Source of the DNA: Escherichia phage vB_EcoM_P54
Reading direction: 5' to 3' (one strand)
Sequence record: PV390658.1
Length of the DNA stretch: 64,000 nucleotides
The notes beneath the pieces were generated by a model. The model was given only the letters and a program-made list of their open reading frames with translations. It had not been told where the DNA came from and ran no database searches. The translations under genes and the position numbers were made by a program. This document shows positions 1 to 64,000 of this stretch, one piece after another (the first letter of the stretch is position 1; every line of letters begins with the position of its first letter).

Positions 1-20
1 GGAACTTAGAAGGTAGCGAA

Positions 21-485
21 ATGAAAATTAAAGAAGTCGTTCAAAAAGCAATGCTTGGCAACTCAACTAAACATGAAATGTACATAGAGATTTGTGATAA
101 GTTGAATTGTTCAAGACATGCTGCTAAGGTACTCGTGCATTGTTTTATCTGGGAATGCTCAGAAGCTTATATGCAACATGTAGCTTTTGAGAGTTCTCAC
201 TTACTAGGTGATGTAGAAGTTGGTGAGAAACTAAAAGAACCTGAGATGAAAACAGTCCCTAAAGTTGGTAATGTATACCCTCTTAAAGACTTCAAGACTG
301 GAAAGATTGTTGCAAAAGGTGTAGTAGAATCTGTTTACCATGATGGTAAATACTTACTTAAAATATTTGAGTATGATAGCAGATATACACACTTGTGTGG
401 TCTTACATTCTTAGTAACAGAAGAAGACCTCATTAAGAACAACAACAACAAGTTTGCAGTACCAGATTACCAAGTTTTACGATAA
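21..485 (+). CDS. hypothetical protein (154 aa)
   Basis: ATG at 21 preceded by GAAGGTAG SD-like sequence; open frame to TAA at 483-485. Confidence 0.55.
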   Translation: MKIKEVVQKAMLGNSTKHEMYIEICDKLNCSRHAAKVLVHCFIWECSEAYMQHVAFESSHLLGDVEVGEKLKEPEMKTVPKVGNVYPLKDFKTGKIVAKGVVESVYHDGKYLLKIFEYDSRYTHLCGLTFLVTEEDLIKNNNNKFAVPDYQVLR

Positions 486-498
486 TGGTGTGATAGAT

Positions 499-1047
499 AT
501 GGAAAAAGATAACTTAAAAGATGTTGAAGGTAACTATCTAGTCCTTGACTGGAATGATATTCGGGAAGGACTCTCCGAAGAAAATTTTGACTGGTTCCAA
601 CAAATTATCTTTGCAGTACGGCATAACAGAGAAGTTGAAAATGGTAAAGAGCCACTTGAAGGAATCTTTGTAGAAAGGTCTTATCCGTTCTATGAAGACA
701 CTTTGCAGAAAGTTAAGATGTACTTTAGACAGAAGAACCGTAAAGTAGTCACTATGGTATCTCTTGGTGGACAGAGTATGTCTGTGATGGAAGATATCAA
801 TCCTAAGAGACCGAGTAAAGGTATCTGTATAAAAATCACAGGGCATGAAGAGTATATTTCAGTGGATGACTTTAGTTCATTCTGTAATGGTTCTGCTGTC
901 TTTAATGGGTTTCACTATGATATCCGAGTGTACCCAATCAAGGGAGATGATATCATGATGCAGGTATTCGATAACAACAATGGGTTTACTCATTTTTATC
1001 AGACAACCAAGTCATCACTGAAGACAGTTCTGGAAACACTGGTTTAA
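499..1047 (+). CDS. hypothetical protein (about 182 aa)
   Basis: ORF-track frame 454..1047 begins with TTG; first in-frame ATG is at 499; followed by hairpin terminator. Confidence 0.5.
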   Translation: MEKDNLKDVEGNYLVLDWNDIREGLSEENFDWFQQIIFAVRHNREVENGKEPLEGIFVERSYPFYEDTLQKVKMYFRQKNRKVVTMVSLGGQSMSVMEDINPKRPSKGICIKITGHEEYISVDDFSSFCNGSAVFNGFHYDIRVYPIKGDDIMMQVFDNNNGFTHFYQTTKSSLKTVLETLV

Positions 1048-1056
1048 AATATCTTA

Positions 1057-1085
1057 AGAGCCTCCTTAATTGGGGGCTTTTTAAT
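1057..1085 (+). terminator. rho-independent terminator (plus strand)
   Basis: AGAGCCTCC-loop-GGGGGCT hairpin followed by TTTTT; the same motif recurs inverted at 37758-37781. Confidence 0.55.
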
Positions 1086-2630
1086 TTTTATAAAATTTCA
1101 TCGGTTGTCCCAACCTCTGGGTCACCATCATATGTGAATAAAATATCTATCCTTCTTAACAACCTTCTTAAGCTTACTCTCTATATATAGTTATATAGTA
1201 CTATATAGTATCTTAGTATCTATCTAGTGGTCTTAATAGCCCTCTGTATAAACCTTCTAAATAGCCTTCTAACAAGCCTTCTTAACAACCTATACAATCA
1301 CCTTAACCATCCCTCTATACCCTCTTAGAAGCTCCTATACACCTCTTAATCTCTAGGTTACCTATGTTACCCTCTATAGGTGTTCACTAGGTATTACTAA
1401 GCCTCTATATAGACTGTTTTAACAAACTTAACAGGAATATCTTTACAGACCTTATCTCACAAGGTCTAACACGGTATTAACAAGGTATCTTATAAGCCTG
1501 TTTATGCCTGTATTTTTAAAAGACTGTCTAGGTAATTATTCAGAATTTTAAAATTTTTATAAAATAGGACTATCAAGTCATTTTTAGGGTCTTTGAAGGA
1601 ACTCAAAAATATCTGTAGAAGATGTATATCTGCTTGGTAGCCCTTAACATCCCTGTAACATCCCCTTTGCAGAATTTTAAAATATCATTAACAATCTCTT
1701 AACAACTCTCTCAAGCTCTTAACATCTCTTCAGAGGTCTTAACAGATTCTTAACAGAACTAACAAGGCTGTAATAAGTTCTTAACAGTCGATACATGGTC
1801 TTTATAGTCTCTTAACAGATGACTAACAAGAGCTAACAAGTTAATTTTTAAGAGTTATTTTGTTAAGATAATTAACAAGTTCCTAACAAGTGTTTAACCT
1901 TTTTAACAAGCTATTAACATGGTCACTATCTCTTTTCTTATCGTTCCCTTTCTTTCTTAGTGATTCTCTAAATAGCCCTCTTAAAAGCCCTCTATAGCTC
2001 CTTGTAAGCTCTTTTAAGCCTCTTCCTAGTAATTACACCCCAACTATGCAGACACCTTTTTATAAGGCTTTACAGGAGCTTTAAAGGCTATGTCAAAGAC
2101 TCTTACAAGGCTTTTACGTGGTATTAACAGAGATTTAACAAGGGGCTAACAAGTTGCTAACAAGTGCCTTAAAAGCATAACTATGTAGGGTTTGTTAAGA
2201 AATTGTTAAGAAAATGTTAAGGGGGCTAGCATTTACGTAACTTTATAGCTTCTTTTACGTAACTTTGAAGTGACTTTATAGCCCCTATAACATACTTTTT
2301 AGTTACTATCAAGTGGCTTGTTTAGTAGTTCACAAGATAGCTAACGAGATAATAAAGCTTATAACCTTATAAGATTCTTTTAAGCCTCTATAAAGCCCTG
2401 TAAAGAGTTTTTTAAGGTGAGTTAATGCAATCCCTTAAGTTAGGTTGATAAGGCTGTTATAGAGCTTTATAGAGCGTTTAAACGGTTGCCCTTCCCTTTC
2501 GGGTTATGGGCTTATATTTAAGTTGATTTGATAAAAGGTTATAGAGTAAGCTATAGAGTTATTGCTTTTAAGGTCTAGTAAGATTCTGGAAAGGTGAGGG
2601 AAAGGGATTGTATAAGGATTCAATAGACGT
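1086..2630. repeat. ORF-free repeat-rich region: more than 20 copies of YTAACARG-like octamers (both orientations) plus CTCTATA and TTTATAGC repeats
   Basis: No ORF of 60 aa or more on either strand; octamers cluster at 1269-1289, 1689-1921 and 2123-2222 (three inverted copies TTGTTAAG at 2191-2222); bounded by terminators at about 1057 and 2631. Confidence 0.7.
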
Positions 2631-2655
2631 AAAAAAGCCCCTTTAAATAGGGGCT
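2631..2655 (-). terminator. rho-independent terminator (minus strand)
   Basis: A-run 2631-2636 then AGCCCCT-TTAAAT-AGGGGCT hairpin, i.e. hairpin plus U-run on the minus transcript; a second hairpin GGGGCT-ATTT-AGCCCC at 2669-2684. Confidence 0.6.
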
Positions 2656-2694
2656 GTAAAAGGTATCTGGGGCTATTTAGCCCCGTTGCGTCGA

Positions 2695-2943
2695 TTAGTT
2701 GTAACCTTGTTTATTGTAGTACAGTGAGATAATCAAGTCACCCCAGTAATGATAGTGATGCTCGTCGTTTAATGCCTCTTTTACAGCGTCTTTCCAGAAG
2801 TCATCAGTAGGGTTATAATCTGGGATAACTTGCTTGATAACTGTCTTCACTAATGAAAAACACTCATCAGTTCCACCAATATCAAATTTAACGTCCAGAG
2901 TATAACAGCCATAAGCATTGACAGTTGCGCGGATAGTTGCCAT
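2695..2943 (-). CDS. hypothetical early protein (82 aa)
   Basis: ATG at 2943 directly downstream of a type A cassette with AGGAG SD. Confidence 0.6.
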   Translation of the reverse strand: MATIRATVNAYGCYTLDVKFDIGGTDECFSLVKTVIKQVIPDYNPTDDFWKDAVKEALNDEHHYHYWGDLIISLYYNKQGYN

Positions 2944-3037
2944 TTTTGAATCTCCTAGTTTAAGGACTTTACTTAGTGGGGAAGGTCATTCCCTCCCCGT
3001 TGATTGACAATTTACAGATTTTTGATTGTCTCGTCAA
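2944..3037 (-). promoter_or_regulatory. type A cassette: sigma70-like promoter, 5-prime-UTR hairpin, SD
   Basis: Minus strand: TTGACG (3032-3037), 17-nt spacer, TAAATT (3009-3014), then GGGGAGGGAATGACCTTCCCC hairpin and TAAACTAGGAGATTCAAAA-ATG. Confidence 0.55.
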
Positions 3038-3542
3038 TATCTTTTTCAATATCTTTTAAAGTTTTTTCTAAGTTCTTGATATTGAACGTTAAACCTTCAC
3101 CGAGAGTCTTAGAGTAACCGCTAGGGCGTAAATCATGCAGCTTGATTTCTTCCACTTCAAAGAGACTCACCGCCTCACCATTTACATCGTAGGCCATTGA
3201 TACAGTATTTTCAGGTGCGTTGTAAAACTTGTTTAAGGACTTGATAGAACGTTCATAAGCCATTTTATAGCTATTTAAAAGGTTTTTAACGTGGCTGTGA
3301 ACGTTTTTACACTCATCTAAATAAAGACCTAAAAACATCGGGAGAAGTTCCGCGACAGCTTGCATAAAGTGAGAGACTACAACGGTTGCAACATTACGAC
3401 GATGAACGTAATAAGCCCCGTTTTCTGATTTGGTAATGGTTGCAAAGTGTACCCCATTACAACGAAATTCATAGGTATCTTTAACAGGCTTAGACATTAC
3501 ATTATTTGAACGAATATAGTTGATAGCTTTGAATTTGTTCAT
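3012..3542 (-). CDS. hypothetical early protein (about 177 aa)
   Basis: ORF-track start 3635 reads through the cassette (translates as KVLKLGDSKM); start moved to ATG at 3542 abutting the cassette SD. Confidence 0.55.
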   Translation of the reverse strand: MNKFKAINYIRSNNVMSKPVKDTYEFRCNGVHFATITKSENGAYYVHRRNVATVVVSHFMQAVAELLPMFLGLYLDECKNVHSHVKNLLNSYKMAYERSIKSLNKFYNAPENTVSMAYDVNGEAVSLFEVEEIKLHDLRPSGYSKTLGEGLTFNIKNLEKTLKDIEKDIDETIKNL

Positions 3543-3635
3543 TTTAGAATCTCCTAGTTTAAGGACTTTACTTAGTAGGGAGGTTATTGCCTCCCCGTTG
3601 ATGAGTAATTTACTTGTTTTGATATCTGATTGCAA
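3543..3635 (-). promoter_or_regulatory. type A cassette
   Basis: TTGCAA (3630-3635), 17-nt spacer, TAAATT (3607-3612), conserved hairpin and SD. Confidence 0.5.
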
Positions 3636-3764
3636 GCAATTTTTTAAGTCTATCTATAAAGAATCTTTTAAGTTAATCCCTTTTAGATAAACCCCCTCGA
3701 ACAAAGTTACCAATGTCAAGAGGGATTGTCAACATCTTTTTAAAAGTTTTTTGTAAGTTATTGA

Positions 3765-4106
3765 TTAACTGATGAATATTTTTTCAGGTTTTACATAGCT
3801 GATACGCTGTCTTTTTAGCAGGTCATCCCAGATTAACGCGGCGATATGGGAGTAACCGGATTCACGTAAAAGTTTCATTGTTTTACTTCTCGTTTCAAAA
3901 CGGCTTACATAGTGCTCACTATTCAGCGTCGTTTTATTCCCTTCGTTGTCTACATGGATAATCTGCATCACTTGAAAGGGGCTTACATCCTCACCTTTAT
4001 TCCACTGCTCAAAGTATTTTAGGCACTGCATAGGTGACATCTTATCGCTTACTTGAGTTGACCAAGATGCGCCAGCTTTATCGGTAATTACAGTTACATA
4101 AGCCAT
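3765..4106 (-). CDS. hypothetical early protein (113 aa)
   Basis: ATG at 4106 abutting a type A cassette. Confidence 0.6.
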   Translation of the reverse strand: MAYVTVITDKAGASWSTQVSDKMSPMQCLKYFEQWNKGEDVSPFQVMQIIHVDNEGNKTTLNSEHYVSRFETRSKTMKLLRESGYSHIAALIWDDLLKRQRISYVKPEKIFIS

Positions 4107-4200
4107 TTTAGAATCTCCTAGTTTAAGGACTTTATTTAGTGGGGAAGGTCATTCCCTCCCCGTTGATTGACAATTTACAGACTTTTATCAGGCTTGTCTA
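4107..4200 (-). promoter_or_regulatory. type A cassette
   Basis: TAGACA (4195-4200), 17-nt spacer, TAAATT (4172-4177), GGGGAGGG-AATGA-CCTTCCCC hairpin and SD. Confidence 0.5.
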
Positions 4201-4431
4201 GTCTTTTTCAATGATAATTTCATATTGACCATCGACACTGTCAAAATAGACGCCGTCTTCGTCTTCTGTCTTAAAGTAGCATTGAATATCATCACTGGCG
4301 GGATAGTCTTGTCTTGCTATCTGGCAAACTTGAATAGCATTTTCTTTACTCCCTGTAAACTCCTCAAGCCCTTTAAAATCACATGAATGACCATTACAAA
4401 TAGAAAGGATAAGATAAACGGTTGTAAGCAT
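4198..4431 (-). CDS. hypothetical early protein (77 aa), hydrophobic N-terminus
   Basis: ORF with ATG at 4431; N-terminal MLTTVYLILSICNG looks like a signal or anchor segment. Confidence 0.5.
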   Translation of the reverse strand: MLTTVYLILSICNGHSCDFKGLEEFTGSKENAIQVCQIARQDYPASDDIQCYFKTEDEDGVYFDSVDGQYEIIIEKD

Positions 4432-4494
4432 GATTTAAGCCCTTTAAATGGCCCTGTATGGGCCTTAAGTTGGAAGTTGGTGTCTTTGTACTGA

Positions 4495-5058
4495 TTAACC
4501 TAAAAAGTCTTTTAAATTGCGTTCTGTGATGTTTGCCGTGATTTTATCCAGCAAGTCACAAAACACGGAACTATCACCGCTATTCTGTACAATTTTCGCC
4601 ATACTTAACAAATCATCGTCAACATAGCCTAAATTGCGGTTAGTTGCATCTGGTACAAAGAAAGGTGCATACATCGCACTAAATTTCGTCGAGTGAAGGC
4701 CAATAATCCAACCTTTATCAAAGTGTCCGGTAAAGCTGGCGATATTGCTCATGTTGTCACAAGAATAATCATCCTCTAGCTCTTCCTCTGGGATATCCAT
4801 CTCAATGACAATTACGTCCTGCGTTTCCATTTGGAAAGCTGCCGTAATAAGCCCAGATTCTAAAGCGTTTTGAATGCAGCGTTCACGAATGTAAGAATCT
4901 TCCTCATCTTCCAGACATTCCGTTTTGATAATCTTGTTCATTGGGTAAACGTAGAAACAATCATCCATGTATGAGCAGTTCCAGATTCCTTCCGGCTTGT
5001 CGCCACCATTCAGCAGGTTTACAAAGTTTTTGAGGGTAGTTCCGTGATAGCATTTCAT
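4495..5058 (-). CDS. early protein (187 aa), candidate PARP/diphtheria-toxin-like ADP-ribosyltransferase
   Basis: N-terminus MKCYHGTTLKNFVNLLNGG matches the HG[ST]-x3-N-h-x2-hL NAD-binding motif of H-Y-E class transferases; Tyr cluster CFYVY and acidic stretch VIVIEMDIPEEE downstream; motif-level only. Confidence 0.3.
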   Translation of the reverse strand: MKCYHGTTLKNFVNLLNGGDKPEGIWNCSYMDDCFYVYPMNKIIKTECLEDEEDSYIRERCIQNALESGLITAAFQMETQDVIVIEMDIPEEELEDDYSCDNMSNIASFTGHFDKGWIIGLHSTKFSAMYAPFFVPDATNRNLGYVDDDLLSMAKIVQNSGDSSVFCDLLDKITANITERNLKDFLG

Positions 5059-5138
5059 TTTTGAATCTCCAGTTTAGGATTTAGTGGTAAAGCTCTTTAT
5101 CTGGGGCTTACTTTATCGAACTATAAGCCCCTTGTAAA
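5059..5138 (-). promoter_or_regulatory. type B cassette: promoter embedded in a palindrome
   Basis: Minus strand: TTTACA (5133-5138), 17-nt spacer that is the 5-prime arm GGGGCTTA, TAAAGT (5110-5115) in the loop, 3-prime arm TAAGCCCC, then AGATAAAGAGCTTTACC and SD. Confidence 0.5.
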
Positions 5139-5143
5139 GTACT

Positions 5144-5392
5144 TTATTTAACTTTTTTTGAGAAAATTAGTTTAACTGCAACTGTAGGAATCTCGTCAGC
5201 GGTTGTAACCAGCATTACTTTTTGAGTGACCAACTTATAACCGTTCTTTGCAGCGTATGCGGTAAAACGGTTGACATTGTAACTATAAGTTTTTGGTGTG
5301 TTGTCTGGCATGTGGTAAAGAAAAGGTTTACCCAAGTTTTCTTCTTGTGTCAATAGTCGGCAGGTATCAGGGACATTGAAATAGTTCATCAT
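5144..5392 (-). CDS. hypothetical early protein (82 aa)
   Basis: ATG at 5392 abutting a type B cassette. Confidence 0.6.
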   Translation of the reverse strand: MMNYFNVPDTCRLLTQEENLGKPFLYHMPDNTPKTYSYNVNRFTAYAAKNGYKLVTQKVMLVTTADEIPTVAVKLIFSKKVK

Positions 5393-5472
5393 TTTTTAAT
5401 CTCCTAGTTTAAGGACTGTGTAAAGCTCTTTATCTGGGGCTTAAGATACCAACTTTTTAAGCCCCTTGTAAA
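5393..5472 (-). promoter_or_regulatory. type B cassette
   Basis: TTTACA (5467-5472), GGGGCTTAA...TTAAGCCCC palindrome with TATCTT in the loop, SD. Confidence 0.45.
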
Positions 5473-5484
5473 GTACTTTATTAC

Positions 5485-5682
5485 TTAATTTTTGACAACT
5501 TTTAAAACTGCAAGATAACCTAAGCAATAAGAATCACCGAAGAGAGTTCTACCCATGAAAGAATCCTCTTTGATATCCTTTGCAGTGACAGTTTTTTCTA
5601 CGCCGTGGGAAAGGACTACATCACCAACTTTGATATCTTTGATGTGTGTTGTTTCAATGGTTAAGCCGTTAATAATAGCCAT
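5485..5682 (-). CDS. hypothetical early protein (65 aa)
   Basis: ATG at 5682 abutting a type A cassette. Confidence 0.55.
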   Translation of the reverse strand: MAIINGLTIETTHIKDIKVGDVVLSHGVEKTVTAKDIKEDSFMGRTLFGDSYCLGYLAVLKVVKN

Positions 5683-5776
5683 TTTAGAATCTCCTAGTTT
5701 AAGGACTTTACTTAGTGGGGAAGGTCATTCCCTCCCCGTTGATTAGTAATTTAATCTATCTAAAAATCAGTGTCAA
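5683..5776 (-). promoter_or_regulatory. type A cassette
   Basis: TTGACA (5771-5776), 17-nt spacer, TAAATT (5748-5753), hairpin and SD. Confidence 0.6.
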
Positions 5777-5783
5777 CATCTTT

Positions 5784-6188
5784 TTAAAGTTCTGCGTAGA
5801 TTGCATCACAGACATCACGGAAATCATGATTTGTTAAGTTACGTTGTAACCAAGTGGCAAAGAAATCAGCGATTGCAAAATTAGCGTCATACTCGACGGA
5901 TAGCCACACTTTAACAGCAAATCGGAACATCTTTAAATCCAGCTCTTTATTCATTACCTTTGATTTGCCTAACATGTCGGCCATCTCATGTTGTGCACCG
6001 TCTAGCGTGATACCGGCTGCAACGTCAGCCAATGAGTTTTTTACGCTTTCAACGTCTAAGATAACACTTTGAATCTTCCCAATAATGTTTTGCAGTGTTT
6101 CATCCGGTGCTGCTGATGTGATAACATTAATCCGGTTAACGGTCAAACGTGCTTTTAAGATAGATAACTCACGATTATTAATAGCCAT
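5784..6188 (-). CDS. hypothetical early protein (134 aa)
   Basis: ATG at 6188 abutting a type B cassette. Confidence 0.6.
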   Translation of the reverse strand: MAINNRELSILKARLTVNRINVITSAAPDETLQNIIGKIQSVILDVESVKNSLADVAAGITLDGAQHEMADMLGKSKVMNKELDLKMFRFAVKVWLSVEYDANFAIADFFATWLQRNLTNHDFRDVCDAIYAEL

Positions 6189-6268
6189 TTTTGAATCTCC
6201 AATTTAGGATTTAGTGGTAAAGCTCTTTATCTGGGGCTTACTGTACAGACTTATAAGCCCCTTGTAAA
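6189..6268 (-). promoter_or_regulatory. type B cassette
   Basis: TTTACA (6263-6268), 17-nt spacer, TACAGT in the loop of the GGGGCTTA/TAAGCCCC palindrome. Confidence 0.45.
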
Positions 6269-6273
6269 GTACT

Positions 6274-6546
6274 TTATGCTAAATGCAGCTTTTTGCCTTT
6301 TACTATGATGTAACTTGATGCGCTATTGCCGCATACATCTTGATAAATTCTACGCAAACGGCCTTCGTAGTATACTTTCCAGCTAGTTGGAATCTTTTTC
6401 CCGTATCCGGTAGCAGTTTTTTGGAATCCTGCAAGTTGCCAATCCAAAATGTGCTGTTCAGCTTGTAAATCCTCGAAGTGCATTACACCGTTCACATAGT
6501 GGCGTAGGGTTACGTTTAAGGTGCGACCGTTGTTAGTAGTGTACAT
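6274..6546 (-). CDS. hypothetical early protein (about 90 aa)
   Basis: ORF-track start 6588 is a read-through of cassette sequence (KVLKLGDSKM); ATG at 6546 with AGGAG SD. Confidence 0.5.
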   Translation of the reverse strand: MYTTNNGRTLNVTLRHYVNGVMHFEDLQAEQHILDWQLAGFQKTATGYGKKIPTSWKVYYEGRLRRIYQDVCGNSASSYIIVKGKKLHLA

Positions 6547-6571
6547 TTTTGAATCTCCTAGTTTAAGGACT

Positions 6572-6730
6572 TTATTTTGACAGTTCACTAATTAAGACAT
6601 CAAAGATTATATCATTATCTGCTACAGTTGCAACACCAGTGATATAATCAATTTCTAAGATAACAACAACTTTCGTACATAAACCGTCATCTATATCATT
6701 CCAGACAACTTTATCACCTGCACAAAACAT
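6572..6730 (-). CDS. small hypothetical protein (52 aa, MFCAGDKVVWNDIDDG...)
   Basis: Not in the ORF track (under 60 aa); ATG at 6730 sits exactly at the conserved position after a complete type A cassette. Confidence 0.45.
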   Translation of the reverse strand: MFCAGDKVVWNDIDDGLCTKVVVILEIDYITGVATVADNDIIFDVLISELSK

Positions 6731-6825
6731 TTTTAGAATCTCCTAGTTTAAGGACTTTATTTAGTGGGGAAGGTCATCCCCTCCCCGTTGATGTGTAATT
6801 TAACCTATCTAAAAATCAGTGTCAA
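6731..6825 (-). promoter_or_regulatory. type A cassette
   Basis: TTGACA (6820-6825), 17-nt spacer, TAAATT (6797-6802), hairpin and SD. Confidence 0.6.
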
Positions 6826-7154
6826 ACACTTTGTTTCCGTTTGCTCAATTCTTGAACAATTACAGCGTGATAGTCTTTCAAGTCACTGATGTTTAAAGCA
6901 TTTATCAGAGAATTATAATCATCAACTAACTGGAAATCATCTTTGAAGATGTCACTTATCTGATAGGTTTTCGCTTTATATCTGAAGCTCATCTCTAGCC
7001 GCTTTATTTGCTCATCACTTAAACGCCCTAGAAAGCTCTCTACAAGGTTATTGCTAACTTGCTGTGTGATTGCCTTATTTGCTAGATTATAGGCTTTATA
7101 TGCCTTATATAGCGCGAAAATGGCAATGATTGCAGTGATACCAGTCATTAACAT
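6822..7154 (-). CDS. hypothetical membrane-anchored protein (110 aa)
   Basis: N-terminal hydrophobic helix MLMTGITAIIAIFALY; start overlaps the upstream stop (ATGTTAATGA). Confidence 0.55.
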   Translation of the reverse strand: MLMTGITAIIAIFALYKAYKAYNLANKAITQQVSNNLVESFLGRLSDEQIKRLEMSFRYKAKTYQISDIFKDDFQLVDDYNSLINALNISDLKDYHAVIVQELSKRKQSV

Positions 7155-7444
7155 GGTGTTTCCTCTTTACGTGATACTTTGCCATTTACAGTTATCTCAT
7201 AGGATTCTAATAAATCGCTTTTAGACTTTACAGGACTTTTAAAAGTATCATCATAAACATTAATTTGCAATACAGGCTTTTTATACTCCCTGCAACTATT
7301 CCATAAGCAAATCACTACACGACGGCCTTTTATTTTGCCGTGTAACCATTCCATAACATCATGACTATTCCTTGATGTCTCTATAAAATCAATTTTGTTG
7401 AGTAATTTGCTAAGGTTTTCTCTAACTTTATTTGATAATTTCAT
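7148..7444 (-). CDS. hypothetical early protein (98 aa)
   Basis: ATG at 7444 abutting a type B cassette. Confidence 0.55.
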   Translation of the reverse strand: MKLSNKVRENLSKLLNKIDFIETSRNSHDVMEWLHGKIKGRRVVICLWNSCREYKKPVLQINVYDDTFKSPVKSKSDLLESYEITVNGKVSRKEETPC

Positions 7445-7527
7445 TTTAGAATCTCCTAGTTTAAGGGCTTTATTTGATAAATCTCTCTATCTGGGGCTAT
7501 CATATCCGCTTGTTAGCCCCGTGTAAA
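7445..7527 (-). promoter_or_regulatory. type B cassette
   Basis: TTTACA (7522-7527), 17-nt spacer, TATGAT (5/6 match) in the loop of the GGGGCT/AGCCCC palindrome. Confidence 0.5.
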
Positions 7528-7536
7528 GAAATCTAT

Positions 7537-8049
7537 TTAGTTCTTAAAGATATTCATCACTGAATCTTTCAACGATTCCAAACGTTCTAATACTTCAGTT
7601 TCTGCGTCTGAATTGTTCACCTCTTCTTTTAGTCTATCCTCTAAATCATCGCCGTCACGATAGCACCAATCGAAAGCATAACCAAGATAAAAACTTTCTA
7701 AAACCGTGTTACCGTTTGCATCCACAACTTTCGCGGCAAGGTTGTACTCTGAAGCCTCTAAATCTCTTTCTAGTTCTTTTTGTAAGCTTGCGTAAGCCTC
7801 TTTTGATGGATTTTCCCGGCCTTGTTTTGCATAGTCACTTGAAAGCTGTTTAAGGCTGTAATGCAAAGGGATTGCATATTTAAAATCATTATGCTGACAG
7901 TTAGGATTTTTAACAGTCACACCGCCTTGATGGTCGTTTGTAAACTCCCAATTATCGAGATTATGGCTTGCTTCGTAGAAATTTACCGCTTCGTAGATGA
8001 TGGAAAATTTTTCTTTTACAACTTCAAAGGTAGCGTCTACAGTTTTCAT
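7537..8049 (-). CDS. hypothetical early protein (170 aa)
   Basis: ATG at 8049 abutting a type B cassette. Confidence 0.6.
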   Translation of the reverse strand: MKTVDATFEVVKEKFSIIYEAVNFYEASHNLDNWEFTNDHQGGVTVKNPNCQHNDFKYAIPLHYSLKQLSSDYAKQGRENPSKEAYASLQKELERDLEASEYNLAAKVVDANGNTVLESFYLGYAFDWCYRDGDDLEDRLKEEVNNSDAETEVLERLESLKDSVMNIFKN

Positions 8050-8131
8050 TTTTGAATCTCCTAGTTTAAGGATTGAGTGGTAAAGCTCTTTATCTGGGGC
8101 TTAAGATATCAGCTTTTAAGCCCCCTGTAAA
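8050..8131 (-). promoter_or_regulatory. type B cassette
   Basis: TTTACA (8126-8131), GGGGGCTTAAAAGCTGATATCTTAAGCCCC palindrome with TATCTT. Confidence 0.45.
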
Positions 8132-8139
8132 GTACTTTA

Positions 8140-8397
8140 TCAGATTAAATTGCCAGTTAATGATAAGTGCATTTTATAGCCTTTTTTGGTAAACACGTTT
8201 ACTTTACCGAGTGATTTTACACCTTTAAAAAGGTTGTTTGAATTACGTTTTAAGGTTAATTGTTTATCAGCCTTCACGCCCCATCTTACAGTGTATTGTT
8301 TTCCGTTGTCAACCACTTTTCCGCCTAACTTTTTCGCCATGATGCGAGCGTCATCACGAGTTTTTGCAGGAATTACAACGTTTTTGATAATAGCCAT
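8140..8397 (-). CDS. hypothetical basic protein (about 85 aa)
   Basis: ORF-track start 8412 is TTG inside the cassette; ATG at 8397 after SD. Confidence 0.5.
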   Translation of the reverse strand: MAIIKNVVIPAKTRDDARIMAKKLGGKVVDNGKQYTVRWGVKADKQLTLKRNSNNLFKGVKSLGKVNVFTKKGYKMHLSLTGNLI

Positions 8398-8478
8398 TTT
8401 TAAGTTCTCCAATTTAGGATTGAGTGGTAAAGCTCTTTATCTGGGGCTTACTTTATCGAACTATAAGCCCCTTGTAAA
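8398..8478 (-). promoter_or_regulatory. type B cassette
   Basis: Near-identical to the cassette at 5059-5138; TTTACA at 8473-8478. Confidence 0.5.
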
Positions 8479-8486
8479 GTACTTTA

Positions 8487-8867
8487 TCAGTTAATTTTGA
8501 AAATTGTCACATAGCCGTCACTGCCGATTATTTGAGACACTCCAGCTTTTTCCACTGAATAGCCCATATTTTCAAGATGATAAACAGCATCATCATAACC
8601 ATATGCGCCACCCTGATAACGTCTCTTATCGCATCTTATCAGGTTTTTACCACGTCCTGCAAGTGCATTCAGTACAGCTTTTTCACTTGATAGCGTACCA
8701 TCTAACATGGTTGCTGTGTAATGGTTGATTCTATTCCCGTTTACATCATACTTAAAATTGAATGCGTGAACAACAATCAATTTGCCGTTAAATTTTTCAT
8801 CAAGTGACTTCTCCAGTGCGTTGCGGAAGTTGTCTTTGTTAATGAATTTCGGTGCACGATAAGCCAT
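8487..8867 (-). CDS. hypothetical early protein (126 aa)
   Basis: ATG at 8867 abutting a type B cassette. Confidence 0.6.
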   Translation of the reverse strand: MAYRAPKFINKDNFRNALEKSLDEKFNGKLIVVHAFNFKYDVNGNRINHYTATMLDGTLSSEKAVLNALAGRGKNLIRCDKRRYQGGAYGYDDAVYHLENMGYSVEKAGVSQIIGSDGYVTIFKIN

Positions 8868-8950
8868 TTTTGAATCTCCTAGTTTAAGGGTTAATTTAGT
8901 AAAGCTCTTTATCTGGGGCTTAAGATATCAGCTTTTAAGCCCCCTGTAAA
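8868..8950 (-). promoter_or_regulatory. type B cassette
   Basis: TTTACA at 8945-8950; palindrome GGGGGCTTAA...TTAAGCCCC. Confidence 0.45.
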
Positions 8951-8957
8951 GTACTTT

Positions 8958-9164
8958 TTATATATCGTAATAGTAAACCGCTGTCTGTTTTATATGTCGC
9001 TTTGTATTCTTCGTAAGGTAGCAATTAGAATTGATTGCCGTTTCTACATAGTTGCAATAATCAGCTTCTGATATTCTACGCCATGCGCCGCACACTTGCA
9101 TGTAAAAACGTTTTACCTTTGTATTAACGTTGGTTGTAACCATCAATTCACGGCTGTAAATCAT
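8958..9164 (-). CDS. hypothetical early protein (68 aa), first gene of the leftward array
   Basis: ATG at 9164 after TAAACTGGAGATTTAAAA SD region. Confidence 0.5.
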   Translation of the reverse strand: MIYSRELMVTTNVNTKVKRFYMQVCGAWRRISEADYCNYVETAINSNCYLTKNTKRHIKQTAVYYYDI

Positions 9165-9213
9165 TTTTAAATCTCCAGTTTAGGAAGTAGGCTTGTTTGC
9201 CTGTCTGATGCAA

Positions 9214-9242
9214 ATACTAAATAACCATAGTCAGAGAGTCAA
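9214..9242 (-). promoter_or_regulatory. candidate sigma70-like promoter for the leftward early array
   Basis: Minus strand TTGACT (9237-9242), 17-nt spacer, TAGTAT (9214-9219). Confidence 0.4.
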
Positions 9243-9404
9243 TAGGAATTTTAAAAATATTTTTGCAAAAAACTGTAATGAAACGGGCGCACGCGACTAC
9301 CACAAAACAGAACTACAATCAAGAATTATTTTTCAATCCGCTACAAATTTTTCTGTTGACTTTTCTTTTCAGATGTGGTAGCCTTGTGAGAAATGGCGAC
9401 ATCC

Positions 9405-9600
9405 CCACCTGCACCCACCTACCTGCACAATTCTAAAATGATTTTTCTTGCCCGACCTGAGCGGGGTCTGCACGTTTTGAAAATGAAAAAGCTCTTTGGA
9501 GATTACCTGCACAGTTTGAAAATGAATTTTCTCTTTGGAGTTCAAAATTTTCTCTACAGATTTCTGTCCAGAACTCTACCTGCACAATCCTGAAATGAAA
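9405..9600. repeat. four degenerate direct repeats, core ACCTGCACA-N-TTYTRAAATGA
   Basis: Copies at about 9418-9440, 9466-9490, 9502-9527 and 9575-9600; CTCTTTGGAG also repeated at 9491 and 9531. Confidence 0.6.
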
Positions 9601-9671
9601 AAGCCCTCCTTACCTGAAAAATTTACCAGATAAGAAAGGCTTAGCCTATTGTGAATATTCTACAGAGTTTC

Positions 9672-10457
9672 TTAGTTCTTTGCGTCTAAGAAGGTTACTT
9701 CCGGTGAAGAGAAAATCTCCTCAACATCCTCATCAGTTCTTGCATAGATATATGTATCTGCATCGCTGCCAAATGTTACTGCAATTCTGTGATTGCTCTT
9801 CGACAGGTGGGTAACTAGAGCGTTACTTAGAGACATCTTTTCAACCGGAGGGTTACTTTGATGTATCTTGCCTTTTCTTCGTCTGAAGAGGGTAACTACA
9901 TCATTAGTGAACACTACTACACCAGCAAAGTATTCTGGTTCACAGTAGTTCTTCCAACCTGAGCGTAACTTGTGGTACATCTCTCCTTCATAGACATACA
10001 GATACACATCTACACTCTTCATCACCTGATTAATGATGACTGTGACGGCTTGAGAGTCTAGTCCACCGATACCTGCACCAATCATAGGTAACCCAACTTT
10101 CTTCAACTGATTGACTTCACAGTATCTGTTAAGCTGTTTCAAAGATGACTCTAAAGCACTGTATCGGGCATCTTTACCAGTCTTAAGCTGAGTGTAAAGG
10201 TTAGCTATACGGCCTTGTTCTAAACGTGCTACAGAGAAATTGCCTAGTAAATTTTCACAGGGTTTGTGACCTATACCACCTGCATACAGATAGACTTCTG
10301 TATCAGTCTCATATGCTTTTGGGTAAAGTTTAGAAATCTTGTCAGCGATACCTGCACCCATTAAATTCATACAGTTGCAACCGTGACCAATAATATCAAA
10401 CTTACCTTTATCAAATGCGGAGAAGATATCCCCATTGATGATTTTTACAATACCCAT
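9672..10457 (-). CDS. macrodomain-like protein (261 aa), putative ADP-ribose binding or hydrolase
   Basis: N-terminal VKIINGDIF...FDIIGHGCNCMNLMGAGIADKI and GLPMIGAGIGGLD resemble macrodomain motifs GDIT...DAIVNAAN...GGGV and ISTGIYG; extra C-terminal region of about 110 aa. Confidence 0.5.
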   Translation of the reverse strand: MGIVKIINGDIFSAFDKGKFDIIGHGCNCMNLMGAGIADKISKLYPKAYETDTEVYLYAGGIGHKPCENLLGNFSVARLEQGRIANLYTQLKTGKDARYSALESSLKQLNRYCEVNQLKKVGLPMIGAGIGGLDSQAVTVIINQVMKSVDVYLYVYEGEMYHKLRSGWKNYCEPEYFAGVVVFTNDVVTLFRRRKGKIHQSNPPVEKMSLSNALVTHLSKSNHRIAVTFGSDADTYIYARTDEDVEEIFSSPEVTFLDAKN

Positions 10458-10658
10458 TTAGCATCTCTCCCAAGATTCTTTATCTTCTGAAGGTTTTACA
10501 CGTTGTCCTTCGTGGTCTACCCAGATACATCCACAACCTTCACAGATTACTGGCATTGCATAGCCAGCTTTAAAGTCATCTTCAGTGATAAGACCTTTTA
10601 AGTCACCTGTATCACGTCCGAACATTTCGATAGCACAGTCTTTGCAGAAGTCAGCCAT
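10458..10658 (-). CDS. small Cys-rich protein (about 66 aa)
   Basis: CKDC ... CEGCGC motifs; start moved to ATG at 10658 with AAGAGG SD. Confidence 0.5.
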   Translation of the reverse strand: MADFCKDCAIEMFGRDTGDLKGLITEDDFKAGYAMPVICEGCGCIWVDHEGQRVKPSEDKESWERC

Positions 10659-10878
10659 GAATAATTGCCTCTTGAATGATGATACCTTTACCACAACGAC
10701 TTTTAAAGTCTTCTAATGGTTCAGAGATAAAGCCACGTAAACAGTCAGTGAATACTAAGTTCTTCCGGTAAGCTATCACATCATTTGCTGTAAATGGTAT
10801 GACCTCATTTCGTCCAATGAACACCGCTGAACTGATAAGTTTCCGTGTCTTTTTATCTCTGGCTAGTATTACTTTCAT
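10651..10878 (-). CDS. hypothetical protein (75 aa)
   Basis: ATG at 10878 with GAAGGT SD. Confidence 0.5.
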   Translation of the reverse strand: MKVILARDKKTRKLISSAVFIGRNEVIPFTANDVIAYRKNLVFTDCLRGFISEPLEDFKSRCGKGIIIQEAIIHG

Positions 10879-11179
10879 AGTTTACCTTCTCAGTTAGCTC
10901 ATATAAATCAACATGCTCAATACTATCAATGTTGATACTAATCTTTTTGAAGCGTTCTATCACTTCGTTGTCAGTCATCCATATCAGACACCAATGATTG
11001 TGGATGGATTCTTCAAGAAGGTCAACACAGTCTTTAAAAGTTTTTGTATCACTTCTTGTTCCGACTACTGCGATTGTCCCATACAACCACTTACCATTGC
11101 CATAAGATACTTGTGCTACGCCAACTTCTTTATCTTTCTCGTAGTAAACGGCTACAAAATCTCTTCCGTTAATCTGCAT
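10853..11179 (-). CDS. hypothetical protein (about 108 aa)
   Basis: ORF-track 10853..11218; ATG at 11179 has AGAGGA SD. Confidence 0.45.
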   Translation of the reverse strand: MQINGRDFVAVYYEKDKEVGVAQVSYGNGKWLYGTIAVVGTRSDTKTFKDCVDLLEESIHNHWCLIWMTDNEVIERFKKISINIDSIEHVDLYELTEKVNYESNTSQR

Positions 11180-11477
11180 TTGTAAGTTCCTCTGTTGGTA
11201 ATTCACCATTTTCAGCAAAGTACTGAAGGTATGGCAATAACTCTTTCACCTGTTCTTGGTTGAGTTTCATTCTTTGGTTACCTACAAAATCTTTGCCTAC
11301 TAATGCTGGGATATCAAGTGTTTTCCAGCCACCATCTAGGTACTGAACAGAGACCTCTTTAGCACCTAACCAGATACACGGTTCATATGATGAACTCTCT
11401 TGTAAAGTACAAATTTCCCCTTTAGCATCTTTAAATTCTGCATAAGAAAATCCACGATTTGTTGGCTGGAATTGCAT
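11169..11477 (-). CDS. hypothetical protein (about 102 aa)
   Basis: ORF-track start 11483 is GTG; first ATG at 11477. Confidence 0.5.
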   Translation of the reverse strand: MQFQPTNRGFSYAEFKDAKGEICTLQESSSYEPCIWLGAKEVSVQYLDGGWKTLDIPALVGKDFVGNQRMKLNQEQVKELLPYLQYFAENGELPTEELTNAD

Positions 11478-11479
11478 AA

Positions 11480-11749
11480 TCACTTCCTCGTTTTAAGAAC
11501 TGCTAAGATTTCTTTAGAGTCTGGTAAGAACCATGTGTAGTGATTCTCTTTGATTTCTGGATGAGTGTCAACCTTTATTTTGCACTCTTTACCAACATGC
11601 TTAAGCTGTGCTGTGACACCTTGCATAAAGATATGACACATCACGTTATCCATAATGGTTGGTGAGAAATCAACCCGCATATAAGTTTCTTTTGGTCGTG
11701 GTAGCAGTAAGTACCCTTCTACATAGAAAGTATCTTCATTCTCTGTCAT
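11480..11749 (-). CDS. hypothetical protein (89 aa)
   Basis: ATG at 11749 overlaps the upstream stop by ATGA. Confidence 0.5.
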   Translation of the reverse strand: MTENEDTFYVEGYLLLPRPKETYMRVDFSPTIMDNVMCHIFMQGVTAQLKHVGKECKIKVDTHPEIKENHYTWFLPDSKEILAVLKTRK

Positions 11750-12015
11750 TGCTGTTTGTTTCCTAATAAAATCATATCAATAAGGTTATTAGCTTTGATT
11801 GTGCACTGGTAAAAACCATCACGATAAAACTCAAGGGCTGCTGCCACATCACTACCAGTATTACCTTTGACAGTGAATCTTGACTCTTCTTGAGTGTACT
11901 TGTCACTCTCACTTACTTGGGAGTTTTTGAATGTACTGTTCACTTTGTTCGTTGAACACCCTGACATAATTATCAGTAACACAAACATTATAAAACTCTG
12001 GCTTAGTCTTTTCAT
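11746..12015 (-). CDS. putative o-spanin (outer-membrane lipoprotein, 89 aa)
   Basis: N-terminal signal peptide ending in a Cys lipobox-like site (LIIMSGC); lies in a different frame overlapping the 3-prime end of the i-spanin-like ORF. Confidence 0.5.
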   Translation of the reverse strand: MKRLSQSFIMFVLLIIMSGCSTNKVNSTFKNSQVSESDKYTQEESRFTVKGNTGSDVAAALEFYRDGFYQCTIKANNLIDMILLGNKQQ

Positions 12016-12256
12016 ATGTTAGTACCTCTTTTGTGTGCTTATTCTTAGCAAGCACGTCTTTCAAATCATTTTTGTAATTGGTGCTGAGTGTGGCTAAACC
12101 TTCCTGATAAGCATCTTTAGCAACACTTATTAGTTTCTCATTATTTAGCTCAGCTTCAGCAACTTGGTAGTCTCTGTAAGAGTATCCTCCCCAGACACCT
12201 GCTCCAACTAAGAAAACAATTATGAAAGTAGCTTGGCAGAACTCTTTAAATGTCAT
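11909..12256 (-). CDS. putative i-spanin (115 aa)
   Basis: Single N-terminal transmembrane segment then charged helical region; AGGAG SD before ATG at 12256. Confidence 0.5.
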   Translation of the reverse strand: MTFKEFCQATFIIVFLVGAGVWGGYSYRDYQVAEAELNNEKLISVAKDAYQEGLATLSTNYKNDLKDVLAKNKHTKEVLTYEKTKPEFYNVCVTDNYVRVFNEQSEQYIQKLPSK

Positions 12257-12275
12257 TTAACAATCTCCTGAAATG

Positions 12276-12296
12276 AAAAAGGCTCCCGAAGGAGCC
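12276..12296 (-). terminator. rho-independent terminator (minus strand)
   Basis: A-run then GGCTCC-CGAA-GGAGCC hairpin. Confidence 0.6.
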
Positions 12297-12308
12297 TGTA
12301 TCTTAACC

Positions 12309-12773
12309 TTAACTGAGGACTTTAGCAAGGATATTCGCAGCCATCGAAGAAGCTTTTGCAGCAGCAACTACGCCAGCTTTGACAGTGCCATCCTTAATAG
12401 CAGATACCGTTGCAGCATCAGTAAAGAGGTAAGTGATTGTTTTAGAACCACTTGTAAAGGAAAGCATAAGAGTAGTTTCCAGATTGAAAGAGCGATACGG
12501 AGCACCTTCTTTAACGATACCTTCAGCACCTAACTCTGAAGCCTTACCCATATCATAGATAGTCATCAGGTTTTCTTTGTGTGCAGTCGTTGAACCAGCA
12601 CCTTTTACGTGCTTTTTAACATTCAACAATGCACGGTATTCACGAATGCTGCCATCAGCTTTTACATTAACAGCACGAAAAATTTTACCTTCAAAATTAC
12701 CTTGAATCATTTTACGAACTACTTCAGATTTGTTTGCCGTATCGTCCAGTGCTACCGTAATGATATTGTTCAT
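12309..12773 (-). CDS. hypothetical protein (about 154 aa)
   Basis: ORF-track start 12788 is TTG; first ATG at 12773. Confidence 0.45.
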   Translation of the reverse strand: MNNIITVALDDTANKSEVVRKMIQGNFEGKIFRAVNVKADGSIREYRALLNVKKHVKGAGSTTAHKENLMTIYDMGKASELGAEGIVKEGAPYRSFNLETTLMLSFTSGSKTITYLFTDAATVSAIKDGTVKAGVVAAAKASSMAANILAKVLS

Positions 12774-12784
12774 AAGTTTTTCTC

Positions 12785-13480
12785 TCAATGTTTAACTAAC
12801 ATGGTTTTAATGTGTGGAAGGATTCTGTTTACCTTCTGAACATTCTTCTCTGTATCTTCTATAAAACATACTATATTAAAGTAAGGTAGAATGCAAGACT
12901 GAATCATCCTCACTTTCAAACTTTCTGCACTTATAGAGTTAGTTCCAAAACCACGCATAAAAAGCATGTAATCATGCTCTATGTAATGCCTTAAAAACAT
13001 CTCAGTAGGTACTCTCTGAGATTCACCCCTCGCTGTCAAGAGTCCAATGGCAGCATGATTAGAGATTGCATCAATAATATTGAAAACATATGTTGGTTTT
13101 GCACTTACAGAGTCAAGCAAATTAGTGTACTGTGAAAATGACCCATCAATCAGTTCCGTTGAGCAATCTTCGTGATTAAAATTTGTAAGAACACCATCAA
13201 TATCTGCTAAGATGAGGTTACCTTTTTCTACAAGGTCTTTATTGACTATGACTAAACTGTCACGTCTTACACCTATAGATTGCCCAGTCTCTTTATCCAC
13301 AACGTTCACAATTGGTTGTAATGTGTGGAACTCTTCAAGTGAACATACAACCTCTCTTGCAATGTCTTCAAAATCCCTGCACTGTTCTGGAGTCCATACA
13401 CAGTAATCGAGACCTAACTCATGAGGATGCAAGTCATAAGCATGGCACAATACTTCATCAGACTTTCTTAATTTTTTCAT
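12785..13480 (-). CDS. HAD-superfamily hydrolase-like protein (231 aa)
   Basis: Motif LILADIDGVLTNF matches the HAD motif I (hhhhDxDGhL). Confidence 0.5.
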   Translation of the reverse strand: MKKLRKSDEVLCHAYDLHPHELGLDYCVWTPEQCRDFEDIAREVVCSLEEFHTLQPIVNVVDKETGQSIGVRRDSLVIVNKDLVEKGNLILADIDGVLTNFNHEDCSTELIDGSFSQYTNLLDSVSAKPTYVFNIIDAISNHAAIGLLTARGESQRVPTEMFLRHYIEHDYMLFMRGFGTNSISAESLKVRMIQSCILPYFNIVCFIEDTEKNVQKVNRILPHIKTMLVKH

Positions 13481-14006
13481 GGTTTACCTTAGAAATGTTT
13501 GTTGCAAATTCACATTGAGCAATGACTTTCATATTGTTGTAGACATCTTGAGAATATTTCTTAGCTTTAGGGATTTTGTACGAATACCCAGCATTATATG
13601 ATGCTAAAACTTTTTGTAAAGTCTTCTTTGACTTTGGTTGACCATGTACCTTCGTCCAAAACTCAAGCTCTTTGTGTGTTTCCTTTGCAGCATAGTCAAA
13701 ATCTTTTAAGAGTTTCTTTTTAGCCACATTAGGACTGATTTTGTTACGCTTTACAACAGTCTTCAAGTGATTCTGGAAGATACCATAGTCATGGGTCTTT
13801 TTATTCTCTACCTTCAGACCTAACTCTGACTCTTGTAAGGCTATAGCAGCTAGAGTGATACCCCAACCTTTACCCATATTATTCTCACCATATTGGTAAG
13901 CTTTTAACATGTTTACTTTTTGGCTAATTGATAGCTCTGGGCAGTCAACTGCATAAGATAAGTGTGCTGTAAACATTAAGCACAAACCTAGAATCAACTT
14001 CTTCAT
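13458..14006 (-). CDS. secreted lytic transglycosylase-like protein (182 aa)
   Basis: Cleavable-looking signal peptide MKKLILGLCLMFTAHLSYA; QESELG...YGIFQ resembles the SLT ES...GLMQ catalytic motif; AGGAG SD. Confidence 0.45.
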   Translation of the reverse strand: MKKLILGLCLMFTAHLSYAVDCPELSISQKVNMLKAYQYGENNMGKGWGITLAAIALQESELGLKVENKKTHDYGIFQNHLKTVVKRNKISPNVAKKKLLKDFDYAAKETHKELEFWTKVHGQPKSKKTLQKVLASYNAGYSYKIPKAKKYSQDVYNNMKVIAQCEFATNISKVNHEKIKKV

Positions 14007-14065
14007 TGGTTCTCCTGTTTAGTTTATCGTGACAACAATTATACAGCACTCTGCACAAAATACAA

Positions 14066-14095
14066 ATAAAAAAGGCCGCCGAAGCAGCCTTTTAA
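14066..14095 (-). terminator. hairpin terminator after rIIB
   Basis: AAAAGGC-loop-GCCTTTT inverted repeat with flanking A and T runs. Confidence 0.5.
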
Positions 14096-14106
14096 GAAAT
14101 TACTTA

Positions 14107-15216
14107 TTAGATTTCACGTTTACGTTGAGAGATAAGTTCACCAGCAGTGCCAACGATGACATGCAAAGCTTCAGTCTTACCGTCCCATGCTTTCAGCACT
14201 TTACGCTGATTATCAACGATTGCTGCAACTTCATAACGGGATGAGCGCATCTTCATATCGTTGTAATCAGTCGGAACAGATACAACATCTCGTGGATGGA
14301 CACGAACCTTCAGGATTGTATCACCTGAGAAGCAACGAACATAATCCCAAGCACCAACATGAAGACCCTGAGAGCAAGTTACGTTACGGTTGTTGTCAAC
14401 CATCCAACGTGGCATTTCTACAATGTTACCCAAATCATTAGGTACTTTGTAGGTGTGGGAGTCAACCAACTTGCCTTCACGAGTAGAGACTTTCTTCCAA
14501 CCAATGATGTAACCTTCTTCATCAATTTCAACATCAAGGTGAGATACGAATCCCCAAAGTTGTTCTACAGAATCTTTAGATGGGTTTTCCATCAGTTTTT
14601 CGAAGAACATTACAAGTCGTTCAAAACCTTTATCACCAGTCTTCATCATGTGAAGAATACGGTCAACCAGAGTAGAACGCATCTCAACAGCACCGTAGAA
14701 TAACTTGTCACCTTTGATTGTGATAGCACCCTGAGTGAAGTTTTCGATAGACTTACGAATGTTCATCAGTTCAAATGCTTTCTTGAACTCACCTTTCACA
14801 ACATGAACTACAATTTCTTGATAGTTCGGATGAGTAGACTCAACAATTTCAGATTCTGAACCATAAGTCATAATTACAGAGTCACCAGTAATCATGTACT
14901 CAATCTTGTCATCTTTCTGCATAGCTTCGTGCAGTTTATTTACTGGAACTTTCTGTACAGTGTCTTTAACAACCTTTTCAACTGGTTTTCCAGCTTTCTT
15001 TTTAACTGACTTAGCAACTTGCTTCAAAGTCTTCTTAGCTGCTGTCGAAGTTGCCTTTTTCTTACCCTTTAAGGTTGCTTCATGACGCTCTACAGCACGA
15101 CCAACTGAACGGGTTGAAGTGTTGAACTTCTGTGCAATAGCTGTTTTAGTCAGCTTGCCTTCTTTAACCAGTTTGTAAATTTCTGCGTCAATCTGTGCTT
15201 TAGTTTTAGTAGTCAT
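14107..15216 (-). CDS. rIIB: rIIB-like protein (369 aa)
   Basis: C-terminal VRVHPRDVVSVPTDYNDMKMRSSRYEV and TCSQGLHVGA match T4 rIIB as I recall it; adjacent to rIIA. Confidence 0.8.
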   Translation of the reverse strand: MTTKTKAQIDAEIYKLVKEGKLTKTAIAQKFNTSTRSVGRAVERHEATLKGKKKATSTAAKKTLKQVAKSVKKKAGKPVEKVVKDTVQKVPVNKLHEAMQKDDKIEYMITGDSVIMTYGSESEIVESTHPNYQEIVVHVVKGEFKKAFELMNIRKSIENFTQGAITIKGDKLFYGAVEMRSTLVDRILHMMKTGDKGFERLVMFFEKLMENPSKDSVEQLWGFVSHLDVEIDEEGYIIGWKKVSTREGKLVDSHTYKVPNDLGNIVEMPRWMVDNNRNVTCSQGLHVGAWDYVRCFSGDTILKVRVHPRDVVSVPTDYNDMKMRSSRYEVAAIVDNQRKVLKAWDGKTEALHVIVGTAGELISQRKREI

Positions 15217-15260
15217 CTTATTACTCTCTCTTGTTAGTTAATAAATCATTTTGTAAGGCT

Positions 15261-15290
15261 ATTCTAAGGGGCTTCAAAGCCCCTTGTCAA
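15261..15290 (-). promoter_or_regulatory. candidate promoter for rIIB
   Basis: TTGACA (15285-15290), 18-nt spacer that is the palindrome AGGGGCTTTGAAGCCCCT, TAGAAT (15261-15266). Confidence 0.45.
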
Positions 15291-15295
15291 ACACT

Positions 15296-17662
15296 TTAAT
15301 CGTAAATTGTAGTCCCTTCTGGAACACACTTCACATCAAAGCCTAAGAACTTACTCACTTCGATGGGTGACACTTTATTCCAATCTAAATGAGAAAGCAA
15401 GAAGTTTTCTTGTTTTCTTTTTGAAAGATAGTTTGTCACCTTAATGACCATACGGTCACCAGCTTTCTTGATTTTCTTGTACAGCTTTGTATCGTTGTCA
15501 AGGCATTCTTTCAAAGTTTGCAACCTGCTAACAGTGTAAGTGTATGCAAACGGTGCAGCAACGTATTGGATTTTACCAAACATTGCCTCAACAGCATCTT
15601 CATTACCTTCTAAGAAGATAGTTTTGTTTGTGTCTCGTGAATAGCAATAACCACGAGAAATCTTCCTGTTATTGAACGTAAAGTTTCTGGCAATAATCCA
15701 ACTGCTTGTCAGGTCTAGGACACCATTCATATAGATACGTGTCATATACCTGTTATGATTAATCCAGTGAACATCAGTTAAGCTGTCGTTCAAGAGCTTC
15801 TCATCTACTTCAATCCAGTCTTCTGGTATCTTTTTCCAATTTGCTTTTCGGAAAACATATACTGTCTTTCCAATGACATTGGCAACTGACTTAGCTACAT
15901 CTTCTGGAGATGAGCAAAAACATTCGCCATCAACTGTGTCGCCTACTGCCTTAATATAAAGCTGAGGCTCTTCAATCGTATCTAAGTCTTCTGACACCTC
16001 TTTGTATGAAGCTACACCTTCTGCTGGAACAGCTTTCCAAAGTTTTACAACACCTCTTACAGCTTCTTTACGCTGATAATGATGTTCCTTATCAGACATC
16101 TTCACAATCTTTAACAAGCTTTTATCAAGTTTGTGCAGATTGATTAGGTTGTCTAACTCTTTTTCAGTCGAGAATACAAAGACGATACCATTGTATCTGT
16201 GAAACAGACTAGACTCACTGGCATAGTCTCGACATGCACCACGCAGAATCTGATTGCGTCCTACAGTCTTCTCAGTACCATTTTTATTGCGACGGTCGTT
16301 TATAACAAACAAAAACTGCTCAATTTGACTTTTACGCATTGCGCCAAAGATATTGAACATACTTGCCTCTTGAGTGTAGGAAAGTGATGTTGCACGAATC
16401 TTACTCTCTAAAGAGTTGAACTTGACATAAGCAACTGGGTCATAAAGATAATCTACTTTAGGGATGTTGTTTCCGTTTCTATCAACCTTAATATTACCTT
16501 TGCCGTCACGTTCATAGATGACTGAGCCGTCTTCTGCGTAGATAATCCCACGACGAATGTTTAGTAATTCTTCTTCCAGAGAATCAAGCTTAACACCTCC
16601 CCACTCTAGCTTTGGACACACAGCATTAAACATCTCTCGTGAGTTTAAACGTAACTCAGCATAAGCCTGTGCAGCATCCATGAGTGTAGGTTGGCTATTA
16701 ACTTTCTTGATAACATCCTTTGTAATCGCTTCAGTTATCTTTTTAGTAGCCTCAATGATAACATTTTTTGTCGTATCATTCATCTGCAATGCTTCACGAG
16801 AAGCTGCAATAGCAACTGAACCAATAGGCATGTAGATGTTTACAAGGTCTACGCTCCTACGGAAAAATTCTGGCAAGACTTTGAAGAAATCATCTCCAAG
16901 TAATGCTTCCATGTTGACTGGATAGGCGATATTACCCATCACCACATTAAACTCTGTCCTGTTACCACTAGAACGCCAGCTTTGCTTATGAATCATGGCA
17001 TCATAGACACCTTCTTCACGGGCAATGACATTCATATCTGCTAATACATCGTCATACTCGATGTTACTTTCTGGTTTTACAGCAAAGTATGAGTATACAT
17101 GACCAGCTTCTTCAAAGAACTTTGAGATACGGTGGTCAGCAACTGCTACACGTACAGCTAAACCATTAGGCTCTTTTGTTGAGTTGGTGGTCAGCTTAGT
17201 TACTTGAGGGATACCATTCTCAAGGTAAACAGAGTACTTATTAACAACACCATCAACATAACTAGATACTGTGAATGACTGAGCAATTGCAAATGGAGAT
17301 TTTGAACCGATACCCATTGCACCAATGTAGTCATTAGAGTCATTCTTCGTAGAAGCCCCGTAATTTAGGTACAAACTCATAACTTTATCATGAGTCAATC
17401 CAGTTCCAAAATCACGAACTTCAAAGTAAGGTTCAAAACGAGTAGGTAAATGCACATGGAACGGGATGTTCTCTTTTCCAGCTTCTTTCTGAGCATCTAC
17501 TGCGTTACATGACAGTTCACGAATAACTGCCCTTTCTTTAAAGGTATATACACCAGAACTCAAAAGGCTGAACATTTCAGGTGTCATTGTAATCTGTGCT
17601 TGAGACGTCTCTAAAGAAGTTGAACTCTTAATCACTTCTGCGTGGTCGTTTACCATGCGCAT
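15296..17662 (-). CDS. rIIA: rIIA-like protein (788 aa)
   Basis: N-terminal GHKL-ATPase-like motifs (ELSCNAVDAQ, RDFGTGL, GAMGIGSKSPF); size and position upstream of rIIB. Confidence 0.75.
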   Translation of the reverse strand: MRMVNDHAEVIKSSTSLETSQAQITMTPEMFSLLSSGVYTFKERAVIRELSCNAVDAQKEAGKENIPFHVHLPTRFEPYFEVRDFGTGLTHDKVMSLYLNYGASTKNDSNDYIGAMGIGSKSPFAIAQSFTVSSYVDGVVNKYSVYLENGIPQVTKLTTNSTKEPNGLAVRVAVADHRISKFFEEAGHVYSYFAVKPESNIEYDDVLADMNVIAREEGVYDAMIHKQSWRSSGNRTEFNVVMGNIAYPVNMEALLGDDFFKVLPEFFRRSVDLVNIYMPIGSVAIAASREALQMNDTTKNVIIEATKKITEAITKDVIKKVNSQPTLMDAAQAYAELRLNSREMFNAVCPKLEWGGVKLDSLEEELLNIRRGIIYAEDGSVIYERDGKGNIKVDRNGNNIPKVDYLYDPVAYVKFNSLESKIRATSLSYTQEASMFNIFGAMRKSQIEQFLFVINDRRNKNGTEKTVGRNQILRGACRDYASESSLFHRYNGIVFVFSTEKELDNLINLHKLDKSLLKIVKMSDKEHHYQRKEAVRGVVKLWKAVPAEGVASYKEVSEDLDTIEEPQLYIKAVGDTVDGECFCSSPEDVAKSVANVIGKTVYVFRKANWKKIPEDWIEVDEKLLNDSLTDVHWINHNRYMTRIYMNGVLDLTSSWIIARNFTFNNRKISRGYCYSRDTNKTIFLEGNEDAVEAMFGKIQYVAAPFAYTYTVSRLQTLKECLDNDTKLYKKIKKAGDRMVIKVTNYLSKRKQENFLLSHLDWNKVSPIEVSKFLGFDVKCVPEGTTIYD

Positions 17663-17690
17663 AATACTTTCCTCTTAATTTACTGTTGAA

Positions 17691-17867
17691 TTACTTATTA
17701 AACATTTTACCAGAACCGCCACACATAGGGCAACAACCTGCTCTTGTATAACCTTCTCCATTACAGTAGTCACATTTTTTGTGCTCTGCAAAGTACTTAC
17801 AAAGAAGGTAAACAAACACTGCTACACTACCAAGTGATAGCAAAATTTCTATCCAATATGCTTGCAT
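17691..17867 (-). CDS. small membrane protein with C-terminal CxxC-x-CxxC zinc-ribbon (58 aa)
   Basis: Not in the ORF track; ATG at 17867 after GAGAGGTGAG SD; hydrophobic N-terminus then CDYCNGEG...CCPMCGGSG. Confidence 0.4.
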   Translation of the reverse strand: MQAYWIEILLSLGSVAVFVYLLCKYFAEHKKCDYCNGEGYTRAGCCPMCGGSGKMFNK

Positions 17868-18184
17868 GACTCACCTCTCATATTCTTGTAAAGGATAAAG
17901 CTTCTGTCATGGACGATACTTGTAGACACTGCAAAGTTACTTTCAAGCATCTGTTTGTTTGGATTGTAGAAGCTCTCTTTAAACTCGTCAAGTGCAAATT
18001 GGTGATTGTCTGGAAGACCTTTTACACAGACCTTTATTGTGATTGCTGCTGCAATCTTACCAGTCAGTTCTTCTTTAGCTGCTACTAAAATTTTGTTAAG
18101 GAACTTATGACCATTTTCAGGTTTCTTAATGTTCTCCCAGCGTTCTTCTAAGACAATATTGATGTTCATTTCTTTGATTTTCAT
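17849..18184 (-). CDS. hypothetical protein (111 aa)
   Basis: ORF from the track; first gene after the terminator at 18202-18222. Confidence 0.5.
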   Translation of the reverse strand: MKIKEMNINIVLEERWENIKKPENGHKFLNKILVAAKEELTGKIAAAITIKVCVKGLPDNHQFALDEFKESFYNPNKQMLESNFAVSTSIVHDRSFILYKNMRGESCKHIG

Positions 18185-18201
18185 AATCTTCTCCAGAAAT
18201 T

Positions 18202-18222
18202 AAAAAGGCTCCCGTAGGAGCC
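18202..18222 (-). terminator. rho-independent terminator after the NAMPT-like gene
   Basis: A-run then GGCTCC-CGTA-GGAGCC hairpin. Confidence 0.6.
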
Positions 18223-18237
18223 TCTTATCATATACTT

Positions 18238-20019
18238 TTAAAGCTGCTTGTCAATATTATTTCGAATATCACCAAGAGTTGTGTAACCGAACTGCTCAGA
18301 GTCACTAAAGACTAAACGTAAAGCACAAGCTGGATGTTCAAGCACATCTGCAAAGCTCTGGAATCCATAGCCATCTACAGCTTTCAGCTTATCGCCATCC
18401 CACATAGGTGCTACACCACCAAAAGCAGACTTCTTAACACCGCTATCTGTTTTAGGGTCTTTTGCAAGCATAATCTCTTTACCACCAATGCTTGCAAGAG
18501 TTGCTTTGACAGCAAATGCAAAGGTGTCACGAGTCATGTACTGGTAAGTGTAAGAACCTACACCAAACACTACGTTAGAGCTTGCAAAACCCATTTCATA
18601 CAAACGCTTCAGGATTTCGTTTGCACGTTCCAACGTGATAGAGTCACCATAGATAAGGCCAATGTGCTCATCCAGTACCTTAAAGCCTTTAGAGTTGATA
18701 GTCCCTCCAAAGATGTTATACAGGGTCTTAATAGCCCCATCAATCTCTGCTACAGGACGTGTTACAACGTTTGCAGAGCCGTTGATGTAGGCATCTTTCA
18801 GAAGCACTGTATCAGCTACTTCAAAGTCTTCTCTGTCAACCACCATTTCATAGCCTTCTGTACGTAACCACCCAGCCATAATATAGTGAATGTCTTCAAG
18901 ATTCATGTTCAGAACAGCATTCAACATTGTGTCGCTGGCTTCCAGCTTGCTTAGGTGTTCGTAATAAGCCTTTTTAGCACACTCTAAGTGGATTGCTTTA
19001 TAGCCTGTGACAATATGTACAGGGTCTCCAGAGTCAGGACGAATTACCAGTTTACCATCACGTTCCATAATCTCTTTACGGAGTTCTGGTAATATAACTG
19101 ATACAGTTCTCCAGAAGTTATAAGTATCTGAAACAACACTTGCAATACCAGTTGGGTAAGTTTCTGTTAAGAAACGACGGAAGGTTTGTAACTCACCTTT
19201 AAAACGTCTTTCATCTTCAATTAACTCATTACCACCTTCCCAAGCAATGTTTGCACACATTACAGAGTGTTCAGTGGCTGGCACAGAACTACCAATATCA
19301 GAGATTGGGTAGGACTGTCCATAGATGCGTTTAGCTGTATACACAGCAGGGAAGCTGTCAGTTCCTTTAAAGCTGGTTAAGTGACCTACAGCGTTAAATG
19401 CGTCATCAGTAAAGCCAGACATACCACGCATAGCAAAGTCATGGCACTGATAAGGTAAATGCAAGTCGTTGTCACAAGTAAGGTCAGCCCACTTCTTACA
19501 GATACGTTTGTAGTGCAATGCAATAGTTGCAATGGTACAAGCCTTCCAAATCTCAGCAGAGAAAGCATCTTCCAGATACCCCGCTACCCAATGGAAACCT
19601 GAAACAGTGTTCTGGAAGACAATCATTGGCACACGCATAGGGACAACTGTACCTTCTTCTACAGCGTAGACTTCAACTGGTAGATAACCTAAGTCGTGGA
19701 GTGCTTCCCAATGTTCTCGACCAATAGCATCTTTACCCAGAACGCCGTTCATGACTTCTAAGATTTCATCAATTGCTTCTTTTTTGTCACGTTCGAAGAA
19801 GGTGGCGTTCCAGTGGTCTATCAGGTAATCTTTAACAAAACGTTGAATACCAAAAGCAACTACACCGTCAATTGCTAAAGGGCTGTTAAACCATTTATCA
19901 CTACGTGGTGTCAGGTTGAACATTAGGTACTCTGTTGCACTAGGATACTGATAAATATGGCCAGATTTGTAAGCATCCGCGTTTAAACCTGCTGGTACTG
20001 CATAAAGTGATTTAGTCAT
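18238..20019 (-). CDS. nicotinamide phosphoribosyltransferase family protein (about 593 aa)
   Basis: N-terminal NADAYKSGHIYQYP resembles the NAMPT DSYK-x-THY motif; ORF-track start 20070 is TTG, start moved to ATG at 20019. Confidence 0.7.
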   Translation of the reverse strand: MTKSLYAVPAGLNADAYKSGHIYQYPSATEYLMFNLTPRSDKWFNSPLAIDGVVAFGIQRFVKDYLIDHWNATFFERDKKEAIDEILEVMNGVLGKDAIGREHWEALHDLGYLPVEVYAVEEGTVVPMRVPMIVFQNTVSGFHWVAGYLEDAFSAEIWKACTIATIALHYKRICKKWADLTCDNDLHLPYQCHDFAMRGMSGFTDDAFNAVGHLTSFKGTDSFPAVYTAKRIYGQSYPISDIGSSVPATEHSVMCANIAWEGGNELIEDERRFKGELQTFRRFLTETYPTGIASVVSDTYNFWRTVSVILPELRKEIMERDGKLVIRPDSGDPVHIVTGYKAIHLECAKKAYYEHLSKLEASDTMLNAVLNMNLEDIHYIMAGWLRTEGYEMVVDREDFEVADTVLLKDAYINGSANVVTRPVAEIDGAIKTLYNIFGGTINSKGFKVLDEHIGLIYGDSITLERANEILKRLYEMGFASSNVVFGVGSYTYQYMTRDTFAFAVKATLASIGGKEIMLAKDPKTDSGVKKSAFGGVAPMWDGDKLKAVDGYGFQSFADVLEHPACALRLVFSDSEQFGYTTLGDIRNNIDKQL

Positions 20020-20040
20020 CTTTTTAATCTCTCTCAAAAT

Positions 20041-20056
20041 GGGGCTTTGAAGCCCC
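20041..20056 (-). promoter_or_regulatory. intergenic hairpin between the Prs-like and NAMPT-like genes
   Basis: GGGGCTTTGAAGCCCC palindrome preceded by TTTATA and followed by ATTTTGAGAGAG SD region. Confidence 0.45.
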
Positions 20057-20066
20057 CTATAAAGTT

Positions 20067-20948
20067 TCAATCAATGGTAATTACAGTAACTTGGGCATAA
20101 TGTGTTAAGCCACGGTCTTTAGCTTCCCCTAAAGAGTTTGTAGTGTAGATATGGTCAATACCATTGTCAAGTAAGTTTTCAACACCTTTAGAGAAAATGC
20201 CATGAGTTACATAGAGTTCCACACGTTTTGCACCTGCTTCACGAAGATGTTTAGCTGCTTCTATGAAGGTTCGACCTCCATCACAGATGTCGTCCAGAAT
20301 CATGACAGTTTTATCTGTCAAATCAACATCATCGAGGATTCGCATACCGGTAATCTCACCAGTCTTAAGGTTACGCACTTTAGACATTGTGATGTATGGT
20401 TTATCCACCTCTTTAGCGGTCTCTGCAATCTTCTTAGCAGCACCTGCATCTGGGGCTACTAAGTAATCAACCAGTGGGTCATTCGCATAGTGGACTGCAA
20501 TCTCCTTTTGGGGGATACTCTGGAAGCAGTTAAACAGGTTATCTGGTACATAACTGTGAGAGTCAACTGCACAGACTGCATCGAAACCCATTGCATTAAC
20601 CTGTTGTGCAAACACTTTCAAAGCTGCTGCATCACCTTTAAACATGTGACGGTCGTAACGTGCATTTGGCAAATAGTAAAAGATGACAGTCTTCATAGCA
20701 AACTTATGGGGCACTAAGTTGTCAACCGCCTCTTTAGCAAGTGCCACAGCAAACAATGTATCTTTATCATAACCTTTTACAATCATAATCACATTGTTGA
20801 TAGATGATGCTGCATAAGCAGTGAAGTCAACAAACTCTGGTGAAAAGTGTCCACCAATCTCACCAGAAGGGAATTGGATGATGTTAAACTCTTCTTCATG
20901 AGTCCCTTTAGTTGGTGAATGAACTGTAACACGGATAGATGTTTTCAT
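20067..20948 (-). CDS. ribose-phosphate pyrophosphokinase (Prs) family protein (about 293 aa)
   Basis: Type I PRTase PRPP-binding loop VMILDDICDGGRT; start moved from TTG at 20963 to ATG at 20948. Confidence 0.7.
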   Translation of the reverse strand: MKTSIRVTVHSPTKGTHEEEFNIIQFPSGEIGGHFSPEFVDFTAYAASSINNVIMIVKGYDKDTLFAVALAKEAVDNLVPHKFAMKTVIFYYLPNARYDRHMFKGDAAALKVFAQQVNAMGFDAVCAVDSHSYVPDNLFNCFQSIPQKEIAVHYANDPLVDYLVAPDAGAAKKIAETAKEVDKPYITMSKVRNLKTGEITGMRILDDVDLTDKTVMILDDICDGGRTFIEAAKHLREAGAKRVELYVTHGIFSKGVENLLDNGIDHIYTTNSLGEAKDRGLTHYAQVTVITID

Positions 20949-20959
20949 AGTTTTCTCTC

Positions 20960-21238
20960 TCAATCAAAAGTTACGTTTGTTACTGCCATTGCAGATTTGC
21001 ATTTTGCAGGGTCTACAACGTGATAAAGTACACTACAGTTACCTGTGCTGTCTGGTACAGGTTTAACCCATTGTTGCTTGACAGTTGGTTCTCCTAAATC
21101 TTTGTAAGAACCATCTGTAAAATTGTTTACCATCTCAAGTGCAATTGGTTCTGGAACATGACCTCGTATCATGTACATTTCACAACCATTACCACCCTCA
21201 CTGACTAGTGGTAAAATCTCCCACTTCTCTTTAGCCAT
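20960..21238 (-). CDS. hypothetical protein (about 92 aa)
   Basis: ORF-track 20960..21265 starts with TTG; ATG at 21238; no clear SD, start uncertain. Confidence 0.35.
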   Translation of the reverse strand: MAKEKWEILPLVSEGGNGCEMYMIRGHVPEPIALEMVNNFTDGSYKDLGEPTVKQQWVKPVPDSTGNCSVLYHVVDPAKCKSAMAVTNVTFD

Positions 21239-21746
21239 TGTAAGTTGCCCTATAAACTGTCTCAAACTTCAACAGGAGAGATATTGCCAAATCTGTATAG
21301 TTGTTGTCAAGCACATCTGGCATATTATTTTTGATATATTTCTCTTGCTCTTCATAGGTCATCTTAGGGATGCTTAGGAGTCTATCTCCTTGCTTCTGGT
21401 TATCAGCTTTAGTTTGGATAAACCAGTTCGCACAGTGATGTTCACCACCTTTTGTAACAGGCTTGTGGTGGCCTAATGTGAATGTTTGCTTACCTGTATA
21501 CCTGCAAAGATTGTTCAGTGTTGCAATAGTGTTCTTCACGACACACCATTCATACAGGTTATCTATTGTGTAGTGTGGGTAATAACGGACAAGTGCTCTT
21601 TCACGGAAGTTATCACGATTCCAGAGAATCATGTGATTTGAGTTAGAAGGGTCGTATTGGTGGGAGTCAATGAACTCTTGACGTTCCTCAAAGCTCAGTC
21701 TTAGGACAGACATTGCAGCAGAACGTTTCAGATTTGACAGATACAT
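21231..21746 (-). CDS. HNH endonuclease-like protein (171 aa)
   Basis: GHHKPVTKGGEHHCANWFIQTKADNQKQ matches the HNH motif pattern; GGAG SD. Confidence 0.55.
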   Translation of the reverse strand: MYLSNLKRSAAMSVLRLSFEERQEFIDSHQYDPSNSNHMILWNRDNFRERALVRYYPHYTIDNLYEWCVVKNTIATLNNLCRYTGKQTFTLGHHKPVTKGGEHHCANWFIQTKADNQKQGDRLLSIPKMTYEEQEKYIKNNMPDVLDNNYTDLAISLLLKFETVYRATYNG

Positions 21747-21797
21747 ATTATCTCCAAAATAAAAAGGGAACCTTTACAGTCCCCTTATAGTATCTGT

Positions 21798-22118
21798 TTA
21801 CTGAGCTACTTTCAAGATGCTTGTGAATGAGATTTCACTCTCATCCATAAACTCTTTTGCTTCTCCAGTAACTTTTACAAAGTTATCTAGGCAGATAATC
21901 TTCTTATCTTTCTTGCTGTAGGTTAGCTTAACCTTTTCAATATCTTTCTTAGAGCTTTTCTCTTCATTGAAGAGTTTTACAGCCTCTTTGAATGGTAGAT
22001 ATGAGCCATCATTGTCACTAATGAATCCTGTACCGCAATAGTAGTAGTTATATTCTTTAGCCATAAACTGGCACAGTACGAAAATCTGTAATTTACGAGT
22101 ATTATAAACTTTGCTCAT
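21798..22118 (-). CDS. hypothetical protein (106 aa)
   Basis: ORF with ATG at 22118 next to the upstream stop. Confidence 0.5.
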   Translation of the reverse strand: MSKVYNTRKLQIFVLCQFMAKEYNYYYCGTGFISDNDGSYLPFKEAVKLFNEEKSSKKDIEKVKLTYSKKDKKIICLDNFVKVTGEAKEFMDESEISFTSILKVAQ

Positions 22119-22120
22119 GA

Positions 22121-22378
22121 TTATTTAGCCTTCTTGTTACGTTTACGGTTACGAGCTTTTTTAGCTGCACGTTTAATTGCTGCTGCACCAGTTGGTCGAT
22201 GTGCCTGTTTTTTACCACCTTTGCCACGGCCTACGTAGATACTTTTCATAATCTCATTAGCCAGCTTCTCATCCATCTTGAAGTTCTGCATGAGATGAGT
22301 CACATCCACACCAGTAAGCATACCTAGTGATGCCAGTGCTGCTTTTACTTTTGATTTAAAACTATTCCAGATTCCCAT
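22121..22378 (-). CDS. hypothetical basic protein (85 aa)
   Basis: Lys/Arg-rich C-terminus (KKARNRKRNKKAK). Confidence 0.5.
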   Translation of the reverse strand: MGIWNSFKSKVKAALASLGMLTGVDVTHLMQNFKMDEKLANEIMKSIYVGRGKGGKKQAHRPTGAAAIKRAAKKARNRKRNKKAK

Positions 22379-22647
22379 TTAGTATCTCTCTCAATCTTTT
22401 CACAAAATGTTTTGAGTTCTTCTTCAGTGACACCAACAACACTGTCACCAACGTTTAAATTTGTTTTGTAGAACATTGTAAAGTGGCCTTTACCAACAAC
22501 TTCGAATGTTCCAGCCTTCTCAATCTCTGCTAAGGCTTCCATTCCAACATTACCAAAAAGTGAGTTTGTATACTTTTTCCACTCATTAAGGAGTTCAGTC
22601 TTAACCTTATAAGTGCCTAATAAAGCACTATTAAAAGAGATAATCAT
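22345..22647 (-). CDS. hypothetical protein (about 100 aa)
   Basis: ORF-track start 22803 would overlap nrdG by 118 nt; ATG at 22647 has AAGGTGAG SD. Confidence 0.45.
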   Translation of the reverse strand: MIISFNSALLGTYKVKTELLNEWKKYTNSLFGNVGMEALAEIEKAGTFEVVGKGHFTMFYKTNLNVGDSVVGVTEEELKTFCEKIERDTKWESGIVLNQK

Positions 22648-22684
22648 TATCTCACCTTTCCCGTAGCCAATTTTACGACGAGAT

Positions 22685-23170
22685 TTACTCTGCTCGCCAT
22701 TGACAATCACCTTGCCACCCATACTCTTTTCTCCAGAGGTTTTGGTTATCAGAACCACGATATGGTTTAACTGTTGGTTTAGATGAATCATACTTACCAT
22801 CAATCACCACGTCAACATATTTCATCACATCTAGGTGGATTTTTTCATGTAACTGAAAACCTGTCCAAAGCCAGATAGATTTTTCTGGGTAAACAGTTCT
22901 AATACGTTTACATATGTTGGTGACTTCTTGAATGTTTCTATCATCAAGAGGCTCTCCACCAAGTATTGACAACCCACTGATGGCCTCATCATCCATTAAC
23001 TTAATGATGCCGTAAAGGTTTGCATAAGTAAACACTTTACCAGCATTAAACTTCCAAGACTCCCTGTTAAAGCAGCCTTCACAGTGATGTTTACAACCAG
23101 CTACGAAGAGGCTTACACGAACCCCTTCACCATTGGCTGTATCAAATGGTCGAATCTCCATGTAATTCAT
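22685..23170 (-). CDS. nrdG: anaerobic ribonucleotide reductase activating protein
   Basis: Radical-SAM Cys cluster CKHHCEGC near the N-terminus; size; just downstream of nrdD. Confidence 0.8.
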   Translation of the reverse strand: MNYMEIRPFDTANGEGVRVSLFVAGCKHHCEGCFNRESWKFNAGKVFTYANLYGIIKLMDDEAISGLSILGGEPLDDRNIQEVTNICKRIRTVYPEKSIWLWTGFQLHEKIHLDVMKYVDVVIDGKYDSSKPTVKPYRGSDNQNLWRKEYGWQGDCQWRAE

Positions 23171-23205
23171 CTAGTTACCTCACCAATATTATTTAATTGT
23201 TTTAC

Positions 23206-23601
23206 TCATTCAAACACTACCTGACAAGGAACCTGTTTAGTAATAAACTCTTCACAGTGTTCTTTAATGAAGTCCTGTAGTGGCACACAGTCTTGTGCAC
23301 AAGTCATTAGCATAATGTACTCTGGATTCATGATGTTTTCAAGGGTGTAGAAGACAACATCACCAGATAGTTCATGACCATCTTCTTCAGACCAAGTTCC
23401 AGTGACTACAGCTAATTTGTCAAGTAATTCATTAGGTAACGCTACACCGTCTTCTACGGAATCACTTAGAACGTTGTCACTGATATACAATGTGAAAACT
23501 GTATGGAATGTTGAGTACCTTACGTGATTCTTCTCACAAGAGCCACACTCTGAGGCATAATCTTTAATCCACTCTAACTGTTTCTGGTTGAGCTTAATCA
23601 T
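23206..23601 (-). CDS. hypothetical protein (131 aa)
   Basis: ATGA start/stop overlap with the upstream gene. Confidence 0.5.
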   Translation of the reverse strand: MIKLNQKQLEWIKDYASECGSCEKNHVRYSTFHTVFTLYISDNVLSDSVEDGVALPNELLDKLAVVTGTWSEEDGHELSGDVVFYTLENIMNPEYIMLMTCAQDCVPLQDFIKEHCEEFITKQVPCQVVFE

Positions 23602-23798
23602 AATTTCACCTTAGTTGGTAATGCACTGAATGCTATAGCTAACCCTAAAAATGGTTTGAAGCATGACCATAAATCCATCTGACCATGATATGCAAAACTC
23701 CATTGTGGGTCTGAAAAACCCCATACCATAACACTAACCCCAAAGAAGAAGATTAGAATGTGGAGTATGTATATCAATGTTTTTGATATTTTAAACAT
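23598..23798 (-). CDS. small membrane protein (66 aa)
   Basis: Two hydrophobic segments. Confidence 0.45.
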   Translation of the reverse strand: MFKISKTLIYILHILIFFFGVSVMVWGFSDPQWSFAYHGQMDLWSCFKPFLGLAIAFSALPTKVKL

Positions 23799-23952
23799 TT
23801 TAACTTATCTCTCAACTCACAATAAGAGAGTCCTAAAAAGAACCCTAGTAAAACAGAACCTATGAACAGGCCAATGATGCTCTCTGCCATATCTAACATC
23901 CAATAAAAAAGGTGATGTAAGCCTATCAAGACCCACACCACCTTGTCAAGTT

Positions 23953-26097
23953 TTACATAGAAACCCTGTCACGAATCTCAGCAATTTTTGCATCATTCAT
24001 TCGGGATTCACCTTTAATCTTAGTCCACCCAAGATACCCACACACTCTGTTAATCACAGAGATGTCATGTGAATGGCAAACCTCACATTCTTCAACATCA
24101 GCCTTTGGTCTGTTACCACAATGTTCACAGATTGCTAAGTCAAAGTTAAGTCCCTGATAAAAACCTTTCAACATGCCTCTTGTAATACAACTTTTAAGTG
24201 CTGGTAAGTTTTCTGGGTTAGCTACCCTTACATACTGGATTCTGCCACCTCTACAGATATGGAAGAATGGCTCTTCTAAGTCCTGCTTCTCAAATGGTGA
24301 GATGTCTGCTGCAACATTCATATGGAAACTGTTTGTAAAATATTCCTTATCAGAAACGCCTTTGATAACGCCAAACATATCTCTGAACTGTTTTAGCTGA
24401 GTTCCACACAATGACTCTGCTGGAGTGCCATATACTGCATACAGGAAGCCATCTTCATTCTTAAACTCTTCAGTTTTCATGTTAATGTATGCCAGAACAT
24501 CGTATGCAAAACTAGAACTTCCAACTTCATGAAGTCGTTTACCTTCAGCAAGAACAGATAGTTCATCAAGCGCAGTAACCCCAAAAGAAGCTGTGAAGGA
24601 CTTCACGATATCCCAACCAACCTTGTCAGTAGGTTTCTTAGTCCCTTTGTACAGACCACCTTGTGTGAATGCAAGAGGGTTAGAACTTGCTGGCATATTA
24701 GCAATCATTTCGTAGCGTTTCTTGTGGAAGCTGCGAATCATCTCTAGGTACTTATCAAGCTCTTTCCAGAAATCTAAACCATTCTCTTTAGAATACTGGT
24801 AAATCATTGGCAAGTTCAAAGATACAGCACCAATGTTAGCACGTCCAACGTAGAACTCTTCTCCATTCTCGTTAAGATATGGGGATAAGAAAGCTCTGCA
24901 ACCCATCGGTGAAATTACCTTGCCAGAACGCTCAAAAGCCTCTGCTACAGCACCATGACCAGATACACTTAAGAAGTCTGGATACATTGCTTTAGAGCAA
25001 CACTCAATAGCTTTACTGTACAGTTGGCCTTGACAGATATTCTCATTGTGTCTCTTCTGGTCATGAATATAAACCAGTTTAGGGAATACAACAGGCTTCT
25101 TGCTCTTACCTTGTCCATTCATGCGAACATCAAGAATGGTGTTTGCAATCATGTATTGTAGTCGGTTGTCTTCATTAGACATGTCTGAGTCAAGTAAACC
25201 AAATGTTAAAGTTGTGAATGCGAAATCACCACGGCTACAAGGTACAGTGTTTAGCTTCATCTCTAGTGACTGGAAGCCCTGAGTTAATTCAAGCTGTAGC
25301 TGCTCCATGACATAATTATGGTAATGTTCTTTAGGAATACCGTAAGATGCTGCTTTCTCAGCATGATAGCGTAGAGACTTCTTAGCATACGGTACAAGCA
25401 CCTTATCAATCTCTGCTAAAGTAAAACCACCAAATTGCTGTGCAGTTGCTGAAAGAACTACATCACCGATAACTTGTAAGGCTGACAGTACAGACTTCGG
25501 TTCACAGTATTCGATGCCAGACATTTCAAAACCACCTTTCAGTACTTTACCAATGTCAAACAGGCAACAGTTGATACCACCAAAAATTAGGTCTCTTAAG
25601 TCATGGATGTAGATAAACCCTTTTTCAATGGCTTCGAGTTCCTCTGGTGTTAAATGGTATTGTTTAAAGATTTCTTTAGTCAGATAGCCACGAATAATTG
25701 AACCTTTTGTAGAAATTAAACTGCTGTCAAAGTTAGCATTTTCACGGTCACCTAAGAAGAGTGTGTCTTTAGTCTTTTGGTAAAGCTCATCCCAATTTTG
25801 AGCAACCTCTTTACGGTAATTTCTATATGTTGAGTAAGACTCATAAATCTCGTGATTGACTTCTGCCAAAGCACCCTCAACAATACTGTGAATGTCATTT
25901 ACCGAGATGAGCAAATTATTCTGCTTAGTGGACTTTACCAGAATCCTCATAAATGCTGACTCAAGAGCTTGGGTAACATCTGGTGGAAGTTCTTTATACC
26001 CAACCCTGTTAGCTGACTTAGTTACTGCTGCTAAAACTTTTTTGATATCAGGTTCTTCAAGTGAGCCATTCTTTTTAATAATCTGTACTTTGTTCAT
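23953..26097 (-). CDS. nrdD: anaerobic (class III) ribonucleotide reductase
   Basis: C-terminal glycyl-radical motif RVCGYLG; 714 aa; Cys-rich region CEHCGN...CEVC. Confidence 0.85.
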   Translation of the reverse strand: MNKVQIIKKNGSLEEPDIKKVLAAVTKSANRVGYKELPPDVTQALESAFMRILVKSTKQNNLLISVNDIHSIVEGALAEVNHEIYESYSTYRNYRKEVAQNWDELYQKTKDTLFLGDRENANFDSSLISTKGSIIRGYLTKEIFKQYHLTPEELEAIEKGFIYIHDLRDLIFGGINCCLFDIGKVLKGGFEMSGIEYCEPKSVLSALQVIGDVVLSATAQQFGGFTLAEIDKVLVPYAKKSLRYHAEKAASYGIPKEHYHNYVMEQLQLELTQGFQSLEMKLNTVPCSRGDFAFTTLTFGLLDSDMSNEDNRLQYMIANTILDVRMNGQGKSKKPVVFPKLVYIHDQKRHNENICQGQLYSKAIECCSKAMYPDFLSVSGHGAVAEAFERSGKVISPMGCRAFLSPYLNENGEEFYVGRANIGAVSLNLPMIYQYSKENGLDFWKELDKYLEMIRSFHKKRYEMIANMPASSNPLAFTQGGLYKGTKKPTDKVGWDIVKSFTASFGVTALDELSVLAEGKRLHEVGSSSFAYDVLAYINMKTEEFKNEDGFLYAVYGTPAESLCGTQLKQFRDMFGVIKGVSDKEYFTNSFHMNVAADISPFEKQDLEEPFFHICRGGRIQYVRVANPENLPALKSCITRGMLKGFYQGLNFDLAICEHCGNRPKADVEECEVCHSHDISVINRVCGYLGWTKIKGESRMNDAKIAEIRDRVSM

Positions 26098-26116
26098 TAT
26101 TGCCCCTTTACATGCT

Positions 26117-26137
26117 AAAAAGGTCTCCGAAGAGACC
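26117..26137 (-). terminator. rho-independent terminator
   Basis: A-run then GGTCTC-CGAA-GAGACC hairpin. Confidence 0.55.
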
Positions 26138-26145
26138 CTTTCATT

Positions 26146-26352
26146 TTAAATCTTTTTAGAAAACTTCGAAAAGAGTTCTCTTAGTTTTTCAGTGATGCCT
26201 AACTGTATCTCTAATATTTCAAAGATAACCCATATTAGCATGGCTCCAAACAATGAACCTTGTTCAAAATCAGCAAATAGGTTAATAACAAGCATACCAA
26301 TCACAATAACTGGTGCATCAACAACCAAACCTTCCCAAAGGCGTTTAAGCAT
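26146..26352 (-). CDS. small membrane protein (68 aa)
   Basis: Hydrophobic core VVDAPVIVIGMLVINLF. Confidence 0.45.
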   Translation of the reverse strand: MLKRLWEGLVVDAPVIVIGMLVINLFADFEQGSLFGAMLIWVIFEILEIQLGITEKLRELFSKFSKKI

Positions 26353-26587
26353 TGTTCACCTCTGACATAAAATTCTGTAGCGTTCCAACAGGTTCTAGGT
26401 TTTGACCATCAGTTTTCATGATGAGTGGCATCTGACGAACTGGCATCTGTGCAATATCCATCAGGTCTGACAGTTCATAATCCTGCCCTAACATTCTCAC
26501 AACATGGTCAATACCACGAGCTTTTGCAAAATTCTTTGCAGTCTCACACTGAGGGCATCCAGTTTTGGAGTAAATTACATAAGTCAT
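26345..26587 (-). CDS. glutaredoxin / NrdH-like redoxin (80 aa)
   Basis: CPQC active-site motif at residues 11-14; adjacent to nrdB. Confidence 0.7.
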   Translation of the reverse strand: MTYVIYSKTGCPQCETAKNFAKARGIDHVVRMLGQDYELSDLMDIAQMPVRQMPLIMKTDGQNLEPVGTLQNFMSEVNNA

Positions 26588-27660
26588 TAAGGAACCTCTA
26601 AAAATCCACTATTCAAATCATCTACAACAGTATTCAATAAATACGCACCGTTCTGTTGCTCCTGATTAGCATTCTGCTCTTTATCAATTTCCATCTTCTT
26701 AATCATATACTTCAAAGGTGGTTCTTTAGGAGCTACAAAATCTCTGGGAATGCCAAACATATCATACAGTGGGGCAGCATTATAGTAAACCCACTCATGA
26801 AGAAGCTTTGTATTTAATCCAACTACAGCGCGTCCTTCGGAGAAGATATAATACGACCATTTCTCTTCGCTTTCAACTACTTCATCTAAGATTACTTTAA
26901 TCTCTGGAAGAATTTGTTGGAAAGCTTTTTGCCACTCATCATCTCTTAAAGTTTCTTTTAAAACTTCAATATCAATTTTAGTGTGAAGGATTTCATCAAG
27001 CATAATTTTCTGGACAGCTTGAGCAATACCCTGAAATTTATCTTGAGCATCAAGTGCAAAAGTACATGCAAAGGATGCCATAAAGGATATACCTTCCAGT
27101 GCAGTCACTGCAAATAGACCTTTTAGAATCACTTTATGGAAGTGCAAAGGGTCTTTATCCAGAAGTGAGTCACGGACATAACTCAGTCGATAGTTTATGC
27201 CTTCATCTAGTAATTCTTCAAGAACACGATTCACAGTTTTTAATCGGTCTTGCACAGCAATATTCTGGTTAATCTCATCTAAGATTGTTTCAGGGTTTTT
27301 AATACATTGCCTTACAATCTCCGAGTAAGTGAGGGCATGTAGGTTTTCAATCTCAGACTGCTTCATAATTGCAGTTGCATAAATGTCATCAGAGATGAAT
27401 GGTGCAAAGGCAAACGCTAAACTTTTAGCAACTTGAGTATCTGCTTCCCATTGCCACTTAAGAATCTCAAGCATTACACCTGACATTGATGCTGGTACAC
27501 TCTCAAAATCAAGACGTGATTGTTCAAAAGGGAACTCATCTTCTGACCAGTCTTGTGCTTTTTGTTGTTTATATAGTTCAAAGATTTTTGGGTAGTGTTT
27601 ATTAAGTGAGTCGAATGTTTTTCTCTCACCACCTAAAAAGATTGGGTGTTGGTTAATCAT
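26587..27660 (-). CDS. nrdB: ribonucleotide reductase small subunit
   Basis: Size and position next to nrdA; start moved to ATG at 27660 (ATGA overlap, AGGAG SD). Confidence 0.8.
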   Translation of the reverse strand: MINQHPIFLGGERKTFDSLNKHYPKIFELYKQQKAQDWSEDEFPFEQSRLDFESVPASMSGVMLEILKWQWEADTQVAKSLAFAFAPFISDDIYATAIMKQSEIENLHALTYSEIVRQCIKNPETILDEINQNIAVQDRLKTVNRVLEELLDEGINYRLSYVRDSLLDKDPLHFHKVILKGLFAVTALEGISFMASFACTFALDAQDKFQGIAQAVQKIMLDEILHTKIDIEVLKETLRDDEWQKAFQQILPEIKVILDEVVESEEKWSYYIFSEGRAVVGLNTKLLHEWVYYNAAPLYDMFGIPRDFVAPKEPPLKYMIKKMEIDKEQNANQEQQNGAYLLNTVVDDLNSGFLEVP

Positions 27661-27914
27661 AGCGTGATTTCTCCTTTCTTTATCATCTCTAAGGCTTGTT
27701 TTCTGTCTAAAACTTCCCAATTTTCTTTGTTAAACATGTCATAAGGTCTTGCATAGATTTTACCATCTGCTGTAGAGATGTAAGAGACACCAGCGACCCA
27801 TGAGTCATCATTCTGTTTTATCATCATATCTGTGCTACTCACATAGTACAGCGTTTTCCGAGGTTTGTGGAGCAAGTATATGGGTCTCTCATGTTTTTCT
27901 ATTAAGTCTTTCAT
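27657..27914 (-). CDS. hypothetical protein (about 85 aa)
   Basis: ATG at 27914 with GGAG SD; the longer ORF-track start 27998 lacks an SD. Confidence 0.45.
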   Translation of the reverse strand: MKDLIEKHERPIYLLHKPRKTLYYVSSTDMMIKQNDDSWVAGVSYISTADGKIYARPYDMFNKENWEVLDRKQALEMIKKGEITL

Positions 27915-27969
27915 AGTTTCTCCAAAGTTAATTTTAGAGGGTCTTTTACGACCCTCGTAGTTATTAAAA

Positions 27970-30204
27970 CTAAACACCACAACCCTCGCAATAAGCATCT
28001 TGCAGTGCAGATTTACCTACACCAATGCGGCTGTTGAGATAGTACATGGTTTTCATACCTACTGAGTTGGCATAAATCATATACTTCAAAGCTTGAGCCA
28101 ATGATACCTTCTTAGCTTTTGCGTAGTCAACATAGAAATCTGAAGAGATAGCTTGACCAGTGAACTTTTGAACAATTGCATAACAATCAATCAGGTCAAA
28201 GGTGTCAATATCCCAAGCAATTTCATAGACATACTTCAACTCTTCATAATCTGGAACAATAAACAGTACGTTACCAGTTGCAGACTTTTTAGTTAAAATA
28301 AAGTCACGAATTGGATACAAGCCATTTGTCGTATTAGTTGCCAGTGAAGAACTCTCATTAGGCATGTAAGCTTCTAATACAGAGTTACGGATTCCACCAT
28401 TTTCTTTAATACGTTGTGCTAAGTCATCCCAATCATAACGAAGTTTTGCATCATGCTTCTCATCAATCTTCCTGTTAGCTGTCTTCGGAGGAACCCAACC
28501 TTCAGGATACTTAGTGAACTGCATATACTCAGGTACACCACGTTCTTTAGCAAGTCTTAAAGAAGCTTCGTGTAAGTAGTAAGAGTGCATTTCAGCAAGC
28601 TCATGAAGCTTCGTCTTACCTGCTCTTGAAGAATAGTTCACGTAATTTTTTGCAAGGTAATGAGCCACATTTGTAAGGCCAATACCAACAGAACGACGCT
28701 TCTGAACATGGTTGCGCATCGACGGATACGGATAATCCATAAGGTCAATAACGGAGTCAACCATTGCAAGAGCATAATAAGCAACGTCAGCGTATTCATC
28801 TTCTGAAATTCTCCCTGCAACCAAACTAGCTAGGAAGCAAAGAGCTACCTCACCATCCTCTTTCACAGCATCATCTCTGTAAAGGTCTGTCTCTTTCTCA
28901 AAGCCGTACACTGGCAACACAATTTCCATACAAAGATTTGACATCTTCAAAGGTTCTTTAAATGGTGTATGTGTGTTTGCATTATTTGTGAAGAATGGGT
29001 ACACACGTCCTGTTGCATAACGCTGCTGGATAAACAGTTTAGCAATTTCACGAGCCTTCACCCGTCTGTGCTTCACACCTGAATGCACTGCATGACCAAC
29101 TGCCATAGCAAACTCATCAGCAGATGCTGTGTAGAACATGTCATAGAGTTTTGGTGCATCCTTGTAAGAGAATAGCAACCAGTCTGTATCATATTGAACA
29201 CACTGCCAGAAATAATCATTTGTACCAAATGAGTAGTCCATCTCGTTAATACGTTTCGAAGGAACCGTTGTAGGGTGCTTCAAACGCAGTAAATCTTCAA
29301 TCTGCGGGTCTAGAGCGGTGTAGAAGTTGTTAGCTGAACCACCACGGCTCTTTTGTTTGTTTGCCTCTACAGATGAACGTACAAGCTTGTAATAAGGTAG
29401 TTTACCCATATGCTCAATAGTATTTTGACGGATACCATCACCAATAGTGCGAGTCTCCATCAGCATCCCAATACCAGCTTGCTTTGTAGTCATATCATAA
29501 GCAACCTTTGCAGCAATACCTAGAGATTCAGCAGTATCATTCGCCTTAATCAAACAGCATGACGCATAACCTGATTTAGTAGCTCTTAAACCATTCAGAT
29601 AAGGCGTAGGAGCATTAATCTTAAGGTCAGATAGGTAAGTGTATAGCTTGATAACATCTTGCAGTCTACGGTGCTTTGGTTGCTTCTCAAAGGCTTTCAT
29701 AGCCATACCCATAAACATAAACTGTGGTGACTCAAAAAGTCTTCCCGTTTTAATATCACGGATACCATACTTGTCTCTGAACTGTTTCAGGACTGCATAA
29801 CCATAAGAGATATCTTTTGAGTGCACAATGTATCCTTGCAGGTATTCAAGCTCTTCCTGAGAATAGTCCATCTTCTCCCAAAGTCCTGCTCTCTCCATAT
29901 TTTTAACGAAGGTAACCAGCGTAGGAACCTTAGTAAAGCCTCCAAAGGCTTCTTTGTAGATAATCCCTAGAAGTAGCCGTCCAGCCATGTCTGAGTACTC
30001 TTGAGTTTGTTTATCAACACAAACATCAATCATAGCTTGGTGCATCTCTTTTGTAGTGCAACCTTCATAGACACGTTTCATGGCTTCCATAGTGACTTCT
30101 GACCAAATAATACCACGCTTATCTGCCCATGATGCCCACTTATTCAGTCTTTCTGGGTCAAAGCTTACTACTGTACCGTTTGATTTTTTAATTGTCTTAA
30201 TCAT
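27970..30204 (-). CDS. nrdA: ribonucleotide reductase large subunit
   Basis: 744 aa; active-site SNLCMEIVLP (compare NrdA SNLCLEI); N-terminal ATP-cone-like region. Confidence 0.9.
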   Translation of the reverse strand: MIKTIKKSNGTVVSFDPERLNKWASWADKRGIIWSEVTMEAMKRVYEGCTTKEMHQAMIDVCVDKQTQEYSDMAGRLLLGIIYKEAFGGFTKVPTLVTFVKNMERAGLWEKMDYSQEELEYLQGYIVHSKDISYGYAVLKQFRDKYGIRDIKTGRLFESPQFMFMGMAMKAFEKQPKHRRLQDVIKLYTYLSDLKINAPTPYLNGLRATKSGYASCCLIKANDTAESLGIAAKVAYDMTTKQAGIGMLMETRTIGDGIRQNTIEHMGKLPYYKLVRSSVEANKQKSRGGSANNFYTALDPQIEDLLRLKHPTTVPSKRINEMDYSFGTNDYFWQCVQYDTDWLLFSYKDAPKLYDMFYTASADEFAMAVGHAVHSGVKHRRVKAREIAKLFIQQRYATGRVYPFFTNNANTHTPFKEPLKMSNLCMEIVLPVYGFEKETDLYRDDAVKEDGEVALCFLASLVAGRISEDEYADVAYYALAMVDSVIDLMDYPYPSMRNHVQKRRSVGIGLTNVAHYLAKNYVNYSSRAGKTKLHELAEMHSYYLHEASLRLAKERGVPEYMQFTKYPEGWVPPKTANRKIDEKHDAKLRYDWDDLAQRIKENGGIRNSVLEAYMPNESSSLATNTTNGLYPIRDFILTKKSATGNVLFIVPDYEELKYVYEIAWDIDTFDLIDCYAIVQKFTGQAISSDFYVDYAKAKKVSLAQALKYMIYANSVGMKTMYYLNSRIGVGKSALQDAYCEGCGV

Positions 30205-30222
30205 TTTTAAATCCTACAGGTG

Positions 30223-30244
30223 AAAAGAGCCTCCGAAGAGGCTC
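30223..30244 (-). terminator. rho-independent terminator
   Basis: A-run then GAGCCTC-CGAA-GAGGCTC hairpin. Confidence 0.55.
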
Positions 30245-30250
30245 CCTAGT

Positions 30251-30589
30251 TTAAATCTTGAAAATTTGCTCATTCTGCCACATATCGTAAAACTTATCAC
30301 TTACTTTTGTGACTGAAGAAGTGTGCATACAATTCAGGAAGAACCATGATGATGTATTATTCTCCATAAGTGTTTCAAGTTTTTGTGTAACGTTCACATC
30401 CATGTCTGCAACAACGTAATTACCTCGCATCTTGCAAACAATTCTTCCAAACAAGATTGCACTTCTGCCTCTTCGGTCATCACAGTACATAACTGTGTCT
30501 CCGTGCTTAACGTCTTGTCCGATACTGTCAACACCTAACTTAGCACCTGAGATAATGTCATCATAAGATAACTTTTTTGCTTTAGACAC
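30251..30589 (-). CDS. hypothetical protein (112 aa)
   Basis: ORF from the track. Confidence 0.5.
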   Translation of the reverse strand: MSKAKKLSYDDIISGAKLGVDSIGQDVKHGDTVMYCDDRRGRSAILFGRIVCKMRGNYVVADMDVNVTQKLETLMENNTSSWFFLNCMHTSSVTKVSDKFYDMWQNEQIFKI

Positions 30590-30914
30590 GGTATTTCTCC
30601 AAGTTTCTTTTTAGATATAACCAACCATAGTCAGTTCTTTCTACACCCATGAAGAGTGGAGCCATCACAACTTTCCCAAAAGTATTTCTGTGTAGGCAGA
30701 TTTCAAAGGAATACTCTTTCTCGATATCAATCCCATATTTGTACAGGACTGCTTTTAAAACTTGTTCATTATCCAGAAGTGTATCTGGAGTCTCACCATA
30801 CTTCTCAAGTAACGGGTCATACATAAACACCGTCATAGAGATATTGTAGTTTGAGAAGTGGCTCTTCTGAGCCACACCTTCTTTATTAATGTTCTGTGAA
30901 TCCATTATAACCAA
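30582..30914 (-). CDS. hypothetical protein (110 aa)
   Basis: ORF from the track. Confidence 0.5.
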   Translation of the reverse strand: MVIMDSQNINKEGVAQKSHFSNYNISMTVFMYDPLLEKYGETPDTLLDNEQVLKAVLYKYGIDIEKEYSFEICLHRNTFGKVVMAPLFMGVERTDYGWLYLKRNLEKYRV

Positions 30915-31641
30915 CCCCTTTTAACCAGCACTTCAGGTTATTAGCATCATAATTCAGTTTCGGGTATGAGGTTACATGGAACTGCTCACCATCATAGTAG
31001 ACAATATCTGCAATCCATAGCCCATTCTCTTTACAGAAATCTTTATCTGCTTTAGAGGTAATTGGATTAACTTCTACAAAACCATCTACACCCAAATCCT
31101 TTAAGCTACCTACAATACCTTTGCAGATAACGCATGTCTCAGATACTACCACAAAAAGTTCTTGGCTTTCAAGCTCTACAATGTATTCACCAAGCTGTAC
31201 TTTAGGGAGATTTGATTGCTTCATAATCTTCCCATCTGCTGCACGGACAATTGCATACCATTCTTTACCATCAACTACTGACATTCTGATGATACACTCT
31301 TGACCAGTACGCTTCTCAATATCTGCAAGACGTTTTAAAGCTTCTTCATAGTCGTCTGTGTACTTTAGGTCATTATTATGGCAAACAGCTTCCATAGCGC
31401 CATTGTGGTCATGTTGTGACAGATAAATTAGACCGTCAAGAACATATTGCAAATCTGCCTGAGCATCCAGTGTCTCAATGGGGTCTTTCTCTTCAATTGC
31501 TTTTACAAGCTCTTTTGCTTCTTCAAGCATACACAGAGACTGGGATTTCAAAGATTCCCAATACTCATCACTGTAAGGTTGCTTTTGGGTGTTTCCGCAA
31601 CGAAGATTCCAGTTTTTTACTGATTCTCTTGAGTTAAACAT
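30886..31641 (-). CDS. MazG-like nucleotide pyrophosphohydrolase domain protein (251 aa), tentative
   Basis: LEEAKELVKAIEEKD...DAQADLQYVLDGL resembles the MazG EExxEL...D helical motif. Confidence 0.35.
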   Translation of the reverse strand: MFNSRESVKNWNLRCGNTQKQPYSDEYWESLKSQSLCMLEEAKELVKAIEEKDPIETLDAQADLQYVLDGLIYLSQHDHNGAMEAVCHNNDLKYTDDYEEALKRLADIEKRTGQECIIRMSVVDGKEWYAIVRAADGKIMKQSNLPKVQLGEYIVELESQELFVVVSETCVICKGIVGSLKDLGVDGFVEVNPITSKADKDFCKENGLWIADIVYYDGEQFHVTSYPKLNYDANNLKCWLKGVGYNGFTEH

Positions 31642-31879
31642 TCGGACTCCTTAAAAATCTGTTAACTTTTAGCTCTCGTGTTTCAATATATTCCAGATGC
31701 TCACGTAACTCTTGACGTTTAAGCATTAGGTGCTGCATTTGAGATTCAACAGCTTCAACTTCTTTAATTATTGACTCTCTGGCATTTGCAAGAATGCGCT
31801 CAAGTTCTTCAATCTTGCTGTCAACCTTTGCTACATGACTCACAGCTTTACTTTTGTTAAACATTTTATTCTCTCTCAA
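31634..31879 (-). CDS. hypothetical coiled-coil protein (81 aa)
   Basis: ORF from the track. Confidence 0.45.
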   Translation of the reverse strand: MRENKMFNKSKAVSHVAKVDSKIEELERILANARESIIKEVEAVESQMQHLMLKRQELREHLEYIETRELKVNRFLRSPNV

Positions 31880-31885
31880 TAGTTA

Positions 31886-32383
31886 TCAAGCACAATTTGC
31901 TTTCATTACCTTATGGATTCTTTTTTCAGCATCTTCATAAGTTTCTTTAGTGATAAACTTAATTGCTGCAATATTGGCATTGTAGAAGAGTCTGAGCTTA
32001 GAGTCAATCCTTTTTGTCATTACATCGAATTTATGTTGAAGGTTTGCTTCGCCATAAACTAGACCGCCTTTTGTGTAGTAGGTTTGAATAATGTAAAAGT
32101 CAAAAAATTCTTTTCCAAAGCTCTCAATATCTTTTTTAATATACTCAGAAGAAGTCTCATAAGTCATCCAATCACTCTCCTTAGTGACTACCTTCTTCCG
32201 AGTCTTACCAGCAACTTTTCTTTTGGTCACGCTATTAAGCTGTTTCTTTCCAATATAATATTGTCCGGTTTTCTTACAGTATACTAAATAGACAAAACCA
32301 AAATGTTTAGCGGGGTCAACTTCCCCGCATAAAGATATCCAATGACCATAGGTAGGACAATTGCCAAATCCTTTAATCTTCAT
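31886..32383 (-). CDS. GIY-YIG nuclease domain protein (165 aa)
   Basis: GFVYLVY...GQYYIGKK matches the GIY-x10-YIG motif. Confidence 0.55.
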   Translation of the reverse strand: MKIKGFGNCPTYGHWISLCGEVDPAKHFGFVYLVYCKKTGQYYIGKKQLNSVTKRKVAGKTRKKVVTKESDWMTYETSSEYIKKDIESFGKEFFDFYIIQTYYTKGGLVYGEANLQHKFDVMTKRIDSKLRLFYNANIAAIKFITKETYEDAEKRIHKVMKANCA

Positions 32384-33413
32384 TCATACACGGCTCCCAA
32401 TTATATTTCTTAAAAGAGAAATTATCTTTTGGATTTCTCTCTTGATATGCTATCCAGAAATGCTGTTCCATTAACTCTAATGGCGTTTTGGTAACAGTCT
32501 GTCCATCCCATGACACATAGGTATAAGAGTCTTTTTTAGCATAGAGTTCATAGATAGCATCAAGGCACTCTTTATATGTCTCTTTACCATCTAAAGCATT
32601 CATTACAGCTACTTTGCCAGCACCTTTAAGGCCGAAGTAGTTGTCTGCATTATCTCCAGCAACAGCCTGATAACACAAGAATTTAAAACCTACACCAACT
32701 GTTTTTGCAGCTTTTGGTTTTGATTTGATAGGACAATCCCAGATATCACCAACATTATTGTCAGCAATAAAAATTAGTGGTGACTTTTCATAAGTCATAT
32801 CAATACAATAAGTCCCTTCAGCTTGTCGAAGGTCTTTGTCAATACTCATAAGAGCAGCTTTTTTACCCATCTTTTCAGCTTTAGCAATTACGATTGAATC
32901 AGCTTCGAATCCACCCTTTAAGAGTTTGAACTCTGGTCTGGATAAAAGATATTCACGACAAGCGACTAAATGTGTTGGTGTGACAGCATCTTTACGGTTA
33001 CCTTGATATTGGTGCTCAAGACCTTTAACGTCTTTATGTTTATGTACACCTTTCTCTGTTAAGTAACCTACCCAAGTTCTTTCTTTGCCAACAATCTTAA
33101 GCCATTCCTGAAGAACCTGCTGAGTAGCCATGATAGCTTCTTTTTCACTCTTAGCTTCTTTCCAAGTCTGTCTTTCCCATTCATCTTCATCAAATGCTAG
33201 GCCAAGCTCTTCTACAAGGGTTCTCTGGTCTGCTAACCATCTTGCAGCATCTTTTGCGTTATCAAATGATTCAGATTCTTCTGCTGTGAGCTTATTGACA
33301 TATTTATATTTTGCTTTCTCAACTACACAAGCACCTTTATAGGCAATACTGTCAGAGTCAATAAAGACATGTGTAACTGAATCGGGAAGTTTTTTTAATG
33401 TGTACTTCTCCAT
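32373..33413 (-). CDS. 5-prime to 3-prime exonuclease / RNase H (FEN family)
   Basis: THVFIDSDSIAYKG, GFEADSIVIAKA and LMSIDKDLRQ resemble T4 RNase H motifs (ICLIDFSQIA, YEADDHIA, IISSDGDFTQL). Confidence 0.6.
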   Translation of the reverse strand: MEKYTLKKLPDSVTHVFIDSDSIAYKGACVVEKAKYKYVNKLTAEESESFDNAKDAARWLADQRTLVEELGLAFDEDEWERQTWKEAKSEKEAIMATQQVLQEWLKIVGKERTWVGYLTEKGVHKHKDVKGLEHQYQGNRKDAVTPTHLVACREYLLSRPEFKLLKGGFEADSIVIAKAEKMGKKAALMSIDKDLRQAEGTYCIDMTYEKSPLIFIADNNVGDIWDCPIKSKPKAAKTVGVGFKFLCYQAVAGDNADNYFGLKGAGKVAVMNALDGKETYKECLDAIYELYAKKDSYTYVSWDGQTVTKTPLELMEQHFWIAYQERNPKDNFSFKKYNWEPCMNED

Positions 33414-33428
33414 TGTGACTCTCCATAT

Positions 33429-33457
33429 GAAAAAGCCCCATACTAAGTACAGGGCTT
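33429..33457 (-). terminator. rho-independent terminator
   Basis: A-run then AAGCCC-loop-GGGCTT hairpin. Confidence 0.45.
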
Positions 33458-33475
33458 TAAAGTAACTTTTAGAGA

Positions 33476-34333
33476 TTAGTCTTCTGTATCGAAGTCTTCA
33501 TCTTCTTCGTCATCTGGGTCTGGCAAGTCTTCATCGTCACCATCATCAGAATCATTCGAAGGTTTGTGGTCTTTTGCGTCTTCTTCAGTGATTTCACCAT
33601 TATCTTCAACACCATCAAGACCAAGCATAGCCAGTTCGTCTTCATCCAGTTCAGGTTCACCGTTAGCACCGTTACCACCAGTGTAAGGTACAAGGGTGTC
33701 AATGATAAACTGTTCCTGAATAGGTTTTGTCAGAACATTGTTCTCAAAAGTGTAGAAGTGAGTAGAAAGAATCACACTACCAAAAGAACCGTTACCAACT
33801 GCAATATCTGGATGAATTACATCATAGTTCTTGTCATCTTCATGTTTATCGGATGCTTGAGCTTTGATTTTCTTCATCGGCTGTTTAACAGCTACACGTT
33901 TACCATTTACTTCTTCAATCAGCATTACAGGGAATGACTGTTTAGCTGTCCACACAGCACCATCTTTATAAGCTGCTGCACGACTTACTTTCAAGATGTA
34001 GTAAGTGTCTGCTTCAAATGGTGGTTTGCAACCAAACTTCTCTTCGAAGTCATCTGCATCAACCGCTTCAGTAGTAACTTTATCCCAACCTTCTGGGTTT
34101 TTCTTAGACTTAGTGAACTCTTTAAACAGTTTGTTACCATCTTCTGCCAGAATTGAAACACTGTAGTTGCAGTCTTTGCCTGGGAATTTCTTATCAATGG
34201 ATTTACCTTTTCCCGGACGTGGTGAAGTGTTCAGGTAATAAAACCAGACATCTTTCAGAAGGTAACGCAGAGTTTGACGTTCAGTACCATTGTACTTCTC
34301 TACCGGAGCTTTCATTTTAACAACTTTAGACAT
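33476..34333 (-). CDS. putative single-stranded DNA-binding protein (285 aa)
   Basis: Strongly acidic C-terminal tail ending DEDFDTED (as in T7 gp2.5 / SSB tails); lies between the exonuclease and primase-helicase. Confidence 0.4.
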   Translation of the reverse strand: MSKVVKMKAPVEKYNGTERQTLRYLLKDVWFYYLNTSPRPGKGKSIDKKFPGKDCNYSVSILAEDGNKLFKEFTKSKKNPEGWDKVTTEAVDADDFEEKFGCKPPFEADTYYILKVSRAAAYKDGAVWTAKQSFPVMLIEEVNGKRVAVKQPMKKIKAQASDKHEDDKNYDVIHPDIAVGNGSFGSVILSTHFYTFENNVLTKPIQEQFIIDTLVPYTGGNGANGEPELDEDELAMLGLDGVEDNGEITEEDAKDHKPSNDSDDGDDEDLPDPDDEEDEDFDTED

Positions 34334-34405
34334 TATTTAAACCTCTATCTCAATTTATGAAGAGTACCAATTCTAATTTGTTGATACTCTATTGTCAAAC
34401 ATTAA

Positions 34406-34555
34406 TTACTGGAAGTTGTGCTTATCTTTAGAAGCTGCTTTACGTGCAGTTTTTCCAGTTCTTACACGCTTCTCTTCATAGTATTTTGCTGGTTTTCCAG
34501 CAGTGGCTTTTAAGGAATCCCCAAAAACTTTTTCAAATGCTTTAGAGTGTTTCAT
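34406..34555 (-). CDS. small basic protein (49 aa)
   Basis: Not in the ORF track; ATG at 34555 forms an ATGA overlap with the upstream stop. Confidence 0.3.
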   Translation of the reverse strand: MKHSKAFEKVFGDSLKATAGKPAKYYEEKRVRTGKTARKAASKDKHNFQ

Positions 34556-34845
34556 GATATTCTCCGATATACTTGATATTCAAACACATTTTCTTTAATT
34601 ATAAAGAGCCAACCAATATTATGTCGAGGTATAGTAATAGTGACTGTTATCATACTGTGATGGAACTTTTCTTCTACCTCAACACCTCCATCACATTTCA
34701 TGTAGAGCATTCTATAGAACCTATCAACCTTTGTCAAACACTCTTCCTGAAATTCATTTAAACTTTTTTCTTCAAAGAATGGTATGAACCCCTCTCTTTT
34801 ATAACTATCACTCAGTTTCAAACGGGCAGTCATCTGCATCCTCAC
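34552..34845 (-). CDS. hypothetical protein (97 aa)
   Basis: ORF from the track. Confidence 0.45.
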   Translation of the reverse strand: MRMQMTARLKLSDSYKREGFIPFFEEKSLNEFQEECLTKVDRFYRMLYMKCDGGVEVEEKFHHSMITVTITIPRHNIGWLFIIKENVFEYQVYRRIS

Positions 34846-36793
34846 TTAATACAGGTGGAATCGTTGAGCTTTGACGCTGTTCTTCAGTATAGACTTCACC
34901 AGTCTCACGGTCAAACACTTCATCCTCATAATGAGGTAAAGAGTCATCGTAATGGTCTTCAGCTTCACCAATACCAAACTGTTGACGAATATTTTCTGCT
35001 GCACCATCAATGTCAACACCACATCCAGAGGCTTTGATAAGACGTCCTGTATCTGGATTGTACCAAGTATGACCAGCAATACCTGTTGACTTACCATGAC
35101 GACGACACTTAGTTAACTTGATTTTTGTCAAGTTTTTCTTAACAGGGTCTGGGTCAACCTTGTTACGCATTAACAGAATGTTGTTCATGGAAATCTGGAA
35201 ATACGCACCAGAACCTTTAATGTCCTCTTCAGAGATATCTCCACCTTCAGAGTTAGCTTTCTGACCACCTGCACTCTTACGAACGTGACATACGTTTACC
35301 TGCGCATACTGGTAGCGTTTGCAACGACGCAATAGTTCAGACAAAACTTCCTCTTCATCCGTATCGGAACGTGACAGAGCCAATGTAATAGGGTCAAGAA
35401 TAATAATCTTACAGTCTAAACTGTTAACAAGATAGTCAACAAACTCCAGCAAATTATCTTGGTCAATTGCCCCTTGATGGTCTACGATATGGATACGACG
35501 ACCTTTAGATAGCTCTGCGTGTGCTTCCTTCAATTCATCCCAATCACGTTCGTCATAAGGAATCTCAGAAATCTGCTTGCTTAGATGAATTGCACAGAGC
35601 ATCTCCATCAACTCTTCATAGGTATCTTCTACAGGAATTACACCGATATTATAATCAGTTTCCTTCCAAGCAGTGTAAATCATTTCACGGGTATATGCTG
35701 ATTTACCTACTGAAGATGGTGCTGCCAGAGTTGTAATCTCACCTAAACCGTAACCACCATAAGTCAACCTGTTCAAATCCCCGAAAGATTCTGGGAAAGG
35801 AATCAATGGAATCTGACCACGATTCTTCATTGCCTCAAAACCATCTGCAAAGTTCTTGATACCAGCAGGGCAGTAACGAGGTGCGTTGTAGATACGCTGC
35901 TTAAATCCTTCCAGAACTGTATCTTTCTCTTTATAGAACTTTGTCCACCATTCGTTAAGGTCTTTTACACCTTCTGGATACTGGAATAAACGAACCTTCT
36001 CAATAGGTAGGATACCAGCAGCCTCTTTGGTAGCTTTAGCACCTGCTTCATCATTATCAAAGCACAAGTAAATCTCATCAAATGATGTGATGTACTGATA
36101 GTTGTCTTTGATAGACTTAATGTTTGCACCTGATGGAACAGATACGTGGCAGTAATTCTTACGACGAGACTTATCTTTAATCGCCAGAGAAGTCATGTAG
36201 ATTGCTGTAGCGCATTCCATCTCACCTTCCCAGATGAATAAACGGTTACCACCTTCTGGAGCAATCCATGAACCGAACATTGCCAGTTCACCTTTAATAT
36301 CTCCGACACCACCTGAAAAGTCTTTTAGCTTACCACGTAGGTGTTCTTTTGGATGGTCTTCTGGGTAACGGTGACGAACACGGTAGCCAACATGTTCTAG
36401 CTTGCCATCTTCATTACGTTTGTAAGTTGGATAGAAATGTGCATCAATTTCACCATCACTATCAATGTCAACCTTGATACCTAAACGTTCAAGGACTTTT
36501 GCAGGAATCTTCCTATCTTTCAAGTCCATTGCTTCTAGGTTTTCTTTTACATCATCTAAATCCATTCCACGGAAAGTACGGTTTTTATTATCTGAACCAG
36601 TAGAATAAGTGCTCACGATTTGTCCTTTATCAAAATCCCACTCTGGGAAACCTTTGTTACAGCTAAAGCAAGTCATCGAATAAGAATCATCGTCATGATG
36701 GTAGATTGAACCAGCATCTGATGAACCACAACGTGGACATGCACAATGACCAATAAACTGACCAGCCTCTTTCAATTTACGACCTTTAGACAT
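34808..36793 (-). CDS. DNA primase-helicase (T7 gp4-like)
   Basis: N-terminal zinc ribbon CACPRCGSS...CFSCNKGF; Walker A APSSVGKS in the C-terminal helicase half; start moved from GTG at 36799 to ATG at 36793. Confidence 0.8.
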   Translation of the reverse strand: MSKGRKLKEAGQFIGHCACPRCGSSDAGSIYHHDDDSYSMTCFSCNKGFPEWDFDKGQIVSTYSTGSDNKNRTFRGMDLDDVKENLEAMDLKDRKIPAKVLERLGIKVDIDSDGEIDAHFYPTYKRNEDGKLEHVGYRVRHRYPEDHPKEHLRGKLKDFSGGVGDIKGELAMFGSWIAPEGGNRLFIWEGEMECATAIYMTSLAIKDKSRRKNYCHVSVPSGANIKSIKDNYQYITSFDEIYLCFDNDEAGAKATKEAAGILPIEKVRLFQYPEGVKDLNEWWTKFYKEKDTVLEGFKQRIYNAPRYCPAGIKNFADGFEAMKNRGQIPLIPFPESFGDLNRLTYGGYGLGEITTLAAPSSVGKSAYTREMIYTAWKETDYNIGVIPVEDTYEELMEMLCAIHLSKQISEIPYDERDWDELKEAHAELSKGRRIHIVDHQGAIDQDNLLEFVDYLVNSLDCKIIILDPITLALSRSDTDEEEVLSELLRRCKRYQYAQVNVCHVRKSAGGQKANSEGGDISEEDIKGSGAYFQISMNNILLMRNKVDPDPVKKNLTKIKLTKCRRHGKSTGIAGHTWYNPDTGRLIKASGCGVDIDGAAENIRQQFGIGEAEDHYDDSLPHYEDEVFDRETGEVYTEEQRQSSTIPPVLSEDADDCPFETE

Positions 36794-36986
36794 TAGCACC
36801 TCTTCGTTGTAGTTCTGCCTTCAATCCATTTTCAATCTTGTCCAGTTCATGAATCTCATCTGCAATCTCTTTCCTTCGTGATTCAACTCTCTTAAGACGT
36901 TCAATCATTACCTCATTGGAAAGAGATGAGAGTTCCACTAAACGATGGTCAATAACCTTAAAATTATCTTTTACTCTCATCTTCAT
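36786..36986 (-). CDS. hypothetical coiled-coil protein (66 aa)
   Basis: ORF from the track. Confidence 0.45.
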   Translation of the reverse strand: MKMRVKDNFKVIDHRLVELSSLSNEVMIERLKRVESRRKEIADEIHELDKIENGLKAELQRRGANV

Positions 36987-36994
36987 TCTCTCTT

Positions 36995-37738
36995 TTAAAT
37001 TTTCAGGATAGCTCTTAGCTTGCTTTCAAGGTCTGCAAGAGTACCATTATTATGGATAATGTCACGCGCATATTTAGTAGAAATCCCATTTTCTGAAACA
37101 TGTGACGAAACCTTATCCACATTGTCTCTTTTTACTTCAATAATCTGGTGTGCAAATCTACTCAGCCACTCAGCTTCAGAGTCAAACCTTAAGTCACTGA
37201 TTAAAACAACACCCTCTTGATTCATAAGTGAACAAGATTCAAAGAAGCGAGCCATTCGTTTTTCAAGGTCTTTAGCCCAGAATTTGTCACCCATAACTTT
37301 ACGGATTACTTCAGTGCCCCAAATCTGTTGAATTTGTCTTGATGAGAATTTATACTTCTTGCTAAATCCCAGACGTGTCAATAGAGTTGGCTTAGCAACC
37401 TTCTTAAGTTCCATGATTAATCGTCCGGTTAACTCCGACATAAGCTTAAAGTCCATATGGTAACGTTCATCTCTGAAGGTGAACTCCATAGCTTCCGTAA
37501 CTTTACCCATAAGTTCAGAGTATGATAAATCAAAAACCTGTGGAGTCTCTTTAGTTTCACCGTACAGGTCATTCCACGTCAAGTCAAATATCTTTGATGC
37601 AGATAGCTTGAGATTGTCTGCATAGGCCATTACTGCAACATTGTAGCCATACTCATCTTCTAGGATATTCTTAACAATAGAGCATGAGGTATCTTTTCCA
37701 GAACGTGCCTTTCCAGTAAATGCGATAATATTACTCAT
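36995..37738 (-). CDS. deoxynucleoside monophosphate kinase
   Basis: P-loop FTGKARSGKDT; C-terminal NNGTLADLESKLRAIL resembles T4 gp1 NDGSLEELFSKIKNTL. Confidence 0.75.
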   Translation of the reverse strand: MSNIIAFTGKARSGKDTSCSIVKNILEDEYGYNVAVMAYADNLKLSASKIFDLTWNDLYGETKETPQVFDLSYSELMGKVTEAMEFTFRDERYHMDFKLMSELTGRLIMELKKVAKPTLLTRLGFSKKYKFSSRQIQQIWGTEVIRKVMGDKFWAKDLEKRMARFFESCSLMNQEGVVLISDLRFDSEAEWLSRFAHQIIEVKRDNVDKVSSHVSENGISTKYARDIIHNNGTLADLESKLRAILKI

Positions 37739-37757
37739 TTTGCCTCCCTTAATTACT

Positions 37758-37781
37758 AAAAAGCCCCCAACTAAGGAGGCT
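37758..37781 (-). terminator. rho-independent terminator
   Basis: A-run then AGCCCCC-AACTAA-GGAGGCT hairpin; inverted copy of the motif at 1057-1085. Confidence 0.55.
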
Positions 37782-37799
37782 TGTAAGATTTATAAAGAC

Positions 37800-38612
37800 T
37801 TAGTGCAGTTGGTCACTAGTAATTTGTGAGTGCTCTTTTTCAGCCATAGCTGAGATTTGCTTCACAAAATCATCGCCGAAGTTAATGCGAAGCTTCTCTT
37901 CAATGATTGAAGCACCGATGCTTACCAAAACATCATTGATTGCTTGCATACTCACACCACCAGTCATGCTCTCAATGAACTCAATGCTTGTACCCATCAT
38001 CTGTGAAAGTTGGATTAGTGCAACGATATTCATCATCGTAGAGATAGCTGGAATCATCAATGCAACTTTCACCTGTAGTGGCTCTACATCAGCTACAGAG
38101 TCATCTTTCACAGCTTCTGCTAAAGAGTCTTTAGTTTGCTGGATAATCTCTTTGATTCGTGGGTTTAACTCTTCTACACCCCAATCAAGTTTTTCATATC
38201 GTGACAGCTTCTCTTCCATTCGCTTCTCAAGAGCAGCCATAACAGCACTCGTTGACGAAATTAACAGGTCAACTAGCTCATTATTATCTAAGAGCAGTAG
38301 CGAGTCTTTTTCTTCAGGTGTCATGGCAATATAGTCATTTTTCTGCATCTCATAAAAAATGAACTCTGCAAGAGCATCAACACCTACAACAATAGATGCT
38401 AAGGCAAGCTTTTTGTCACACAGCATCATATTAACCTGTTCTGCAAAAGCACCGTTATCAGACTTGTCTTTAGGCAAGTTATAGCTTGCAGGCATAAACT
38501 GTTCTGTGTAGTTGTTTCCACGAAGAATCATAGCCATGCTTTCTACGGCATTGATTAAGAATGCTTCGTCAATACCTTTTTCTTCAAGCATCTGGTCTAC
38601 AGTAGTGTTCAT
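37800..38612 (-). CDS. hypothetical protein (270 aa)
   Basis: ORF from the track. Confidence 0.55.
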   Translation of the reverse strand: MNTTVDQMLEEKGIDEAFLINAVESMAMILRGNNYTEQFMPASYNLPKDKSDNGAFAEQVNMMLCDKKLALASIVVGVDALAEFIFYEMQKNDYIAMTPEEKDSLLLLDNNELVDLLISSTSAVMAALEKRMEEKLSRYEKLDWGVEELNPRIKEIIQQTKDSLAEAVKDDSVADVEPLQVKVALMIPAISTMMNIVALIQLSQMMGTSIEFIESMTGGVSMQAINDVLVSIGASIIEEKLRINFGDDFVKQISAMAEKEHSQITSDQLH

Positions 38613-38613
38613 A

Positions 38614-39036
38614 TTATTTCTCTCTCAGTTGGTTAAGTTTCTTTCTAGAACATTTTAAGTTTTCTGATGAAGAAAAGTCAAGTGTCTTTTCAGAACGTGG
38701 ATAGTAATGTCTATCCCAAGAAGTTTCAACATCGTTAATCAGTGACGCTAGATTACACAGGTCTGTACCACTTTGCAACCTCTTTTTAAGAGAATCTAGT
38801 AAAGCAACTGTGTCTTTAGCTTTACGTCTCGCTGTAGCAACATCTTTCATATGCTCAAATACAGAGCATTTTAAGTCATCTTCATAGTTTTCAGACAACT
38901 CTATTTCATGTTGTATATCAACCATTCTCCTGTGATGGTGAGCATATTCCCGTTGAGCAGCAATGTCAAGTTCTTCCAACTTCTGCAAAGCTCTAACAAA
39001 GTCAGCTATGTCTGGGTGAACAAACATTTTCTGCAT
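38614..39036 (-). CDS. hypothetical protein (140 aa)
   Basis: First gene of the leftward unit leaving the divergent region. Confidence 0.55.
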   Translation of the reverse strand: MQKMFVHPDIADFVRALQKLEELDIAAQREYAHHHRRMVDIQHEIELSENYEDDLKCSVFEHMKDVATARRKAKDTVALLDSLKKRLQSGTDLCNLASLINDVETSWDRHYYPRSEKTLDFSSSENLKCSRKKLNQLREK

Positions 39037-39293
39037 GTAAGCCTCTTTTAAGTAACTATTAAGTTTTAATCTTTTATCTTAACGTATTCTATACGTTATA
39101 CTTTAAAGCTTTTTAAAAGCTATTAAATAATCTTTTAAGAGTTTTAAAGTATCTGTATAGTTAAACTGTTAAGTAACCTTTTAAGTAAAAACCCACTTCG
39201 CAAAGATTAACACCTTGTCAAGTACATTGTCAACTTGCTTTTTATAATTTTTTGCAGTAATGTATGAGGTTAATGATTTTAGAGGGAGTAAAA
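39037..39293. promoter_or_regulatory. divergent intergenic control region
   Basis: 257-bp AT-rich spacer between leftward and rightward units; TATAAT at 39243-39248, two TTGTCA copies at 39215 and 39227 at non-canonical spacing; AGAGGGAG SD before the polymerase ATG. Confidence 0.4.
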
Positions 39294-41993
39294 ATGGAAA
39301 ACGTAGATTTTAAAAACTTACATTTAGTTGGTGATACAGAAACTGATGGTTTACTCCTTGAGTTCACTAAGGTGCACGTAATGGCTTTCGCAGACTATAA
39401 ATCTGACGACGAAGAGCCACCTGTATGGGTCTTTACAGATGAACCTATCCTCGGTCACAAGTATACCAAGTACATTAAGGGTGGTTTGCGTGAAGGTATT
39501 GAGTTTGCGTTAAAGGCAAAACGACTTTGCATCCATAATGGTTTAGGATATGACTGGTGGGTTTTCAATCACATTGCACCTGATTTGTGGAACTTTGATA
39601 ATCCAAAGTGTAAGCCGTGGAGTAATTTCTTTCAGGATTCTCTTATCCAGTCTCGTGTTCAATGGATGGATAGACCAACTCCAAAAGGCTATAAAGGTGC
39701 TCATGGCTTGGCAGCATGGGGTGCTCGTGTTGGTGTCCGTAAACCAGAGATTGAACATTGGGGTGTGTGGAATGCAGAAATCTTCACTCGTGTTGTGGAA
39801 GATATCCGTATTAACGCCAAAACTAAACGTGCACTGGATAATGAATATCTCAAGCTGAAGAAGTGTGGCGTAGATACTTATGAAACCTACATGCGAGCTA
39901 AAGAAACATCTTTCTGGATGAGTCAACAAGCTATCAATGGTTGGAAAGCTGATAAAGAGCTTATGGAGTTCCATGTAAAGGAACTTGACAAGTTGACTAA
40001 TGAGCTTGCTTCAGAAGTTGAACCACATCTTCCTCCAACTATTAAGACCAAAGGTAAAGTCACTGGAGAAGAATTTGCAAAAGCTTGGAATGAGTATGTT
40101 GAAGCATTCGGTCATGCAGATGGACTGAAGAGAATTACTAAGTACCCTAAGACAAAGTATCGTCAGCAGGTACGTAATGGTGAGATGCAGACATATGAAA
40201 TCAAGCCATTTGGTAAACCAACTACCAAGATTTTTAACATTGAAAAGCGGAATTGCTATACACCAACCAACTCTGTAACTGGTGAAGAGTACAAGGAAGG
40301 CTTTGTAGCAATGAAGGATGCTCGTGCAATTTGCAATGAGTTGAATGCAAAGATTGGTAAGAAGTGCAAAGACTGGAAGCCAGTAAAAACAGTTAAAACT
40401 GTGAAGTACTATAACAGCCATGTTGTTAACCACTTTGAGCTTGAGTCAAGTCGCTACACAGGTTTGATTGATGCACCATATACACCAATTGAGTTCGAAG
40501 TTTCTCGTATGACTCAGGTAGCAGTTGTTAAAGACTACTTGAAATCAGTTGGTTGGATTCCAGATGACTGGAACTATAAGAAAGACTCTGATGGTCGTCC
40601 TGTTAAGGTTTGTCGCTTCAAAGACAACAAAAAGATGATTACAAAACATCCTAAGTGGGATGAGATGGTGGAACGGTGTGGTTTGAGTTATGTTGAACAC
40701 GAAGGTGTCCAGTACATTGAACATAACTGGTCTGTGAAGAAGTACACAGATTTGCTTGAGCCTTGCTTAATCCGTACTTCACCAAAACTTACTGAATCAT
40801 CTTATGATACAATTGAAGGTGAGCTTGGACAGAAGATTGCGAAATACTATACTTTGATGCACCGACGCAGAACTATTGAGAACTCAAAGGATGATGAAAA
40901 AGGTTGGTTGAACCAGATTCGTCCTGACGGTCGCCTTAGTGCTGGTGCAATGGTGTTTGGTACTTCAACTGGACGTATGACACAGTATGGTATTGTAAAC
41001 GTACCGTCTGGTGCTGCTGTCTATGGGGAACCAATGAGGGCAGTGTGGATTTGTGAAGAAGGTACTAACGTTGTCTCTGTAGACATGAACTCAGCCCAGC
41101 TAGTTCTTCTTTGTAACTTTATGGGTGACAAAGACTTCACTAAAGCGGTAACGCAAGGTAAAGAAGAGATTGAGTTTATTCGTCAAGAAGATGGACGCTA
41201 TTACTGCAAACATTTTGATGAGTACCTCAACCCAGAGATTGATAAGTACCTTCGCTATGACTCTGAGAATGACCTTTACGTTGTCTATTCAGGGACTGAT
41301 GCACACACACTGAACAGTATTTACTTTAGCTTGAATGATGAGCAGGATATCTTGACTTGTCGAGCTACTCAGGATGAGAACCTTCTCCATGAGATTAGCA
41401 AAGGTCGTAAGAAAGCTAAGAATGGTATCTATGCACTGCTGTTCGGTGCAGGTGATGAGAAGTTTGCTAAGACAATTAAGGCTGCAACTACTCAGGAAGG
41501 TGCACTGACTAAGCAGACTTACTTTATCCGTTTGCCTAAGATTAAGAAGCTGCTAGATGACTTGGAAGCTGACTACAAAGCAACTAAGAAGGCACTTGAA
41601 GAGGTGTTTGGTAAGACCGCTGCAATCTCTAAAGGGGGTTTTGTAAAGGTTGCTGGAGCTTGGTTGTGGTGTAAATCTCCACACAAACTGTTGAACTATC
41701 TTTTGATGGGTTCAGAGGCTCAGATTCAAAATGAGGCGATTAACCTTGCTTGTCGTCGTATGATTGACGAAGGTTTGATGAAGTTGAATGGTCGTCAACC
41801 AGCTATTGGTGCTCGTTTGCTCTGCGCATATCACGACGAGACGAGTTGGGAATGTCCAGAGAGTATGACGGCAGATGTGAAAGCAGTTACTGACTGGTAT
41901 TATGGGCAAGCTTCTAAAAACTTAGGTCTTAAGAAAGAAACGCTTGTTACAGGCACTGGTAAGGTTGGCAAAAGCTGGCTTGAAGTACACTAA
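39294..41993 (+). CDS. DNA polymerase, family A, with 3-prime to 5-prime exonuclease domain
   Basis: Exo I motif VGDTETDG; motif A-like VDMNSAQLVLL; motif B-like RKKAKNGIYALLFGAG; motif C YHDE; start moved to ATG at 39294. Confidence 0.85.
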   Translation: MENVDFKNLHLVGDTETDGLLLEFTKVHVMAFADYKSDDEEPPVWVFTDEPILGHKYTKYIKGGLREGIEFALKAKRLCIHNGLGYDWWVFNHIAPDLWNFDNPKCKPWSNFFQDSLIQSRVQWMDRPTPKGYKGAHGLAAWGARVGVRKPEIEHWGVWNAEIFTRVVEDIRINAKTKRALDNEYLKLKKCGVDTYETYMRAKETSFWMSQQAINGWKADKELMEFHVKELDKLTNELASEVEPHLPPTIKTKGKVTGEEFAKAWNEYVEAFGHADGLKRITKYPKTKYRQQVRNGEMQTYEIKPFGKPTTKIFNIEKRNCYTPTNSVTGEEYKEGFVAMKDARAICNELNAKIGKKCKDWKPVKTVKTVKYYNSHVVNHFELESSRYTGLIDAPYTPIEFEVSRMTQVAVVKDYLKSVGWIPDDWNYKKDSDGRPVKVCRFKDNKKMITKHPKWDEMVERCGLSYVEHEGVQYIEHNWSVKKYTDLLEPCLIRTSPKLTESSYDTIEGELGQKIAKYYTLMHRRRTIENSKDDEKGWLNQIRPDGRLSAGAMVFGTSTGRMTQYGIVNVPSGAAVYGEPMRAVWICEEGTNVVSVDMNSAQLVLLCNFMGDKDFTKAVTQGKEEIEFIRQEDGRYYCKHFDEYLNPEIDKYLRYDSENDLYVVYSGTDAHTLNSIYFSLNDEQDILTCRATQDENLLHEISKGRKKAKNGIYALLFGAGDEKFAKTIKAATTQEGALTKQTYFIRLPKIKKLLDDLEADYKATKKALEEVFGKTAAISKGGFVKVAGAWLWCKSPHKLLNYLLMGSEAQIQNEAINLACRRMIDEGLMKLNGRQPAIGARLLCAYHDETSWECPESMTADVKAVTDWYYGQASKNLGLKKETLVTGTGKVGKSWLEVH

Positions 41994-42054
41994 TTAGTAT
42001 TGACAAGGTGCTCATGGAAGAGTACCTTATACTATATCTTGTATAGGAGGTCAC

Positions 42055-42273
42055 ATGACACTTTCAGAGATTGAAGTTCAGTTGCAATGTGCAGGTTATT
42101 CTCAAAAAGAGATTGAAGGGATGTTTATTGTTCTTTGCAGTAGCTGTAGGAATTTGAAGGTAAACCCTGAAGTTCTACGTAGAGTAGATATCTTTATTGC
42201 TGGAGATAAAATCGCAAAAGATAAGACAGGCTACTTAAAAGGTGAGCGTGTAAATATTGAGAGTTTACTATGA
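42055..42273 (+). CDS. small protein (72 aa), paralog of 42476..42694
   Basis: AGGAGG SD; C-terminus GDKIAKDKTGYLKGERVNIESLL. Confidence 0.55.
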   Translation: MTLSEIEVQLQCAGYSQKEIEGMFIVLCSSCRNLKVNPEVLRRVDIFIAGDKIAKDKTGYLKGERVNIESLL

Positions 42274-42479
42274 GCCACCGTGGAAGAACCCATGCAGCGA
42301 TGATGAAAGGTGCTTCAAAGGAAACTATCAAGAACCGTAAGCAGAAGTTGTTTGAGAGAATGAACAGGTTAATTGACAATTCATCTCTTTCAGGTTCTGA
42401 GAAGGTTTTCTTGAAAGGTAATCTGAAAAGCATTGCACAAGAACTTATTGATATTGAATATTGGAGACATCAAAAATGA
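42270..42479 (+). CDS. hypothetical protein (69 aa)
   Basis: ATGA overlaps at both ends. Confidence 0.5.
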   Translation: MSHRGRTHAAMMKGASKETIKNRKQKLFERMNRLIDNSSLSGSEKVFLKGNLKSIAQELIDIEYWRHQK

Positions 42480-42694
42480 CACTTGCAGACGTTATTCAGC
42501 AACTTCACGATAATTGCTACACTCCTGAGTTGATTCAAGAGATGCTTATTGTGGTGATGCCTAGTAAGTTCTTAAAAGGTTTTAATCGTGAGGCTTTAAA
42601 GGTCGCACATATCCTTATCGTTGACGGTAAGATTGCAAGAGACCGTACAGGTGTTCTTAAGGGTGAACGCATTGATATCTTGGAATTGTTATGA
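42476..42694 (+). CDS. small protein (72 aa), paralog of 42055..42273
   Basis: ORF-track start 42461 is TTG; ATG at 42476 after GGAG; C-terminus DGKIARDRTGVLKGERIDILELL. Confidence 0.55.
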   Translation: MTLADVIQQLHDNCYTPELIQEMLIVVMPSKFLKGFNREALKVAHILIVDGKIARDRTGVLKGERIDILELL

Positions 42695-42870
42695 ATAGGT
42701 TATATAGTCTCTGGGGAAGGATGGGTAAAGACTCTGATTGGAACCTACTAAAAACAAACGTAAAAAGTAATGAGATAGCGTACTACAAAATTCATTACTA
42801 CAAAACTTTCAGAGAGCTTGAGTATCGTGAACAACAGACAGGAGAAGTATTATGTGGAAATCAGTAATTG
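42691..42870 (+). CDS. small hypothetical protein (59 aa)
   Basis: Not in the ORF track; ATGA overlap with the upstream gene; 3-prime end overlaps the next SD. Confidence 0.3.
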
Positions 42871-43088
42871 TGCTTGGTGTTATTTTTCTAGCTGGCTGCA
42901 ACCCTTCTTATGAAGATAAAAATGCTTCTTATAGCCTCCCACCAGAGATGCAAGATTGCAAAGTCTATAAGTTGCATGGTGATGCCATAAGTAGAGATAT
43001 TGTTGTTGTCAGATGTCCAAACTCTCAAACAACAACATCTTATAGTTATGGAAAAAATGGTCAATCACACACTACGGTTATTGAGTGA
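42852..43088 (+). CDS. small lipoprotein (78 aa)
   Basis: Signal peptide VIVLGVIFLAGC with lipobox LAGC; strong AGGAGAAG SD. Confidence 0.55.
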   Translation: MWKSVIVLGVIFLAGCNPSYEDKNASYSLPPEMQDCKVYKLHGDAISRDIVVVRCPNSQTTTSYSYGKNGQSHTTVIE

Positions 43089-43098
43089 GGTTTTCACG

Positions 43099-43305
43099 AT
43101 GGAAGTCCTAGTAAACTATATCTATTGTTATGATGTTGTTCACTCCACTACAACCGTAGCTCAACGTAACCCAATTGTCCCACGAGAAGGTGAATTGGTT
43201 CGCATTGAGGGTTGGACTTACACTGTGGAAAGTATCATTCATAAGTTTGATGTTGCTGGTGATGTTCAAGTTATCGACGTAGAGATTGGTGGTAAGAGAA
43301 AATGA
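43099..43305 (+). CDS. hypothetical protein (about 68 aa)
   Basis: ORF-track 43000..43305 overlaps the lipoprotein gene; ATG at 43099 has GTGAGG SD. Confidence 0.4.
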   Translation: MEVLVNYIYCYDVVHSTTTVAQRNPIVPREGELVRIEGWTYTVESIIHKFDVAGDVQVIDVEIGGKRK

Positions 43306-43461
43306 AACCTAAGCAAACAATGACAGATGCAACCTTCACAGTACACAGCTTCGAAAGGTTGCACATCAAAGATACAAAAGATACACCAAAATGCGTTGTA
43401 CATTTTATTAAAAGGAGTAGTAACATGTCCTATATGAAATCTGACAAAGGCAATAGCACAA

Positions 43462-43653
43462 ATGAATAAAGAAGACAAGCATAAAAATGCTGTACGGACT
43501 CCTGATGGAAAGGTTCAATCCTTCATCCTGACAGTTGGTGGAAAGCCGTTTCGTTGCCACTGCGGAGCAAACTGTTTTCATAAACCAGATAAAAATGACT
43601 TAGAGCTTTACGCATGTAATGCTTGTAATACTTGGTATCACTCAGAGGAATAA
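43462..43653 (+). CDS. small Cys-rich zinc-ribbon protein (63 aa)
   Basis: CHCGANC ... CNACN motifs; stop immediately before the ligase SD. Confidence 0.45.
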   Translation: MNKEDKHKNAVRTPDGKVQSFILTVGGKPFRCHCGANCFHKPDKNDLELYACNACNTWYHSEE

Positions 43654-43654
43654 A

Positions 43655-44758
43655 ATGACAATACTGTACAAACAAAATAAAGACGGCTCTTTTAACGTCT
43701 GGTCATGCGTTGCTGTAGGTGACAAAGTTATTACAACCTACGGTAAAGAAAATGGCAAGATGATGTTTGAAGAGTACACAGCAGAACCTAAAAACATCGG
43801 TAAAAAGAATGAGCGTAACGCTGAACAGCAAGCTCTCTTTGAAGTTGCTGCTAAGTATAAAAAGCAGGTTGACCGTAAAGGCTACGCTTACACAAAAGAG
43901 TCTGCACAGAATACTGAGAAGGTAGGTGTACAGCTTGCTCATGATGCTGCAAAGGTTAGTCATGCAAAGTATCTGAAGTTCCCTGCTGATGCTCAACCGA
44001 AACTTGATGGTGTCCGTTGTAGGATTTCAAGGCACTTGAGTATTGGCAGTGTATTTACAGCATATTCTCGTGAGAATACTGTTTACAAAATCCCTACTGA
44101 ACTAATACCTGACATTATGGCAATGTTAAGGCTCCACAAAGATGTTGATGAATTTGATGGAGAGATTTATGCTCATGGGTGGGACTTAGAAGATATCGTC
44201 TCCATGATTAAAAATGAAGACAATCCTGACAGACACTTGCTCAAGTTTTACTGGTACGATATCTGTGACAGTACTAAGACGTGGCCTGAGCGTAGAGATA
44301 TTATTGAGACTTCACCATTGAATGACTTTAGAGATGGCTGTAAAGTTGTTCCTGTTAAGTCTCGTCGTGTAAATTCTTGGGAAGAGTTTGATGAAGCCCA
44401 TGATAAGTGGGTTGAAGCTCAGTTTGAAGGTGCAATGTACCGTTCAATCTCTGAAGACTCCTTCTATGAGTGTTGTCACCGTTCATACTTCTTGATTAAG
44501 CACAAGAAGATGCACACTGAAGAGTTTAAAGTGACTGGTGTAAAGACTGATAAGCGTGGTCATGGCAAGTTCGTTGTAGAGACTCTTCCTAACGTCTTTG
44601 TAGATGTCTCATGGAAGACTACTCATGAGAAGAAACAGTATCTTGCTGAGCATCCTGAAGAGTTTATCGGGAAACCTTTAACGGTTCAGTTCCAGAAGAT
44701 GACTCGTAAGGGGTCTTTACAGTTCCCTGTTGGGCTGGTTATACGAGATTATGAATAA
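43655..44758 (+). CDS. ATP-dependent DNA ligase
   Basis: Adenylation motif I KLDGVRC (KxDGxR); size typical of T7-type ligases; start at ATG 43655 after AGAGGAA SD. Confidence 0.8.
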   Translation: MTILYKQNKDGSFNVWSCVAVGDKVITTYGKENGKMMFEEYTAEPKNIGKKNERNAEQQALFEVAAKYKKQVDRKGYAYTKESAQNTEKVGVQLAHDAAKVSHAKYLKFPADAQPKLDGVRCRISRHLSIGSVFTAYSRENTVYKIPTELIPDIMAMLRLHKDVDEFDGEIYAHGWDLEDIVSMIKNEDNPDRHLLKFYWYDICDSTKTWPERRDIIETSPLNDFRDGCKVVPVKSRRVNSWEEFDEAHDKWVEAQFEGAMYRSISEDSFYECCHRSYFLIKHKKMHTEEFKVTGVKTDKRGHGKFVVETLPNVFVDVSWKTTHEKKQYLAEHPEEFIGKPLTVQFQKMTRKGSLQFPVGLVIRDYE

Positions 44759-44764
44759 AAGTTG

Positions 44765-44792
44765 TTGACATAGAAAATTTGGTGAGTATACT
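44765..44792 (+). promoter_or_regulatory. sigma70-like promoter
   Basis: TTGACA (44765-44770), 16-nt spacer, TATACT (44787-44792). Confidence 0.55.
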
Positions 44793-44798
44793 GAGCAG

Positions 44799-44977
44799 CA
44801 TAAACCAACGGGTACTCACCAGCATCACTTAAGAGTCTTCTAAGAAGGTTTTTAAGTGATGCTCGGTCAGGTATGGTGCGGTGGTGTAAGGTGGTGTCAG
44901 GTGTAGTATGGTGCGGTGATGTGAGGTATGGGTAGTTAGTCTCAGCTACATTAAAATGAGACTTACCTTTTTAAAAG
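44799..44977 (+). ncRNA. candidate small structured RNA (about 175 nt)
   Basis: Downstream of the promoter at 44765; 12-bp stem AGCATCACTTAA/TTAAGTGATGCT (44821-44863); GGT-phased tract; hairpin AGTCTCA-GCTACATTAAAA-TGAGACT (44938-44963) followed by a T-rich run; no ORF. Confidence 0.35.
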
Positions 44978-45760
<783 letters not shown>

Positions 45761-45762
45761 TT

Positions 45763-46203
45763 ATGAATACAAAAGCATTAGCAGCAAAGTTTAGTTACGG
45801 TGACACTGTATCACATTCTGAGATGGATACCTTCTTAGGTATTGCGAAGCCAACTTATCAAGGTGACATTGTTAAGTACGAAGATGAAATGAAGGCTTAT
45901 GCACTTACACGTCTAAACCGACTTGAGAAGTTTATTGAGAAGCTCCTTAAAGAAGAGAAGATTTATCTGGTTGCTTCAATGGGTGTTGGTTATCGTGTGG
46001 TTGAGCCTAAGCATCAAGCAACTATTGCAAAACGCAAAATGTCTGGTAAGATTGGTCGTGCTTTAAAGCAAGCCACTCAAGCAATTGAGAATGTGAACAC
46101 TATGGCACTTAGCCATCAAGAACGTTCACGACTGATTGAACAGCAAAACCATTTAGCTGCTATGAAAGCTAACATTAACAAGCAACGTAGAAAACCTTTC
46201 TAA
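45763..46203 (+). CDS. hypothetical protein (146 aa)
   Basis: ORF from the track, followed by a terminator. Confidence 0.55.
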   Translation: MNTKALAAKFSYGDTVSHSEMDTFLGIAKPTYQGDIVKYEDEMKAYALTRLNRLEKFIEKLLKEEKIYLVASMGVGYRVVEPKHQATIAKRKMSGKIGRALKQATQAIENVNTMALSHQERSRLIEQQNHLAAMKANINKQRRKPF

Positions 46204-46212
46204 GTTGACTAG

Positions 46213-46238
46213 GTAGCCTCTTCGGAGGCTCCTTTTTA
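46213..46238 (+). terminator. rho-independent terminator (plus strand)
   Basis: AGCCTC-TTCG-GAGGCT hairpin followed by TTTTT. Confidence 0.65.
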
Positions 46239-46500
46239 AAAGGTCTTTAAGAGGGTCTTTTAATAAGGCTCGGCAATGTTCGGCATGGTCTGGTATAGTC
46301 CGGTGCTGTTCGGCGTGGTAAGGTGAGGTATGGGTAGTTAATCGGAGCTACATTAAAATTCGATTACATCACTTAAGAGTCTTCTAAGAGGATTTTTAAG
46401 TGTTGTGAGGCGAGGTACGGTCGGGTATGGCTATGTCTGGTATGGTTTGGTATGGAAGGATGGCAGCAGCCTTATAAAAAATCTGCCAAATAAGCTATAA
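46239..46500 (+). repeat. paralogous copy of the GGT-phased structured module
   Basis: Shares with 44799-45157 the box TTAAAAGGTCTTTAA.AGGGT.TTTTAATAAGG, GGT-phased tracts, GGTATGGGTAGTTA...GCTACATTAAAA and CACTTAAGAGTCTTCTAAGA; hairpin stem changed compensatorily (AATCGGA/TTCGATT versus AGTCTCA/TGAGACT). Confidence 0.55.
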
Positions 46501-46579
46501 AATCTGTTGACAAGTCAGGTGTTATAGCTTATTTTTATACTCAATGTAATACAAAATTTAATATAACTTTGAGGTCATT

Positions 46580-46963
46580 ATGAAAAAGATTTTATTAGCT
46601 GCTGCAATGGTTATGGCAATGAATTTACCAGTCAATGCAACAGAACTCCCAAATGTGGACTTATCAGGTGTTCCAGAAGACACTTGCCAGATTGTTAAAG
46701 GTGTTGCTCTAGCTAATGGTGAGCTACTTAAACCAATCTCTGAAGAATCTTTGACAGAGATGACTGATAAGGTAACTGACTATCAGTATCGTGTTCTTGC
46801 AGAGTATTTCCTGCAATCTGCAAACATTAAAGAGAAACACCGTGATGATATTGATGTACAGGCTATGCTCAACCACCGTATCCAGTTTAAAGAAGACTTG
46901 ATGCAAAAAGCTATGTATGGTGTTGAGTATTTCTTAGAAAACAGAAGCTGCACAGGTATTTGA
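46580..46963 (+). CDS. secreted/periplasmic protein (127 aa)
   Basis: Signal peptide MKKILLAAAMVMAMNLPVNA; TGAGGT SD. Confidence 0.55.
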   Translation: MKKILLAAAMVMAMNLPVNATELPNVDLSGVPEDTCQIVKGVALANGELLKPISEESLTEMTDKVTDYQYRVLAEYFLQSANIKEKHRDDIDVQAMLNHRIQFKEDLMQKAMYGVEYFLENRSCTGI

Positions 46964-46964
46964 T

Positions 46965-47177
46965 ATGGCTCTTAAAAAGTTACATCCCAGAAGCGGTTAT
47001 GGTAAGATAATTGACGATACAGACGGCTTTACAGTCTTTACAGTTATCTGTCAAGATGATTCACAGATTGAAAAGGCTCTTGATGATTATCTTAACGATG
47101 AACGTGAAAAGGTTAGAGCTACAAACATAGATTCATTGATTGACACTTCACGCAAACGGAAGAAGAAAGATGAATGA
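46965..47177 (+). CDS. hypothetical protein (70 aa)
   Basis: ORF from the track. Confidence 0.45.
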   Translation: MALKKLHPRSGYGKIIDDTDGFTVFTVICQDDSQIEKALDDYLNDEREKVRATNIDSLIDTSRKRKKKDE

Positions 47178-47469
47178 GACTTTTGACCCTTATGCTCCAC
47201 AAGATGATTGGGAGGCTGACAGAGAGGCTGAAATGGAGAGTTATATTTGCCCAATGGATGTAGACGAAATGAGAGACTTCGTTGCACATCGTTTTAAGAG
47301 AGAGATTAAATCCAGAGGTCTTTCTCAAGAACAAGTTGCTAAAATTTGTGGTATCTCTCAAGCTCGTGTATCCAACATAATCAACCTCACTGGTAATGTC
47401 TCTCTTGAGTTTATGTTGGAAGTATGTGAAAAATTTGGTGTTAACTTTAATTTAAGGCTGGCAGATTAA
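47170..47469 (+). CDS. helix-turn-helix (XRE-like) DNA-binding protein (about 99 aa)
   Basis: LSQEQVAKICGISQARVSNIIN matches an HTH motif; start moved to ATG at 47170 after GGAAG. Confidence 0.55.
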   Translation: MNETFDPYAPQDDWEADREAEMESYICPMDVDEMRDFVAHRFKREIKSRGLSQEQVAKICGISQARVSNIINLTGNVSLEFMLEVCEKFGVNFNLRLAD

Positions 47470-47470
47470 T

Positions 47471-47830
47471 ATGAAACGTGAAAACATTATCCACTCTGAA
47501 AACTTCGCATTAGGCTTTTATGGTGTACCTACTCACCTTGAAAAGTATTACGGTGTAAAGATTCTTTCCAACCTCATTATGGCTTACAAAGATGGTAAGA
47601 TTAAGCATACTGAGAAGAAACGTGTCATGGGTTACATGGCTGTAGGTTCAGCAATCTCAAACATTAAGCTGGAAACAACTAGCAGTAAGATTGTGAAAGA
47701 CCACTTCATCAAAGAGCTTTACCAGAATCTTGATGGTGTAGATGTTCAGGCTGTTTGGCTGGATGTTGATGGTCATAACTACACAAGTTTCGTTTTCAAA
47801 AACGATGACATCAAGTGTCTGTTCCCATAA
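47471..47830 (+). CDS. hypothetical protein (119 aa)
   Basis: ORF from the track. Confidence 0.5.
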   Translation: MKRENIIHSENFALGFYGVPTHLEKYYGVKILSNLIMAYKDGKIKHTEKKRVMGYMAVGSAISNIKLETTSSKIVKDHFIKELYQNLDGVDVQAVWLDVDGHNYTSFVFKNDDIKCLFP

Positions 47831-47843
47831 TAGGTGATGAATT

Positions 47844-48359
47844 ATGATTGATATCTACTTGCAAGATGCTCATGCAGACTTCCTTAAATTGATGCTTAAA
47901 AAGTTTATGGCTTCACAGTATGAGAATGAAGCATCTTTTAAAATAGTTACATGTGGCGACGAAGCTGGTTTTGTTGAGATTGAACATGAAGGCACTGGAA
48001 AGACTGTTTGCAAGTTACCTGATAGCATGTTCTCTAGCACATTCTTAGCAAAGACTAGCATAAATGTTAAGCTTGTACCTCAGATTGAAACATACTCTGG
48101 TACAGATTACCCTAAAGGTTTTAAGTCACTGATGAAGTACTTCTTAGATGACTTTGTGAGTAATCTTCTGAGAGAGGTAAAAGAAAGCCGTACAGTGTTG
48201 ACTGTAGAGAATATGGGAGGCACTATAAGGGTTACTTCTGACTGCTTTGTTATGAGCCTTTTCGACTTCGTTCCTAAGAACTTTGATGGTATTCTGGATG
48301 AAGAAGATGACTGCGTAGACTTTATATTGGTTCTTGAACCAGTTTTTGAGGTTAAATAA
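47844..48359 (+). CDS. hypothetical protein (171 aa)
   Basis: AGGTGA SD; ORF from the track. Confidence 0.55.
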   Translation: MIDIYLQDAHADFLKLMLKKFMASQYENEASFKIVTCGDEAGFVEIEHEGTGKTVCKLPDSMFSSTFLAKTSINVKLVPQIETYSGTDYPKGFKSLMKYFLDDFVSNLLREVKESRTVLTVENMGGTIRVTSDCFVMSLFDFVPKNFDGILDEEDDCVDFILVLEPVFEVK

Positions 48360-48620
48360 ATGAAAATTGAGCACTGCTATGAGTCTGATGGAACACCTAT
48401 ACGTTGTCCACATTGTGGGTGTACAGACTTGCAAGGTGAAGTTCATGTGATTGTTAATGGTCATATAGCTGAAGAAAGTACTACATGTGTTGGTTGTGGT
48501 GAGCATCTATCATTCTGGGCTTACGGTTCATACCAACCTACACCGCACTTAATCTACCATAGCAATAAAGCTGTGAAGAGTGTTATCAACTGGTTCATTA
48601 AGAAAGGATTTACAAAATGA
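48360..48620 (+). CDS. small zinc-ribbon protein (86 aa)
   Basis: CPHCGC ... CVGCGEH motifs. Confidence 0.5.
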   Translation: MKIEHCYESDGTPIRCPHCGCTDLQGEVHVIVNGHIAEESTTCVGCGEHLSFWAYGSYQPTPHLIYHSNKAVKSVINWFIKKGFTK

Positions 48621-49162
48621 TTAAATTAATCTTTGCAAGTGGTGAAAATGGTGAGTTTGGTACTCCAACTGGTATGCCGTGGCCTCGACATAAACAGGAC
48701 ATGCAAGAGTTTAAGAGACTCACTAAAAATAACTTAGTAGTTATGGGTAATGAGACTTTTAAGACTCTGGGAAGTAAGCCTTTACCAGAACGTGCAAACC
48801 TCATCTTAACAAACTCTGTACCATATTTAGGCATAGATTTTGGCAAAGATGATGTAATGTATGCTAAGGCCAACAAAGAATCCTTTGGAGCATTTTTGAA
48901 GTATCTTGATAGTTCTATTGATGAAGATGTCTTTGTAATTGGTGGTGCAGGTGTTCTTGTCGATGCTTTGCCGTATGCTGATGTAGTTTTCCATACAGTT
49001 TTCCATAAAGTTACTGAAGAGGCCACTGTGTATTTACCTTTTGAAAACTTCTTCGATAAACTGTATGATAACCGTGTATTTGCAAAGGTGCAGTCAAGAC
49101 CCTCAGATGATGGTAAAGCAACCTTTGAAATCTATGTTCCACAAGTAAAAGGACACTTTTGA
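48617..49162 (+). CDS. frd: dihydrofolate reductase
   Basis: N-terminus IFASGENGEFG...MPWPRHKQDMQEFKRLT...VVMGNETFKTLG resembles FolA (AMPW...F...IMGR.T..S.G); directly upstream of thymidylate synthase. Confidence 0.85.
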   Translation: MIKLIFASGENGEFGTPTGMPWPRHKQDMQEFKRLTKNNLVVMGNETFKTLGSKPLPERANLILTNSVPYLGIDFGKDDVMYAKANKESFGAFLKYLDSSIDEDVFVIGGAGVLVDALPYADVVFHTVFHKVTEEATVYLPFENFFDKLYDNRVFAKVQSRPSDDGKATFEIYVPQVKGHF

Positions 49163-49163
49163 T

Positions 49164-50063
49164 ATGTCACAAGCTGATTTGAGTTACAAAAATATCCTGA
49201 ACCATGTTTTATCCGTTGGTGAACTGCGTACTACACGAACTGGAGATGTTATCTCTGCATTTGCTCCACCACAGTTTCGTTTTGATATGAGAACTGGTTT
49301 CCCACTCTTAACATCTAAACAGGTGTTTACAAGGCAAGTTATTGGGGAAGCTTTATGGTTCATGAATGGTGAGAACAGGCTTGGTGAACTCCGTTATCGC
49401 ACTTGGGGTGAAAATGATGGAGAACGCTGGACTATCTGGTCAGATGATTTTAAACGCTGGTTAAGCTCTAACTATTCTTCTGAACAAGATTGGTTAGAAG
49501 ATGCAGGCGGAAGAATCTATGGAGTTCAGTGGAGAAACTTTGAAGGTCATAATGGTTGTGTTGTAGACCAGTTAGAAACCTTAGTAACGAAGATGAAGGG
49601 TGATATTACAGACCGCTACATGCTTGTTAATGCTTGGAATGCAGCAGATATTGCAGCTAACTCAATGGCTTTAGCACCTTGTCATGTTCTGTTTCAGGTT
49701 TATATCACTAATGAGGGTGAAGTTGACTTGCAATGGTATCAGCGTTCTGTAGACACCTTTTTAGGACTTCCGTTTAACATTGCATCTTATGGTTTTATTC
49801 TGGAAGTTCTTTGTAAGATGACTGGATACACTCCACGGTACTTGATAGGTGTCTTTGGAGATACTCAGATTTATCAGAACCATATGAAGCAGGTTTATGA
49901 ACTGATGAACAATGAAGAGTTTCATGCACCGACTTTTGAGATTGGTGTCCCACTTAACACTTTAAGTGACTTAAAACATCTCACTGCAAGTGATTTTATC
50001 GGTGGTATTAATAATTACCAACATGCAGGAAAGATTGAAGCACCTTTGTCAGTAGGTAAATAA
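49164..50063 (+). CDS. thyA: thymidylate synthase
   Basis: ALAPCHVLFQVY active-site Cys motif, RTGTG-like RTGD, FLGLPFNIASY, GDTQIYQNH; near-collinear with E. coli ThyA. Confidence 0.92.
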   Translation: MSQADLSYKNILNHVLSVGELRTTRTGDVISAFAPPQFRFDMRTGFPLLTSKQVFTRQVIGEALWFMNGENRLGELRYRTWGENDGERWTIWSDDFKRWLSSNYSSEQDWLEDAGGRIYGVQWRNFEGHNGCVVDQLETLVTKMKGDITDRYMLVNAWNAADIAANSMALAPCHVLFQVYITNEGEVDLQWYQRSVDTFLGLPFNIASYGFILEVLCKMTGYTPRYLIGVFGDTQIYQNHMKQVYELMNNEEFHAPTFEIGVPLNTLSDLKHLTASDFIGGINNYQHAGKIEAPLSVGK

Positions 50064-50065
50064 AA

Positions 50066-50098
50066 CAAAAAAGGCTCCCGTAAAAAGGAGCCTTAAAC
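50066..50098. terminator. bidirectional terminator between convergent units
   Basis: AAGGCTCC-CGTAAAA-AGGAGCCTT hairpin flanked by an A-run and a T-rich run; convergent genes end at 50063 and 50100. Confidence 0.6.
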
Positions 50099-50099
50099 T

Positions 50100-50471
50100 T
50101 TACTTTTCAGTATTCTTTGTGTTCTTTTCAGTAATAGCTTGGAGGGCTGATACTGATTGAGCCAGATTGTTCACACTATCAGAGAATTTATCAAGAGTCT
50201 TAGTAAGTTTTGCGTTCTCACCCTTAACATTCTCTAACTGGACTTTCTGGTTCTCCATCCCTAGCTGAAGCAGCCTCATATCAGACTGTAAATCACGAAT
50301 AGCTGAATAATTACTTTTGGAATAATTATCTAACTGCTGTAACTTTGTTGTGATAGACACTTCTTGCTTACCATCCGAGACTTGCATGGTGGTATACATC
50401 CCAATAACACTAAAAATACCAACTACAATTGCACCAATATTATTTTTAAAAGCTTCCTCTAGCCACTTCAT
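50100..50471 (-). CDS. membrane-anchored coiled-coil protein (123 aa)
   Basis: N-terminal transmembrane helix IGAIVVGIFSVIGMY then heptad-rich region. Confidence 0.5.
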   Translation of the reverse strand: MKWLEEAFKNNIGAIVVGIFSVIGMYTTMQVSDGKQEVSITTKLQQLDNYSKSNYSAIRDLQSDMRLLQLGMENQKVQLENVKGENAKLTKTLDKFSDSVNNLAQSVSALQAITEKNTKNTEK

Positions 50472-50665
50472 TTATTCTCCCCCTTAAAAGCTTTTTCTAA
50501 GTTATCTACGAACTCATCATCAATAGGTGTGTCTGTTTTACTCGCAAGGTATCTTGCAAGCCTAAAGAACACTTTCTCAATCATGTATTCACTTAGAAGG
50601 GATAAAATGAGTTTCCAGAAGAAGCTACCTAGATTTTTTAGAAGAATTGCTAGGATTGTAGGCAT
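50468..50665 (-). CDS. small membrane protein (65 aa), holin-like topology
   Basis: Hydrophobic N-terminus and charged C-terminus; just downstream of the tail fiber genes. Confidence 0.4.
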   Translation of the reverse strand: MPTILAILLKNLGSFFWKLILSLLSEYMIEKVFFRLARYLASKTDTPIDDEFVDNLEKAFKGENK

Positions 50666-50743
50666 TTAATCACCTCATCAGCCAAGATGGTGAGAATACC
50701 CATAAAAATATTAACACCATCTTAACAATCAGTCAACAAGGGA

Positions 50744-53131
50744 TTAAGCAGTTCTTACCCAAGCCATTAACTTATAGAACTGGTTAGTAACACTAAATGC
50801 TGAACCAGAACCTGTACTACCAGTGTTACCACTAACTGTGTGGCTGTGAGCACCAATACCTACAGAGTGGGAATGGTCACCAGCACCGCTTGTAGTACCA
50901 GACCATGTGTGTGTATGGTTACCAGTTGTGTTAGTGTTAGGGAACTTGTTATCTCTTCTATCAAGCCAGTCAAGCGTTCTAGGGAGGCTGTTACCAACTG
51001 TTGTATATCCGTACAAAGCATCACCACCATTAACCAATAGCAGACCTAAGTGGTGAGCGTGGTTACCAGCAGCACTTGTTGTACCACTTACAGAGTGAGT
51101 ATGACCACCAGTACTATTAGTGCCCTTCGTACCATAATCAAAAGATGAAGTGGTAGCAGAGAAACTGTGAGTGTGTGATGGTAAGTTACCAACAGCTAAC
51201 GTCACAGAATCTGAACCACCTGTTGTAGCAACATCTGAACCGTTTGCTGCTGCGATTCTGATAGTTCTACCAACACCATTGTTCAGGTACGTCCAAGTTA
51301 GACCAGGAAGTGCTGTATTAGGGTCAACATTACTGTTAAACCACGTTACAATACCTACTGGATAGATTTTATTAAGGTCTGTAGAGTCACTAATTGCTGT
51401 TGCAATTTTCTGGTCAGTTTCTGCTTTAGTGTATGCACCAATCTCTGAAGGGGTTGGTCTCTGAGCTTCGGTGTAAACCTTAGACCATACATCCTCAAAA
51501 CCAAGTGCATCTCTGGCTGTTCTGTACCACATCCCACCATTTTTGTACCTAAACTTTAATTGTGCAGATGGTGTAGAGGCTTTCGTATTACAAAACAGGT
51601 TTAAGACTAAGAGTTCTGCCCCACCATCACTTGTTGATTCAGTGTAGATTCCTGAAGGTTGGTTCCAAGCTACACCACCTTCAGTCTCTTTTACCAGACC
51701 TCTGGATGCTGACCAGAAATACTTCGAATCAGTTTCTGATTTACCGTAGTATCTTGCATCAATGTTAGCCCAATCAGAGGGTTGAACTTGACCATTGATT
51801 TTCACTGTTTTATTTAGAAAAAAGTCATCTTGCATAAAAATAGTGGTCCCAGCTTTATCATTGTGGATAATGAGTTTAGATGGGTTTTCTACCTCGCCAT
51901 TCCCGATGTACCATCTTCTCACATTATCAGCGTTATAACCAGCAAAGTATAGTGCATTATCCTGAACAGTGTTTCTTAGCTGTAACGATAGGTCATCTTG
52001 GAGAATAACTTGTGTAGACCTGAAAATGTTCATGTCACTGAGTTTAGCAAGATTACTCAAAGTAGCTGCTGGAATGTATCTAGAGTCAATGTTAGTCCAA
52101 TCAGAAGGTTGAACTTGACCAGTGATTCTCACAGTCTTAGTAGCACTAATCACATCTGACAAAGAGATGGTTGTGCTTGTGCTGTAGTTGTGCAGATTAA
52201 CTACAGAGTCAGAAGTATCAGTCCCTAAGTAGAATTTGCTTGTACCATCAGCCTTCACTCCAAGTAGGTATAGTCCGGTTGCATTAGAGGCATTCTTAAT
52301 AACTAACGCAGCATTATTTCTGGTAATTTTGAACTCACCTACAAAATTATTAATACCACTAAAGGTGTTATCACCAGCTAGCTGTGCAAATCTCTGATTA
52401 GCTACTGTCTGAGTAAAGTATCTAGCATCTAAGTTAGAGAAGTCAGAAGGTTGAACTTGACCCATGACTCTTAGTGTCTTGTTAAATGACGCTGTTGCGT
52501 CAAGGGTTAACATTGAGCCAGTGGCATGATTGTACAGATAAACATTAGTGTTGTTTGCATTTCCCTGTCCAACATACCACGTTTGCTGGTTATTAGCATC
52601 TCTACCCTGAATATATGAAGCTCCTGCATTCGTTGCTTTCTTAAGGGTTAACTGCTCACCATCAGTTACAATTGCTTGCCTAATGTTGAAGTTATTTGTT
52701 ACAGCCAGCCTTGCATATCTTGCATCATTCTCTTCATTAGTTCTCATCCCAAGTTCATTAGGGCTTGGTTTATTCAGAGTATGATAAACAGTTGCCGACC
52801 TTGAAGCATCTGCAATAGTCAGTTTAAGGCCATTTGCGTTGATTTTAAAAGTCTTTAAAACATCCCCAATAGTAACCTCAGAAGAGCCTGTTGGGTTAAA
52901 GACTACCTTACCACCATAAAGTAACTTAACAATCCCTAAATCACCCGTCATGGTACTACCAGCAATCTGAACAAACCTTTCAAGTTTAAAAGATGCTAAG
53001 AAGTCTTGATAGGTCATTCGACGGTCTTCATCACCCAGCATTTCAGGTCTCTTTTTAACTCTGACATGAAGAAGGTCATCTGAACGGATTGTGTCGATTG
53101 AGTTTAATTCACTCAACTTGTAATCTGCCAT
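50744..53131 (-). CDS. long tail fiber protein (795 aa)
   Basis: Three internal repeats GQVQPSD(F/W)xN(L/I)D(A/S)RY; C-terminal Gly/Ser/Thr/His-rich region with GHTHS/GNHAHH/GDHSHS His-x-His boxes. Confidence 0.75.
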
Positions 53132-53145
53132 TATAAATTTTCCTC

Positions 53146-53168
53146 TTAAAAGGGGCTATAAAGCCCCT
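53146..53168 (-). terminator. hairpin between the two tail fiber genes
   Basis: Minus strand TTTACA then GGGGCTTTATAGCCCC then UUUU. Confidence 0.45.
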
Positions 53169-53177
53169 GTAAAGAAA

Positions 53178-54365
53178 TTAAGCTGTTCTCTGCCATACAT
53201 ACAGTACGAAGGATGGCTGTTCAATGTTGAAAGCTTGTCCACCACCAACACTGTTCGTGTTTCCACTATGCGTATGCTCAGAAGAAGAAACTGTCACAGT
53301 ACCATTGTGCGTATGTGAACCAATACCAACTGTGTGACTGTGAGCACCAATACCCACCGTATGGTTGTGGTTACCAGTTGTATTAGTGGTAACGCTAAAA
53401 GAGTGGGTGTGTGCACCAGCGACTTCACAGACAACATCTGCTGAGTACCATGATTGGTCATTCCTTGAAGACCAGACCATTGCAGGTCTTTCCGATAGAC
53501 CACCACCCGATTCATAGGTCAATCTGTGGTTGTGAGCACCAGCAGCACTTGTTGACCCACTACCAACGTGATTGTGGTTACCAGTTGTGTTAGTAGTCTT
53601 TGTTCCATAGTCAAAAGAGTTGGTAGTCTTAGTCCCATAATCAAAAGCTGAAATTGAAACAGTTGCATTATGAGTATGACCACCACCACTAAGAGATACA
53701 GAGTGTGAGTGTTGAGGCATGTTATTAACTGACAAAGTGACAGTTGAAGCACCAAATACAGAACCTGCTGGCCTTGTATCAGAGTCATAACCAACCAACG
53801 CCCTACCTTTTGAAACTAACTCCCAAGTACCTCCACAAATTAAGTATGTAGAAGGGTTTGCAGAGTTCATAGAAAGATGGATAGTACCTACTGGATAAGA
53901 AGCCTGAACAGCCTTGTACAAGTTATTTACTGCTCTTGCTGTAGCATACTTATCTGCATCTTCATTATAAAGGTTAGATGTTGTCCAGTTCTGAACATTA
54001 CTTAAACCAACCTGTGCCTTAGTTGTATTGTGTGGGTTACTCTTGTCCTTGATATGTTGCTGGACAAGGTTATTAACCTCTTCTGAAGACATAATCTGTA
54101 GATTTGCTCTTGCCTCAGCTACATTAACAATATCTGATAAGTTATTTGCAGCAACTAACTGAAGAGCATTAATAACATTATCTAAACCAATTTGTGTTTT
54201 AGTAACACCATGAGGGTTATTTTTTAGGCTTGCGTGTGGAGCAAGTAATTGCTCAAGAGTACACCTCTTATCCTCAATACCCTGCTTAAGATGGAAGATA
54301 TCACTAAGGTCAATTGGTAAGGCTGCTTGAGGCAAGGCACTAATTTGAATTTCACCTACTGCCAT
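53178..54365 (-). CDS. tail fiber protein (395 aa), paralogous C-terminal domain
   Basis: C-terminal His-x-His boxes (QHSHSV, GGHTHN, GNHNHV, GAHTHS, GAHSHT, GSHTHN) and ending WQRTA like the 795-aa fiber (WVRTA). Confidence 0.7.
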   Translation of the reverse strand: MAVGEIQISALPQAALPIDLSDIFHLKQGIEDKRCTLEQLLAPHASLKNNPHGVTKTQIGLDNVINALQLVAANNLSDIVNVAEARANLQIMSSEEVNNLVQQHIKDKSNPHNTTKAQVGLSNVQNWTTSNLYNEDADKYATARAVNNLYKAVQASYPVGTIHLSMNSANPSTYLICGGTWELVSKGRALVGYDSDTRPAGSVFGASTVTLSVNNMPQHSHSVSLSGGGHTHNATVSISAFDYGTKTTNSFDYGTKTTNTTGNHNHVGSGSTSAAGAHNHRLTYESGGGLSERPAMVWSSRNDQSWYSADVVCEVAGAHTHSFSVTTNTTGNHNHTVGIGAHSHTVGIGSHTHNGTVTVSSSEHTHSGNTNSVGGGQAFNIEQPSFVLYVWQRTA

Positions 54366-54367
54366 TA

Positions 54368-62383
<8,016 letters not shown>

Positions 62384-62384
<1 letters not shown>

Positions 62385-62623
62385 TACATTTTTCCTGCTC
62401 TTCTAAGTTCGTTGTAAGCAATTTCCTCTTTATACGACCTCTGAATTTCAAGAAATTGTCTCAATGATAATAAATCAGAGAATGTCATAGCAAAGAGTTG
62501 GTCAAGTGTTTCTTTACACCCTTCCATACCATAAATAGCAAGCACAAATTTCATCTCGTCTGCTTCTTCATAGGTTGCCTCTACAGCAGCATCAGTCAGT
62601 GGTGTCTGTAGAGTGTTACCCAT
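62384..62623 (-). CDS. tail assembly chaperone, frameshift extension ORF (79 aa)
   Basis: Lies in the -1 frame of the upstream ORF; that frame is open from the slippery site. Confidence 0.5.
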
Positions 62624-62625
62624 GT

Positions 62626-63024
62626 TTACTGAGAAGTTAGGCTTTTGAAAATGCTTGCTTCGAAAAAACTTCCGAAATTTGCCTCCAGCGCAAATGCTAA
62701 GTAATCAATAAATTCACCATAGTTTGCTTGGAAGTATGTATCAATATTAAGTGGGAAGTCATCAACAGTTGCCCCTTGAAATAATAGGGTAGCCATTTCT
62801 TCAAGGTTAATTTCTTCAATTCTGTCAAAACAAGCTTCAACAAGTTCTTTAAATGGAACCATTGGAGCTTCTTTCTTATCTTTATCAGTCAGACTTGATA
62901 GCATCTGTGCAAAGGTTGGAACAACAATCTTACCCAACTTCATAGACATCTTAATACCATCTCTTGCCCCAAGCAGAACGATATTTACTTTCTTACCATT
63001 AATTACTCTAGATTCTGTTTTCAT
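62626..63024 (-). CDS. tail assembly chaperone (132 aa)
   Basis: Position between tube and tape measure genes; slippery heptamer near its 3-prime end. Confidence 0.55.
   Translation of the reverse strand: MKTESRVINGKKVNIVLLGARDGIKMSMKLGKIVVPTFAQMLSSLTDKDKKEAPMVPFKELVEACFDRIEEINLEEMATLLFQGATVDDFPLNIDTYFQANYGEFIDYLAFALEANFGSFFEASIFKSLTSQ
62662..62668 (-). other. candidate -1 programmed ribosomal frameshift site T_TTT_TTC
   Basis: Heptamer in the 0 frame (AGT TTT TTC) 12 codons before the stop; -1 frame is stop-free into ORF 62384..62623. Confidence 0.5.
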
Positions 63025-63053
63025 TGTGATTCCTTAATACTTTTAAAAGAAAC

Positions 63054-63086
63054 AAAAAAGGGGAAGACCTTTTAAAGTCTCCCCCT
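63054..63086 (-). terminator. hairpin terminator after the tail tube gene
   Basis: A-run then GGGGAAGAC-loop-GTCTCCCC hairpin with one mismatch. Confidence 0.45.
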
Positions 63087-63097
63087 TATAGGATTTA

Positions 63098-63544
63098 TTA
63101 AACACTTGACGCTGGAATTGTTGAAGTGTAGTCTAGCTTCTCACAACCAAAAATCCAAGTTTTAGAGTTCTGGTCACGACCAAGTTCAATCTGTGGTAAT
63201 TCCTGCAACCAAGCATTAATACCAGTTGCCAGAACAGAGCCTGATGGGTCGTAGATTACGAAGTTAGAAGAGATATCTTCTTCAAGTTCCATATTGTCTT
63301 GTTTAGCTTGAATTGCAGAAAGCATCTGGTTAGAGAGAGAAGTCTGCATTAGCTCAATCTCAATAGTACCTGTCTTGTCTGCATTTCTTGTCAGAGCAAC
63401 TTGACCACCTGCACCAACAACTGGTGTGATAAGTGGTGATGTTCTCTGTAGACGTAAGAATGAATCTGGAGCAAAGCCTTCAATAGCAATGCCGTTCCAG
63501 CTACACACAACGTCTTTAGGGGAATATTGCTGATACATAGCCAT
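63098..63544 (-). CDS. putative tail tube protein (148 aa)
   Basis: Size and position upstream of the chaperones and downstream of the sheath-like ORF. Confidence 0.5.
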   Translation of the reverse strand: MAMYQQYSPKDVVCSWNGIAIEGFAPDSFLRLQRTSPLITPVVGAGGQVALTRNADKTGTIEIELMQTSLSNQMLSAIQAKQDNMELEEDISSNFVIYDPSGSVLATGINAWLQELPQIELGRDQNSKTWIFGCEKLDYTSTIPASSV

Positions 63545-63559
63545 TCCAATTTACCTCTA

Positions 63560-64000
63560 TTATTCGTAAGCCACTGTACCTTTCAAGTCAACATCCAAGA
63601 TAGCCCCTGCTAAGATACCTGCGAAGGTAACATCTTTCAGGATACGAGCTTTCTTGTCTGCCAAAGCAACTTGAGAGGCTTTAGGAACATTAACTGTGTA
63701 AGATGACAGGAAGTTTCTGTTGACTGCTCTTTGTAGAGAGGTTTCAATGACTTGACGAATACGGGTAATACCAGTATCATCATAAGTAATCTTACCACCC
63801 TTCTGGTTAATTAGCAAGTCTCTCAGAGAAGTTTTCAGGTCTGATTCCAACCAGTCAACGCCACGGATGATATCAATCCATTCCCCACCAGAAGTAATCC
63901 CTCTACGAACCACTGGAACACCACCATCAAGGTCAATAAAGTTACAGTGACGTGCATCTAAAGCTGACTTCTGAATACTTGTCAGAGGTCTCTTATTAGC
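63560..64000 (-). CDS. partial CDS (C-terminal part), putative tail sheath protein
   Basis: Frame stays open to the window edge upstream of the ORF-track GTG at 63913, so the N-terminus lies outside the window. Confidence 0.45.
   Translation of the reverse strand, partial: ANKRPLTSIQKSALDARHCNFIDLDGGVPVVRRGITSGGEWIDIIRGVDWLESDLKTSLRDLLINQKGGKITYDDTGITRIRQVIETSLQRAVNRNFLSSYTVNVPKASQVALADKKARILKDVTFAGILAGAILDVDLKGTVAYE

Follow-up and report, generated by a model that had tools for sequence, protein, structure and literature searches.

Locus and gene-free block

The DNA analysed here, referred to below as the window, is a 64,000-nucleotide stretch of Escherichia phage vB_EcoM_P54 (PV390658.1), and its sequence identifies the source as a Felixounavirus genome, that of a Felix O1-like myovirus. 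Near its start lies a block, positions 1086-2630, in which the longest open reading frames (ORFs) reach just 33-39 aa. The block is bounded by two converging intrinsic terminators, each composed of a hairpin followed by a T-run. That at 1056-1081 on the + strand closes the rightward genes, that at 2655-2636 on the - strand closes the leftward ones, and the pair is also annotated in the relatives ASO1A, Moogle and wV8. Both the lack of ORFs and the bounding terminators had been reported in a preliminary description of the stretch and are borne out. Seven ORFs flanking the block have no Pfam match and belong to PHROGs of unknown function. An Rfam search of the block returned no match, and promoter-like matches within it occur at chance level (9 versus 6.0 +/- 2.4 expected); a transcriptionally quiet block would fit both the converging terminators and this promoter count.

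The whole region shares 90-94% DNA identity with many Felixounavirus genomes, and homologs are present in about 250-295 Ounavirinae records, the number varying with the query and the E-value cut-off. Relative to the Moogle and Susp genera the whole non-coding block retains 77-84% identity, compared with 66-69% for the flanking coding sequences. The whole block is under purifying selection and is more conserved across genera than the genes on either side of it, being neither variable nor absent in relatives.

Homology to the mapped ends of relatives

Positions 1636-2226 (591 bp) are almost certainly the direct terminal repeat (DTR) of this phage, as judged by alignment to the DTRs of its relatives. 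In phage UAB_Phi87, Bal31 digestion combined with run-off sequencing established a DTR of 608 bp (Bardina et al. 2016, PMC4837284), and its published sequence, machine-read for the alignment, matches window positions 2218-1634 over its full length at 89% identity. The 581-bp DTR of Pr103Blw, established by PhageTerm (PMC8303462), aligns to 2226-1636 at 87%, with the Pr103Blw record annotating the DTR at both ends as two identical 581-bp copies. A 618-bp 'DTR' feature in the UAB_69 record corresponds to 1634-2228. The independent GenBank records of SeKF_63, I14.1, Mooglevirus HP1 and Pr103Blw all start at the homolog of 2226, and that of pEP20 starts at the homolog of 1636, giving these relatives fixed, non-permuted ends at conserved positions. 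Across 12 phages the distance between the edge motifs is 558-614 bp (614 bp in UAB_Phi87, against 608 published), and the repeat homologs show 87-96% identity depending on the relative, within a length class of 558-618 bp.

In comparison with the Felix O1-like DTRs of UAB_Phi87, Pr103Blw, UAB_69 and HP1, the P54 repeat has the same converging neighbour genes and edges within 0-8 nt, and nothing essential differs; the repeat occurs once in the P54 assembly, as it would at a concatemer junction or after collapse of two copies during assembly, and the P54 ends are placed by homology. The preliminary description had offered a terminal-repeat or packaging region as one option, which the ends of close relatives, mapping exactly at 1636-2226, support. 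It had also named ends lying elsewhere, together with a region variable or absent in relatives, as evidence that would count against it; the opposite was found, with the ends here and the region conserved. Since the physical ends of close relatives map here, the terminal-repeat option is right and the feature is one already known from Felix O1-type phages.

Both edges fall within short invariant blocks, which are read from the sequence as likely cut or nick sites. The left edge is spanned by 22 invariant nucleotides at 1623-1644 (TGTATATCTGCTT followed by GGTAGCCCT), partly retained in Erwinia phages, and the right edge by 10 invariant nucleotides at 2219-2228 (AAGGGGGC followed by TA). The left cut would lie between 1635 and 1636 according to PhageTerm-type records and between 1633 and 1634 according to run-off sequencing of UAB_Phi87; the right cut would lie between 2226 and 2227, or between 2218 and 2219 by run-off sequencing. 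The mapping methods thus differ by 2 nt at the left edge and 8 nt at the right. In the record of Erwinia phage vEam_PM_27 (Kolesnikvirus) an Illumina-adapter remnant is fused to the homologous right-edge sequence ...AAAGTGGC, and its two ends share an identical stretch of 418 bp. This repeat breaks off 20 nt within the conserved block at the left edge, so that the Kolesnikvirus left edge can be placed only tentatively. The two termini of the repeat begin alike when each is read inwards in the 5' to 3' direction, with GGTAGCCCTTAACA and GCCCCCTTAACA; the likeness covers no more than about 10-12 nt and has partly disappeared from Suspvirus and Kolesnikvirus.

The unique sequences on either side are ORF-free and conserved in their own right. 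The left flank, 1086-1635, has 65% of its columns invariant among 12 phages of three genera and shares 81-83% identity with the Moogle and Susp genera, against 66-68% for the neighbouring coding sequence. It carries CTCTATA and CCTTCT repeats and seven more copies of the TAACA core described below, and its longest invariant block is 1478-1501 (TAACAAGGTATCTTATAAGCCTGT). The only two TTTTATAAAA palindromes of the 64-kb window, AT-rich and both invariant, lie here at 1086 and 1555. The right flank, 2227-2630, shares 77-82% identity with the same genera (neighbouring coding sequence, 67-69%) and contains two TTACGTAA palindromes (2233 and 2255), an invariant block at 2365-2384 (CCTTATAAGATTCTTTTAAG) and, at 2488-2511, a weak conserved hairpin with a T-rich tail and an apparent compensatory change in ASO1A. 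The further repeats that the preliminary description had listed are real: six of the eight + strand copies of CTCTATA in the window fall in the region, four of the six window copies of its complement TATAGAG lie at 2458-2558, and TTTACGTAACTTT occurs twice, at 2232 and 2254. Mirror symmetry about the repeat was considered and rejected, with a gapped score of 318 for the left side against the reverse-complemented right, compared with 324 in direct orientation, and an ungapped match at zero offset within noise (0.292 versus 0.280 +/- 0.018). In the window the members of an inverted pair, ATCTTATAAG and CTTATAAGAT, are each exactly 149 nt beyond their edge of the repeat, a symmetry regarded as coincidence because the distances in relatives are 149-180 and 124-162 nt.

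The TAACA array and its conservation

Within the repeat lies an ordered array of a short core, TAACA. On the + strand, cores start at 1645, 1656, 1689, 1700, 1720, 1740, 1751, 1760, 1782, 1813, 1824, 1834, 1873, 1884, 1904, 1915, 2125, 2136, 2147 and 2158, and inverted cores start at 1861, 2193, 2204 and 2215. These 24 cores in 1636-2226 stand against a maximum of 9 in any other segment of 591 bp (median 2, 95th percentile 5), and they represent 24 of the 34 cores of the region. The hexamer TTAACA is present in 13 copies where 0.38 would be expected (p = 4e-16). The degenerate form YTAACAR has 93 matches in the 64-kb window, against 71 +/- 9 by chance, with 25 of the 93 in 1156-2209. The claim of more than 20 repeat copies therefore holds, and the clusters previously placed at 1689-1921 and 2123-2222 were located accurately, with two further copies at 1645 and 1656.

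Three arrays are distinguished among the cores. Array A (1645-1919, + strand) comprises 16 forward (Y)TAACA(R) cores at spacings of 9-11 bp or multiples thereof, phased at about 10.25 bp (R = 0.77, a value reached by 0 of 5000 simulations). It is followed by a central stretch, 1920-2120, devoid of TAACA cores and containing an inverted repeat (1989-2009 and 2067-2087) and CTCTTAAAAGCCCTCTATAGC-type units. Array B (2125-2162, + strand) consists of four forward cores and Array C (2193-2219, - strand) of three inverted ones (TGTTAA), both with exact 11-bp spacing. The last core of Array C stops 7 nt short of the right edge of the repeat; overall the outermost cores lie 7-9 nt from the mapped ends, with the orientation flipping at one terminus. 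The 100 bp next to 2226 contain four forward and three inverted cores, and two cores lie no farther than 25 bp from 1636.

Across three genera the core columns have a mean pairwise identity of 0.92 as against 0.77 for the spacers (Mann-Whitney p = 4e-9), a difference that no circular shift of the mask attains. Of the 24 indels measuring at least 5 nt, 14 have lengths of 10-12 or 22-24 nt. Erwinia phage phiEa21-4 repeats the arrangement of forward cores, then a gap, then inverted cores finishing close to the terminus, and Pectobacterium phage Arno162 does so less fully; neither has much other DNA similarity to the window. The protein-binding array proposed in the preliminary description has in this way gained helical phasing and motif-specific conservation, indirect support from which binding itself is inferred. 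No description of the internal array was found in the literature, where published accounts of Felix O1-like DTRs give sequence and length without comment on the TAACA cores or the conserved flanks.

A proposed role in end recognition and packaging, and alternative readings

Taken as a whole, the region is probably a concatemer junction combined with a protein-binding lattice for the recognition or processing of genome ends. That the array itself serves end recognition or packaging has a little under an even chance. The more specific proposal is tentative: the TAACA lattice, extending from Felixounavirus to Kolesnikvirus, may be a platform bound by the subunit with which a T4-like terminase recognises DNA, or by some other end-binding protein, with the cores setting the two cuts. 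On this proposal the inward-facing cores 7-9 nt from each edge would place the cuts about 590 bp apart and so give an exact terminal repeat. The gene-free block would be where unit genomes join in concatemers and where the packaging machinery makes the virion ends, each virion DNA starting at about 1636 and ending at about 2226 after one full genome; the 591 bp would therefore stand at both virion ends while being present once in the assembly. Cores one helical turn, or multiples of it, apart would present sites largely on one face of the DNA, as would suit an oligomeric protein. The likeliest binder would be a putative DNA-recognition (small terminase-like) component, which would place the large terminase at each edge. 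A full repeat per packaged genome would then result from repair synthesis together with two cuts separated by about 590 bp, as proposed for T7, and the conserved unique flanks, 1086-1635 and 2227-2630, may contribute accessory packaging signals in cis.

The window does not include the terminase genes. The large terminase of UAB_Phi87, a Terminase_6N/6C protein, has been placed in a Felix O1-like DTR cluster (Bardina et al., PMC4837284). No recognisable small terminase adjoins it in that phage, its neighbours being a 66-aa gene without annotation and then a DUF7217 gene. Besides this, the disagreement between the mapping methods at both edges and the early stop of the vEam_PM_27 repeat weigh against the proposal. 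Short repeats in helical phase are just as characteristic of replication origins, and no overall mirror symmetry was found around the repeat that would demand a symmetric two-cut mechanism.

A parallel among known systems is phage T7, in whose packaging model, as would be needed here, one repeat copy per concatemer junction has to be duplicated, and whose terminal repeat is reportedly adjoined by the short-repeat arrays SRL and SRR, said to have been described by Dunn and Studier in 1983. In T7 the first 360 bp at the left end contain 15 TAAAG cores, three inside the 160-bp repeat and 12 just beyond. Common to both are a short exact DTR, fixed ends and many copies of a 5-7-nt core, 24 of them within the repeat in the present case. 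However, there is no sequence or protein homology, the Felix-group terminase being T4-like (Terminase_6N/6C). The T7 cores are spaced at 13 bp rather than 10-11 bp and lie mostly outside the repeat, unlike the 24 of 34 found inside it here, and all those counted occupy a single strand, in contrast to the three copies inverted at one edge here. The comparison is an analogy and not one of membership. The packaging sites of other phages offer a second parallel. In P1 pac, four and three TGATCA/G hexamers flank the cleavage point, and comparable elements are the pacL and pacR boxes of SPP1 and the R sites of lambda cosB. As in such sites, several motif copies are found no more than about 100 bp from the cut, some of them inverted (beside 2226, four forward and three inverted), and the helical phasing would be compatible with wrapping of DNA on an oligomeric small terminase. 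In contrast to the permuted headful ends of P1 and SPP1 and the cohesive ends of lambda, the Felix group has an exact repeat of about 590 bp at fixed ends, two cut positions that distance apart and many more motif copies. Because the ends of the relatives are fixed, with an exact short repeat, the region is not classed as a pac site, although recognition may work similarly.

An origin of replication was another option of the preliminary description. On this account the TAACA cores would be iterons to which a phage initiator would bind, melting a nearby AT-rich stretch (for example the TTTTATAAAA palindromes or 1672-1690), so that replication would start from the terminal repeat and the location at the genome ends would be secondary. 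Clustered, phased direct repeats in ORF-free DNA are typical of lambda ori and of the P1, pSC101 and R6K plasmid iterons. The array shares this classic signature, its short direct repeats being helically phased and under selection, with the two invariant palindromes close by and the whole set between converging terminators. It differs in that the core is much shorter (5-7 nt at a spacing of 9-11 bp, one turn instead of two, as against iterons of 17-22 bp with a nearby initiator) and in coinciding with mapped genome ends. No IHF, Chi or CRP site and no perfect DnaA box was found in the region, the sole matches being a relaxed DnaA box (TTWTNCACA) at 1133 and a degenerate Fis consensus at 2537. 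No initiator gene is recognisable alongside, since the flanking ORFs lack informative Pfam or PHROG assignments. An origin requires neither the orientation flip at one terminus nor outermost cores so near the ends, and GC skew, tried as an origin marker within the window, was rejected as merely tracking gene orientation. The origin option has consequently gained no support and is unlikely. That the array acts after DNA entry, a core-bound protein shielding the ends from exonucleases or joining them for circularisation or concatemer formation, is decidedly unlikely. It would follow from the DTR structure that the array stands at both virion ends, the termini read inwards start alike, and the PhageMaP paper describes Felixounavirus Bas63 as being without a RecBCD inhibitor, which was counted in favour. 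Against this, there is no candidate protein, no Chi site or other host-nuclease signal was found in the region, and the likeness of the termini is as short and as partly lost as stated above.

It is highly improbable that the repeats lack a sequence-specific reader and are either products of slippage or a matter of DNA shape (curvature or stiffness) near the ends. Copy number does differ among relatives by 10-12-nt units, and viral contigs commonly contain arrays of arbitrary A/T-rich hexamers repeated every 11 bp. When these contigs were scanned for TTAACA-N5-TTAACA-N5-TTAACA, the matches listed included arrays in contigs without protein similarity to Felix-type genomes; for the control hexamers TACAAT and ATCATA, dense arrays were about as numerous among the matches listed. 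The idea of a widespread TTAACA-array system in unrelated phages was rejected on that comparison, and such arrays beyond the Felix type give no evidence past the general abundance of 11-bp-period repeats. What counts against slippage is that the 5-nt core alone is retained while the spacers drift across three genera, because slippage would be expected to homogenise whole units; the core is also kept in Kolesnikvirus, where little of the surrounding DNA aligns. Furthermore, TAACA is not an A-tract, so strong intrinsic curvature would not be expected. Transcription of the region, with TTAACA as a -35-like promoter element or the block encoding a non-coding RNA, is extremely improbable. TTAACA is one base from TTGACA, a 10-of-12 promoter-like match starts at 1781, and the hairpin at 2488-2511 with its apparent compensatory change could belong to an RNA. 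Yet promoter matches are at chance level, Rfam gave no match, both neighbouring units end at terminators facing the block, and -35-like hexamers 11 bp apart without -10 partners would make no promoter sense.

For annotation, the genome would be opened at about 1636 and about 591 bp added to its length. The useful part of the finding is the ordered array, with its conserved 5-nt core, one-turn spacing, orientation flip and conserved flanks. It offers a cis element with which to search for a DNA-recognition partner of the Felix O1-type terminase and allows tests of how exact short terminal repeats arise outside the T7 group. The PhageMaP library, a source of essentiality data for Felixounavirus Bas63, was directed solely at genes. 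Typing and biocontrol of Salmonella and E. coli make wide use of Felix O1-like phages, and their packaging signals bear on transduction risk and on engineering. If true, the reading of the array as a binding platform would provide a handle on how fixed ends in the style of T7 are produced by a myovirus whose large terminase is of the T4 type.

DNA ends of relatives and the gene-free block

Neither strand of the block at 1086-2630 carries an ORF of more than 39 aa, and terminator hairpins followed by T-runs bound the block at 1056-1081 (+ strand) on the left and 2655-2636 (- strand) on the right. Both its ORF-free nature and its bounding terminators are as the preliminary description had them. 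Further repeats are confirmed as well, namely CTCTATA with its complement TATAGAG, a TTTACGTAACTTT pair and 12-nt CCTTCT units. The region is found in about 250-295 Ounavirinae records, a figure that varies with query and E-value cut-off, and many Felixounavirus phages of Escherichia, Salmonella and Shigella are 90-94% identical over it. In nearly all of these Ounavirinae records it is unannotated, or the annotation is limited to terminators, small repeats or very short hypothetical ORFs.

DNA ends have been placed in several relatives. In Pr103Blw, a 581-bp "short direct terminal repeat" was assigned to both record ends by PhageTerm (PMC8303462), and its two identical copies align to 2226-1636. 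In UAB_Phi87, a 608-bp repeat was established experimentally from two restriction fragments sensitive to Bal31 and from run-off sequencing (PMC4837284); its sequence (Figure S1B, PMC4837284) aligns from first to last base with 2218-1634, while the genome record has 614 bp between the two edge motifs. Between the two mapping methods, the edges are offset by 2 nt on one side and 8 nt on the other. A 618-bp "DTR" is annotated at the same place in the sister record UAB_69. The records of SeKF_63, I14.1 and Mooglevirus HP1 start at the homolog of 2226 and that of pEP20 at the homolog of 1636. Erwinia phage vEam_PM_27 (PP079184) opens with TCCGATCT (positions 1-8), the reverse complement of the Illumina adapter start, joined to the homolog of 2226. 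This looks like a leftover adapter on a true DNA end, such a junction being the expected outcome of ligation to one. The repeat at both ends of that record is 418 bp (positions 9-426).

By homology, this mapping of relatives' ends to the edges at 1636 and 2226 identifies 1636-2226 as the single-copy equivalent of a direct terminal repeat, places the virion DNA ends at this region and makes the 1.5-kb block the junction between genome units. Among the options offered earlier, that of a terminal-repeat or packaging region was the correct one.

Arrangement and conservation of the TAACA cores

Enrichment, phasing and selective conservation all mark the TAACA cores. The repeat contains 20 on the + strand and 4 on the - strand, against a median of 2 and a maximum of 9 per 591-bp window elsewhere, and TTAACA is present in 13 copies where 0.38 are expected. 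YTAACAR has 93 matches in the 64-kb window, 25 of which fall in 1156-2209, the remainder being at chance level. The dense YTAACARG-type family described previously is therefore real, with 24 cores in 1636-2226, far above chance.

Array A (1645-1919, forward) comprises 16 cores spaced by 9-11 nt or multiples, with a phasing of ~10.25 bp and a vector strength of 0.77 that was reached by 0 of 5000 random placements. A core-free repeat centre of 200 bp, containing an inverted repeat, separates it from array B (2125-2162, forward; four cores spaced by exactly 11 bp), followed by array C (2193-2219, inverted; three cores, also exactly 11 bp apart), which ends 7 nt from the edge. Because the first forward core begins 9 nt inside the opposite edge, both termini start alike when read inward (GGTAGCCCTTAACA and GCCCCCTTAACA). 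Both edges, marked here by a slash, lie within invariant blocks (TGTATATCTGCTT/GGTAGCCCT and AAGGGGGC/TA). A search for overall mirror symmetry about the repeat found none.

In an alignment of 12 phages of Felixounavirus, Mooglevirus and Suspvirus, mean pairwise identity is 0.92 for the five core columns and 0.77 for the inter-core spacers, with 78% and 47% of columns invariant, respectively (Mann-Whitney p 4e-9; no circular shift of the mask equals the difference). Indels of at least 5 nt measure 10-12 or 22-24 nt, equal to one or two repeat units, in 14 of 24 cases. Identity to other genera is 77-84% for the three non-coding segments but 66-69% for flanking genes, so the whole block is more strongly constrained than its neighbours. 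In the Erwinia phage phiEa21-4 (Kolesnikvirus), where almost no other DNA can be aligned with the region, the order is kept: first the conserved block at the left edge, then TTAACA cores in forward orientation, a gap and lastly inverted cores ending ...AAAGTGGC/TAAC. Its right flank (2330-2660 of locus L018) carries a different repeat, ~12x TTAGAAG, in place of the TATAGAG of Felixounavirus; the flank repeat has thus changed between genera, the TAACA core has not. Pectobacterium phage Arno162 keeps the layout in part, with few forward and many inverted cores ending near ...AAAGTGGG/TAG.

Small elements in the block and elsewhere in the window

Only two copies of the palindrome TTTTATAAAA exist in the 64 kb, at 1086-1095 and 1555-1564, both in the left flank and within blocks invariant over three genera. 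The right flank harbors a conserved hairpin at 2488-2511 (GCCC..CCC-TTTC-GGG..GGGC, then TTATATTT on the + strand; MFE -12.3 kcal/mol, z-score -1.9), which may have a structural role at the DNA or RNA level; in ASO1A its outer stem is altered on both sides together (GCCA...TGGC). Relatives contain palindromic insertions of 22-26 nt, placed differently per phage within the non-coding block (homologs of ~1620, ~1838, ~1862, ~2316 and ~2650 in loci L006, L014, L011, L013 and L001), and resemble very small mobile or hairpin elements. The UAB_69 insert GGGATTGGTAACAATACCAATT has a near-identical counterpart at another position in wV8, and GATTCGATAGATTC-like inserts are found in UAB_69, Sf14, Moogle and mio.

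Elsewhere, a ~55-nt element (AATCTCCTAGTTTAAGGACTTTACTTAGTGGGGA...CCTCCCCGTTG) is present in two nearly identical copies (2944-3003 and 3541-3600) directly 5' of the start codons of two successive leftward genes, and on the coding strand reads as a hairpin then a ribosome-binding site. GATC has 0 sites in 1-64000, where dinucleotide-preserving shuffles predict 182 +/- 13; the papers on Alf5 and VpaE1 have already described this avoidance in the genus.

A candidate packaging signal

The cores may be contacts for an oligomeric DNA-binding protein. The likeliest candidate is the packaging enzyme's recognition component, which would set both cut positions; duplication of the single repeat copy at each junction would follow, as has been proposed for T7. 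The left end of T7, an unrelated phage, contains 15 TAAAG cores within and adjoining its 160-bp repeat, a short-core array resembling that of TAACA, and the design therefore has precedent. A replication origin would likewise account for both the phased repeats and the two invariant TTTTATAAAA palindromes; however, the region contains 0 IHF sites and 0 perfect DnaA boxes, no initiator gene is found among the neighbours and the cores are too short compared with typical iterons. A function following injection, in protecting or pairing the ends, would fit an array that is present at both virion ends, though nothing supports this specifically. A pure slippage product or DNA-shape effect is hard to square with conservation of the cores alone across genera, and a transcription-related function of the array or block found no support.

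Among the matches listed, unrelated IMG/VR contigs hold phased TTAACA arrays in ORF-free DNA, some at contig ends (L075 6980-7640; L091 4290-4500; L068 590-830; L073 9990-10046). GGGGGCTAGC, from the right edge of the repeat in Felix-type phages, recurs in L075, and phased A-tracts adjoin the array in L091 and L068. That such arrays are widespread in unrelated viral contigs was rejected, as two control hexamers gave an equal yield among the matches listed, and these arrays may thus be chance.

The search for the binder yielded no nameable protein, the flanking ORFs having no assigned function. The large terminase gene lies outside the window; it is T4-like in UAB_Phi87, with no recognisable small subunit adjoining it. 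In Felix O1-like phages the terminal repeat has been suspected since 2010 (PMC3185647), was demonstrated in 2016 (PMC4837284) and is annotated in several records, so the feature itself is already known. No account of the TAACA array as an ordered structure, of its change of orientation at the terminus or of the strong conservation of the flanks was found in the literature. These features add modestly to what is known but can be put to use, as a defined cis element with which to look for the recognition protein that serves this type of terminase.

Follow-up and report, generated by a model that had tools for sequence, protein, structure and literature searches.

Repeated promoter-hairpin-leader cassettes in the early region of a Felixounavirus: candidate modular expression units and joints for gene gain and loss

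Cassettes of the early region

The window analyzed here, a 64-kb stretch of DNA from Escherichia phage vB_EcoM_P54 (PV390658.1), belongs to a Felixounavirus and is 97% identical to vB_EcoM-LTH02. It holds five minus-strand copies of a cassette, type A, at the coordinates proposed in an earlier sequence-only reading, and each copy directly abuts an ATG that opens an ORF (with ends at 2943, 3542, 4106, 5682, and 6730). Type A cassettes, type B cassettes, and bare leader modules together head almost every small ORFan of a ~7-kb early region. Its elements are as follows.

2636..2655, minus strand: canonical intrinsic terminator (Felix O1 't23') bounding the cassette region on its downstream side
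2944..3037, minus strand: type A cassette 1, 5' of the 82-aa ORF 2695-2943 (ATG 2943-2941); promoter with -35 TTGACG 3037-3032, -10 TAAATT 3014-3009, and predicted start at ~3001; leader with hairpin 2998-2978 and SD AGGAG 2956-2952
3543..3635, minus strand: type A cassette 2, 5' of the 176-aa ORF 3012-3542 (ATG 3542-3540); -35 TTGCAA 3635-3630; -10 TAAATT 3612-3607; hairpin 3596-3577, a variant (GGGGAGG-CAATAA-CCTCCCT, 7 bp, -12.5 kcal/mol)
4107..4200, minus strand: type A cassette 3, 5' of the 113-aa ORF 3765-4106 (ATG 4106-4104); -35 TAGACA 4200-4195; -10 4177-4172; hairpin 4161-4141
5056..5147, minus strand: type B cassette, one of seven
5393-5472, 6186-6277, 7445-7527, 8049-8140, 8396-8487, and 8868-8959 (approximate): the other type B cassettes
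5683..5776, minus strand: type A cassette 4, 5' of the 65-aa ORF 5485-5682 (ATG 5682-5680); -35 TTGACA 5776-5771; -10 5753-5748; predicted start at ~5740; hairpin 5737-5717
6544..6574, minus strand: bare leader/ribosome-binding module TAAAGTCCTTAAACTAGGAGATTCAAAAATG, 5' of the 90-aa ORF 6274-6546, with no promoter or hairpin
6731..6825, minus strand: type A cassette 5, 5' of the 52-aa ORF 6572-6730 (ATG 6730-6728); -35 TTGACA 6825-6820; -10 6802-6797; hairpin GGGGAGGG-GAUGA-CCUUCCCC 6786-6766
9165..9242, minus strand: P0 cassette, the first of the region, with type A layout (ATG 9164); -35 TTGACT 9242-9237, 17 nt, -10 TAGTAT 9219-9214, TTGCATCAGAC; small hairpin AGGC-AAACAA-GCCU 9202-9189, unrelated to the type A hairpin; leader variant CCTAAACTGGAG
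9601..9642, minus strand: canonical intrinsic terminator (Felix O1 't13') bounding the cassette region on its upstream side

The -35 hexamers listed for type A are those assigned in the sequence-only reading, and the claimed 17-nt spacer (exact) and -10 TAAATT were found in all five copies. A promoter consensus scan with a threshold of 9/12 listed four of them; the TTGCAA copy fell below the threshold and was confirmed by eye. Three copies overlap the end of the upstream gene: the TAA of the -10 in cassette 1 is the stop codon of ORF 3012-3542, the TAG of the -35 in cassette 3 that of ORF 4198-4431, and a TGA within the -35 of cassette 5 that of ORF 6822-7154. A repeat search returned a five-copy, 102-nt family (D2) precisely at the five sites, with a mean column identity of 81% in the five-way alignment and with TAAATT...ATCAACGGGGAGG through the SD invariant.

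The hairpin first described, with an 8-bp stem and an AAUGA loop, is correct for type A generally but not for cassette 2 (7 bp, CAATAA) or for the loop of cassette 5 (GAUGA). With its one G·U pair it folds at -15.2 kcal/mol in ViennaRNA (z = -3.6), compared with -11.8 kcal/mol for the complementary strand. The 30-mer CAACGGGGAGGGAATGACCTTCCCCACTAA occurs four times at ≤1 mismatch (0 expected, 100 shuffles), and the leader, rightly called near-identical, occurs as TAAAGTCCTTAAACTAGGAGATTCTAAAATG seven times at ≤3 mismatches (0 expected); the matches at 6544 and 7442 lack a type A promoter or hairpin. The peptide KVLKLGDSKM is indeed this leader translated in two ORFs, 3012-3635 (TTG start) and 6274-6588 (GTG start), and is an ORF-calling artifact of over-extended mechanical ORFs rather than protein.

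Apart from P0, which has the layout but an unrelated hairpin, the rest of the 64-kb window yielded no further copy of the type A architecture. The original picture of five type A cassettes was incomplete in that it took up neither the larger cassette set nor the joints for gene gain and loss described below. Type B cassettes are ordered as -35 TTTACA, a spacer hairpin (GGGGCUUA...UAAGCCCC) with a -10-like TAnnnT in its loop, AGATAAAGAGCTTTAC, leader, and ATG, with the hairpin between -35 and -10. The leader module has 11 copies in the window, all inside 2929-8898, and all tested downstream products were PHROGs of unknown function.

Conservation of the promoter and the hairpin

By blastn, the 94-nt cassette matched 1308 places in 250 phage records, or ~5 per genome, all of them ~85- to 90-kb phages of Escherichia, Salmonella, Shigella, or Citrobacter. 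Comparison across related phages placed the cassettes in Mooglevirus and Suspvirus as well, and identity between genera was 0.78-0.79 for the non-coding upstream sequence versus 0.72-0.76 for coding sequence. The comparative evidence backs the anatomy that had been proposed, namely, a sigma-70-type promoter, a 5'-terminal hairpin, and a strong SD.

For the promoter, we compared 115 unique cassettes, among which are 13 unrelated spacer families. Because the extraction pattern fixed T1, A2, and T6 of the -10 and left the -35 free, the -35 and the spacing alone are free of bias. The -35 carried 1.34 bits/position versus 0.46 in the spacer across the 13 families, and its TTG stood at exactly 17 nt in 12 to 13 of them. 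These sequence comparisons support the presence of a host sigma-70 promoter, from which transcription would begin at the predicted start sites. In Felix O1, ORFs 16, 20, 21, and 22, which lie behind such cassettes, peak at 5 min postinfection by RT-PCR. We found no transcription start, half-life, or termination work on these phages in the searchable literature.

The hairpin is kept in relatives, with 53 of 55 unique variants folding at ≤-7 kcal/mol in the same position, at a median z of -4.4. Stability favored the sense strand in 37 variants and the antisense strand in 17 (Wilcoxon P = 1.4e-4), a difference due to G·U pairs. Homopolymer indels break a column-wise alignment of the hairpin. Co-variation was assessed by permuting arms: native pairings of 5' and 3' arms averaged -12.0, versus -10.9 ± 0.2 after permutation, and 0 of 10,000 permutations were as stable, although kinship among the variants means that both this figure and the Wilcoxon value overstate independence. 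Retained folding, co-varying arms, and the favored sense strand support selection on a putative RNA hairpin.

These comparisons also bear on whether the copies are functionless, either neutral remnants of recent local duplications or chance matches. The copies are closely alike, and this AT-rich DNA abounds in promoter-like matches (53 versus 38.6 expected). However, the chance expectation is zero for both the hairpin and the leader, the flanking genes are mutually unrelated and fall in separate blastp clusters, and the cassettes are kept in three genera with coding nucleotide identity down to ~72 to 76%. As the -35 and its spacing are also conserved across unrelated spacers and the hairpin arms co-vary, this reading is already disfavored, and we regard it as highly improbable.

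In type A and P0-type cassettes alike, the stem always begins 10 to 11 nt past the -10, which would leave ~3 unpaired nt after the predicted start (the A of ATCAAC). It is possible, if tentative, that the hairpin serves mainly to pair the 5' end of the mRNA, blocking RppH and the RNase E 5' sensor and prolonging the life of early mRNA. Secondary structure at the 5' end is an established stabilizer, since RppH and RNase E require single-stranded 5' ends (PMC3997798). The same position is taken by two unrelated hairpin sequences, the second being GGGC-AAGCAA-GCCC, which stands behind the same promoters and for which an A-U/G-C compensatory variant exists. In addition, the G·U pairs make the hairpin an RNA-sense structure, and it ends ~24 nt before the SD, so that ribosomes should not be blocked. 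On the other hand, in the Erwinia phage phiEa104 (Kolesnikvirus), the -10 falls within the equivalent hairpin (GAGGGG-UUAAAAU-CCCCUC), and ATCAAC comes after it, which would place the hairpin outside the cassette's own transcript, and the type B hairpin likewise sits between -35 and -10. RppH may also still gain access via the three unpaired nucleotides, as the Bacillus enzyme needs two unpaired nt and prefers three or more (PMC3997798). A 5'-stabilizing action is plausible on the sequence evidence; it concerns the role of the hairpin alone and is compatible with the explanation that we prefer, in which the cassettes are modular units of early expression.

Gene gain and loss at cassette boundaries

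Gene maps of 13 phages showed a fixed gene order, with presence/absence differences bounded nearly always by cassettes of the same type (g14, g18, g16, g12, g9-g12, g8...g12, g10/g11, and g5-g6). Since cassettes fill almost every intergenic region, such boundaries are partly unavoidable; what is informative about recombination is that the end points match in type and that the chimeric junctions carry no scar. In three-way alignments, the upstream part of the junction in the shorter genome follows the left cassette and its downstream part the right one, and the change from one to the other falls within the sequence that they share. Similarity is about the same between cassettes at different positions (0.88) as between orthologous ones (0.89). 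In phages without the 52-aa ORF 6572-6730, a complete type A cassette replaces the bare module at 6544..6574, and in four other phages the P0 promoter is joined to a type A hairpin. The accessory ORFans are patchy: 241 records have g0, 82 have g18, and 25 have g16, 22 of these 25 at ≥99% amino-acid identity. The cassettes thus appear from sequence to be recombination joints for gene gain and loss, like the PeSL of T4-type phages.

Alternatively, the invariant leader, consisting of the hairpin and the 25-nt ribosome-binding module, could be a shared operator through which one phage or host factor switches the early ORFan set post-transcriptionally. Such a factor might be a translational repressor like RegA, a GGAG-specific endoribonuclease like RegB, or an antiterminator of the N/boxB kind. 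At 11 genes, ~25 nt are nearly invariant, in this region of the window only, which exceeds the needs of an SD, and between genera the non-coding upstream sequence is as conserved as coding sequence. The lambda nut boxB and the rrn boxB-boxA are antitermination signals of similar build, with a small promoter-proximal RNA hairpin, a purine-rich loop of ~5 nt, and then a conserved single-stranded block; the cassette hairpin is of boxB size, with a purine-rich loop of 4 to 6 nt. However, the leader matches the rrn boxA consensus at only 8 of 13 positions, and the second leader allele less well. Nor is loop or stem conserved in sequence: loops vary freely (AAUGA, GAUAA, CAAUAA, AUGA, AACAA, GAGA...), as do stem sequence and length, and this argues against a sequence-specific loop binder. 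Further, two leader alleles, CCTTAAACTAGGAG and CCTAAAYTGGAG, interchange at the same gene in different phages, no N-like protein or other candidate binding protein was identified, and no Rfam family matched. As recombinational homogenization accounts for the conservation without any binding factor, we consider a shared operator improbable.

Comparison with known systems and a proposed role

The closest counterpart is the PeSL, the promoter-early stem-loop cassette of T4-like phages (Arbiol, Comeau & Krisch 2010, PMC2839356; Comeau et al. 2014, PMC4122927). Both are repeated intergenic motifs of ~100 bp with a sigma-70-type early promoter, an A/T-rich upstream tract, and a polyG/polyC stem-loop with G-T pairs, beginning at upstream stop codons and ending in an SD and ATG. 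Both cluster in an ORFan-rich variable region, where indels are bounded by the motif and crossovers fall within it. Stem positions vary among PeSL, some lying downstream of the -10, and type B, whose stem stands between -35 and -10, has the arrangement most often seen in PeSL. In contrast, the type A stem-loop follows the predicted start, in the 5' UTR, and the ribosome-binding module is here itself a long conserved repeat, also found alone. The relation is one of analogy and not of common descent, there being no detectable sequence homology, and this phage is of a different subfamily, the Ounavirinae (~87-kb genomes). Promoter and terminator activity and mini-circles are experimentally established for PeSL, whereas the present cassettes are known from sequence.

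A PeSL stem-loop cut downstream lacZ expression about as strongly as rrnB T1 (PMC2839356), and by analogy the hairpin might attenuate or terminate read-through, or protect the 3' end of the upstream cistron, insulating each gene module. Where the hairpin stands with respect to the promoter varies, but in every cassette type and genus it comes after the stop codon of the upstream gene and before the following ribosome-binding site. Three of the five type A copies have that stop within the -35 or -10, so that the hairpin falls 15 to 40 nt past it. In the AYO145A and ASO1B records some copies are labeled 'promoter' and the hairpin 'rho-independent terminator', the type A hairpin being annotated as a WebGeSTer terminator in the ASO1B GenBank record. 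But the stem is followed by ACUAAAUAAAG and not by a U-tract, none of the cassette hairpins passed the terminator scan, and canonical U-tract terminators serve the true boundaries of the region. An insulating role for the hairpin is possible, though less likely than not.

The 5' UTR stem-loops that stabilize ompA and papA mRNA in E. coli (Belasco laboratory, cited in review PMC3997798) share with type A a stable hairpin a few nt from the 5' end, after which come an A/U-rich stretch free of structure and an SD. By this analogy the cassette hairpin would be expected to impede RppH and the 5' sensor of RNase E. Here, though, it is a multi-copy mobile repeat with a putative function rather than part of a single-gene UTR, and in related phages the same hairpin stands upstream of the start.

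The repeats themselves have been seen before. Whichard et al. (2010) listed 39-bp (TTGACACTGGTTTTTAGATAGATTAAATTACACATCAAC) and 57-bp direct repeats in Felix O1, which they left uninterpreted, stating that the promoters and temporal control of this phage were unknown. The former is the type A promoter and the latter is type B. In the searchable literature, we found nothing that links these repeats to gene shuffling or that analyzes the hairpin.

The morons of lambdoid phages, which Juhala and co-workers are said to have described in 2000 as autonomous promoter-gene-terminator units between genes, are likewise small accessory genes with their own expression signals, variably present in syntenic genomes. 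Morons are individually distinct, however, and have no one shared flanking repeat, whereas here one common cassette brings the signals for expression and also the homology for recombination.

Taken together, repetition, conservation, a promoter signature, a maintained hairpin, and cassette-bounded indels and crossovers are all observed, and we propose, with a probability of roughly 75%, that the cassettes are modular early-gene expression units, analogous to PeSL, whose shared repeat drives gene shuffling. Each would comprise an A-rich upstream tract, a host sigma-70 promoter (-35, 17 nt, and -10 TAAATT), the conserved start region ATCAAC, a G-rich/C-rich hairpin ~3 nt past the predicted start, an A/U-rich spacer, and a standard ribosome-binding module, CCTTAAACTAGGAGATTCWAAAATG. 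As an RNA element, the hairpin may stabilize the mRNA of its own cassette much like a 5' cap, and/or it may serve as a 3' stabilizer or attenuator for read-through from the upstream gene. With a cassette or leader module before almost every small ORFan and two bounding terminators, each gene would be an autonomous, strongly expressed unit. As direct repeats of 60 to 100 nt, the cassettes would allow homologous recombination to delete, insert, or swap the intervening genes, each event leaving a single intact chimeric cassette.

Cassette anatomy and setting

The canonical U-tract terminators at 9601-9642 and 2636-2655 (t13 and t23 of Felix O1) enclose 16 small ORFs. Nearly every one of these follows a type A or P0 cassette, a cassette of a second family (type B), or a bare leader module, that is, the shared repeat ending at ATG. 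All type A copies fall between t13 and t23, and the leader repeat, with 11 copies in the window, is confined to this region as well. The products that could be tested belong to PHROGs of unknown function.

Putative expression cassettes of the region
2944-3037, minus strand, type A copy 1
3543-3635, minus strand, type A copy 2
4107-4200, minus strand, type A copy 3
5683-5776, minus strand, type A copy 4
6731-6825, minus strand, type A copy 5
9165-9242, minus strand, P0 cassette, first of the region, type A architecture with a small unrelated hairpin
5056-5147, minus strand, type B
5393-5472, minus strand, type B
6186-6277, minus strand, type B
7445-7527, minus strand, type B
8049-8140, minus strand, type B
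8396-8487, minus strand, type B
8868-8959, minus strand, type B
6544-6574, minus strand, bare leader module without promoter or hairpin

From 5' to 3', a type A cassette consists of an A-rich tract, the -35 hexamer, 17 nt, TAAATT, four variable bases, ATCAAC, the hairpin, ACTAARTAAAG, CCTTAAACTAGGAGATTCWAAA, and ATG. The minus strand at the five intervals agrees with the sequence-only reading in every detail: the -35 hexamers are those claimed (TTGACG, TTGCAA, TAGACA, TTGACA, and TTGACA), and the 17-nt spacer and TAAATT -10 are exact in all five copies. The 8-bp hairpin with one G·U pair that had been described holds for the main form (-15.2 kcal/mol), while the copy at 3577-3596 is a 7-bp variant. 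The peptide KVLKLGDSKM, which had been noticed in two genes, is the leader translated within two over-extended mechanical ORFs. In a five-way alignment, the cassettes are invariant from the -10 to the SD save for the top of the hairpin and its loop, as is the upstream AAA tract; the invariant ATCAAC is followed in each window copy by a hairpin made of a G-run and a C-run. The SD and downstream ATG occupy the 3' end of the cassette and the upstream stop codon its 5' end, where in three window copies it lies within the -35 or -10, and ORF ends directly follow the cassettes (2943, 3542, 4106, 5682, and 6730). A 30-mer around the hairpin occurs four times at ≤1 mismatch and a 31-mer of the leader seven times at ≤3 mismatches, with zero expected in both cases, and a repeat search returned a five-copy family of 102 nt (D2) at the type A positions. 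The type A copies are real, far more than chance would give.

Upstream of type A copy 2, at 3695-3733 on the minus strand, there is also a promoter-like element (TTGACA, 17 nt, TAACTT) whose -10 is bracketed by the 5-bp stem CCCTC...GAGGG and which is annotated as a promoter in the AYO145A record. Together with copy 2, it would give the 176-aa ORF at 3012-3542 two tandem promoters.

Type B cassettes carry a -35 (TTTACA), a 9-bp hairpin GGGGCUUA...UAAGCCCC in the spacer with a -10-like TAnnnT in its loop, followed by AGATAAAGAGCTTTAC and the leader. Each of the 46 type B variants from related phages folds, and in the Erwinia phages a G-C pair is replaced by U-A, a compensatory change. The leader module itself has two alleles, CCTTAAACTAGGAG and CCTAAAYTGGAG (minus strand, 2929-8898 in the window, and the related loci L001-L038), and a gene preceded by one of them in one phage can be preceded by the other elsewhere; for each allele, a weak hairpin of 3 to 4 bp is predicted in which UCC(U) pairs with (A)GGA of the SD. 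The sole intergenic space of the block without a cassette, at 4432-4494 (minus strand), holds the hairpin GGCCC-AUACA-GGGCC followed by AUUUAAAGGGCUUAAAUCAUG.

Repeats of other kinds were seen elsewhere in the window. The 1.6 kb at 1082-2635, between convergent terminators, contains no ORF of ≥40 aa in any frame; 25 of the 93 YTAACAR matches in the window fall in 1156-2209, 22 of these 25 on the plus strand, and CTCTATA and CCTTCTTAA-like repeats are present as well. The segment looks like an iteron array, possibly a replication origin or an array for a DNA-binding protein. Long imperfect direct repeats (families D6-D11) at 44823-46455 and 50831-53678, in large minus-strand coding regions, are probably those reported within Felix O1 genes 76 and 77.

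Promoter signature and hairpin

The region shares 97% identity with Escherichia phage vB_EcoM-LTH02, and 251 records of Felix O1-like phages match it. The cassette alone matches 1308 places in 250 phage records by blastn, or ~5 per genome, including members of Mooglevirus and Suspvirus at ~80% identity. Comparison of the window with 38 related loci supports the anatomy of promoter, hairpin, and SD that had been proposed from the window. The Felix O1 genome paper listed a 39-bp "direct repeat", which is the type A promoter, and a 57-bp repeat, which is the second element; it offered no interpretation and described promoters and temporal control of the phage as unknown. Two GenBank records label some copies as promoters. 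A literature search for start-site or RNA-seq studies of Felixounavirus found none.

From the window and the 38 related loci we extracted 115 unique cassettes with a pattern that left the -35, spacer, and hairpin unconstrained; -10 positions 1, 2, and 6 were fixed by this pattern and are not counted as evidence. The cassettes form 13 families with unrelated spacers, several of which consist of the 3' end of the preceding gene's coding sequence. Across the 13 families, the -35 hexamer holds 1.34 bits per position versus 0.46 for the spacer, and its TTG is present in 12 to 13 of the 13, always 17 nt from the -10. In Felix O1, RT-PCR had shown transcripts of ORFs 16, 20, 21, and 22, which lie downstream of such cassettes, to be maximal at 5 min, and those of ORFs 19 and 23 at 25 min. 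Because the -35 and the 17-nt spacing are conserved across unrelated spacers and the Felix O1 genes are early, sequence evolution lends good support to type A as a predicted sigma-70 early promoter. The predicted transcription start of type A is the A of ATCAAC, which lies 8 nt past the -10; that of type B is at AGAUAAAG, immediately 3' of the hairpin.

The hairpin slot varies in sequence and keeps its fold. Of 55 unique hairpin-slot sequences, 53 form a structure of ≤-7 kcal/mol in the same place (median z = -4.4), with stems that include GGGGAGGG/CCUUCCCC, GGGGAGG/CCUCCCY, GGGAGG/CCUCCC, GGGGGG/CCUCCCC, and the register-shifted GUGAGG/CCUCAC; the loop sequence is not conserved. RNAalifold predicted zero pairs for 45 unique variants, since indels in the G and C runs break the column alignment and column covariation cannot be scored, and per-sequence folding, a sense/antisense comparison, and an arm-permutation test were used in its place. 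The transcript-sense strand is the more stable in 37 variants versus 17 for the reverse (P = 1.4e-4), because wobble pairs occur in the transcript sense only, and native 5' and 3' arms pair better than arms swapped between variants (0/10,000 permutations), although both figures overstate independence, as the variants are related. The strongest point for selection on the hairpin is an unrelated one at the same slot: GGGC-AAKCAA-GCCC lies at the same distance behind the first promoter of the region, with the compensatory form AGGC/GCCU at 9189-9202 in the window, and in Suspvirus it stands behind the same promoters that carry the GGGGAGGG hairpin in the window. Rfam 15 covariance models gave zero matches at gathering score across the whole window, and at E ≤1 in 2400-9800 the sole match was a chance mir-22 on a type B hairpin.

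The position of the hairpin relative to the promoter is variable: after the -10 in type A, between the -35 and -10 in type B, and around the -10 in the Erwinia phage phiEa104 (Kolesnikvirus). The homologous cassette of phiEa104, at 3880-4305 in the locus compared, reads TTGACA, 18 nt, TAAAAT, with the hairpin GAGGGG-UUAAAAU-CCCCUC enclosing the -10, and ATCAAC comes next here too, with a related leader, CCCTTAAACAGGAATC. In the course of evolution, the stem-loop has therefore shifted relative to the promoter.

These positions bear on what the hairpin does. The protection against 5'-end-dependent decay first suggested for it is a plausible hypothesis that probably covers only part of its role. 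The type A stem starts ~3 nt after the predicted start, which is the geometry of 5' stabilizers; these work because RppH and RNase E require single-stranded 5' ends (PMC3997798), and a 5'-terminal mRNA stabilizer of the ompA type is a plausible role for this stem. Such a role does not suit the phiEa104 hairpin, which precedes ATCAAC, or that of type B, in the promoter spacer. Both precede the predicted start and can form only in RNA reading through from the upstream gene. It is possible that the hairpin acts on such transcripts as a 3' stabilizer, attenuator, or insulator, which fits what has been proposed for the PeSLs (promoter-early stem-loop cassettes) of T4-like phages. The 5'-stabilizer and read-through readings are about equally supported and are not mutually exclusive. 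An intrinsic (rho-independent) terminator, the label that one GenBank record gives the hairpin from WebGeSTer, was rejected: the hairpin is followed by ACUAAAUAAAG, without a U-tract, and a terminator scan that reported t13 and t23 reported none of the cassette hairpins.

A sequence-specific protein site at the hairpin, such as the translational regulator's site that had been considered, is disfavoured because loop and stem vary freely. A shared post-transcriptional operator is conceivable given how long the invariant leader is, and hairpin and ~25-nt module together might form a cis-operator or "self" tag through which a single phage or host factor acts on the whole ORFan set, an idea we consider unlikely. 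If it held, the factor might shield these mRNAs from phage-induced RNA decay or, alternatively, impose a RegA/RegB-like shut-off at the early-to-middle switch or let RNA polymerase read through downstream type B hairpins.

Several other candidates were rejected. A mini-ORF in the hairpin loop (ATG ACC TTC CCC ACT AAG TAA) loses its ATG in the CAATAA, GATAA, and AACAA loops and would have an SD spacing of just 2 nt; GGAGG in the 5' arm as a ribosome site is replaced by all-G arms (GGGGGG) in some variants; and, on a boxA-like reading, the leader matches 8 of 13 positions of the consensus, the second leader allele faring worse.

Gene gain and loss at cassettes

In 13 phages whose gene order was mapped, the small genes keep a single order, in which individual genes or blocks are present or absent (g14, g18, g16, g12, g9-g12, g8 through g12, g10/g11, and g5-g6). 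In 9 of 10 cases, the two cassettes on either side of the missing block are of one type, and exactly one remains in the shorter genome. The window, for instance, lacks g14, which its 97% relative LTH02 carries between two type A cassettes. In five cases examined by three-way alignment, the short genome follows the left cassette and switches within shared sequence to the right one. Cassette-bounded indels are partly unavoidable, because nearly every intergenic space holds a cassette; what is informative is that the end points are of the same type and the chimeric junctions scarless.

Promoter, hairpin, and leader are recombined with one another as well: one promoter can carry different hairpins, and a given gene either of the two leader alleles. 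Cassettes at different positions are about as similar (0.88) as orthologous ones (0.89). Concerted evolution within genomes gives at most a weak signal (non-orthologous copies, 0.881 within versus 0.870 between genomes), and paralogy of the genes as the source of cassette likeness was rejected, as the downstream proteins fall in separate clusters.

Gene distributions are also uneven. The gene g0 is present in 241 records and g18 in 82, Erwinia phages included, while g16, the cassette-flanked 52-aa ORF at 6572-6730 (minus strand, zero PHROG match), occurs in only 25 of ~250 related phage records, in 22 of them at ≥99% amino acid identity. Neighboring genes in the phages with g16 differ by 5 to 15%, and this pattern suggests recent horizontal spread of the gene. 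Taken together, the most informative property of the cassettes is that they are recombinogenic, modular expression units structuring the accessory early region of Felix O1-like phages.

Likeness to PeSL cassettes and its meaning

A PeSL is a repeated motif of ~100 bp that combines a sigma-70 early promoter and the AT-rich tract upstream of it with a polyG/polyC stem-loop containing G-T pairs. Five placements of the stem-loop relative to the promoter occur, including one downstream of the -10. PeSLs end in an SD and ATG, are concentrated in ORFan-rich hyperplastic regions, and mediate indels and mini-circle formation (PMC2839356, PMC4122927). The cassettes described here are likewise intergenic motifs of ~100 bp repeated many times per genome, with a sigma-70-like sequence signature behind an A/T-rich tract, a stable polyG/polyC stem-loop with G-T pairs whose position varies among type A, type B, and phiEa104, an SD and start codon at the 3' end with the upstream stop codon at the 5' end, a place in a variable, ORFan-rich region, and motif-bounded indels with the crossover inside. 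Six of seven architectural and evolutionary features match, the promoter as a sequence signature with predicted activity, and type B has the classical PeSL layout. No sequence relatedness to T4-type PeSLs was detected by blastn (11-base words). Because matches stay within Felix O1-like, Moogle-like, and SUSP-like records, we class the cassettes as a likely functional analogue of PeSLs in another subfamily rather than a homologue.

Felix O1-like phages are widely used for typing, biocontrol, and therapy of Salmonella and E. coli. To our knowledge, cassette-mediated modular shuffling has so far been described only for T4-like phages. By this analogy, the PeSL concept would extend to the Ounavirinae, a clear and testable extension rather than a new kind of element, and the predicted promoters give the much-used Felix O1-like phages a first promoter map. 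The cassettes offer a testable set of putative immediate-early promoters and leaders for host-takeover ORFans, as well as a compact natural part combining promoter, 5' hairpin, and RBS, whose recombinogenic nature has to be reckoned with where engineered therapeutic phages must stay genetically stable. The comparison shows that such shuffling has shaped a second subfamily of myoviruses as well, in the accessory early genes of at least three genera, which explains the patchy distribution of these ORFans.

Follow-up and report, generated by a model that had tools for sequence, protein, structure and literature searches.

Depletion of NAD+ is among the commonest strategies by which bacteria combat phages. 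A pathway that acts against this depletion, termed NARP1, was discovered, and deleted, as genes 79-80 of Escherichia phage JohannRWettstein (Bas63) (bioRxiv 10.1101/2024.02.11.579819). Its two enzymes, Adps and Namat, generate NAD+ from ADPR and nicotinamide, as shown experimentally for Bas63 and SPbetaL1 (bioRxiv 10.1101/2024.02.11.579819; PMC12774641), with selectivity for ADPR-PP residing in a clamp composed of aromatic residues in a clamp helix and a stacking residue in a clamp loop (PMC12774641). NARP1 accompanied by the ADPR-1''-phosphate phosphatase Adpp, a macrodomain protein, is termed NARP1-AP, for which a macro gene no more than two genes from the operon serves as operational definition, and Table S1 of the respective study lists Pakpunavirus macro proteins under this term and contains no Escherichia or Salmonella phage and none named Felix (bioRxiv 10.64898/2026.01.28.702374). 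A further phage enzyme, the RyR-domain glycosidase RyDEP, turns 2'/3'-cADPR into ADPR for NARP1 (bioRxiv 10.64898/2026.05.28.727677) and is thus an earlier example of a 'feeder' enzyme that partners NARP1 by converting defence-made ADPR derivatives into ADPR.

The DNA investigated in this study, a stretch of 64,000 nucleotides of Escherichia phage vB_EcoM_P54 (PV390658.1) hereafter referred to as the window, is 92-95% identical to Felixounaviruses, which identifies its source as a member of this FelixO1-like genus. A sequence-only reading had singled out a candidate ADP-ribosyltransferase, a macro gene and a Prs/NAMPT pair within 16 kb, and their coordinates, their location on the minus strand and the macro and NAMPT/Prs domains are borne out by ORF analysis and Pfam (Table 1). 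Their common orientation, which the reading had noted, carries no information, since everything between about 3 and 38 kb in this arm runs leftward as judged from GC skew and ORFs. The three features are separated by strong minus-strand hairpins that resemble terminators, located at 14093-14070 and 12297-12280 in addition to those listed in Table 1, and consequently do not form one operon. The 16-kb stretch thus comprises three separately transcribed units of the early arm instead of a single system. We consider it fairly probable, with this judgement applying to the explanation as a whole, that the handling of NAD+ or ADP-ribose is their common theme and that they consist of NARP1, a trans-acting macro protein of the Adpp type and a co-retained stand-alone protein with an ART fold.

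Table 1. Location of the described features in the window.
Feature	Coordinates	Strand	Evidence and remarks
Stand-alone ART-fold protein, 187 aa	4495..5058	-	predicted fold; uncharacterised phage family phrog_3303
Terminator-like hairpin directly 3' of macro gene	9601..9642	-	17-pair stem, then T run
Macro protein, 261 aa	9672..10457	-	PF01661, E 2e-7; phrog_335 'phosphatase'
C-terminal extension of macro protein, about 100 aa, stop codon included	9672..9986	-	no Pfam or NCBIfam match
Macrodomain, residues 1-157, Poa1p/TARG1 clade, Adpp-type	9987..10457	-	PF01661, family profile, Adpp homology
Terminator-like hairpin directly 3' of Namat	18203..18226	-	10-bp stem, 5 GC pairs, T tail; consensus match only
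Promoter-like site overlapping post-Namat hairpin	18254-18227	-	TTGACA-16-TATGAT, 11/12; consensus match only
Namat (nicotinamide ADPR transferase, NAMPT-like), NARP1 enzyme 2	18238..20019	-	NAPRTase/NAMPT_N domains
Adps (ADPR pyrophosphokinase, Prs-like), NARP1 enzyme 1	20067..20948	-	Pribosyltran + Pribosyl_synth domains, phrog_619

The Adps and Namat genes

The genes for Adps and Namat adjoin each other on the same strand with a gap of 47 nt and show full synteny with Bas63_0079/Bas63_0080. Adps (293 aa) is likely to start with the ATG at 20948, which follows a GAGAG ribosome-binding motif, and Namat (593 aa) with the ATG at 20019, in agreement with the limits proposed in the sequence-only reading and the gene lengths in Bas63. 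Namat is 96.6% identical to Bas63_0080 and about 47% to its SPbetaL1 counterpart, and it matches the PDB entries 9w5w, 9w5x and 9ke8 (E about 1e-128 to 1e-104), which were deposited as nicotinamide phosphoribosyltransferase. Its catalytic residues H245 and R306 are invariant in the alignment and the selectivity clamp is retained, with tyrosines at the positions of F392 and Y396 of SPbetaL1 and a Lys-Trp clamp loop that is identical to Bas63. Adps is 95.3% identical to its equivalent in phage skuden and 79.9% to Bas63_0079, and is thus more diverged from Bas63 than Namat, which suggests mosaic exchange. A homing endonuclease inserted between both genes in skuden and Arno18 is absent in the window. 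Since the pair is orthologous to the Bas63 enzymes whose function was proven by experiment, with genus, gene order and flanking genes all matching and no difference of substance, we assign it to the already known NARP1 pathway. The Prs-like and NAMPT-like genes had thus been correctly recognised, whereas their function is, by orthology, that of Adps and Namat. The proposal that the phage defends its NAD+ pool agrees with what experiments have shown for the orthologous genes of Bas63 (bioRxiv 10.1101/2024.02.11.579819).

The distal macrodomain protein

The macro protein is 97% identical to the product of Bas63 gene 95. Its family profile identifies OARD1 (2e-18) and Poa1p (6lfu, 5e-16) in the PDB, and its top sequence-profile matches (E about 1e-18) place it in the same clade as TARG1/OARD1 and DarG. 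The catalytic residues of TARG1, which we take to be K84 and D125 and for which a chain offset of +6 fits both positions, align to Gln90 and Gly131 in HMM alignments, and the equivalent positions are occupied by Gln and Gly/Ala in Adpp. With Gln and Gly in place of the catalytic Lys and Asp, an ADP-ribosyl glycohydrolase of the TARG1/DarG type was rejected. The validated Adpp of Vibrio phage Gary (KNV71_gp137) is homologous over the whole Poa1p-like domain (27% identity, E 7e-14) and shares the invariant motifs NC..MGxGIA, N..Q and GLPxxG, and searches with either protein retrieve about 2,700-2,850 phage records with a nearly equal breakdown of organisms. The absence of the catalytic Lys/Asp pair and the location of homologues inside NARP1 operons make it most likely, on the basis of sequence, that the protein is an ADPR-1''-phosphate phosphatase of the Adpp type, which would participate in the rebuilding of NAD+ and not in a cycle of protein ADP-ribosylation.

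While its family and active-site motifs conform to NARP1-AP, the location of the gene does not. The gene is separated from NARP1 by at least 14 ORFs over about 7.8 kb, with several terminator-like hairpins in between, whereas the homologues of Pakpunavirus phipa10 (Adps-x-Namat-x-macro) and Vibrio phage 184E37.1 (Adps-macro-Namat) are located within two genes of the pair. At a distance of 8 kb, a macro gene of this kind falls outside the published definition and was therefore not counted in the survey. The window shares with the examined Ounavirinae genomes both the position of the gene in a separate transcription unit about 8 kb from NARP1 and a C-terminal extension of about 100 residues, and the Ounavirinae phages that were checked have annotated proteins of 260-270 aa. 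This extension, which has no match in Pfam or NCBIfam, is also found on some metagenomic homologues and is absent in the proteins of Pakpunavirus and the Vibrio phages (148-159 aa), and the BLAST match to the Arno18 homologue extends to residue 182. With an identity of 27-28%, validated Adpp is more distant from the protein than are macro proteins of T4-like phages (34-37%), whose entries show no Prs-like gene next to them. The family may have more than one function.

When a host defence NADase has cleaved NAD+ to ADPR and nicotinamide, Adps uses ATP to pyrophosphorylate ADPR to ADPR-PP and Namat couples the latter to nicotinamide to restore NAD+, a mechanism established experimentally for the Bas63 orthologues and extended to the window by orthology. 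The macro protein, acting in trans, would generate ADPR from what RES-type NAD+ phosphorylases (aRES) produce and thereby allow NARP1 to rebuild NAD+ in this case as well. Judging from homology and the gene order in related phages, NARP1 and the distal macro gene would constitute a dispersed NARP1-AP. If so, this system would extend beyond the 15% of NARP1 phages given in the literature, surveys restricted to a distance of two genes would undercount it, and Felixounaviruses, which are in use as therapeutic and typing phages, should resist RES-type defences.

The ART-fold protein and its co-retention

The ORF at 4495-5058 has no sequence match in Pfam, NCBIfam or the PDB, and weak Pfam PARP matches are found in 5 of the 66 members of its family. 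Its predicted structure contains the split beta-sheet characteristic of the ART superfamily, with an RNA 2'-phosphotransferase as best structural match, and in hhalign the HGT motif of the family falls on that of KptA. The catalytic triad of the superfamily is H-Y-E (or R-S-E). Near-invariant residues include H5 in this motif on strand 1 and Y36 on strand 2, and D97 in the loop preceding strand 108-110 is invariant. The family contains neither an invariant Glu on the expected catalytic strand nor an invariant Arg, and catalysis is thus not assured. The fold of the presumed ADP-ribosyltransferase is well supported by prediction, whereas its activity remains putative, and any manipulation of host ADP-ribosylation, as proposed initially, would have to be attributed to this ORF.

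By its predicted fold, the protein resembles the NAD+-binding lobe of KptA/Tpt1. It begins at the HGT motif, which corresponds to residue 103 of E. coli KptA, and differs from these enzymes by the missing N-terminal RNA-binding lobe and conserved Arg, a helical C-terminal extension (128-187) and the family-specific invariant loop DDxSCxNM. Tpt1 relies on the catalytic tetrad Arg-His-Arg-Arg; assignment to this two-lobed class was discarded, as the RNA lobe is missing and no Arg is invariant. NAD+ or a derivative of ADPR is its probable ligand or substrate.

To compare the early arm across lineages, the minus-strand ORFs between 3.0 and 22.5 kb that encode 80 aa or more, 29 in number, were searched against phipa10 and Vibrio phage 184E37.1. 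Homologues in both genomes exist only for the ORFs at 4495, 9672, 18238 and 20067, and not for rIIA and rIIB. Kolesnikvirus and Pectobacterium phage Arno18 show the same synteny of the three features, and in no case does the ART-fold gene directly neighbour NARP1 or the macro gene. In the genomes compared, it has been kept together with both over long evolutionary distances. The co-conservation that had been proposed as a check holds at the level of the genome in every cultured lineage examined, but not at the level of the locus, as no macro or Namat homologue is found within the obtained flanks (up to 10 kb) of 14 metagenomic relatives. A functional link among the three features is thus partly supported.

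Alternative explanations and the role of the ART-fold protein

Pakpunavirus and the Vibrio phage are distant relatives of the window phage, with replication and structural genes in common at 25-30% identity, and the observed co-retention could reflect plain vertical inheritance. It is possible, although we regard it as doubtful, that three unrelated accessory genes were inherited from one ancestral FelixO1-like lineage, with the ART-fold protein potentially acting as non-catalytic binder or decoy. Such absence of a link would agree with the separate transcription units, the near-core status of each feature in Felixounavirus (about 233-260 of ~277 records), the lack of NARP1 and macro genes in the metagenomic loci, and the size of the macro family (2,854 records), which is far wider than the NARP1-linked cases. 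However, the selective survival of four early-arm ORFs in both distant lineages speaks against it. The features had been flagged a priori and, with NARP1 and the macro gene regarded as one unit that was known before, the flagged ORF would turn out to be the sole additional survivor by chance in about 1 of 26 cases. Moreover, one distant member of the ART family (E 1.4e-23 to the family profile) follows a different cluster for NAD+ salvage, composed of Nudix-PncA-NadD-PncB-NadE, at a downstream distance of about 0.4-5 kb.

Alternatively, the ART-fold protein might ADP-ribosylate a host or phage macromolecule at takeover in the manner of T4 Alt/ModA/ModB or AcrIF11, with the macrodomain removing or limiting the mark and NARP1 offsetting the cost in NAD+. 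We find such a pairing of writer and eraser unlikely. It is compatible with the conserved H-G-T motif and Tyr of the ART fold, with the clade of the macrodomain and its weak NCBIfam match to DarG (E 8e-13, 48 bits compared to a cut-off of 250 bits), and with the co-retention of both genes across lineages. Two alleles that are just 55% identical occur in genomes that otherwise hardly differ, as is typical of genes in an arms race, and in metagenomic loci the ART family sits among SprT-like, LPD11, KTSC and GP88 genes, which we take to be stand-alone forms of the effector domains of polyvalent proteins. The macro protein, however, shares its active-site residues with Adpp instead of carrying the Lys/Asp pair of TARG1/DarG, and its gene is embedded in the NARP1 operon in two lineages but never adjacent to the ART gene, with none found near the latter in the 14 metagenomic loci.

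It is very improbable that the genes form an RNA repair module, in which the ART-fold protein strips 2'-phosphates from broken tRNA with NAD+, the macrodomain clears ADPR-1''-P and a Pnkp-like phosphatase heals the ends to protect tRNAs from host anticodon nucleases, since, despite the best structural match, the origin of the native Poa1p substrate in a Tpt1-type RNA 2'-phosphotransferase pathway (PMC9503650), a HAD phosphatase annotated as 'polynucleotide kinase' (12785-13480) between the ART-fold and macro genes and the RNA ligase genes flanking the NARP1-AP operon in Vibrio phage Bennett, the ART-fold protein consists of the NAD+ lobe without the Arg residues of the tetrad, the HAD protein lacks a P-loop kinase motif and no RNA ligase or 2H phosphoesterase is found among the window ORFs scanned.

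Within the favoured picture of NARP1 assisted by an Adpp-type protein, the ART-fold protein might serve as a third accessory in the conflict over NAD+, encoded in a dispersed regulon with the other two, although this specific role appears rather unlikely. It would either convert another defence-made ADPR derivative into a substrate of NARP1, for which RyDEP offers an analogy that motivates the hypothesis despite its unrelated fold, or ADP-ribosylate and thereby disable host NADase effectors. If the ART-fold protein stands outside of this conflict, the locus would harbour ordinary conserved early genes beside an already described pathway, whereas its participation would extend the NAD+ toolkit of phages by a new enzyme family. 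As a third accessory, it would complete a four-gene NAD+ counter-defence set in FelixO1-like, PAK_P1-like and related Vibrio myoviruses, of which two or three genes have been recognised so far.

Organization of the leftward arm and the NARP1 pair

The 17 kb surrounding the three features share 92–95% identity with many FelixO1-like phages of Escherichia, Salmonella and Shigella, and the relatives of the window belong to the genus Felixounavirus of the subfamily Ounavirinae. The ORF map bears out the location of all three features on the minus strand (see table), and their co-occurrence, which the sequence-only reading had described as one leftward block of functions tied to ADP-ribose and NAD+, is real. 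Their common orientation is uninformative since the whole arm between about 3 and 38 kb is read leftward throughout, as defined by GC skew and the ORF map. The stretch does not form a single operon, as strong terminator-like hairpins, located in a consensus scan of the minus strand, reside between the features and split it into at least three transcription units.

Features of the window and of a metagenomic NAD+ gene cluster
Feature	Coordinates	Strand	Remarks
ART-fold ORF	4495-5058	minus	
Terminator-like hairpin, strong	9642-9601	minus	directly 3' of macro gene
Macro gene	9672-10457	minus	261 aa
Macro C-terminal extension	9672-9986	minus	about 100 aa; no match in Pfam or NCBIfam, no detectable family
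Terminator-like hairpin, strong	12297-12280	minus	consensus scan
phrog_2267 protein	12309-12788	minus	159 aa
Protein annotated 'polynucleotide kinase' in relatives	12785-13480	minus	HAD phosphatase motif LILADIDGVL
Terminator-like hairpin, strong	14093-14070	minus	after rIIB
NAMPT-like gene (Namat)	18238-20019	minus	593 aa; ATG at 20019
Terminator-like hairpin, strong	18226-18203	minus	directly 3' of NAMPT-like gene
Hairpin in Adps-Namat gap	20041-20057	minus	GC-rich; GGGGCT-TCAA-AGCCCC, then ATTTT
Prs-like gene (Adps)	20067-20948	minus	293 aa; ATG preceded by GAGAG
MazG/PRA-PH-like pyrophosphohydrolase	30886-31641	minus	downstream of ribonucleotide reductase genes
SegE-like GIY-YIG homing endonuclease	31886-32383	minus	downstream of ribonucleotide reductase genes
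NAD+ gene cluster with distant ART member	L061:4702-10597		GCA_024712465.1, JAMQYI012678827.1; 72-kb phage-like contig

The limits of the Adps and Namat coding regions, read directly from the DNA, match those proposed previously and those of the annotated Bas63 genes. NARP1 was found in the BASEL phage Bas63 (JohannRWettstein), itself a Felixounavirus, whose genes 79-80 were deleted; its Prs-like enzyme Adps mediates the pyrophosphorylation of ADP-ribose, the NAMPT-like enzyme Namat converts ADPR-PP and nicotinamide to NAD+, and the pathway lets the phage withstand defences that deplete NAD+, SIR2-HerA among them (bioRxiv 10.1101/2024.02.11.579819). With 79.9% identity of Adps to Bas63_0079, 96.6% identity of Namat to Bas63_0080 and the same neighbouring genes, the Prs/NAMPT pair is real and corresponds to NARP1, which was already known in Felixounavirus and constitutes established biology for this genus. 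Compared with the sequences of the PDB, Namat scores best with 9w5w, 9w5x and 9ke8 (E ~1e-128 to 1e-104). Its preference for ADPR-PP over PRPP has been ascribed to a 'selectivity clamp' (PMC12774641). In an alignment with the Namat of SPbetaL1, His and Arg306 of the catalytic core are invariant, the clamp-helix aromatics F392 and Y396 are both Tyr in the window protein, and its clamp loop consists of Lys-Trp, identical to Bas63. An insertion of about 100 residues in Namat was rejected as a novelty, being common to the proteins of Bas63, Pakpunavirus and Vibrio phages.

The gap between Adps and Namat measures 47 nt, and it is here that skuden and Arno18 carry an inserted homing endonuclease gene. 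The 80% identity of Adps to Bas63, compared to 97% for the adjoining Namat, suggests a mosaic allele replacement in otherwise ~95% identical genomes, a pattern also seen for the ART-fold gene. A demand for NAD+ by a phage NAD-dependent DNA ligase was rejected, since the ligase (43619-44758) is ATP-dependent. The protein annotated as polynucleotide kinase in relatives aligns solely to the phosphatase part of Pnk PHROGs (residues 88–219) and shows no P-loop and no match in Pfam or the PDB; it appears to be a second phosphatase, located between NARP1 and the macro gene and kept in Kolesnikvirus and Arno18.

Co-conservation in cultured phages and metagenomic loci

Among ~277 related Felixounavirus records, ~260 carry Namat, ~243 the macro gene and ~233 the ADP-ribosyltransferase (ART)-fold gene, and since all three features are near-core, their conservation within the genus says little. 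Homologues of the ART-fold protein, here termed the ART family, were detected in 372 phage records of Felixounavirus and other Ounavirinae, Pakpunavirus (78 Pseudomonas records) and ~137-kb Vibrio myoviruses. An IMG/VR locus search with narrower ART alignments again returned almost only Felixounavirus, Kolesnikvirus and Pakpunavirus lineages, and a third search mostly Felixounavirus proteins. For comparison, one genome per group was examined in full or in large parts. Erwinia phage vEam_W_28 (Kolesnikvirus, Ounavirinae) and Pectobacterium phage Arno18 (Ounavirinae) both contain NARP1, the macro gene and the ART gene in the synteny of the window. Pseudomonas phage phipa10 (Pakpunavirus) shows the order Adps-x-Namat-x-macro, with the ART gene ~12 kb away on the opposite strand, and the unclassified Vibrio myovirus 184E37.1 the order Adps-macro-Namat, with the ART gene at a distance of ~11 kb if the two ends of the record are taken as joined.

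In a survey of the early arm, the 29 ORFs that lie on the minus strand between 3.0 and 22.5 kb and measure 80 aa or more were compared to phipa10 and Vibrio phage 184E37.1. The four with homologues in both are exactly the genes flagged beforehand, and neither rIIA nor rIIB is among them. Given that NARP1 and the macro gene are a known unit, the chance of the flagged ORF being the sole other survivor is about 1 in 26. These observations have to be weighed against plain vertical inheritance of the three features with no functional coupling, the rival that survives best. Primase-helicase, polymerase, baseplate and tape-measure genes are common to these phages and the window at 25–30% identity, and the lineages that carry all genes are thus distant relatives rather than independent samples. 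Absent coupling is also favored by 14 metagenomic ART loci, where the flanking sequence obtained (≤10 kb) yielded no homologue of macro or Namat in profile and tblastn searches. The proposed co-conservation thus holds in every cultured lineage examined, where the ART-fold protein is co-inherited with NARP1 and the macro gene, but not near the ART genes of these 14 loci, and its functional link to NARP1 and the macro protein, contradicted at the level of the locus, is unproven.

Recurrent neighbours of metagenomic ART-family genes within a few kb encode GP88 (PF17338), SprT-like, LPD11 and KTSC domains (loci L063, L067, L068 and L074). Such domains are characteristic of the 'polyvalent protein' effector sets of phages, which hints at a setting of early host-takeover or anti-defence genes rather than a metabolic operon. 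As an exception, a distant ART member (E 1.4e-23 with the profile of the family) is located ~0.4–5 kb downstream of the NAD+ gene cluster of metagenomic locus L061, with the order Nudix, isochorismatase (nicotinamidase-like), NadD-like, NAPRTase (PncB-type) and NAD synthase (NadE). Judged from its gene content, this cluster resembles a complete Preiss-Handler route of NAD+ salvage, unlike any of NARP1, NARP2 and NARP3 in their published descriptions. On an unrelated metagenomic contig, a 35%-identical homologue of the phrog_2267 protein (L069:4589-4855), with a weak Pfam match to WYL_2, is found ~5 kb from an ART-family gene.

Relation of the macrodomain protein to Adpp

Residues 1–157 of the macro protein match the Pfam family Macro and PHROG 335 ('phosphatase'), and a profile of its homologues retrieves TARG1/OARD1 (E 2e-18) and the ADPR-1''-phosphate phosphatase of yeast, Poa1p (E 5e-16), from the PDB. 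The Bas63 counterpart of the macro protein (bas63_0095) is 96.6% identical to it. A preprint of January 2026 describes RES-domain defence proteins (aRES) that convert NAD+ and phosphate to nicotinamide and ADPR-1''-P, a product unusable by NARP1, and the Poa1p-like macro phosphatase Adpp, which resides in the NARP1-AP operon of some phages, restores ADPR and defeats aRES (bioRxiv 10.64898/2026.01.28.702374). The window protein is 27% identical to the validated Adpp of Vibrio phage Gary (KNV71_gp137) in an alignment spanning the whole domain (E 7e-14) and both have the invariant motifs of the macro family in common. Searches by tblastn with the window protein and with an orthologue of Adpp (94% identity) return nearly the same ~2,700–2,850 phage records. 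The positions of the catalytic residues of TARG1, Lys84 and Asp125 (a chain offset of +6 fits both), are occupied by Gln and Gly/Ala in the window protein and in Adpp alike, which is evidence against a glycohydrolase of the TARG1/DarG type and led us to reject this function. The same replacements argue against the ART-fold and macro proteins acting as a writer-eraser pair.

The published survey of NARP1-AP was confined to macro genes no more than two genes from NARP1, and its Table S1 includes Pakpunaviruses and Vibrio phages, with no Escherichia or Salmonella phage and no 'Felix' name (bioRxiv 10.64898/2026.01.28.702374). At ~8 kb from NARP1, the macro gene of the window was thus left out of its count. 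Both this distance and the C-terminal extension distinguish it from the published Adpp, which in Pakpunavirus and Vibrio phages is embedded in the operon and short, lacking an extension. Macro proteins of the other Ounavirinae checked comprise 260–270 aa by annotation, and some metagenomic homologues are also extended. In our reading of these sequences, the macro protein would be a dispersed, extended version of Adpp, and together with NARP1 it matches the link published in 2026 in a form uncounted by the survey. The nearest relatives outside Ounavirinae are found in T4-like phages (34–37% identity) with no Prs-like neighbour in their rows, and the family may thus have more than one role.

Predicted fold and family of the ART-fold protein

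The ART-fold protein has no sequence match in Pfam, NCBIfam or the PDB and belongs to PHROG 3303, which carries no assigned function. An exhaustive profile search identified 304 representative relatives, most of which are stand-alone and 170–220 aa long. Among 66 diverse members, H5-G6-T7, W26, S29, Y36 and the loop D97-x-S99-C100-x-x-M103 are invariant or nearly so, with neither an invariant Arg nor an invariant Glu at the usual catalytic strand. Comparison of the profile to E. coli KptA by hhalign aligned only a 17-residue HGT stretch with a probability of 2.7%, and although the aligned HGT falls at KptA residue 103, the start of the NAD+-binding lobe, any homology to KptA has to be argued from the fold. 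An initial AF2 model, built on a shallow alignment, was poor (pLDDT 60) and served only as a hint, a BFVD fold search returned no characterised viral match, and searching the literature for an ADP-ribosyltransferase in Felixounavirus revealed nothing on this protein. The predicted ART fold is well supported, and the protein is a putative enzyme of an uncharacterised phage family. Since it lacks an RNA-binding lobe and no Arg is invariant, its orthology to Tpt1 was rejected on architecture, and the same features speak against an RNA-repair module. RyDEP provides a precedent for a 'feeder' enzyme of NARP1 (bioRxiv 10.64898/2026.05.28.727677), and by analogy to Adpp and RyDEP, such a role of the ART-fold protein is at most conceivable.

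The Felixounavirus ART gene occurs as the window type (89–99% identity, ~41 records) and as a second type ~55% identical to it, which includes the Bas63 copy, bas63_0107 (~190 records), and the flanking genes are ~95% identical throughout. On one IMG/VR contig (IMGVR_UViG_3300045988_024527), the ART allele is 91% identical and the macro allele only 41%. Finally, a copy of the Felixounavirus-type gene is found at 133002-133448 of GU169904.1, a record named Staphylococcus phage SA1, which suggests that this entry contains FelixO1-like sequence.

Follow-up and report, generated by a model that had tools for sequence, protein, structure and literature searches.

A subfamily-wide array of four direct repeats at the inner edge of the early-gene module of Felix O1-type phages as a candidate origin-type element

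What purpose is served by a half-kilobase gap that carries four spaced direct repeats and lies between the macrodomain gene and the early-gene array of a phage genome? We addressed this question in a stretch of 64,000 nucleotides from Escherichia phage vB_EcoM_P54 (PV390658.1), hereafter called the window, which belongs to a Felix O1-type myovirus of the genus Felixounavirus. Escherichia phage KEP2 is 98.9% identical to window 8900-10500, and 247 phage records match this region in total. Felix O1-type phages are widely used in Salmonella typing, biocontrol and therapy, and Whichard et al. stated that the mechanism behind the temporal regulation of transcription was not known to them (PMC3185647). 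Our literature search found no paper describing the array and no transcriptome study of phages of this type, and the repeat list of the Felix O1 genome paper was confined to exact repeats of at least 24 bp, an ORF being placed over the region there (PMC3185647); the array therefore appears to be undescribed. Comparison of related genomes shows a real, selectively maintained non-coding element that occurs throughout the subfamily and belongs to a familiar general kind; its most probable function is considered below together with the alternatives.

All genes surrounding the repeats lie on the minus strand (Table 1), and the gap between the macrodomain gene and the first early gene extends from 9165 to 9671, which makes it 507 bp long and not 480 bp as given in the first-pass annotation. 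The strand logic of that annotation, which had viewed the repeats simply as a region upstream of the early array, also had to be mended: since the genes to either side are encoded by the minus strand, the macrodomain gene and its terminator have the array on their 3' side. Read from right to left, which is the direction of transcription, the gap contains the terminator, the four repeats, the variable segment, an A/T-rich block and the early promoter, and the array is situated ~180-390 bp from the first early promoter, on its upstream side. This position is the inner edge of the early-gene module, and the module forms the end of the linear genome. The terminator corresponds to t13 of Felix O1 (7947..7994; PMC3185647 Table 2, Whichard et al. 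2010), and the six early-promoter cassettes of the window correspond to the 57-bp repeats of Felix O1 (Whichard 2010, PMC3185647). Each small early gene is preceded by one such cassette, whose -35 and -10 elements enclose a hairpin. The macrodomain protein itself has 261 aa, of which the Pfam Macro match covers only residues 25-141; its C-terminal ~110 residues are without a family match and are missing in the homologue from a divergent metagenomic relative (L063, described below).

Table 1. Coordinates of the repeats and of the elements that surround them in the window
Feature	Position	Strand	Description
Early-promoter cassettes (six)	5092, 5425, 6222, 8085, 8432, 8904	minus	TTTACA...GGGGCTTAA...TTAAGCCCCAGATAAAGAGC
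First small gene of early array	8958..9164	minus	
First early promoter	9214..9242	minus	TTGACT-17-TAGTAT; drives gene 8958..9164
Conserved left block	9318..9385	plus	Ends in promoter-like site aimed into array
Variable segment	9362..9419		Directly left of R1; 58 bp; at least two alleles
Extra half-site	9407..9414	plus	ACCTGCAC; within variable segment; window allele only
Repeat R1	9420..9447	plus	TACCTGCACAATTCTAAAATGATTTTTC; 36.7 bits by weight matrix; kept in all relatives examined
Repeat R2	9465..9492	plus	GGTCTGCACGTTTTGAAAATGAAAAAGC; 37.0 bits by weight matrix
R2 tail	9492-9501	plus	CTCTTTGGAG
Repeat R3	9504..9531	plus	TACCTGCACAGTTTGAAAATGAATTTTC; 38.0 bits by weight matrix
R3 tail	9531-9540	plus	CTCTTTGGAG
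Degenerate duplicate of R3 tail	9546..9564	plus	AATTTTCTCTACAGATTTC; repeat search, 79% identity
Repeat R4	9577..9604	plus	TACCTGCACAATCCTGAAATGAAAAAGC; 39.3 bits by weight matrix
Intrinsic terminator hairpin of macrodomain-gene unit	9601..9642	minus	Terminator scan; strong
Macrodomain gene	9672..10457	minus	Pfam Macro, E = 2e-7

The four direct repeats noticed at first pass are all present on the plus strand. Their start-to-start distances are 45, 39 and 73 bp, all four copies fall within 185 bp, and they align without a gap over 28 nt, so that the difference in R4 is a substitution and not an indel. The short sequence that had been reported as repeated, CTCTTTGGAG, forms the tails of R2 and R3 and has no other exact occurrence in the window. 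The distance between R3 and R4 is of double length because a degenerate duplicate of the R3 tail lies there. R3 is the least constrained copy, being deleted in Si3-type phages and carrying point changes in L013 and L035, and R4, whose A-run is complementary to the terminator's T-tract, overlaps the tail TTTCATTTCA of the macrodomain-gene terminator. When a weight matrix derived from 47 distinct repeat copies of relatives was run over the 64-kb window, R1-R4 scored between 36.7 and 39.3 bits and the next best site 8.4 bits; the runner-up site in the complete 86-kb Felix O1 genome likewise scored 8.4 bits. A 19-mer pattern search allowing up to three mismatches returned 6 matches against 0.44 expected from shuffles, the top three being those of the array. 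Since four sites reach 36-40 bits and the next one only 8.4 bits, the array has the character of a unique cis-acting landmark and not of a regulon motif.

The core of each repeat is CTGCAC-N7-AAATGA, a conserved stretch of 19 nt. According to the information content per position, the blocks CTGCAC and AAATGA are invariant, with centres ~13 bp apart and with an A/T-rich spacer and tail; Erwinia phages and L063 have ATGCAC in place of CTGCAC. The tails are specific to a lineage yet repeated within it (CTCTTTGGAG in the enteric phages, TTGCCAGACC in the Erwinia phages and ATCGTTTC in L063), which suggests that whole ~37-bp units evolve in concert. The conserved determinant is a bipartite, asymmetric site of ~19-22 bp, of the kind usually bound by sequence-specific DNA-binding proteins that are dimeric or have two domains. 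Several known motifs were compared with the repeats and rejected. The DnaA box TTATNCACA (TT(A/T)TNCACA) shares just 5-6 of its 9 positions with the copies of the window (ACCTGCACA and GTCTGCACG), its positions 1-3 vary across lineages and its free N position is an invariant G, although the copies of the Erwinia phages match at 8 of 9 positions and those of L063 at 7-8 of 9. CTGCAC-N5 resembles the -24 element of a sigma-54 promoter, but the GG doublet and the -12 GC are missing; the boxA-like GCTCTTT of the tails is not kept in the Erwinia phages or in L063. Finally, a CRISPR array is rejected on the grounds that the repeats are ~50-75% alike over 39 nt and that the sequences between them are conserved between phages.

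The array was found at the same position, past the macrodomain gene and the terminator, and in the same orientation in Felixounavirus, Suspvirus, Mooglevirus, Kolesnikvirus and L063. Four copies are present in 32 of the 38 distinct arrays that were compared and three in the other 6. The spacing 45/39/73 is common to 23 of the 38, the spacing 45/41/75 is that of Mooglevirus and phiSUSP1 (Suspvirus), and 39/37/37 is that of the Erwinia-infecting Kolesnikvirus, while L063 carries a fifth, degenerate copy beside its four scoring ones, repeated every 36-38 bp except for one long gap. Going by the spacings in the Erwinia phages and L063, the basic unit is ~37 bp. The first-pass annotation had named absent or scrambled repeats in close relatives as evidence that would speak against a function, and in these relatives repeat number and spacing are kept. 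Moreover, conservation of the array equals or exceeds that of the flanking genes: the identity of Felix O1 to the window is 0.97 in the array, 0.94 in the macrodomain gene and 0.86 in the first early gene, the corresponding values for Mordin are 0.73, 0.72 and 0.65, and those for phiEa21-4 are 0.68 in the array and 0.56 in the macrodomain gene. In blastn comparisons with Erwinia phages the array was the sole portion of the gap still detected. The adjoining variable segment, in contrast, is only 41-49% identical to Felix O1 and Mordin, with flanks at 73-97%, and this difference indicates that the array itself is under purifying selection.

L063 (IMGVR_UViG_3300045988_063805) is an unclassified metagenomic contig of 88,375 bp, in which region 1-6366 is the divergent relative, and it may represent an undescribed genus of the Felix O1 subfamily. 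Its motif copies (CCTATGCACGTTTTTAAAATGAATTTT) are the four scoring ones and the degenerate fifth, one of them with TCCAC instead of TGCAC. The macrodomain protein of L063 has only 148 aa (148 codons), and the next ORF upstream encodes 286 aa.

The surroundings of the array are made up of promoter-like and A/T-rich elements. The first early promoter has an A/T-rich upstream element (9243-9275, 23% GC), and its GTCAA is invariant in 9 of 9 aligned lineages. On the plus strand, the promoter-like site at the end of the conserved left block, which was read from the sequence and the alignment, consists of TTGACT (9357-9362), a 17-bp spacer and a TG-extended TAGCCT (9380-9385). Its -35 and the A/T-rich part upstream are invariant in the enteric-phage genera and its -10 falls within the variable segment; in the promoter scan of the window this TTGACT site stayed below threshold. 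Erwinia phages have a strong TTGACG-18-TATACT that is also directed toward the array. The variable segment carries one allele in the window and in phage Barry, C-rich on the strand where the others are G-rich; Felix O1, Si3, SUSP1/2 and Mordin have a homopurine G-rich allele with the G-quadruplex-type motif GGGGGGAGGGGGAGTAAGAGGGGGAGAGGGG (L004 1697-1754), and in Erwinia phages a G-rich tract is likewise found left of R1. Stretches rich in A/T (23-27% GC) are located at 9220-9279 and 9310-9369, 50-200 bp from R1, and the array itself has 32-43% GC against ~39% in the genome.

Does the array encode a protein? All six frames contain stops in phiEa21-4 and L063, and the spacings 45/39/73, 45/41/75 and 39/37/37 differ by non-multiples of three. 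The view of the first-pass annotation that the region is non-coding is thus borne out by stops in every frame in several lineages and by spacings incompatible with one frame, and so is its dismissal of the plus-strand ORFs as genes, which are not conserved across relatives. Felix O1 ORF14 was annotated at 8042-8254, over the repeats (supplement, PMC3185647), and has already been dropped by RefSeq. Given stops in all frames and spacings that break the frame, ORF14, Mordin_126 and the two window ORFs 9393..9593 and 9369..9545 are, on this comparison, annotation artefacts. About 19 of the 60 records listed for window 9165-9671 have a 'hypothetical protein' annotated under the match, for example NBEco004, SWJM-02, Ro111lw, SP116, Z31 and Mordin_126; such calls over the gap are probably spurious, the coordinates of a CDS over the repeats being taken from Mordin_126 and Felix O1 ORF14. 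Another annotation that differs between records is that of Felix O1 ORF42 (L041 22118-23533; ~470 aa), which adjoins the tRNA cluster in the part of the genome outside the window; RefSeq calls its product an RNA-binding protein, the UAB_Phi87 annotation a vWFA protein.

Derivation of the array from a host or a plasmid was rejected, as no match was found in E. coli genomes or plasmids. A pattern scan of 185,579 bacterial and archaeal species (one genome each) returned merely unrelated tandem or coding repeats, and the scans of viral and metagenome sequences returned, outside the Felix O1-type group, only tail-fibre-type coding repeats or satellites.

The array was also considered, and rejected, as a packaging site or genome end, since the terminal repeat lies ~7 kb away at window ~1646-2226. 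A terminal repeat of 581 bp was defined in Pr103Blw by PhageTerm (PMC8303462; annotated in MW481326), and it is this repeat that maps to window ~1646-2226. Phage UAB_Phi87 has an experimentally demonstrated terminal repeat of 608 bp (PMC4837284); as the start of its GenBank record is not the physical end, that record gives no independent mapping of the terminal repeat. With a counterpart of the terminal repeat inside it, the window spans the junction of both physical genome ends, and, going by this terminal repeat, the early array fills the terminal ~7 kb. Window 1646-2226 is packed with TTAACA motifs on the plus strand (~1680-1920), often at 11-bp intervals, and has an inverted TGTTAA cluster at its inner edge (2192-2220). 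In L063 a similar TGTTAA cluster (600-760) directly adjoins the repeat array. Several metagenomic contigs end in or near the gap, at the polymorphic G-rich segment or at the repeated promoter cassettes, and we read these ends as assembly breaks and not as physical ends because of where they fall; the ends of four IMG/VR contigs from one sample within the variable segment are probably assembly breaks as well.

What remains is a set of sites at a single locus. Our leading but tentative reading, to which we give a probability of roughly 0.35, is that the array is an iteron-like set of candidate protein-binding sites, most likely of the origin type. The suggestion of an iteron set in the first-pass annotation agrees with the anatomy, that is, direct, bipartite sites of ~22-28 bp in the same orientation at one locus per genome; where iterons are defined by at least three direct repeats of ~17-22 bp in one orientation at one locus, four copies are present here. 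From this anatomy we infer a bound protein, its identity as a single sequence-specific DNA-binding protein that would occupy all four sites, and a link to replication, with the array as a putative replication origin or replisome-loading site. The bound protein may cooperate with transcription running in from the promoters on either side, and the neighbouring A/T-rich and G-rich tracts could help to open the DNA for the T7-type primase-helicase and polymerase. Felix O1 encodes a primase-helicase and a polymerase of T7 type, has no RNA polymerase of its own and has no described origin (PMC3185647). In favour of an origin are the direct, same-strand and asymmetric copies, the two conserved blocks about one helical turn apart, the promoter-like sites on both strands and the G-rich tract that adjoins R1 in most lineages. 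The primary origin of T7 is also found at the boundary of the early region. Against an origin, different lineages have unrelated genes downstream of the array, the 37-45 bp spacings are not whole helical turns and are wider than those of classical iteron origins, and the array itself, at the GC content given above, is not A/T-rich. Moreover, an origin is usually expected near replication genes, and in the proteins encoded on either side we found no DNA-binding or Rep domain and no Pfam match except Macro. GC skew shows no sign change at the array and follows the direction of transcription. Early divergent transcription was placed at genes 96/97 by Whichard et al. (PMC3185647), which also speaks against an origin at the array.

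That the array separates a strong terminator from the first early promoter raises the possibility, which we consider unlikely but worth weighing, of a transcriptional boundary or operator array, at which a bound phage or host protein would control the junction of the macrodomain unit and the early module. It could do so by reinforcing or relieving the terminator, by blocking the plus-strand promoter or by modulating the first early promoter. The overlap of R4 with the T-tract of the terminator, the TTGACT element conserved on the plus strand, which precedes R1 by ~60 bp and is aimed into the array, and the strong promoter of the Erwinia phages in the matching direction would suit such a role, although some lineages have only a weak plus-strand promoter or none. 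In Felix O1, the RT-PCR amplicon of ORF14, which runs across the repeats, peaked at 25 min and those of ORF13 and ORF16 at 5 min (PMC3185647), but this RT-PCR was not strand-specific and other ORFs of the early array peaked at 25 min too. The first-pass annotation had gone further and proposed an operator that switches the early array as a whole. Because the motif is absent from the other early promoters, six or more cassettes, as it is from the rest of the genome, an operator of the early array is disfavoured, and the array cannot be the general early/late switch; the distance of 180-390 bp between the sites and the nearest early promoter also counts against an operator.

An improbable alternative is an element acting as RNA, in which transcribed, unstructured, A/U-rich repeats might, for example, sequester an RNA-binding protein or a nuclease as a sponge or decoy does; the transcript would come either from the plus-strand TTGACT promoter or from minus-strand read-through. 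The region is transcribed in Felix O1 according to the same RT-PCR, promoter-like sites on the plus strand lie upstream, and the ~37-nt period of the Erwinia phages and L063 resembles that of type III antitoxin RNAs. These RNAs have a repeat period similar to ~37 nt. The RNAs that would be formed, however, give no structure signal: folding of the plus strand is no better than that of shuffles (z = -0.23), and the minus-strand value (z = -1.86) stems largely from the terminator hairpin. No relevant family came out of Rfam searches run at gathering score and, more permissively, at E <= 10 for the window and E <= 5 for three other lineages. In addition, the unit lengths are unequal (37-75 nt), the tails differ between lineages, and no promoter or plus-strand terminator is consistent across lineages. 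A repeat-type non-coding RNA was accordingly rejected, having unequal units and neither a stable fold nor an Rfam match.

Tandem weak sigma-70 promoters or RNA polymerase sites, with a -10-like (T/G)AAAAT in each repeat firing toward the macrodomain gene, are very unlikely. The scan of phiEa21-4 does give TTGCCA-17-TAAAAT and TTGCCA-17-GAAAAT, but each of these is composed of the tail of one repeat and the core of the next and depends on the lineage-specific tails; the window, Felix O1 and Mordin have no plus-strand site above the scan threshold, and the scan of the L063 array yields one weak site, TTTACA-16-CAAAAT (787-814). A -10 hexamer fits the repeat poorly, given that the equivalent of the -11 A is variable and the following GA invariant, and it would leave the invariant AAATGA and CTGCAC unexplained. 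A transcript from R4 would, moreover, begin inside the terminator hairpin.

Still less probable, in our judgement, is a T5-like checkpoint for DNA entry, or an anchoring site, on the inner side of the end that would enter first, possibly with DnaA-box-like half-sites, at which a host or phage factor would hold the DNA until early proteins are made; the early array does occupy the terminal ~7 kb with the repeats ~8-9% of the genome length from the end, the first-step transfer of T5 covers 7.9% of its genome and ends at conserved non-coding repeats with DnaA boxes, and the box is fairly well matched in the Erwinia phages and L063, but the window copies match it poorly, the array is not at a constant distance from the end (~5 kb in Felix O1), and we know of no two-step injection in the Felix O1-type group. 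That the array marks the boundary of a first-entering host-takeover end, with a two-step transfer of T5 type in a myovirus with short terminal repeats, is drawn from analogy with T5 and would be the most remote of the readings considered.

Whichever role applies, the array is the most conserved non-coding element at the junction of the early module. If it proves to be an origin or a boundary control site, it would offer a concrete handle for phage engineering and for finding the binding protein; if it is dispensable, it would mark a safe insertion site.

Four known systems can be set beside the array. In T7, the primary origin comprises the tandem promoters phi1.1A and phi1.1B and an A/T-rich region at the boundary of early and middle genes. 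The two are alike in their location at the edge of the early region, in short terminal repeats, in a gp4-type primase-helicase and in promoter-like elements with A/T-rich DNA; they differ in that T7 has promoters for its own RNA polymerase and no iteron array, whereas Felix O1-type phages encode no RNA polymerase (PMC3185647). The early-promoter cassettes of PAK_P1-like phages are 41-nt repeats (PMC4309531). Together with the 57-bp cassettes of Felix O1, these resemble the array as intergenic repeats in the early region of related phages. The cassettes, however, are full sigma-70 promoters with one ahead of each early gene, whereas the array has another motif, is on the opposite strand, forms one cluster and does not scan as promoters.

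The injection stop region of T5 is Repeat Region 3 with its DnaA boxes (Davison, bioRxiv 10.1101/866236). Like the array, it consists of conserved non-coding repeats at the inner boundary of a terminal early block, ~8% from the end, and both are conserved beyond many neighbouring ORFs. The T5 region, however, spans 1.2 kb in which direct repeats, inverted repeats and palindromes are nested and consensus DnaA boxes occur in pairs, whereas the array has four simple direct repeats with a poor DnaA-box match in the window; moreover, the former lies inside a 10-kb terminal repeat and the latter 5-7 kb outside a 0.6-kb terminal repeat. Iteron origins include the O-protein sites of the lambda ori and the RepA/RepE/pi iterons of P1, F, pSC101 and R6K, and iterons are three to seven direct sites of ~19-22 bp in one orientation, contiguous or spaced by ~22 bp. 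Compared with these, the array is more widely spaced (37-45 bp, with one gap of 73 bp), is not A/T-rich and has no adjacent gene for a Rep-type initiator; it is like them in being a single non-coding locus with A/T-rich DNA nearby and in having two conserved blocks about one helical turn apart.
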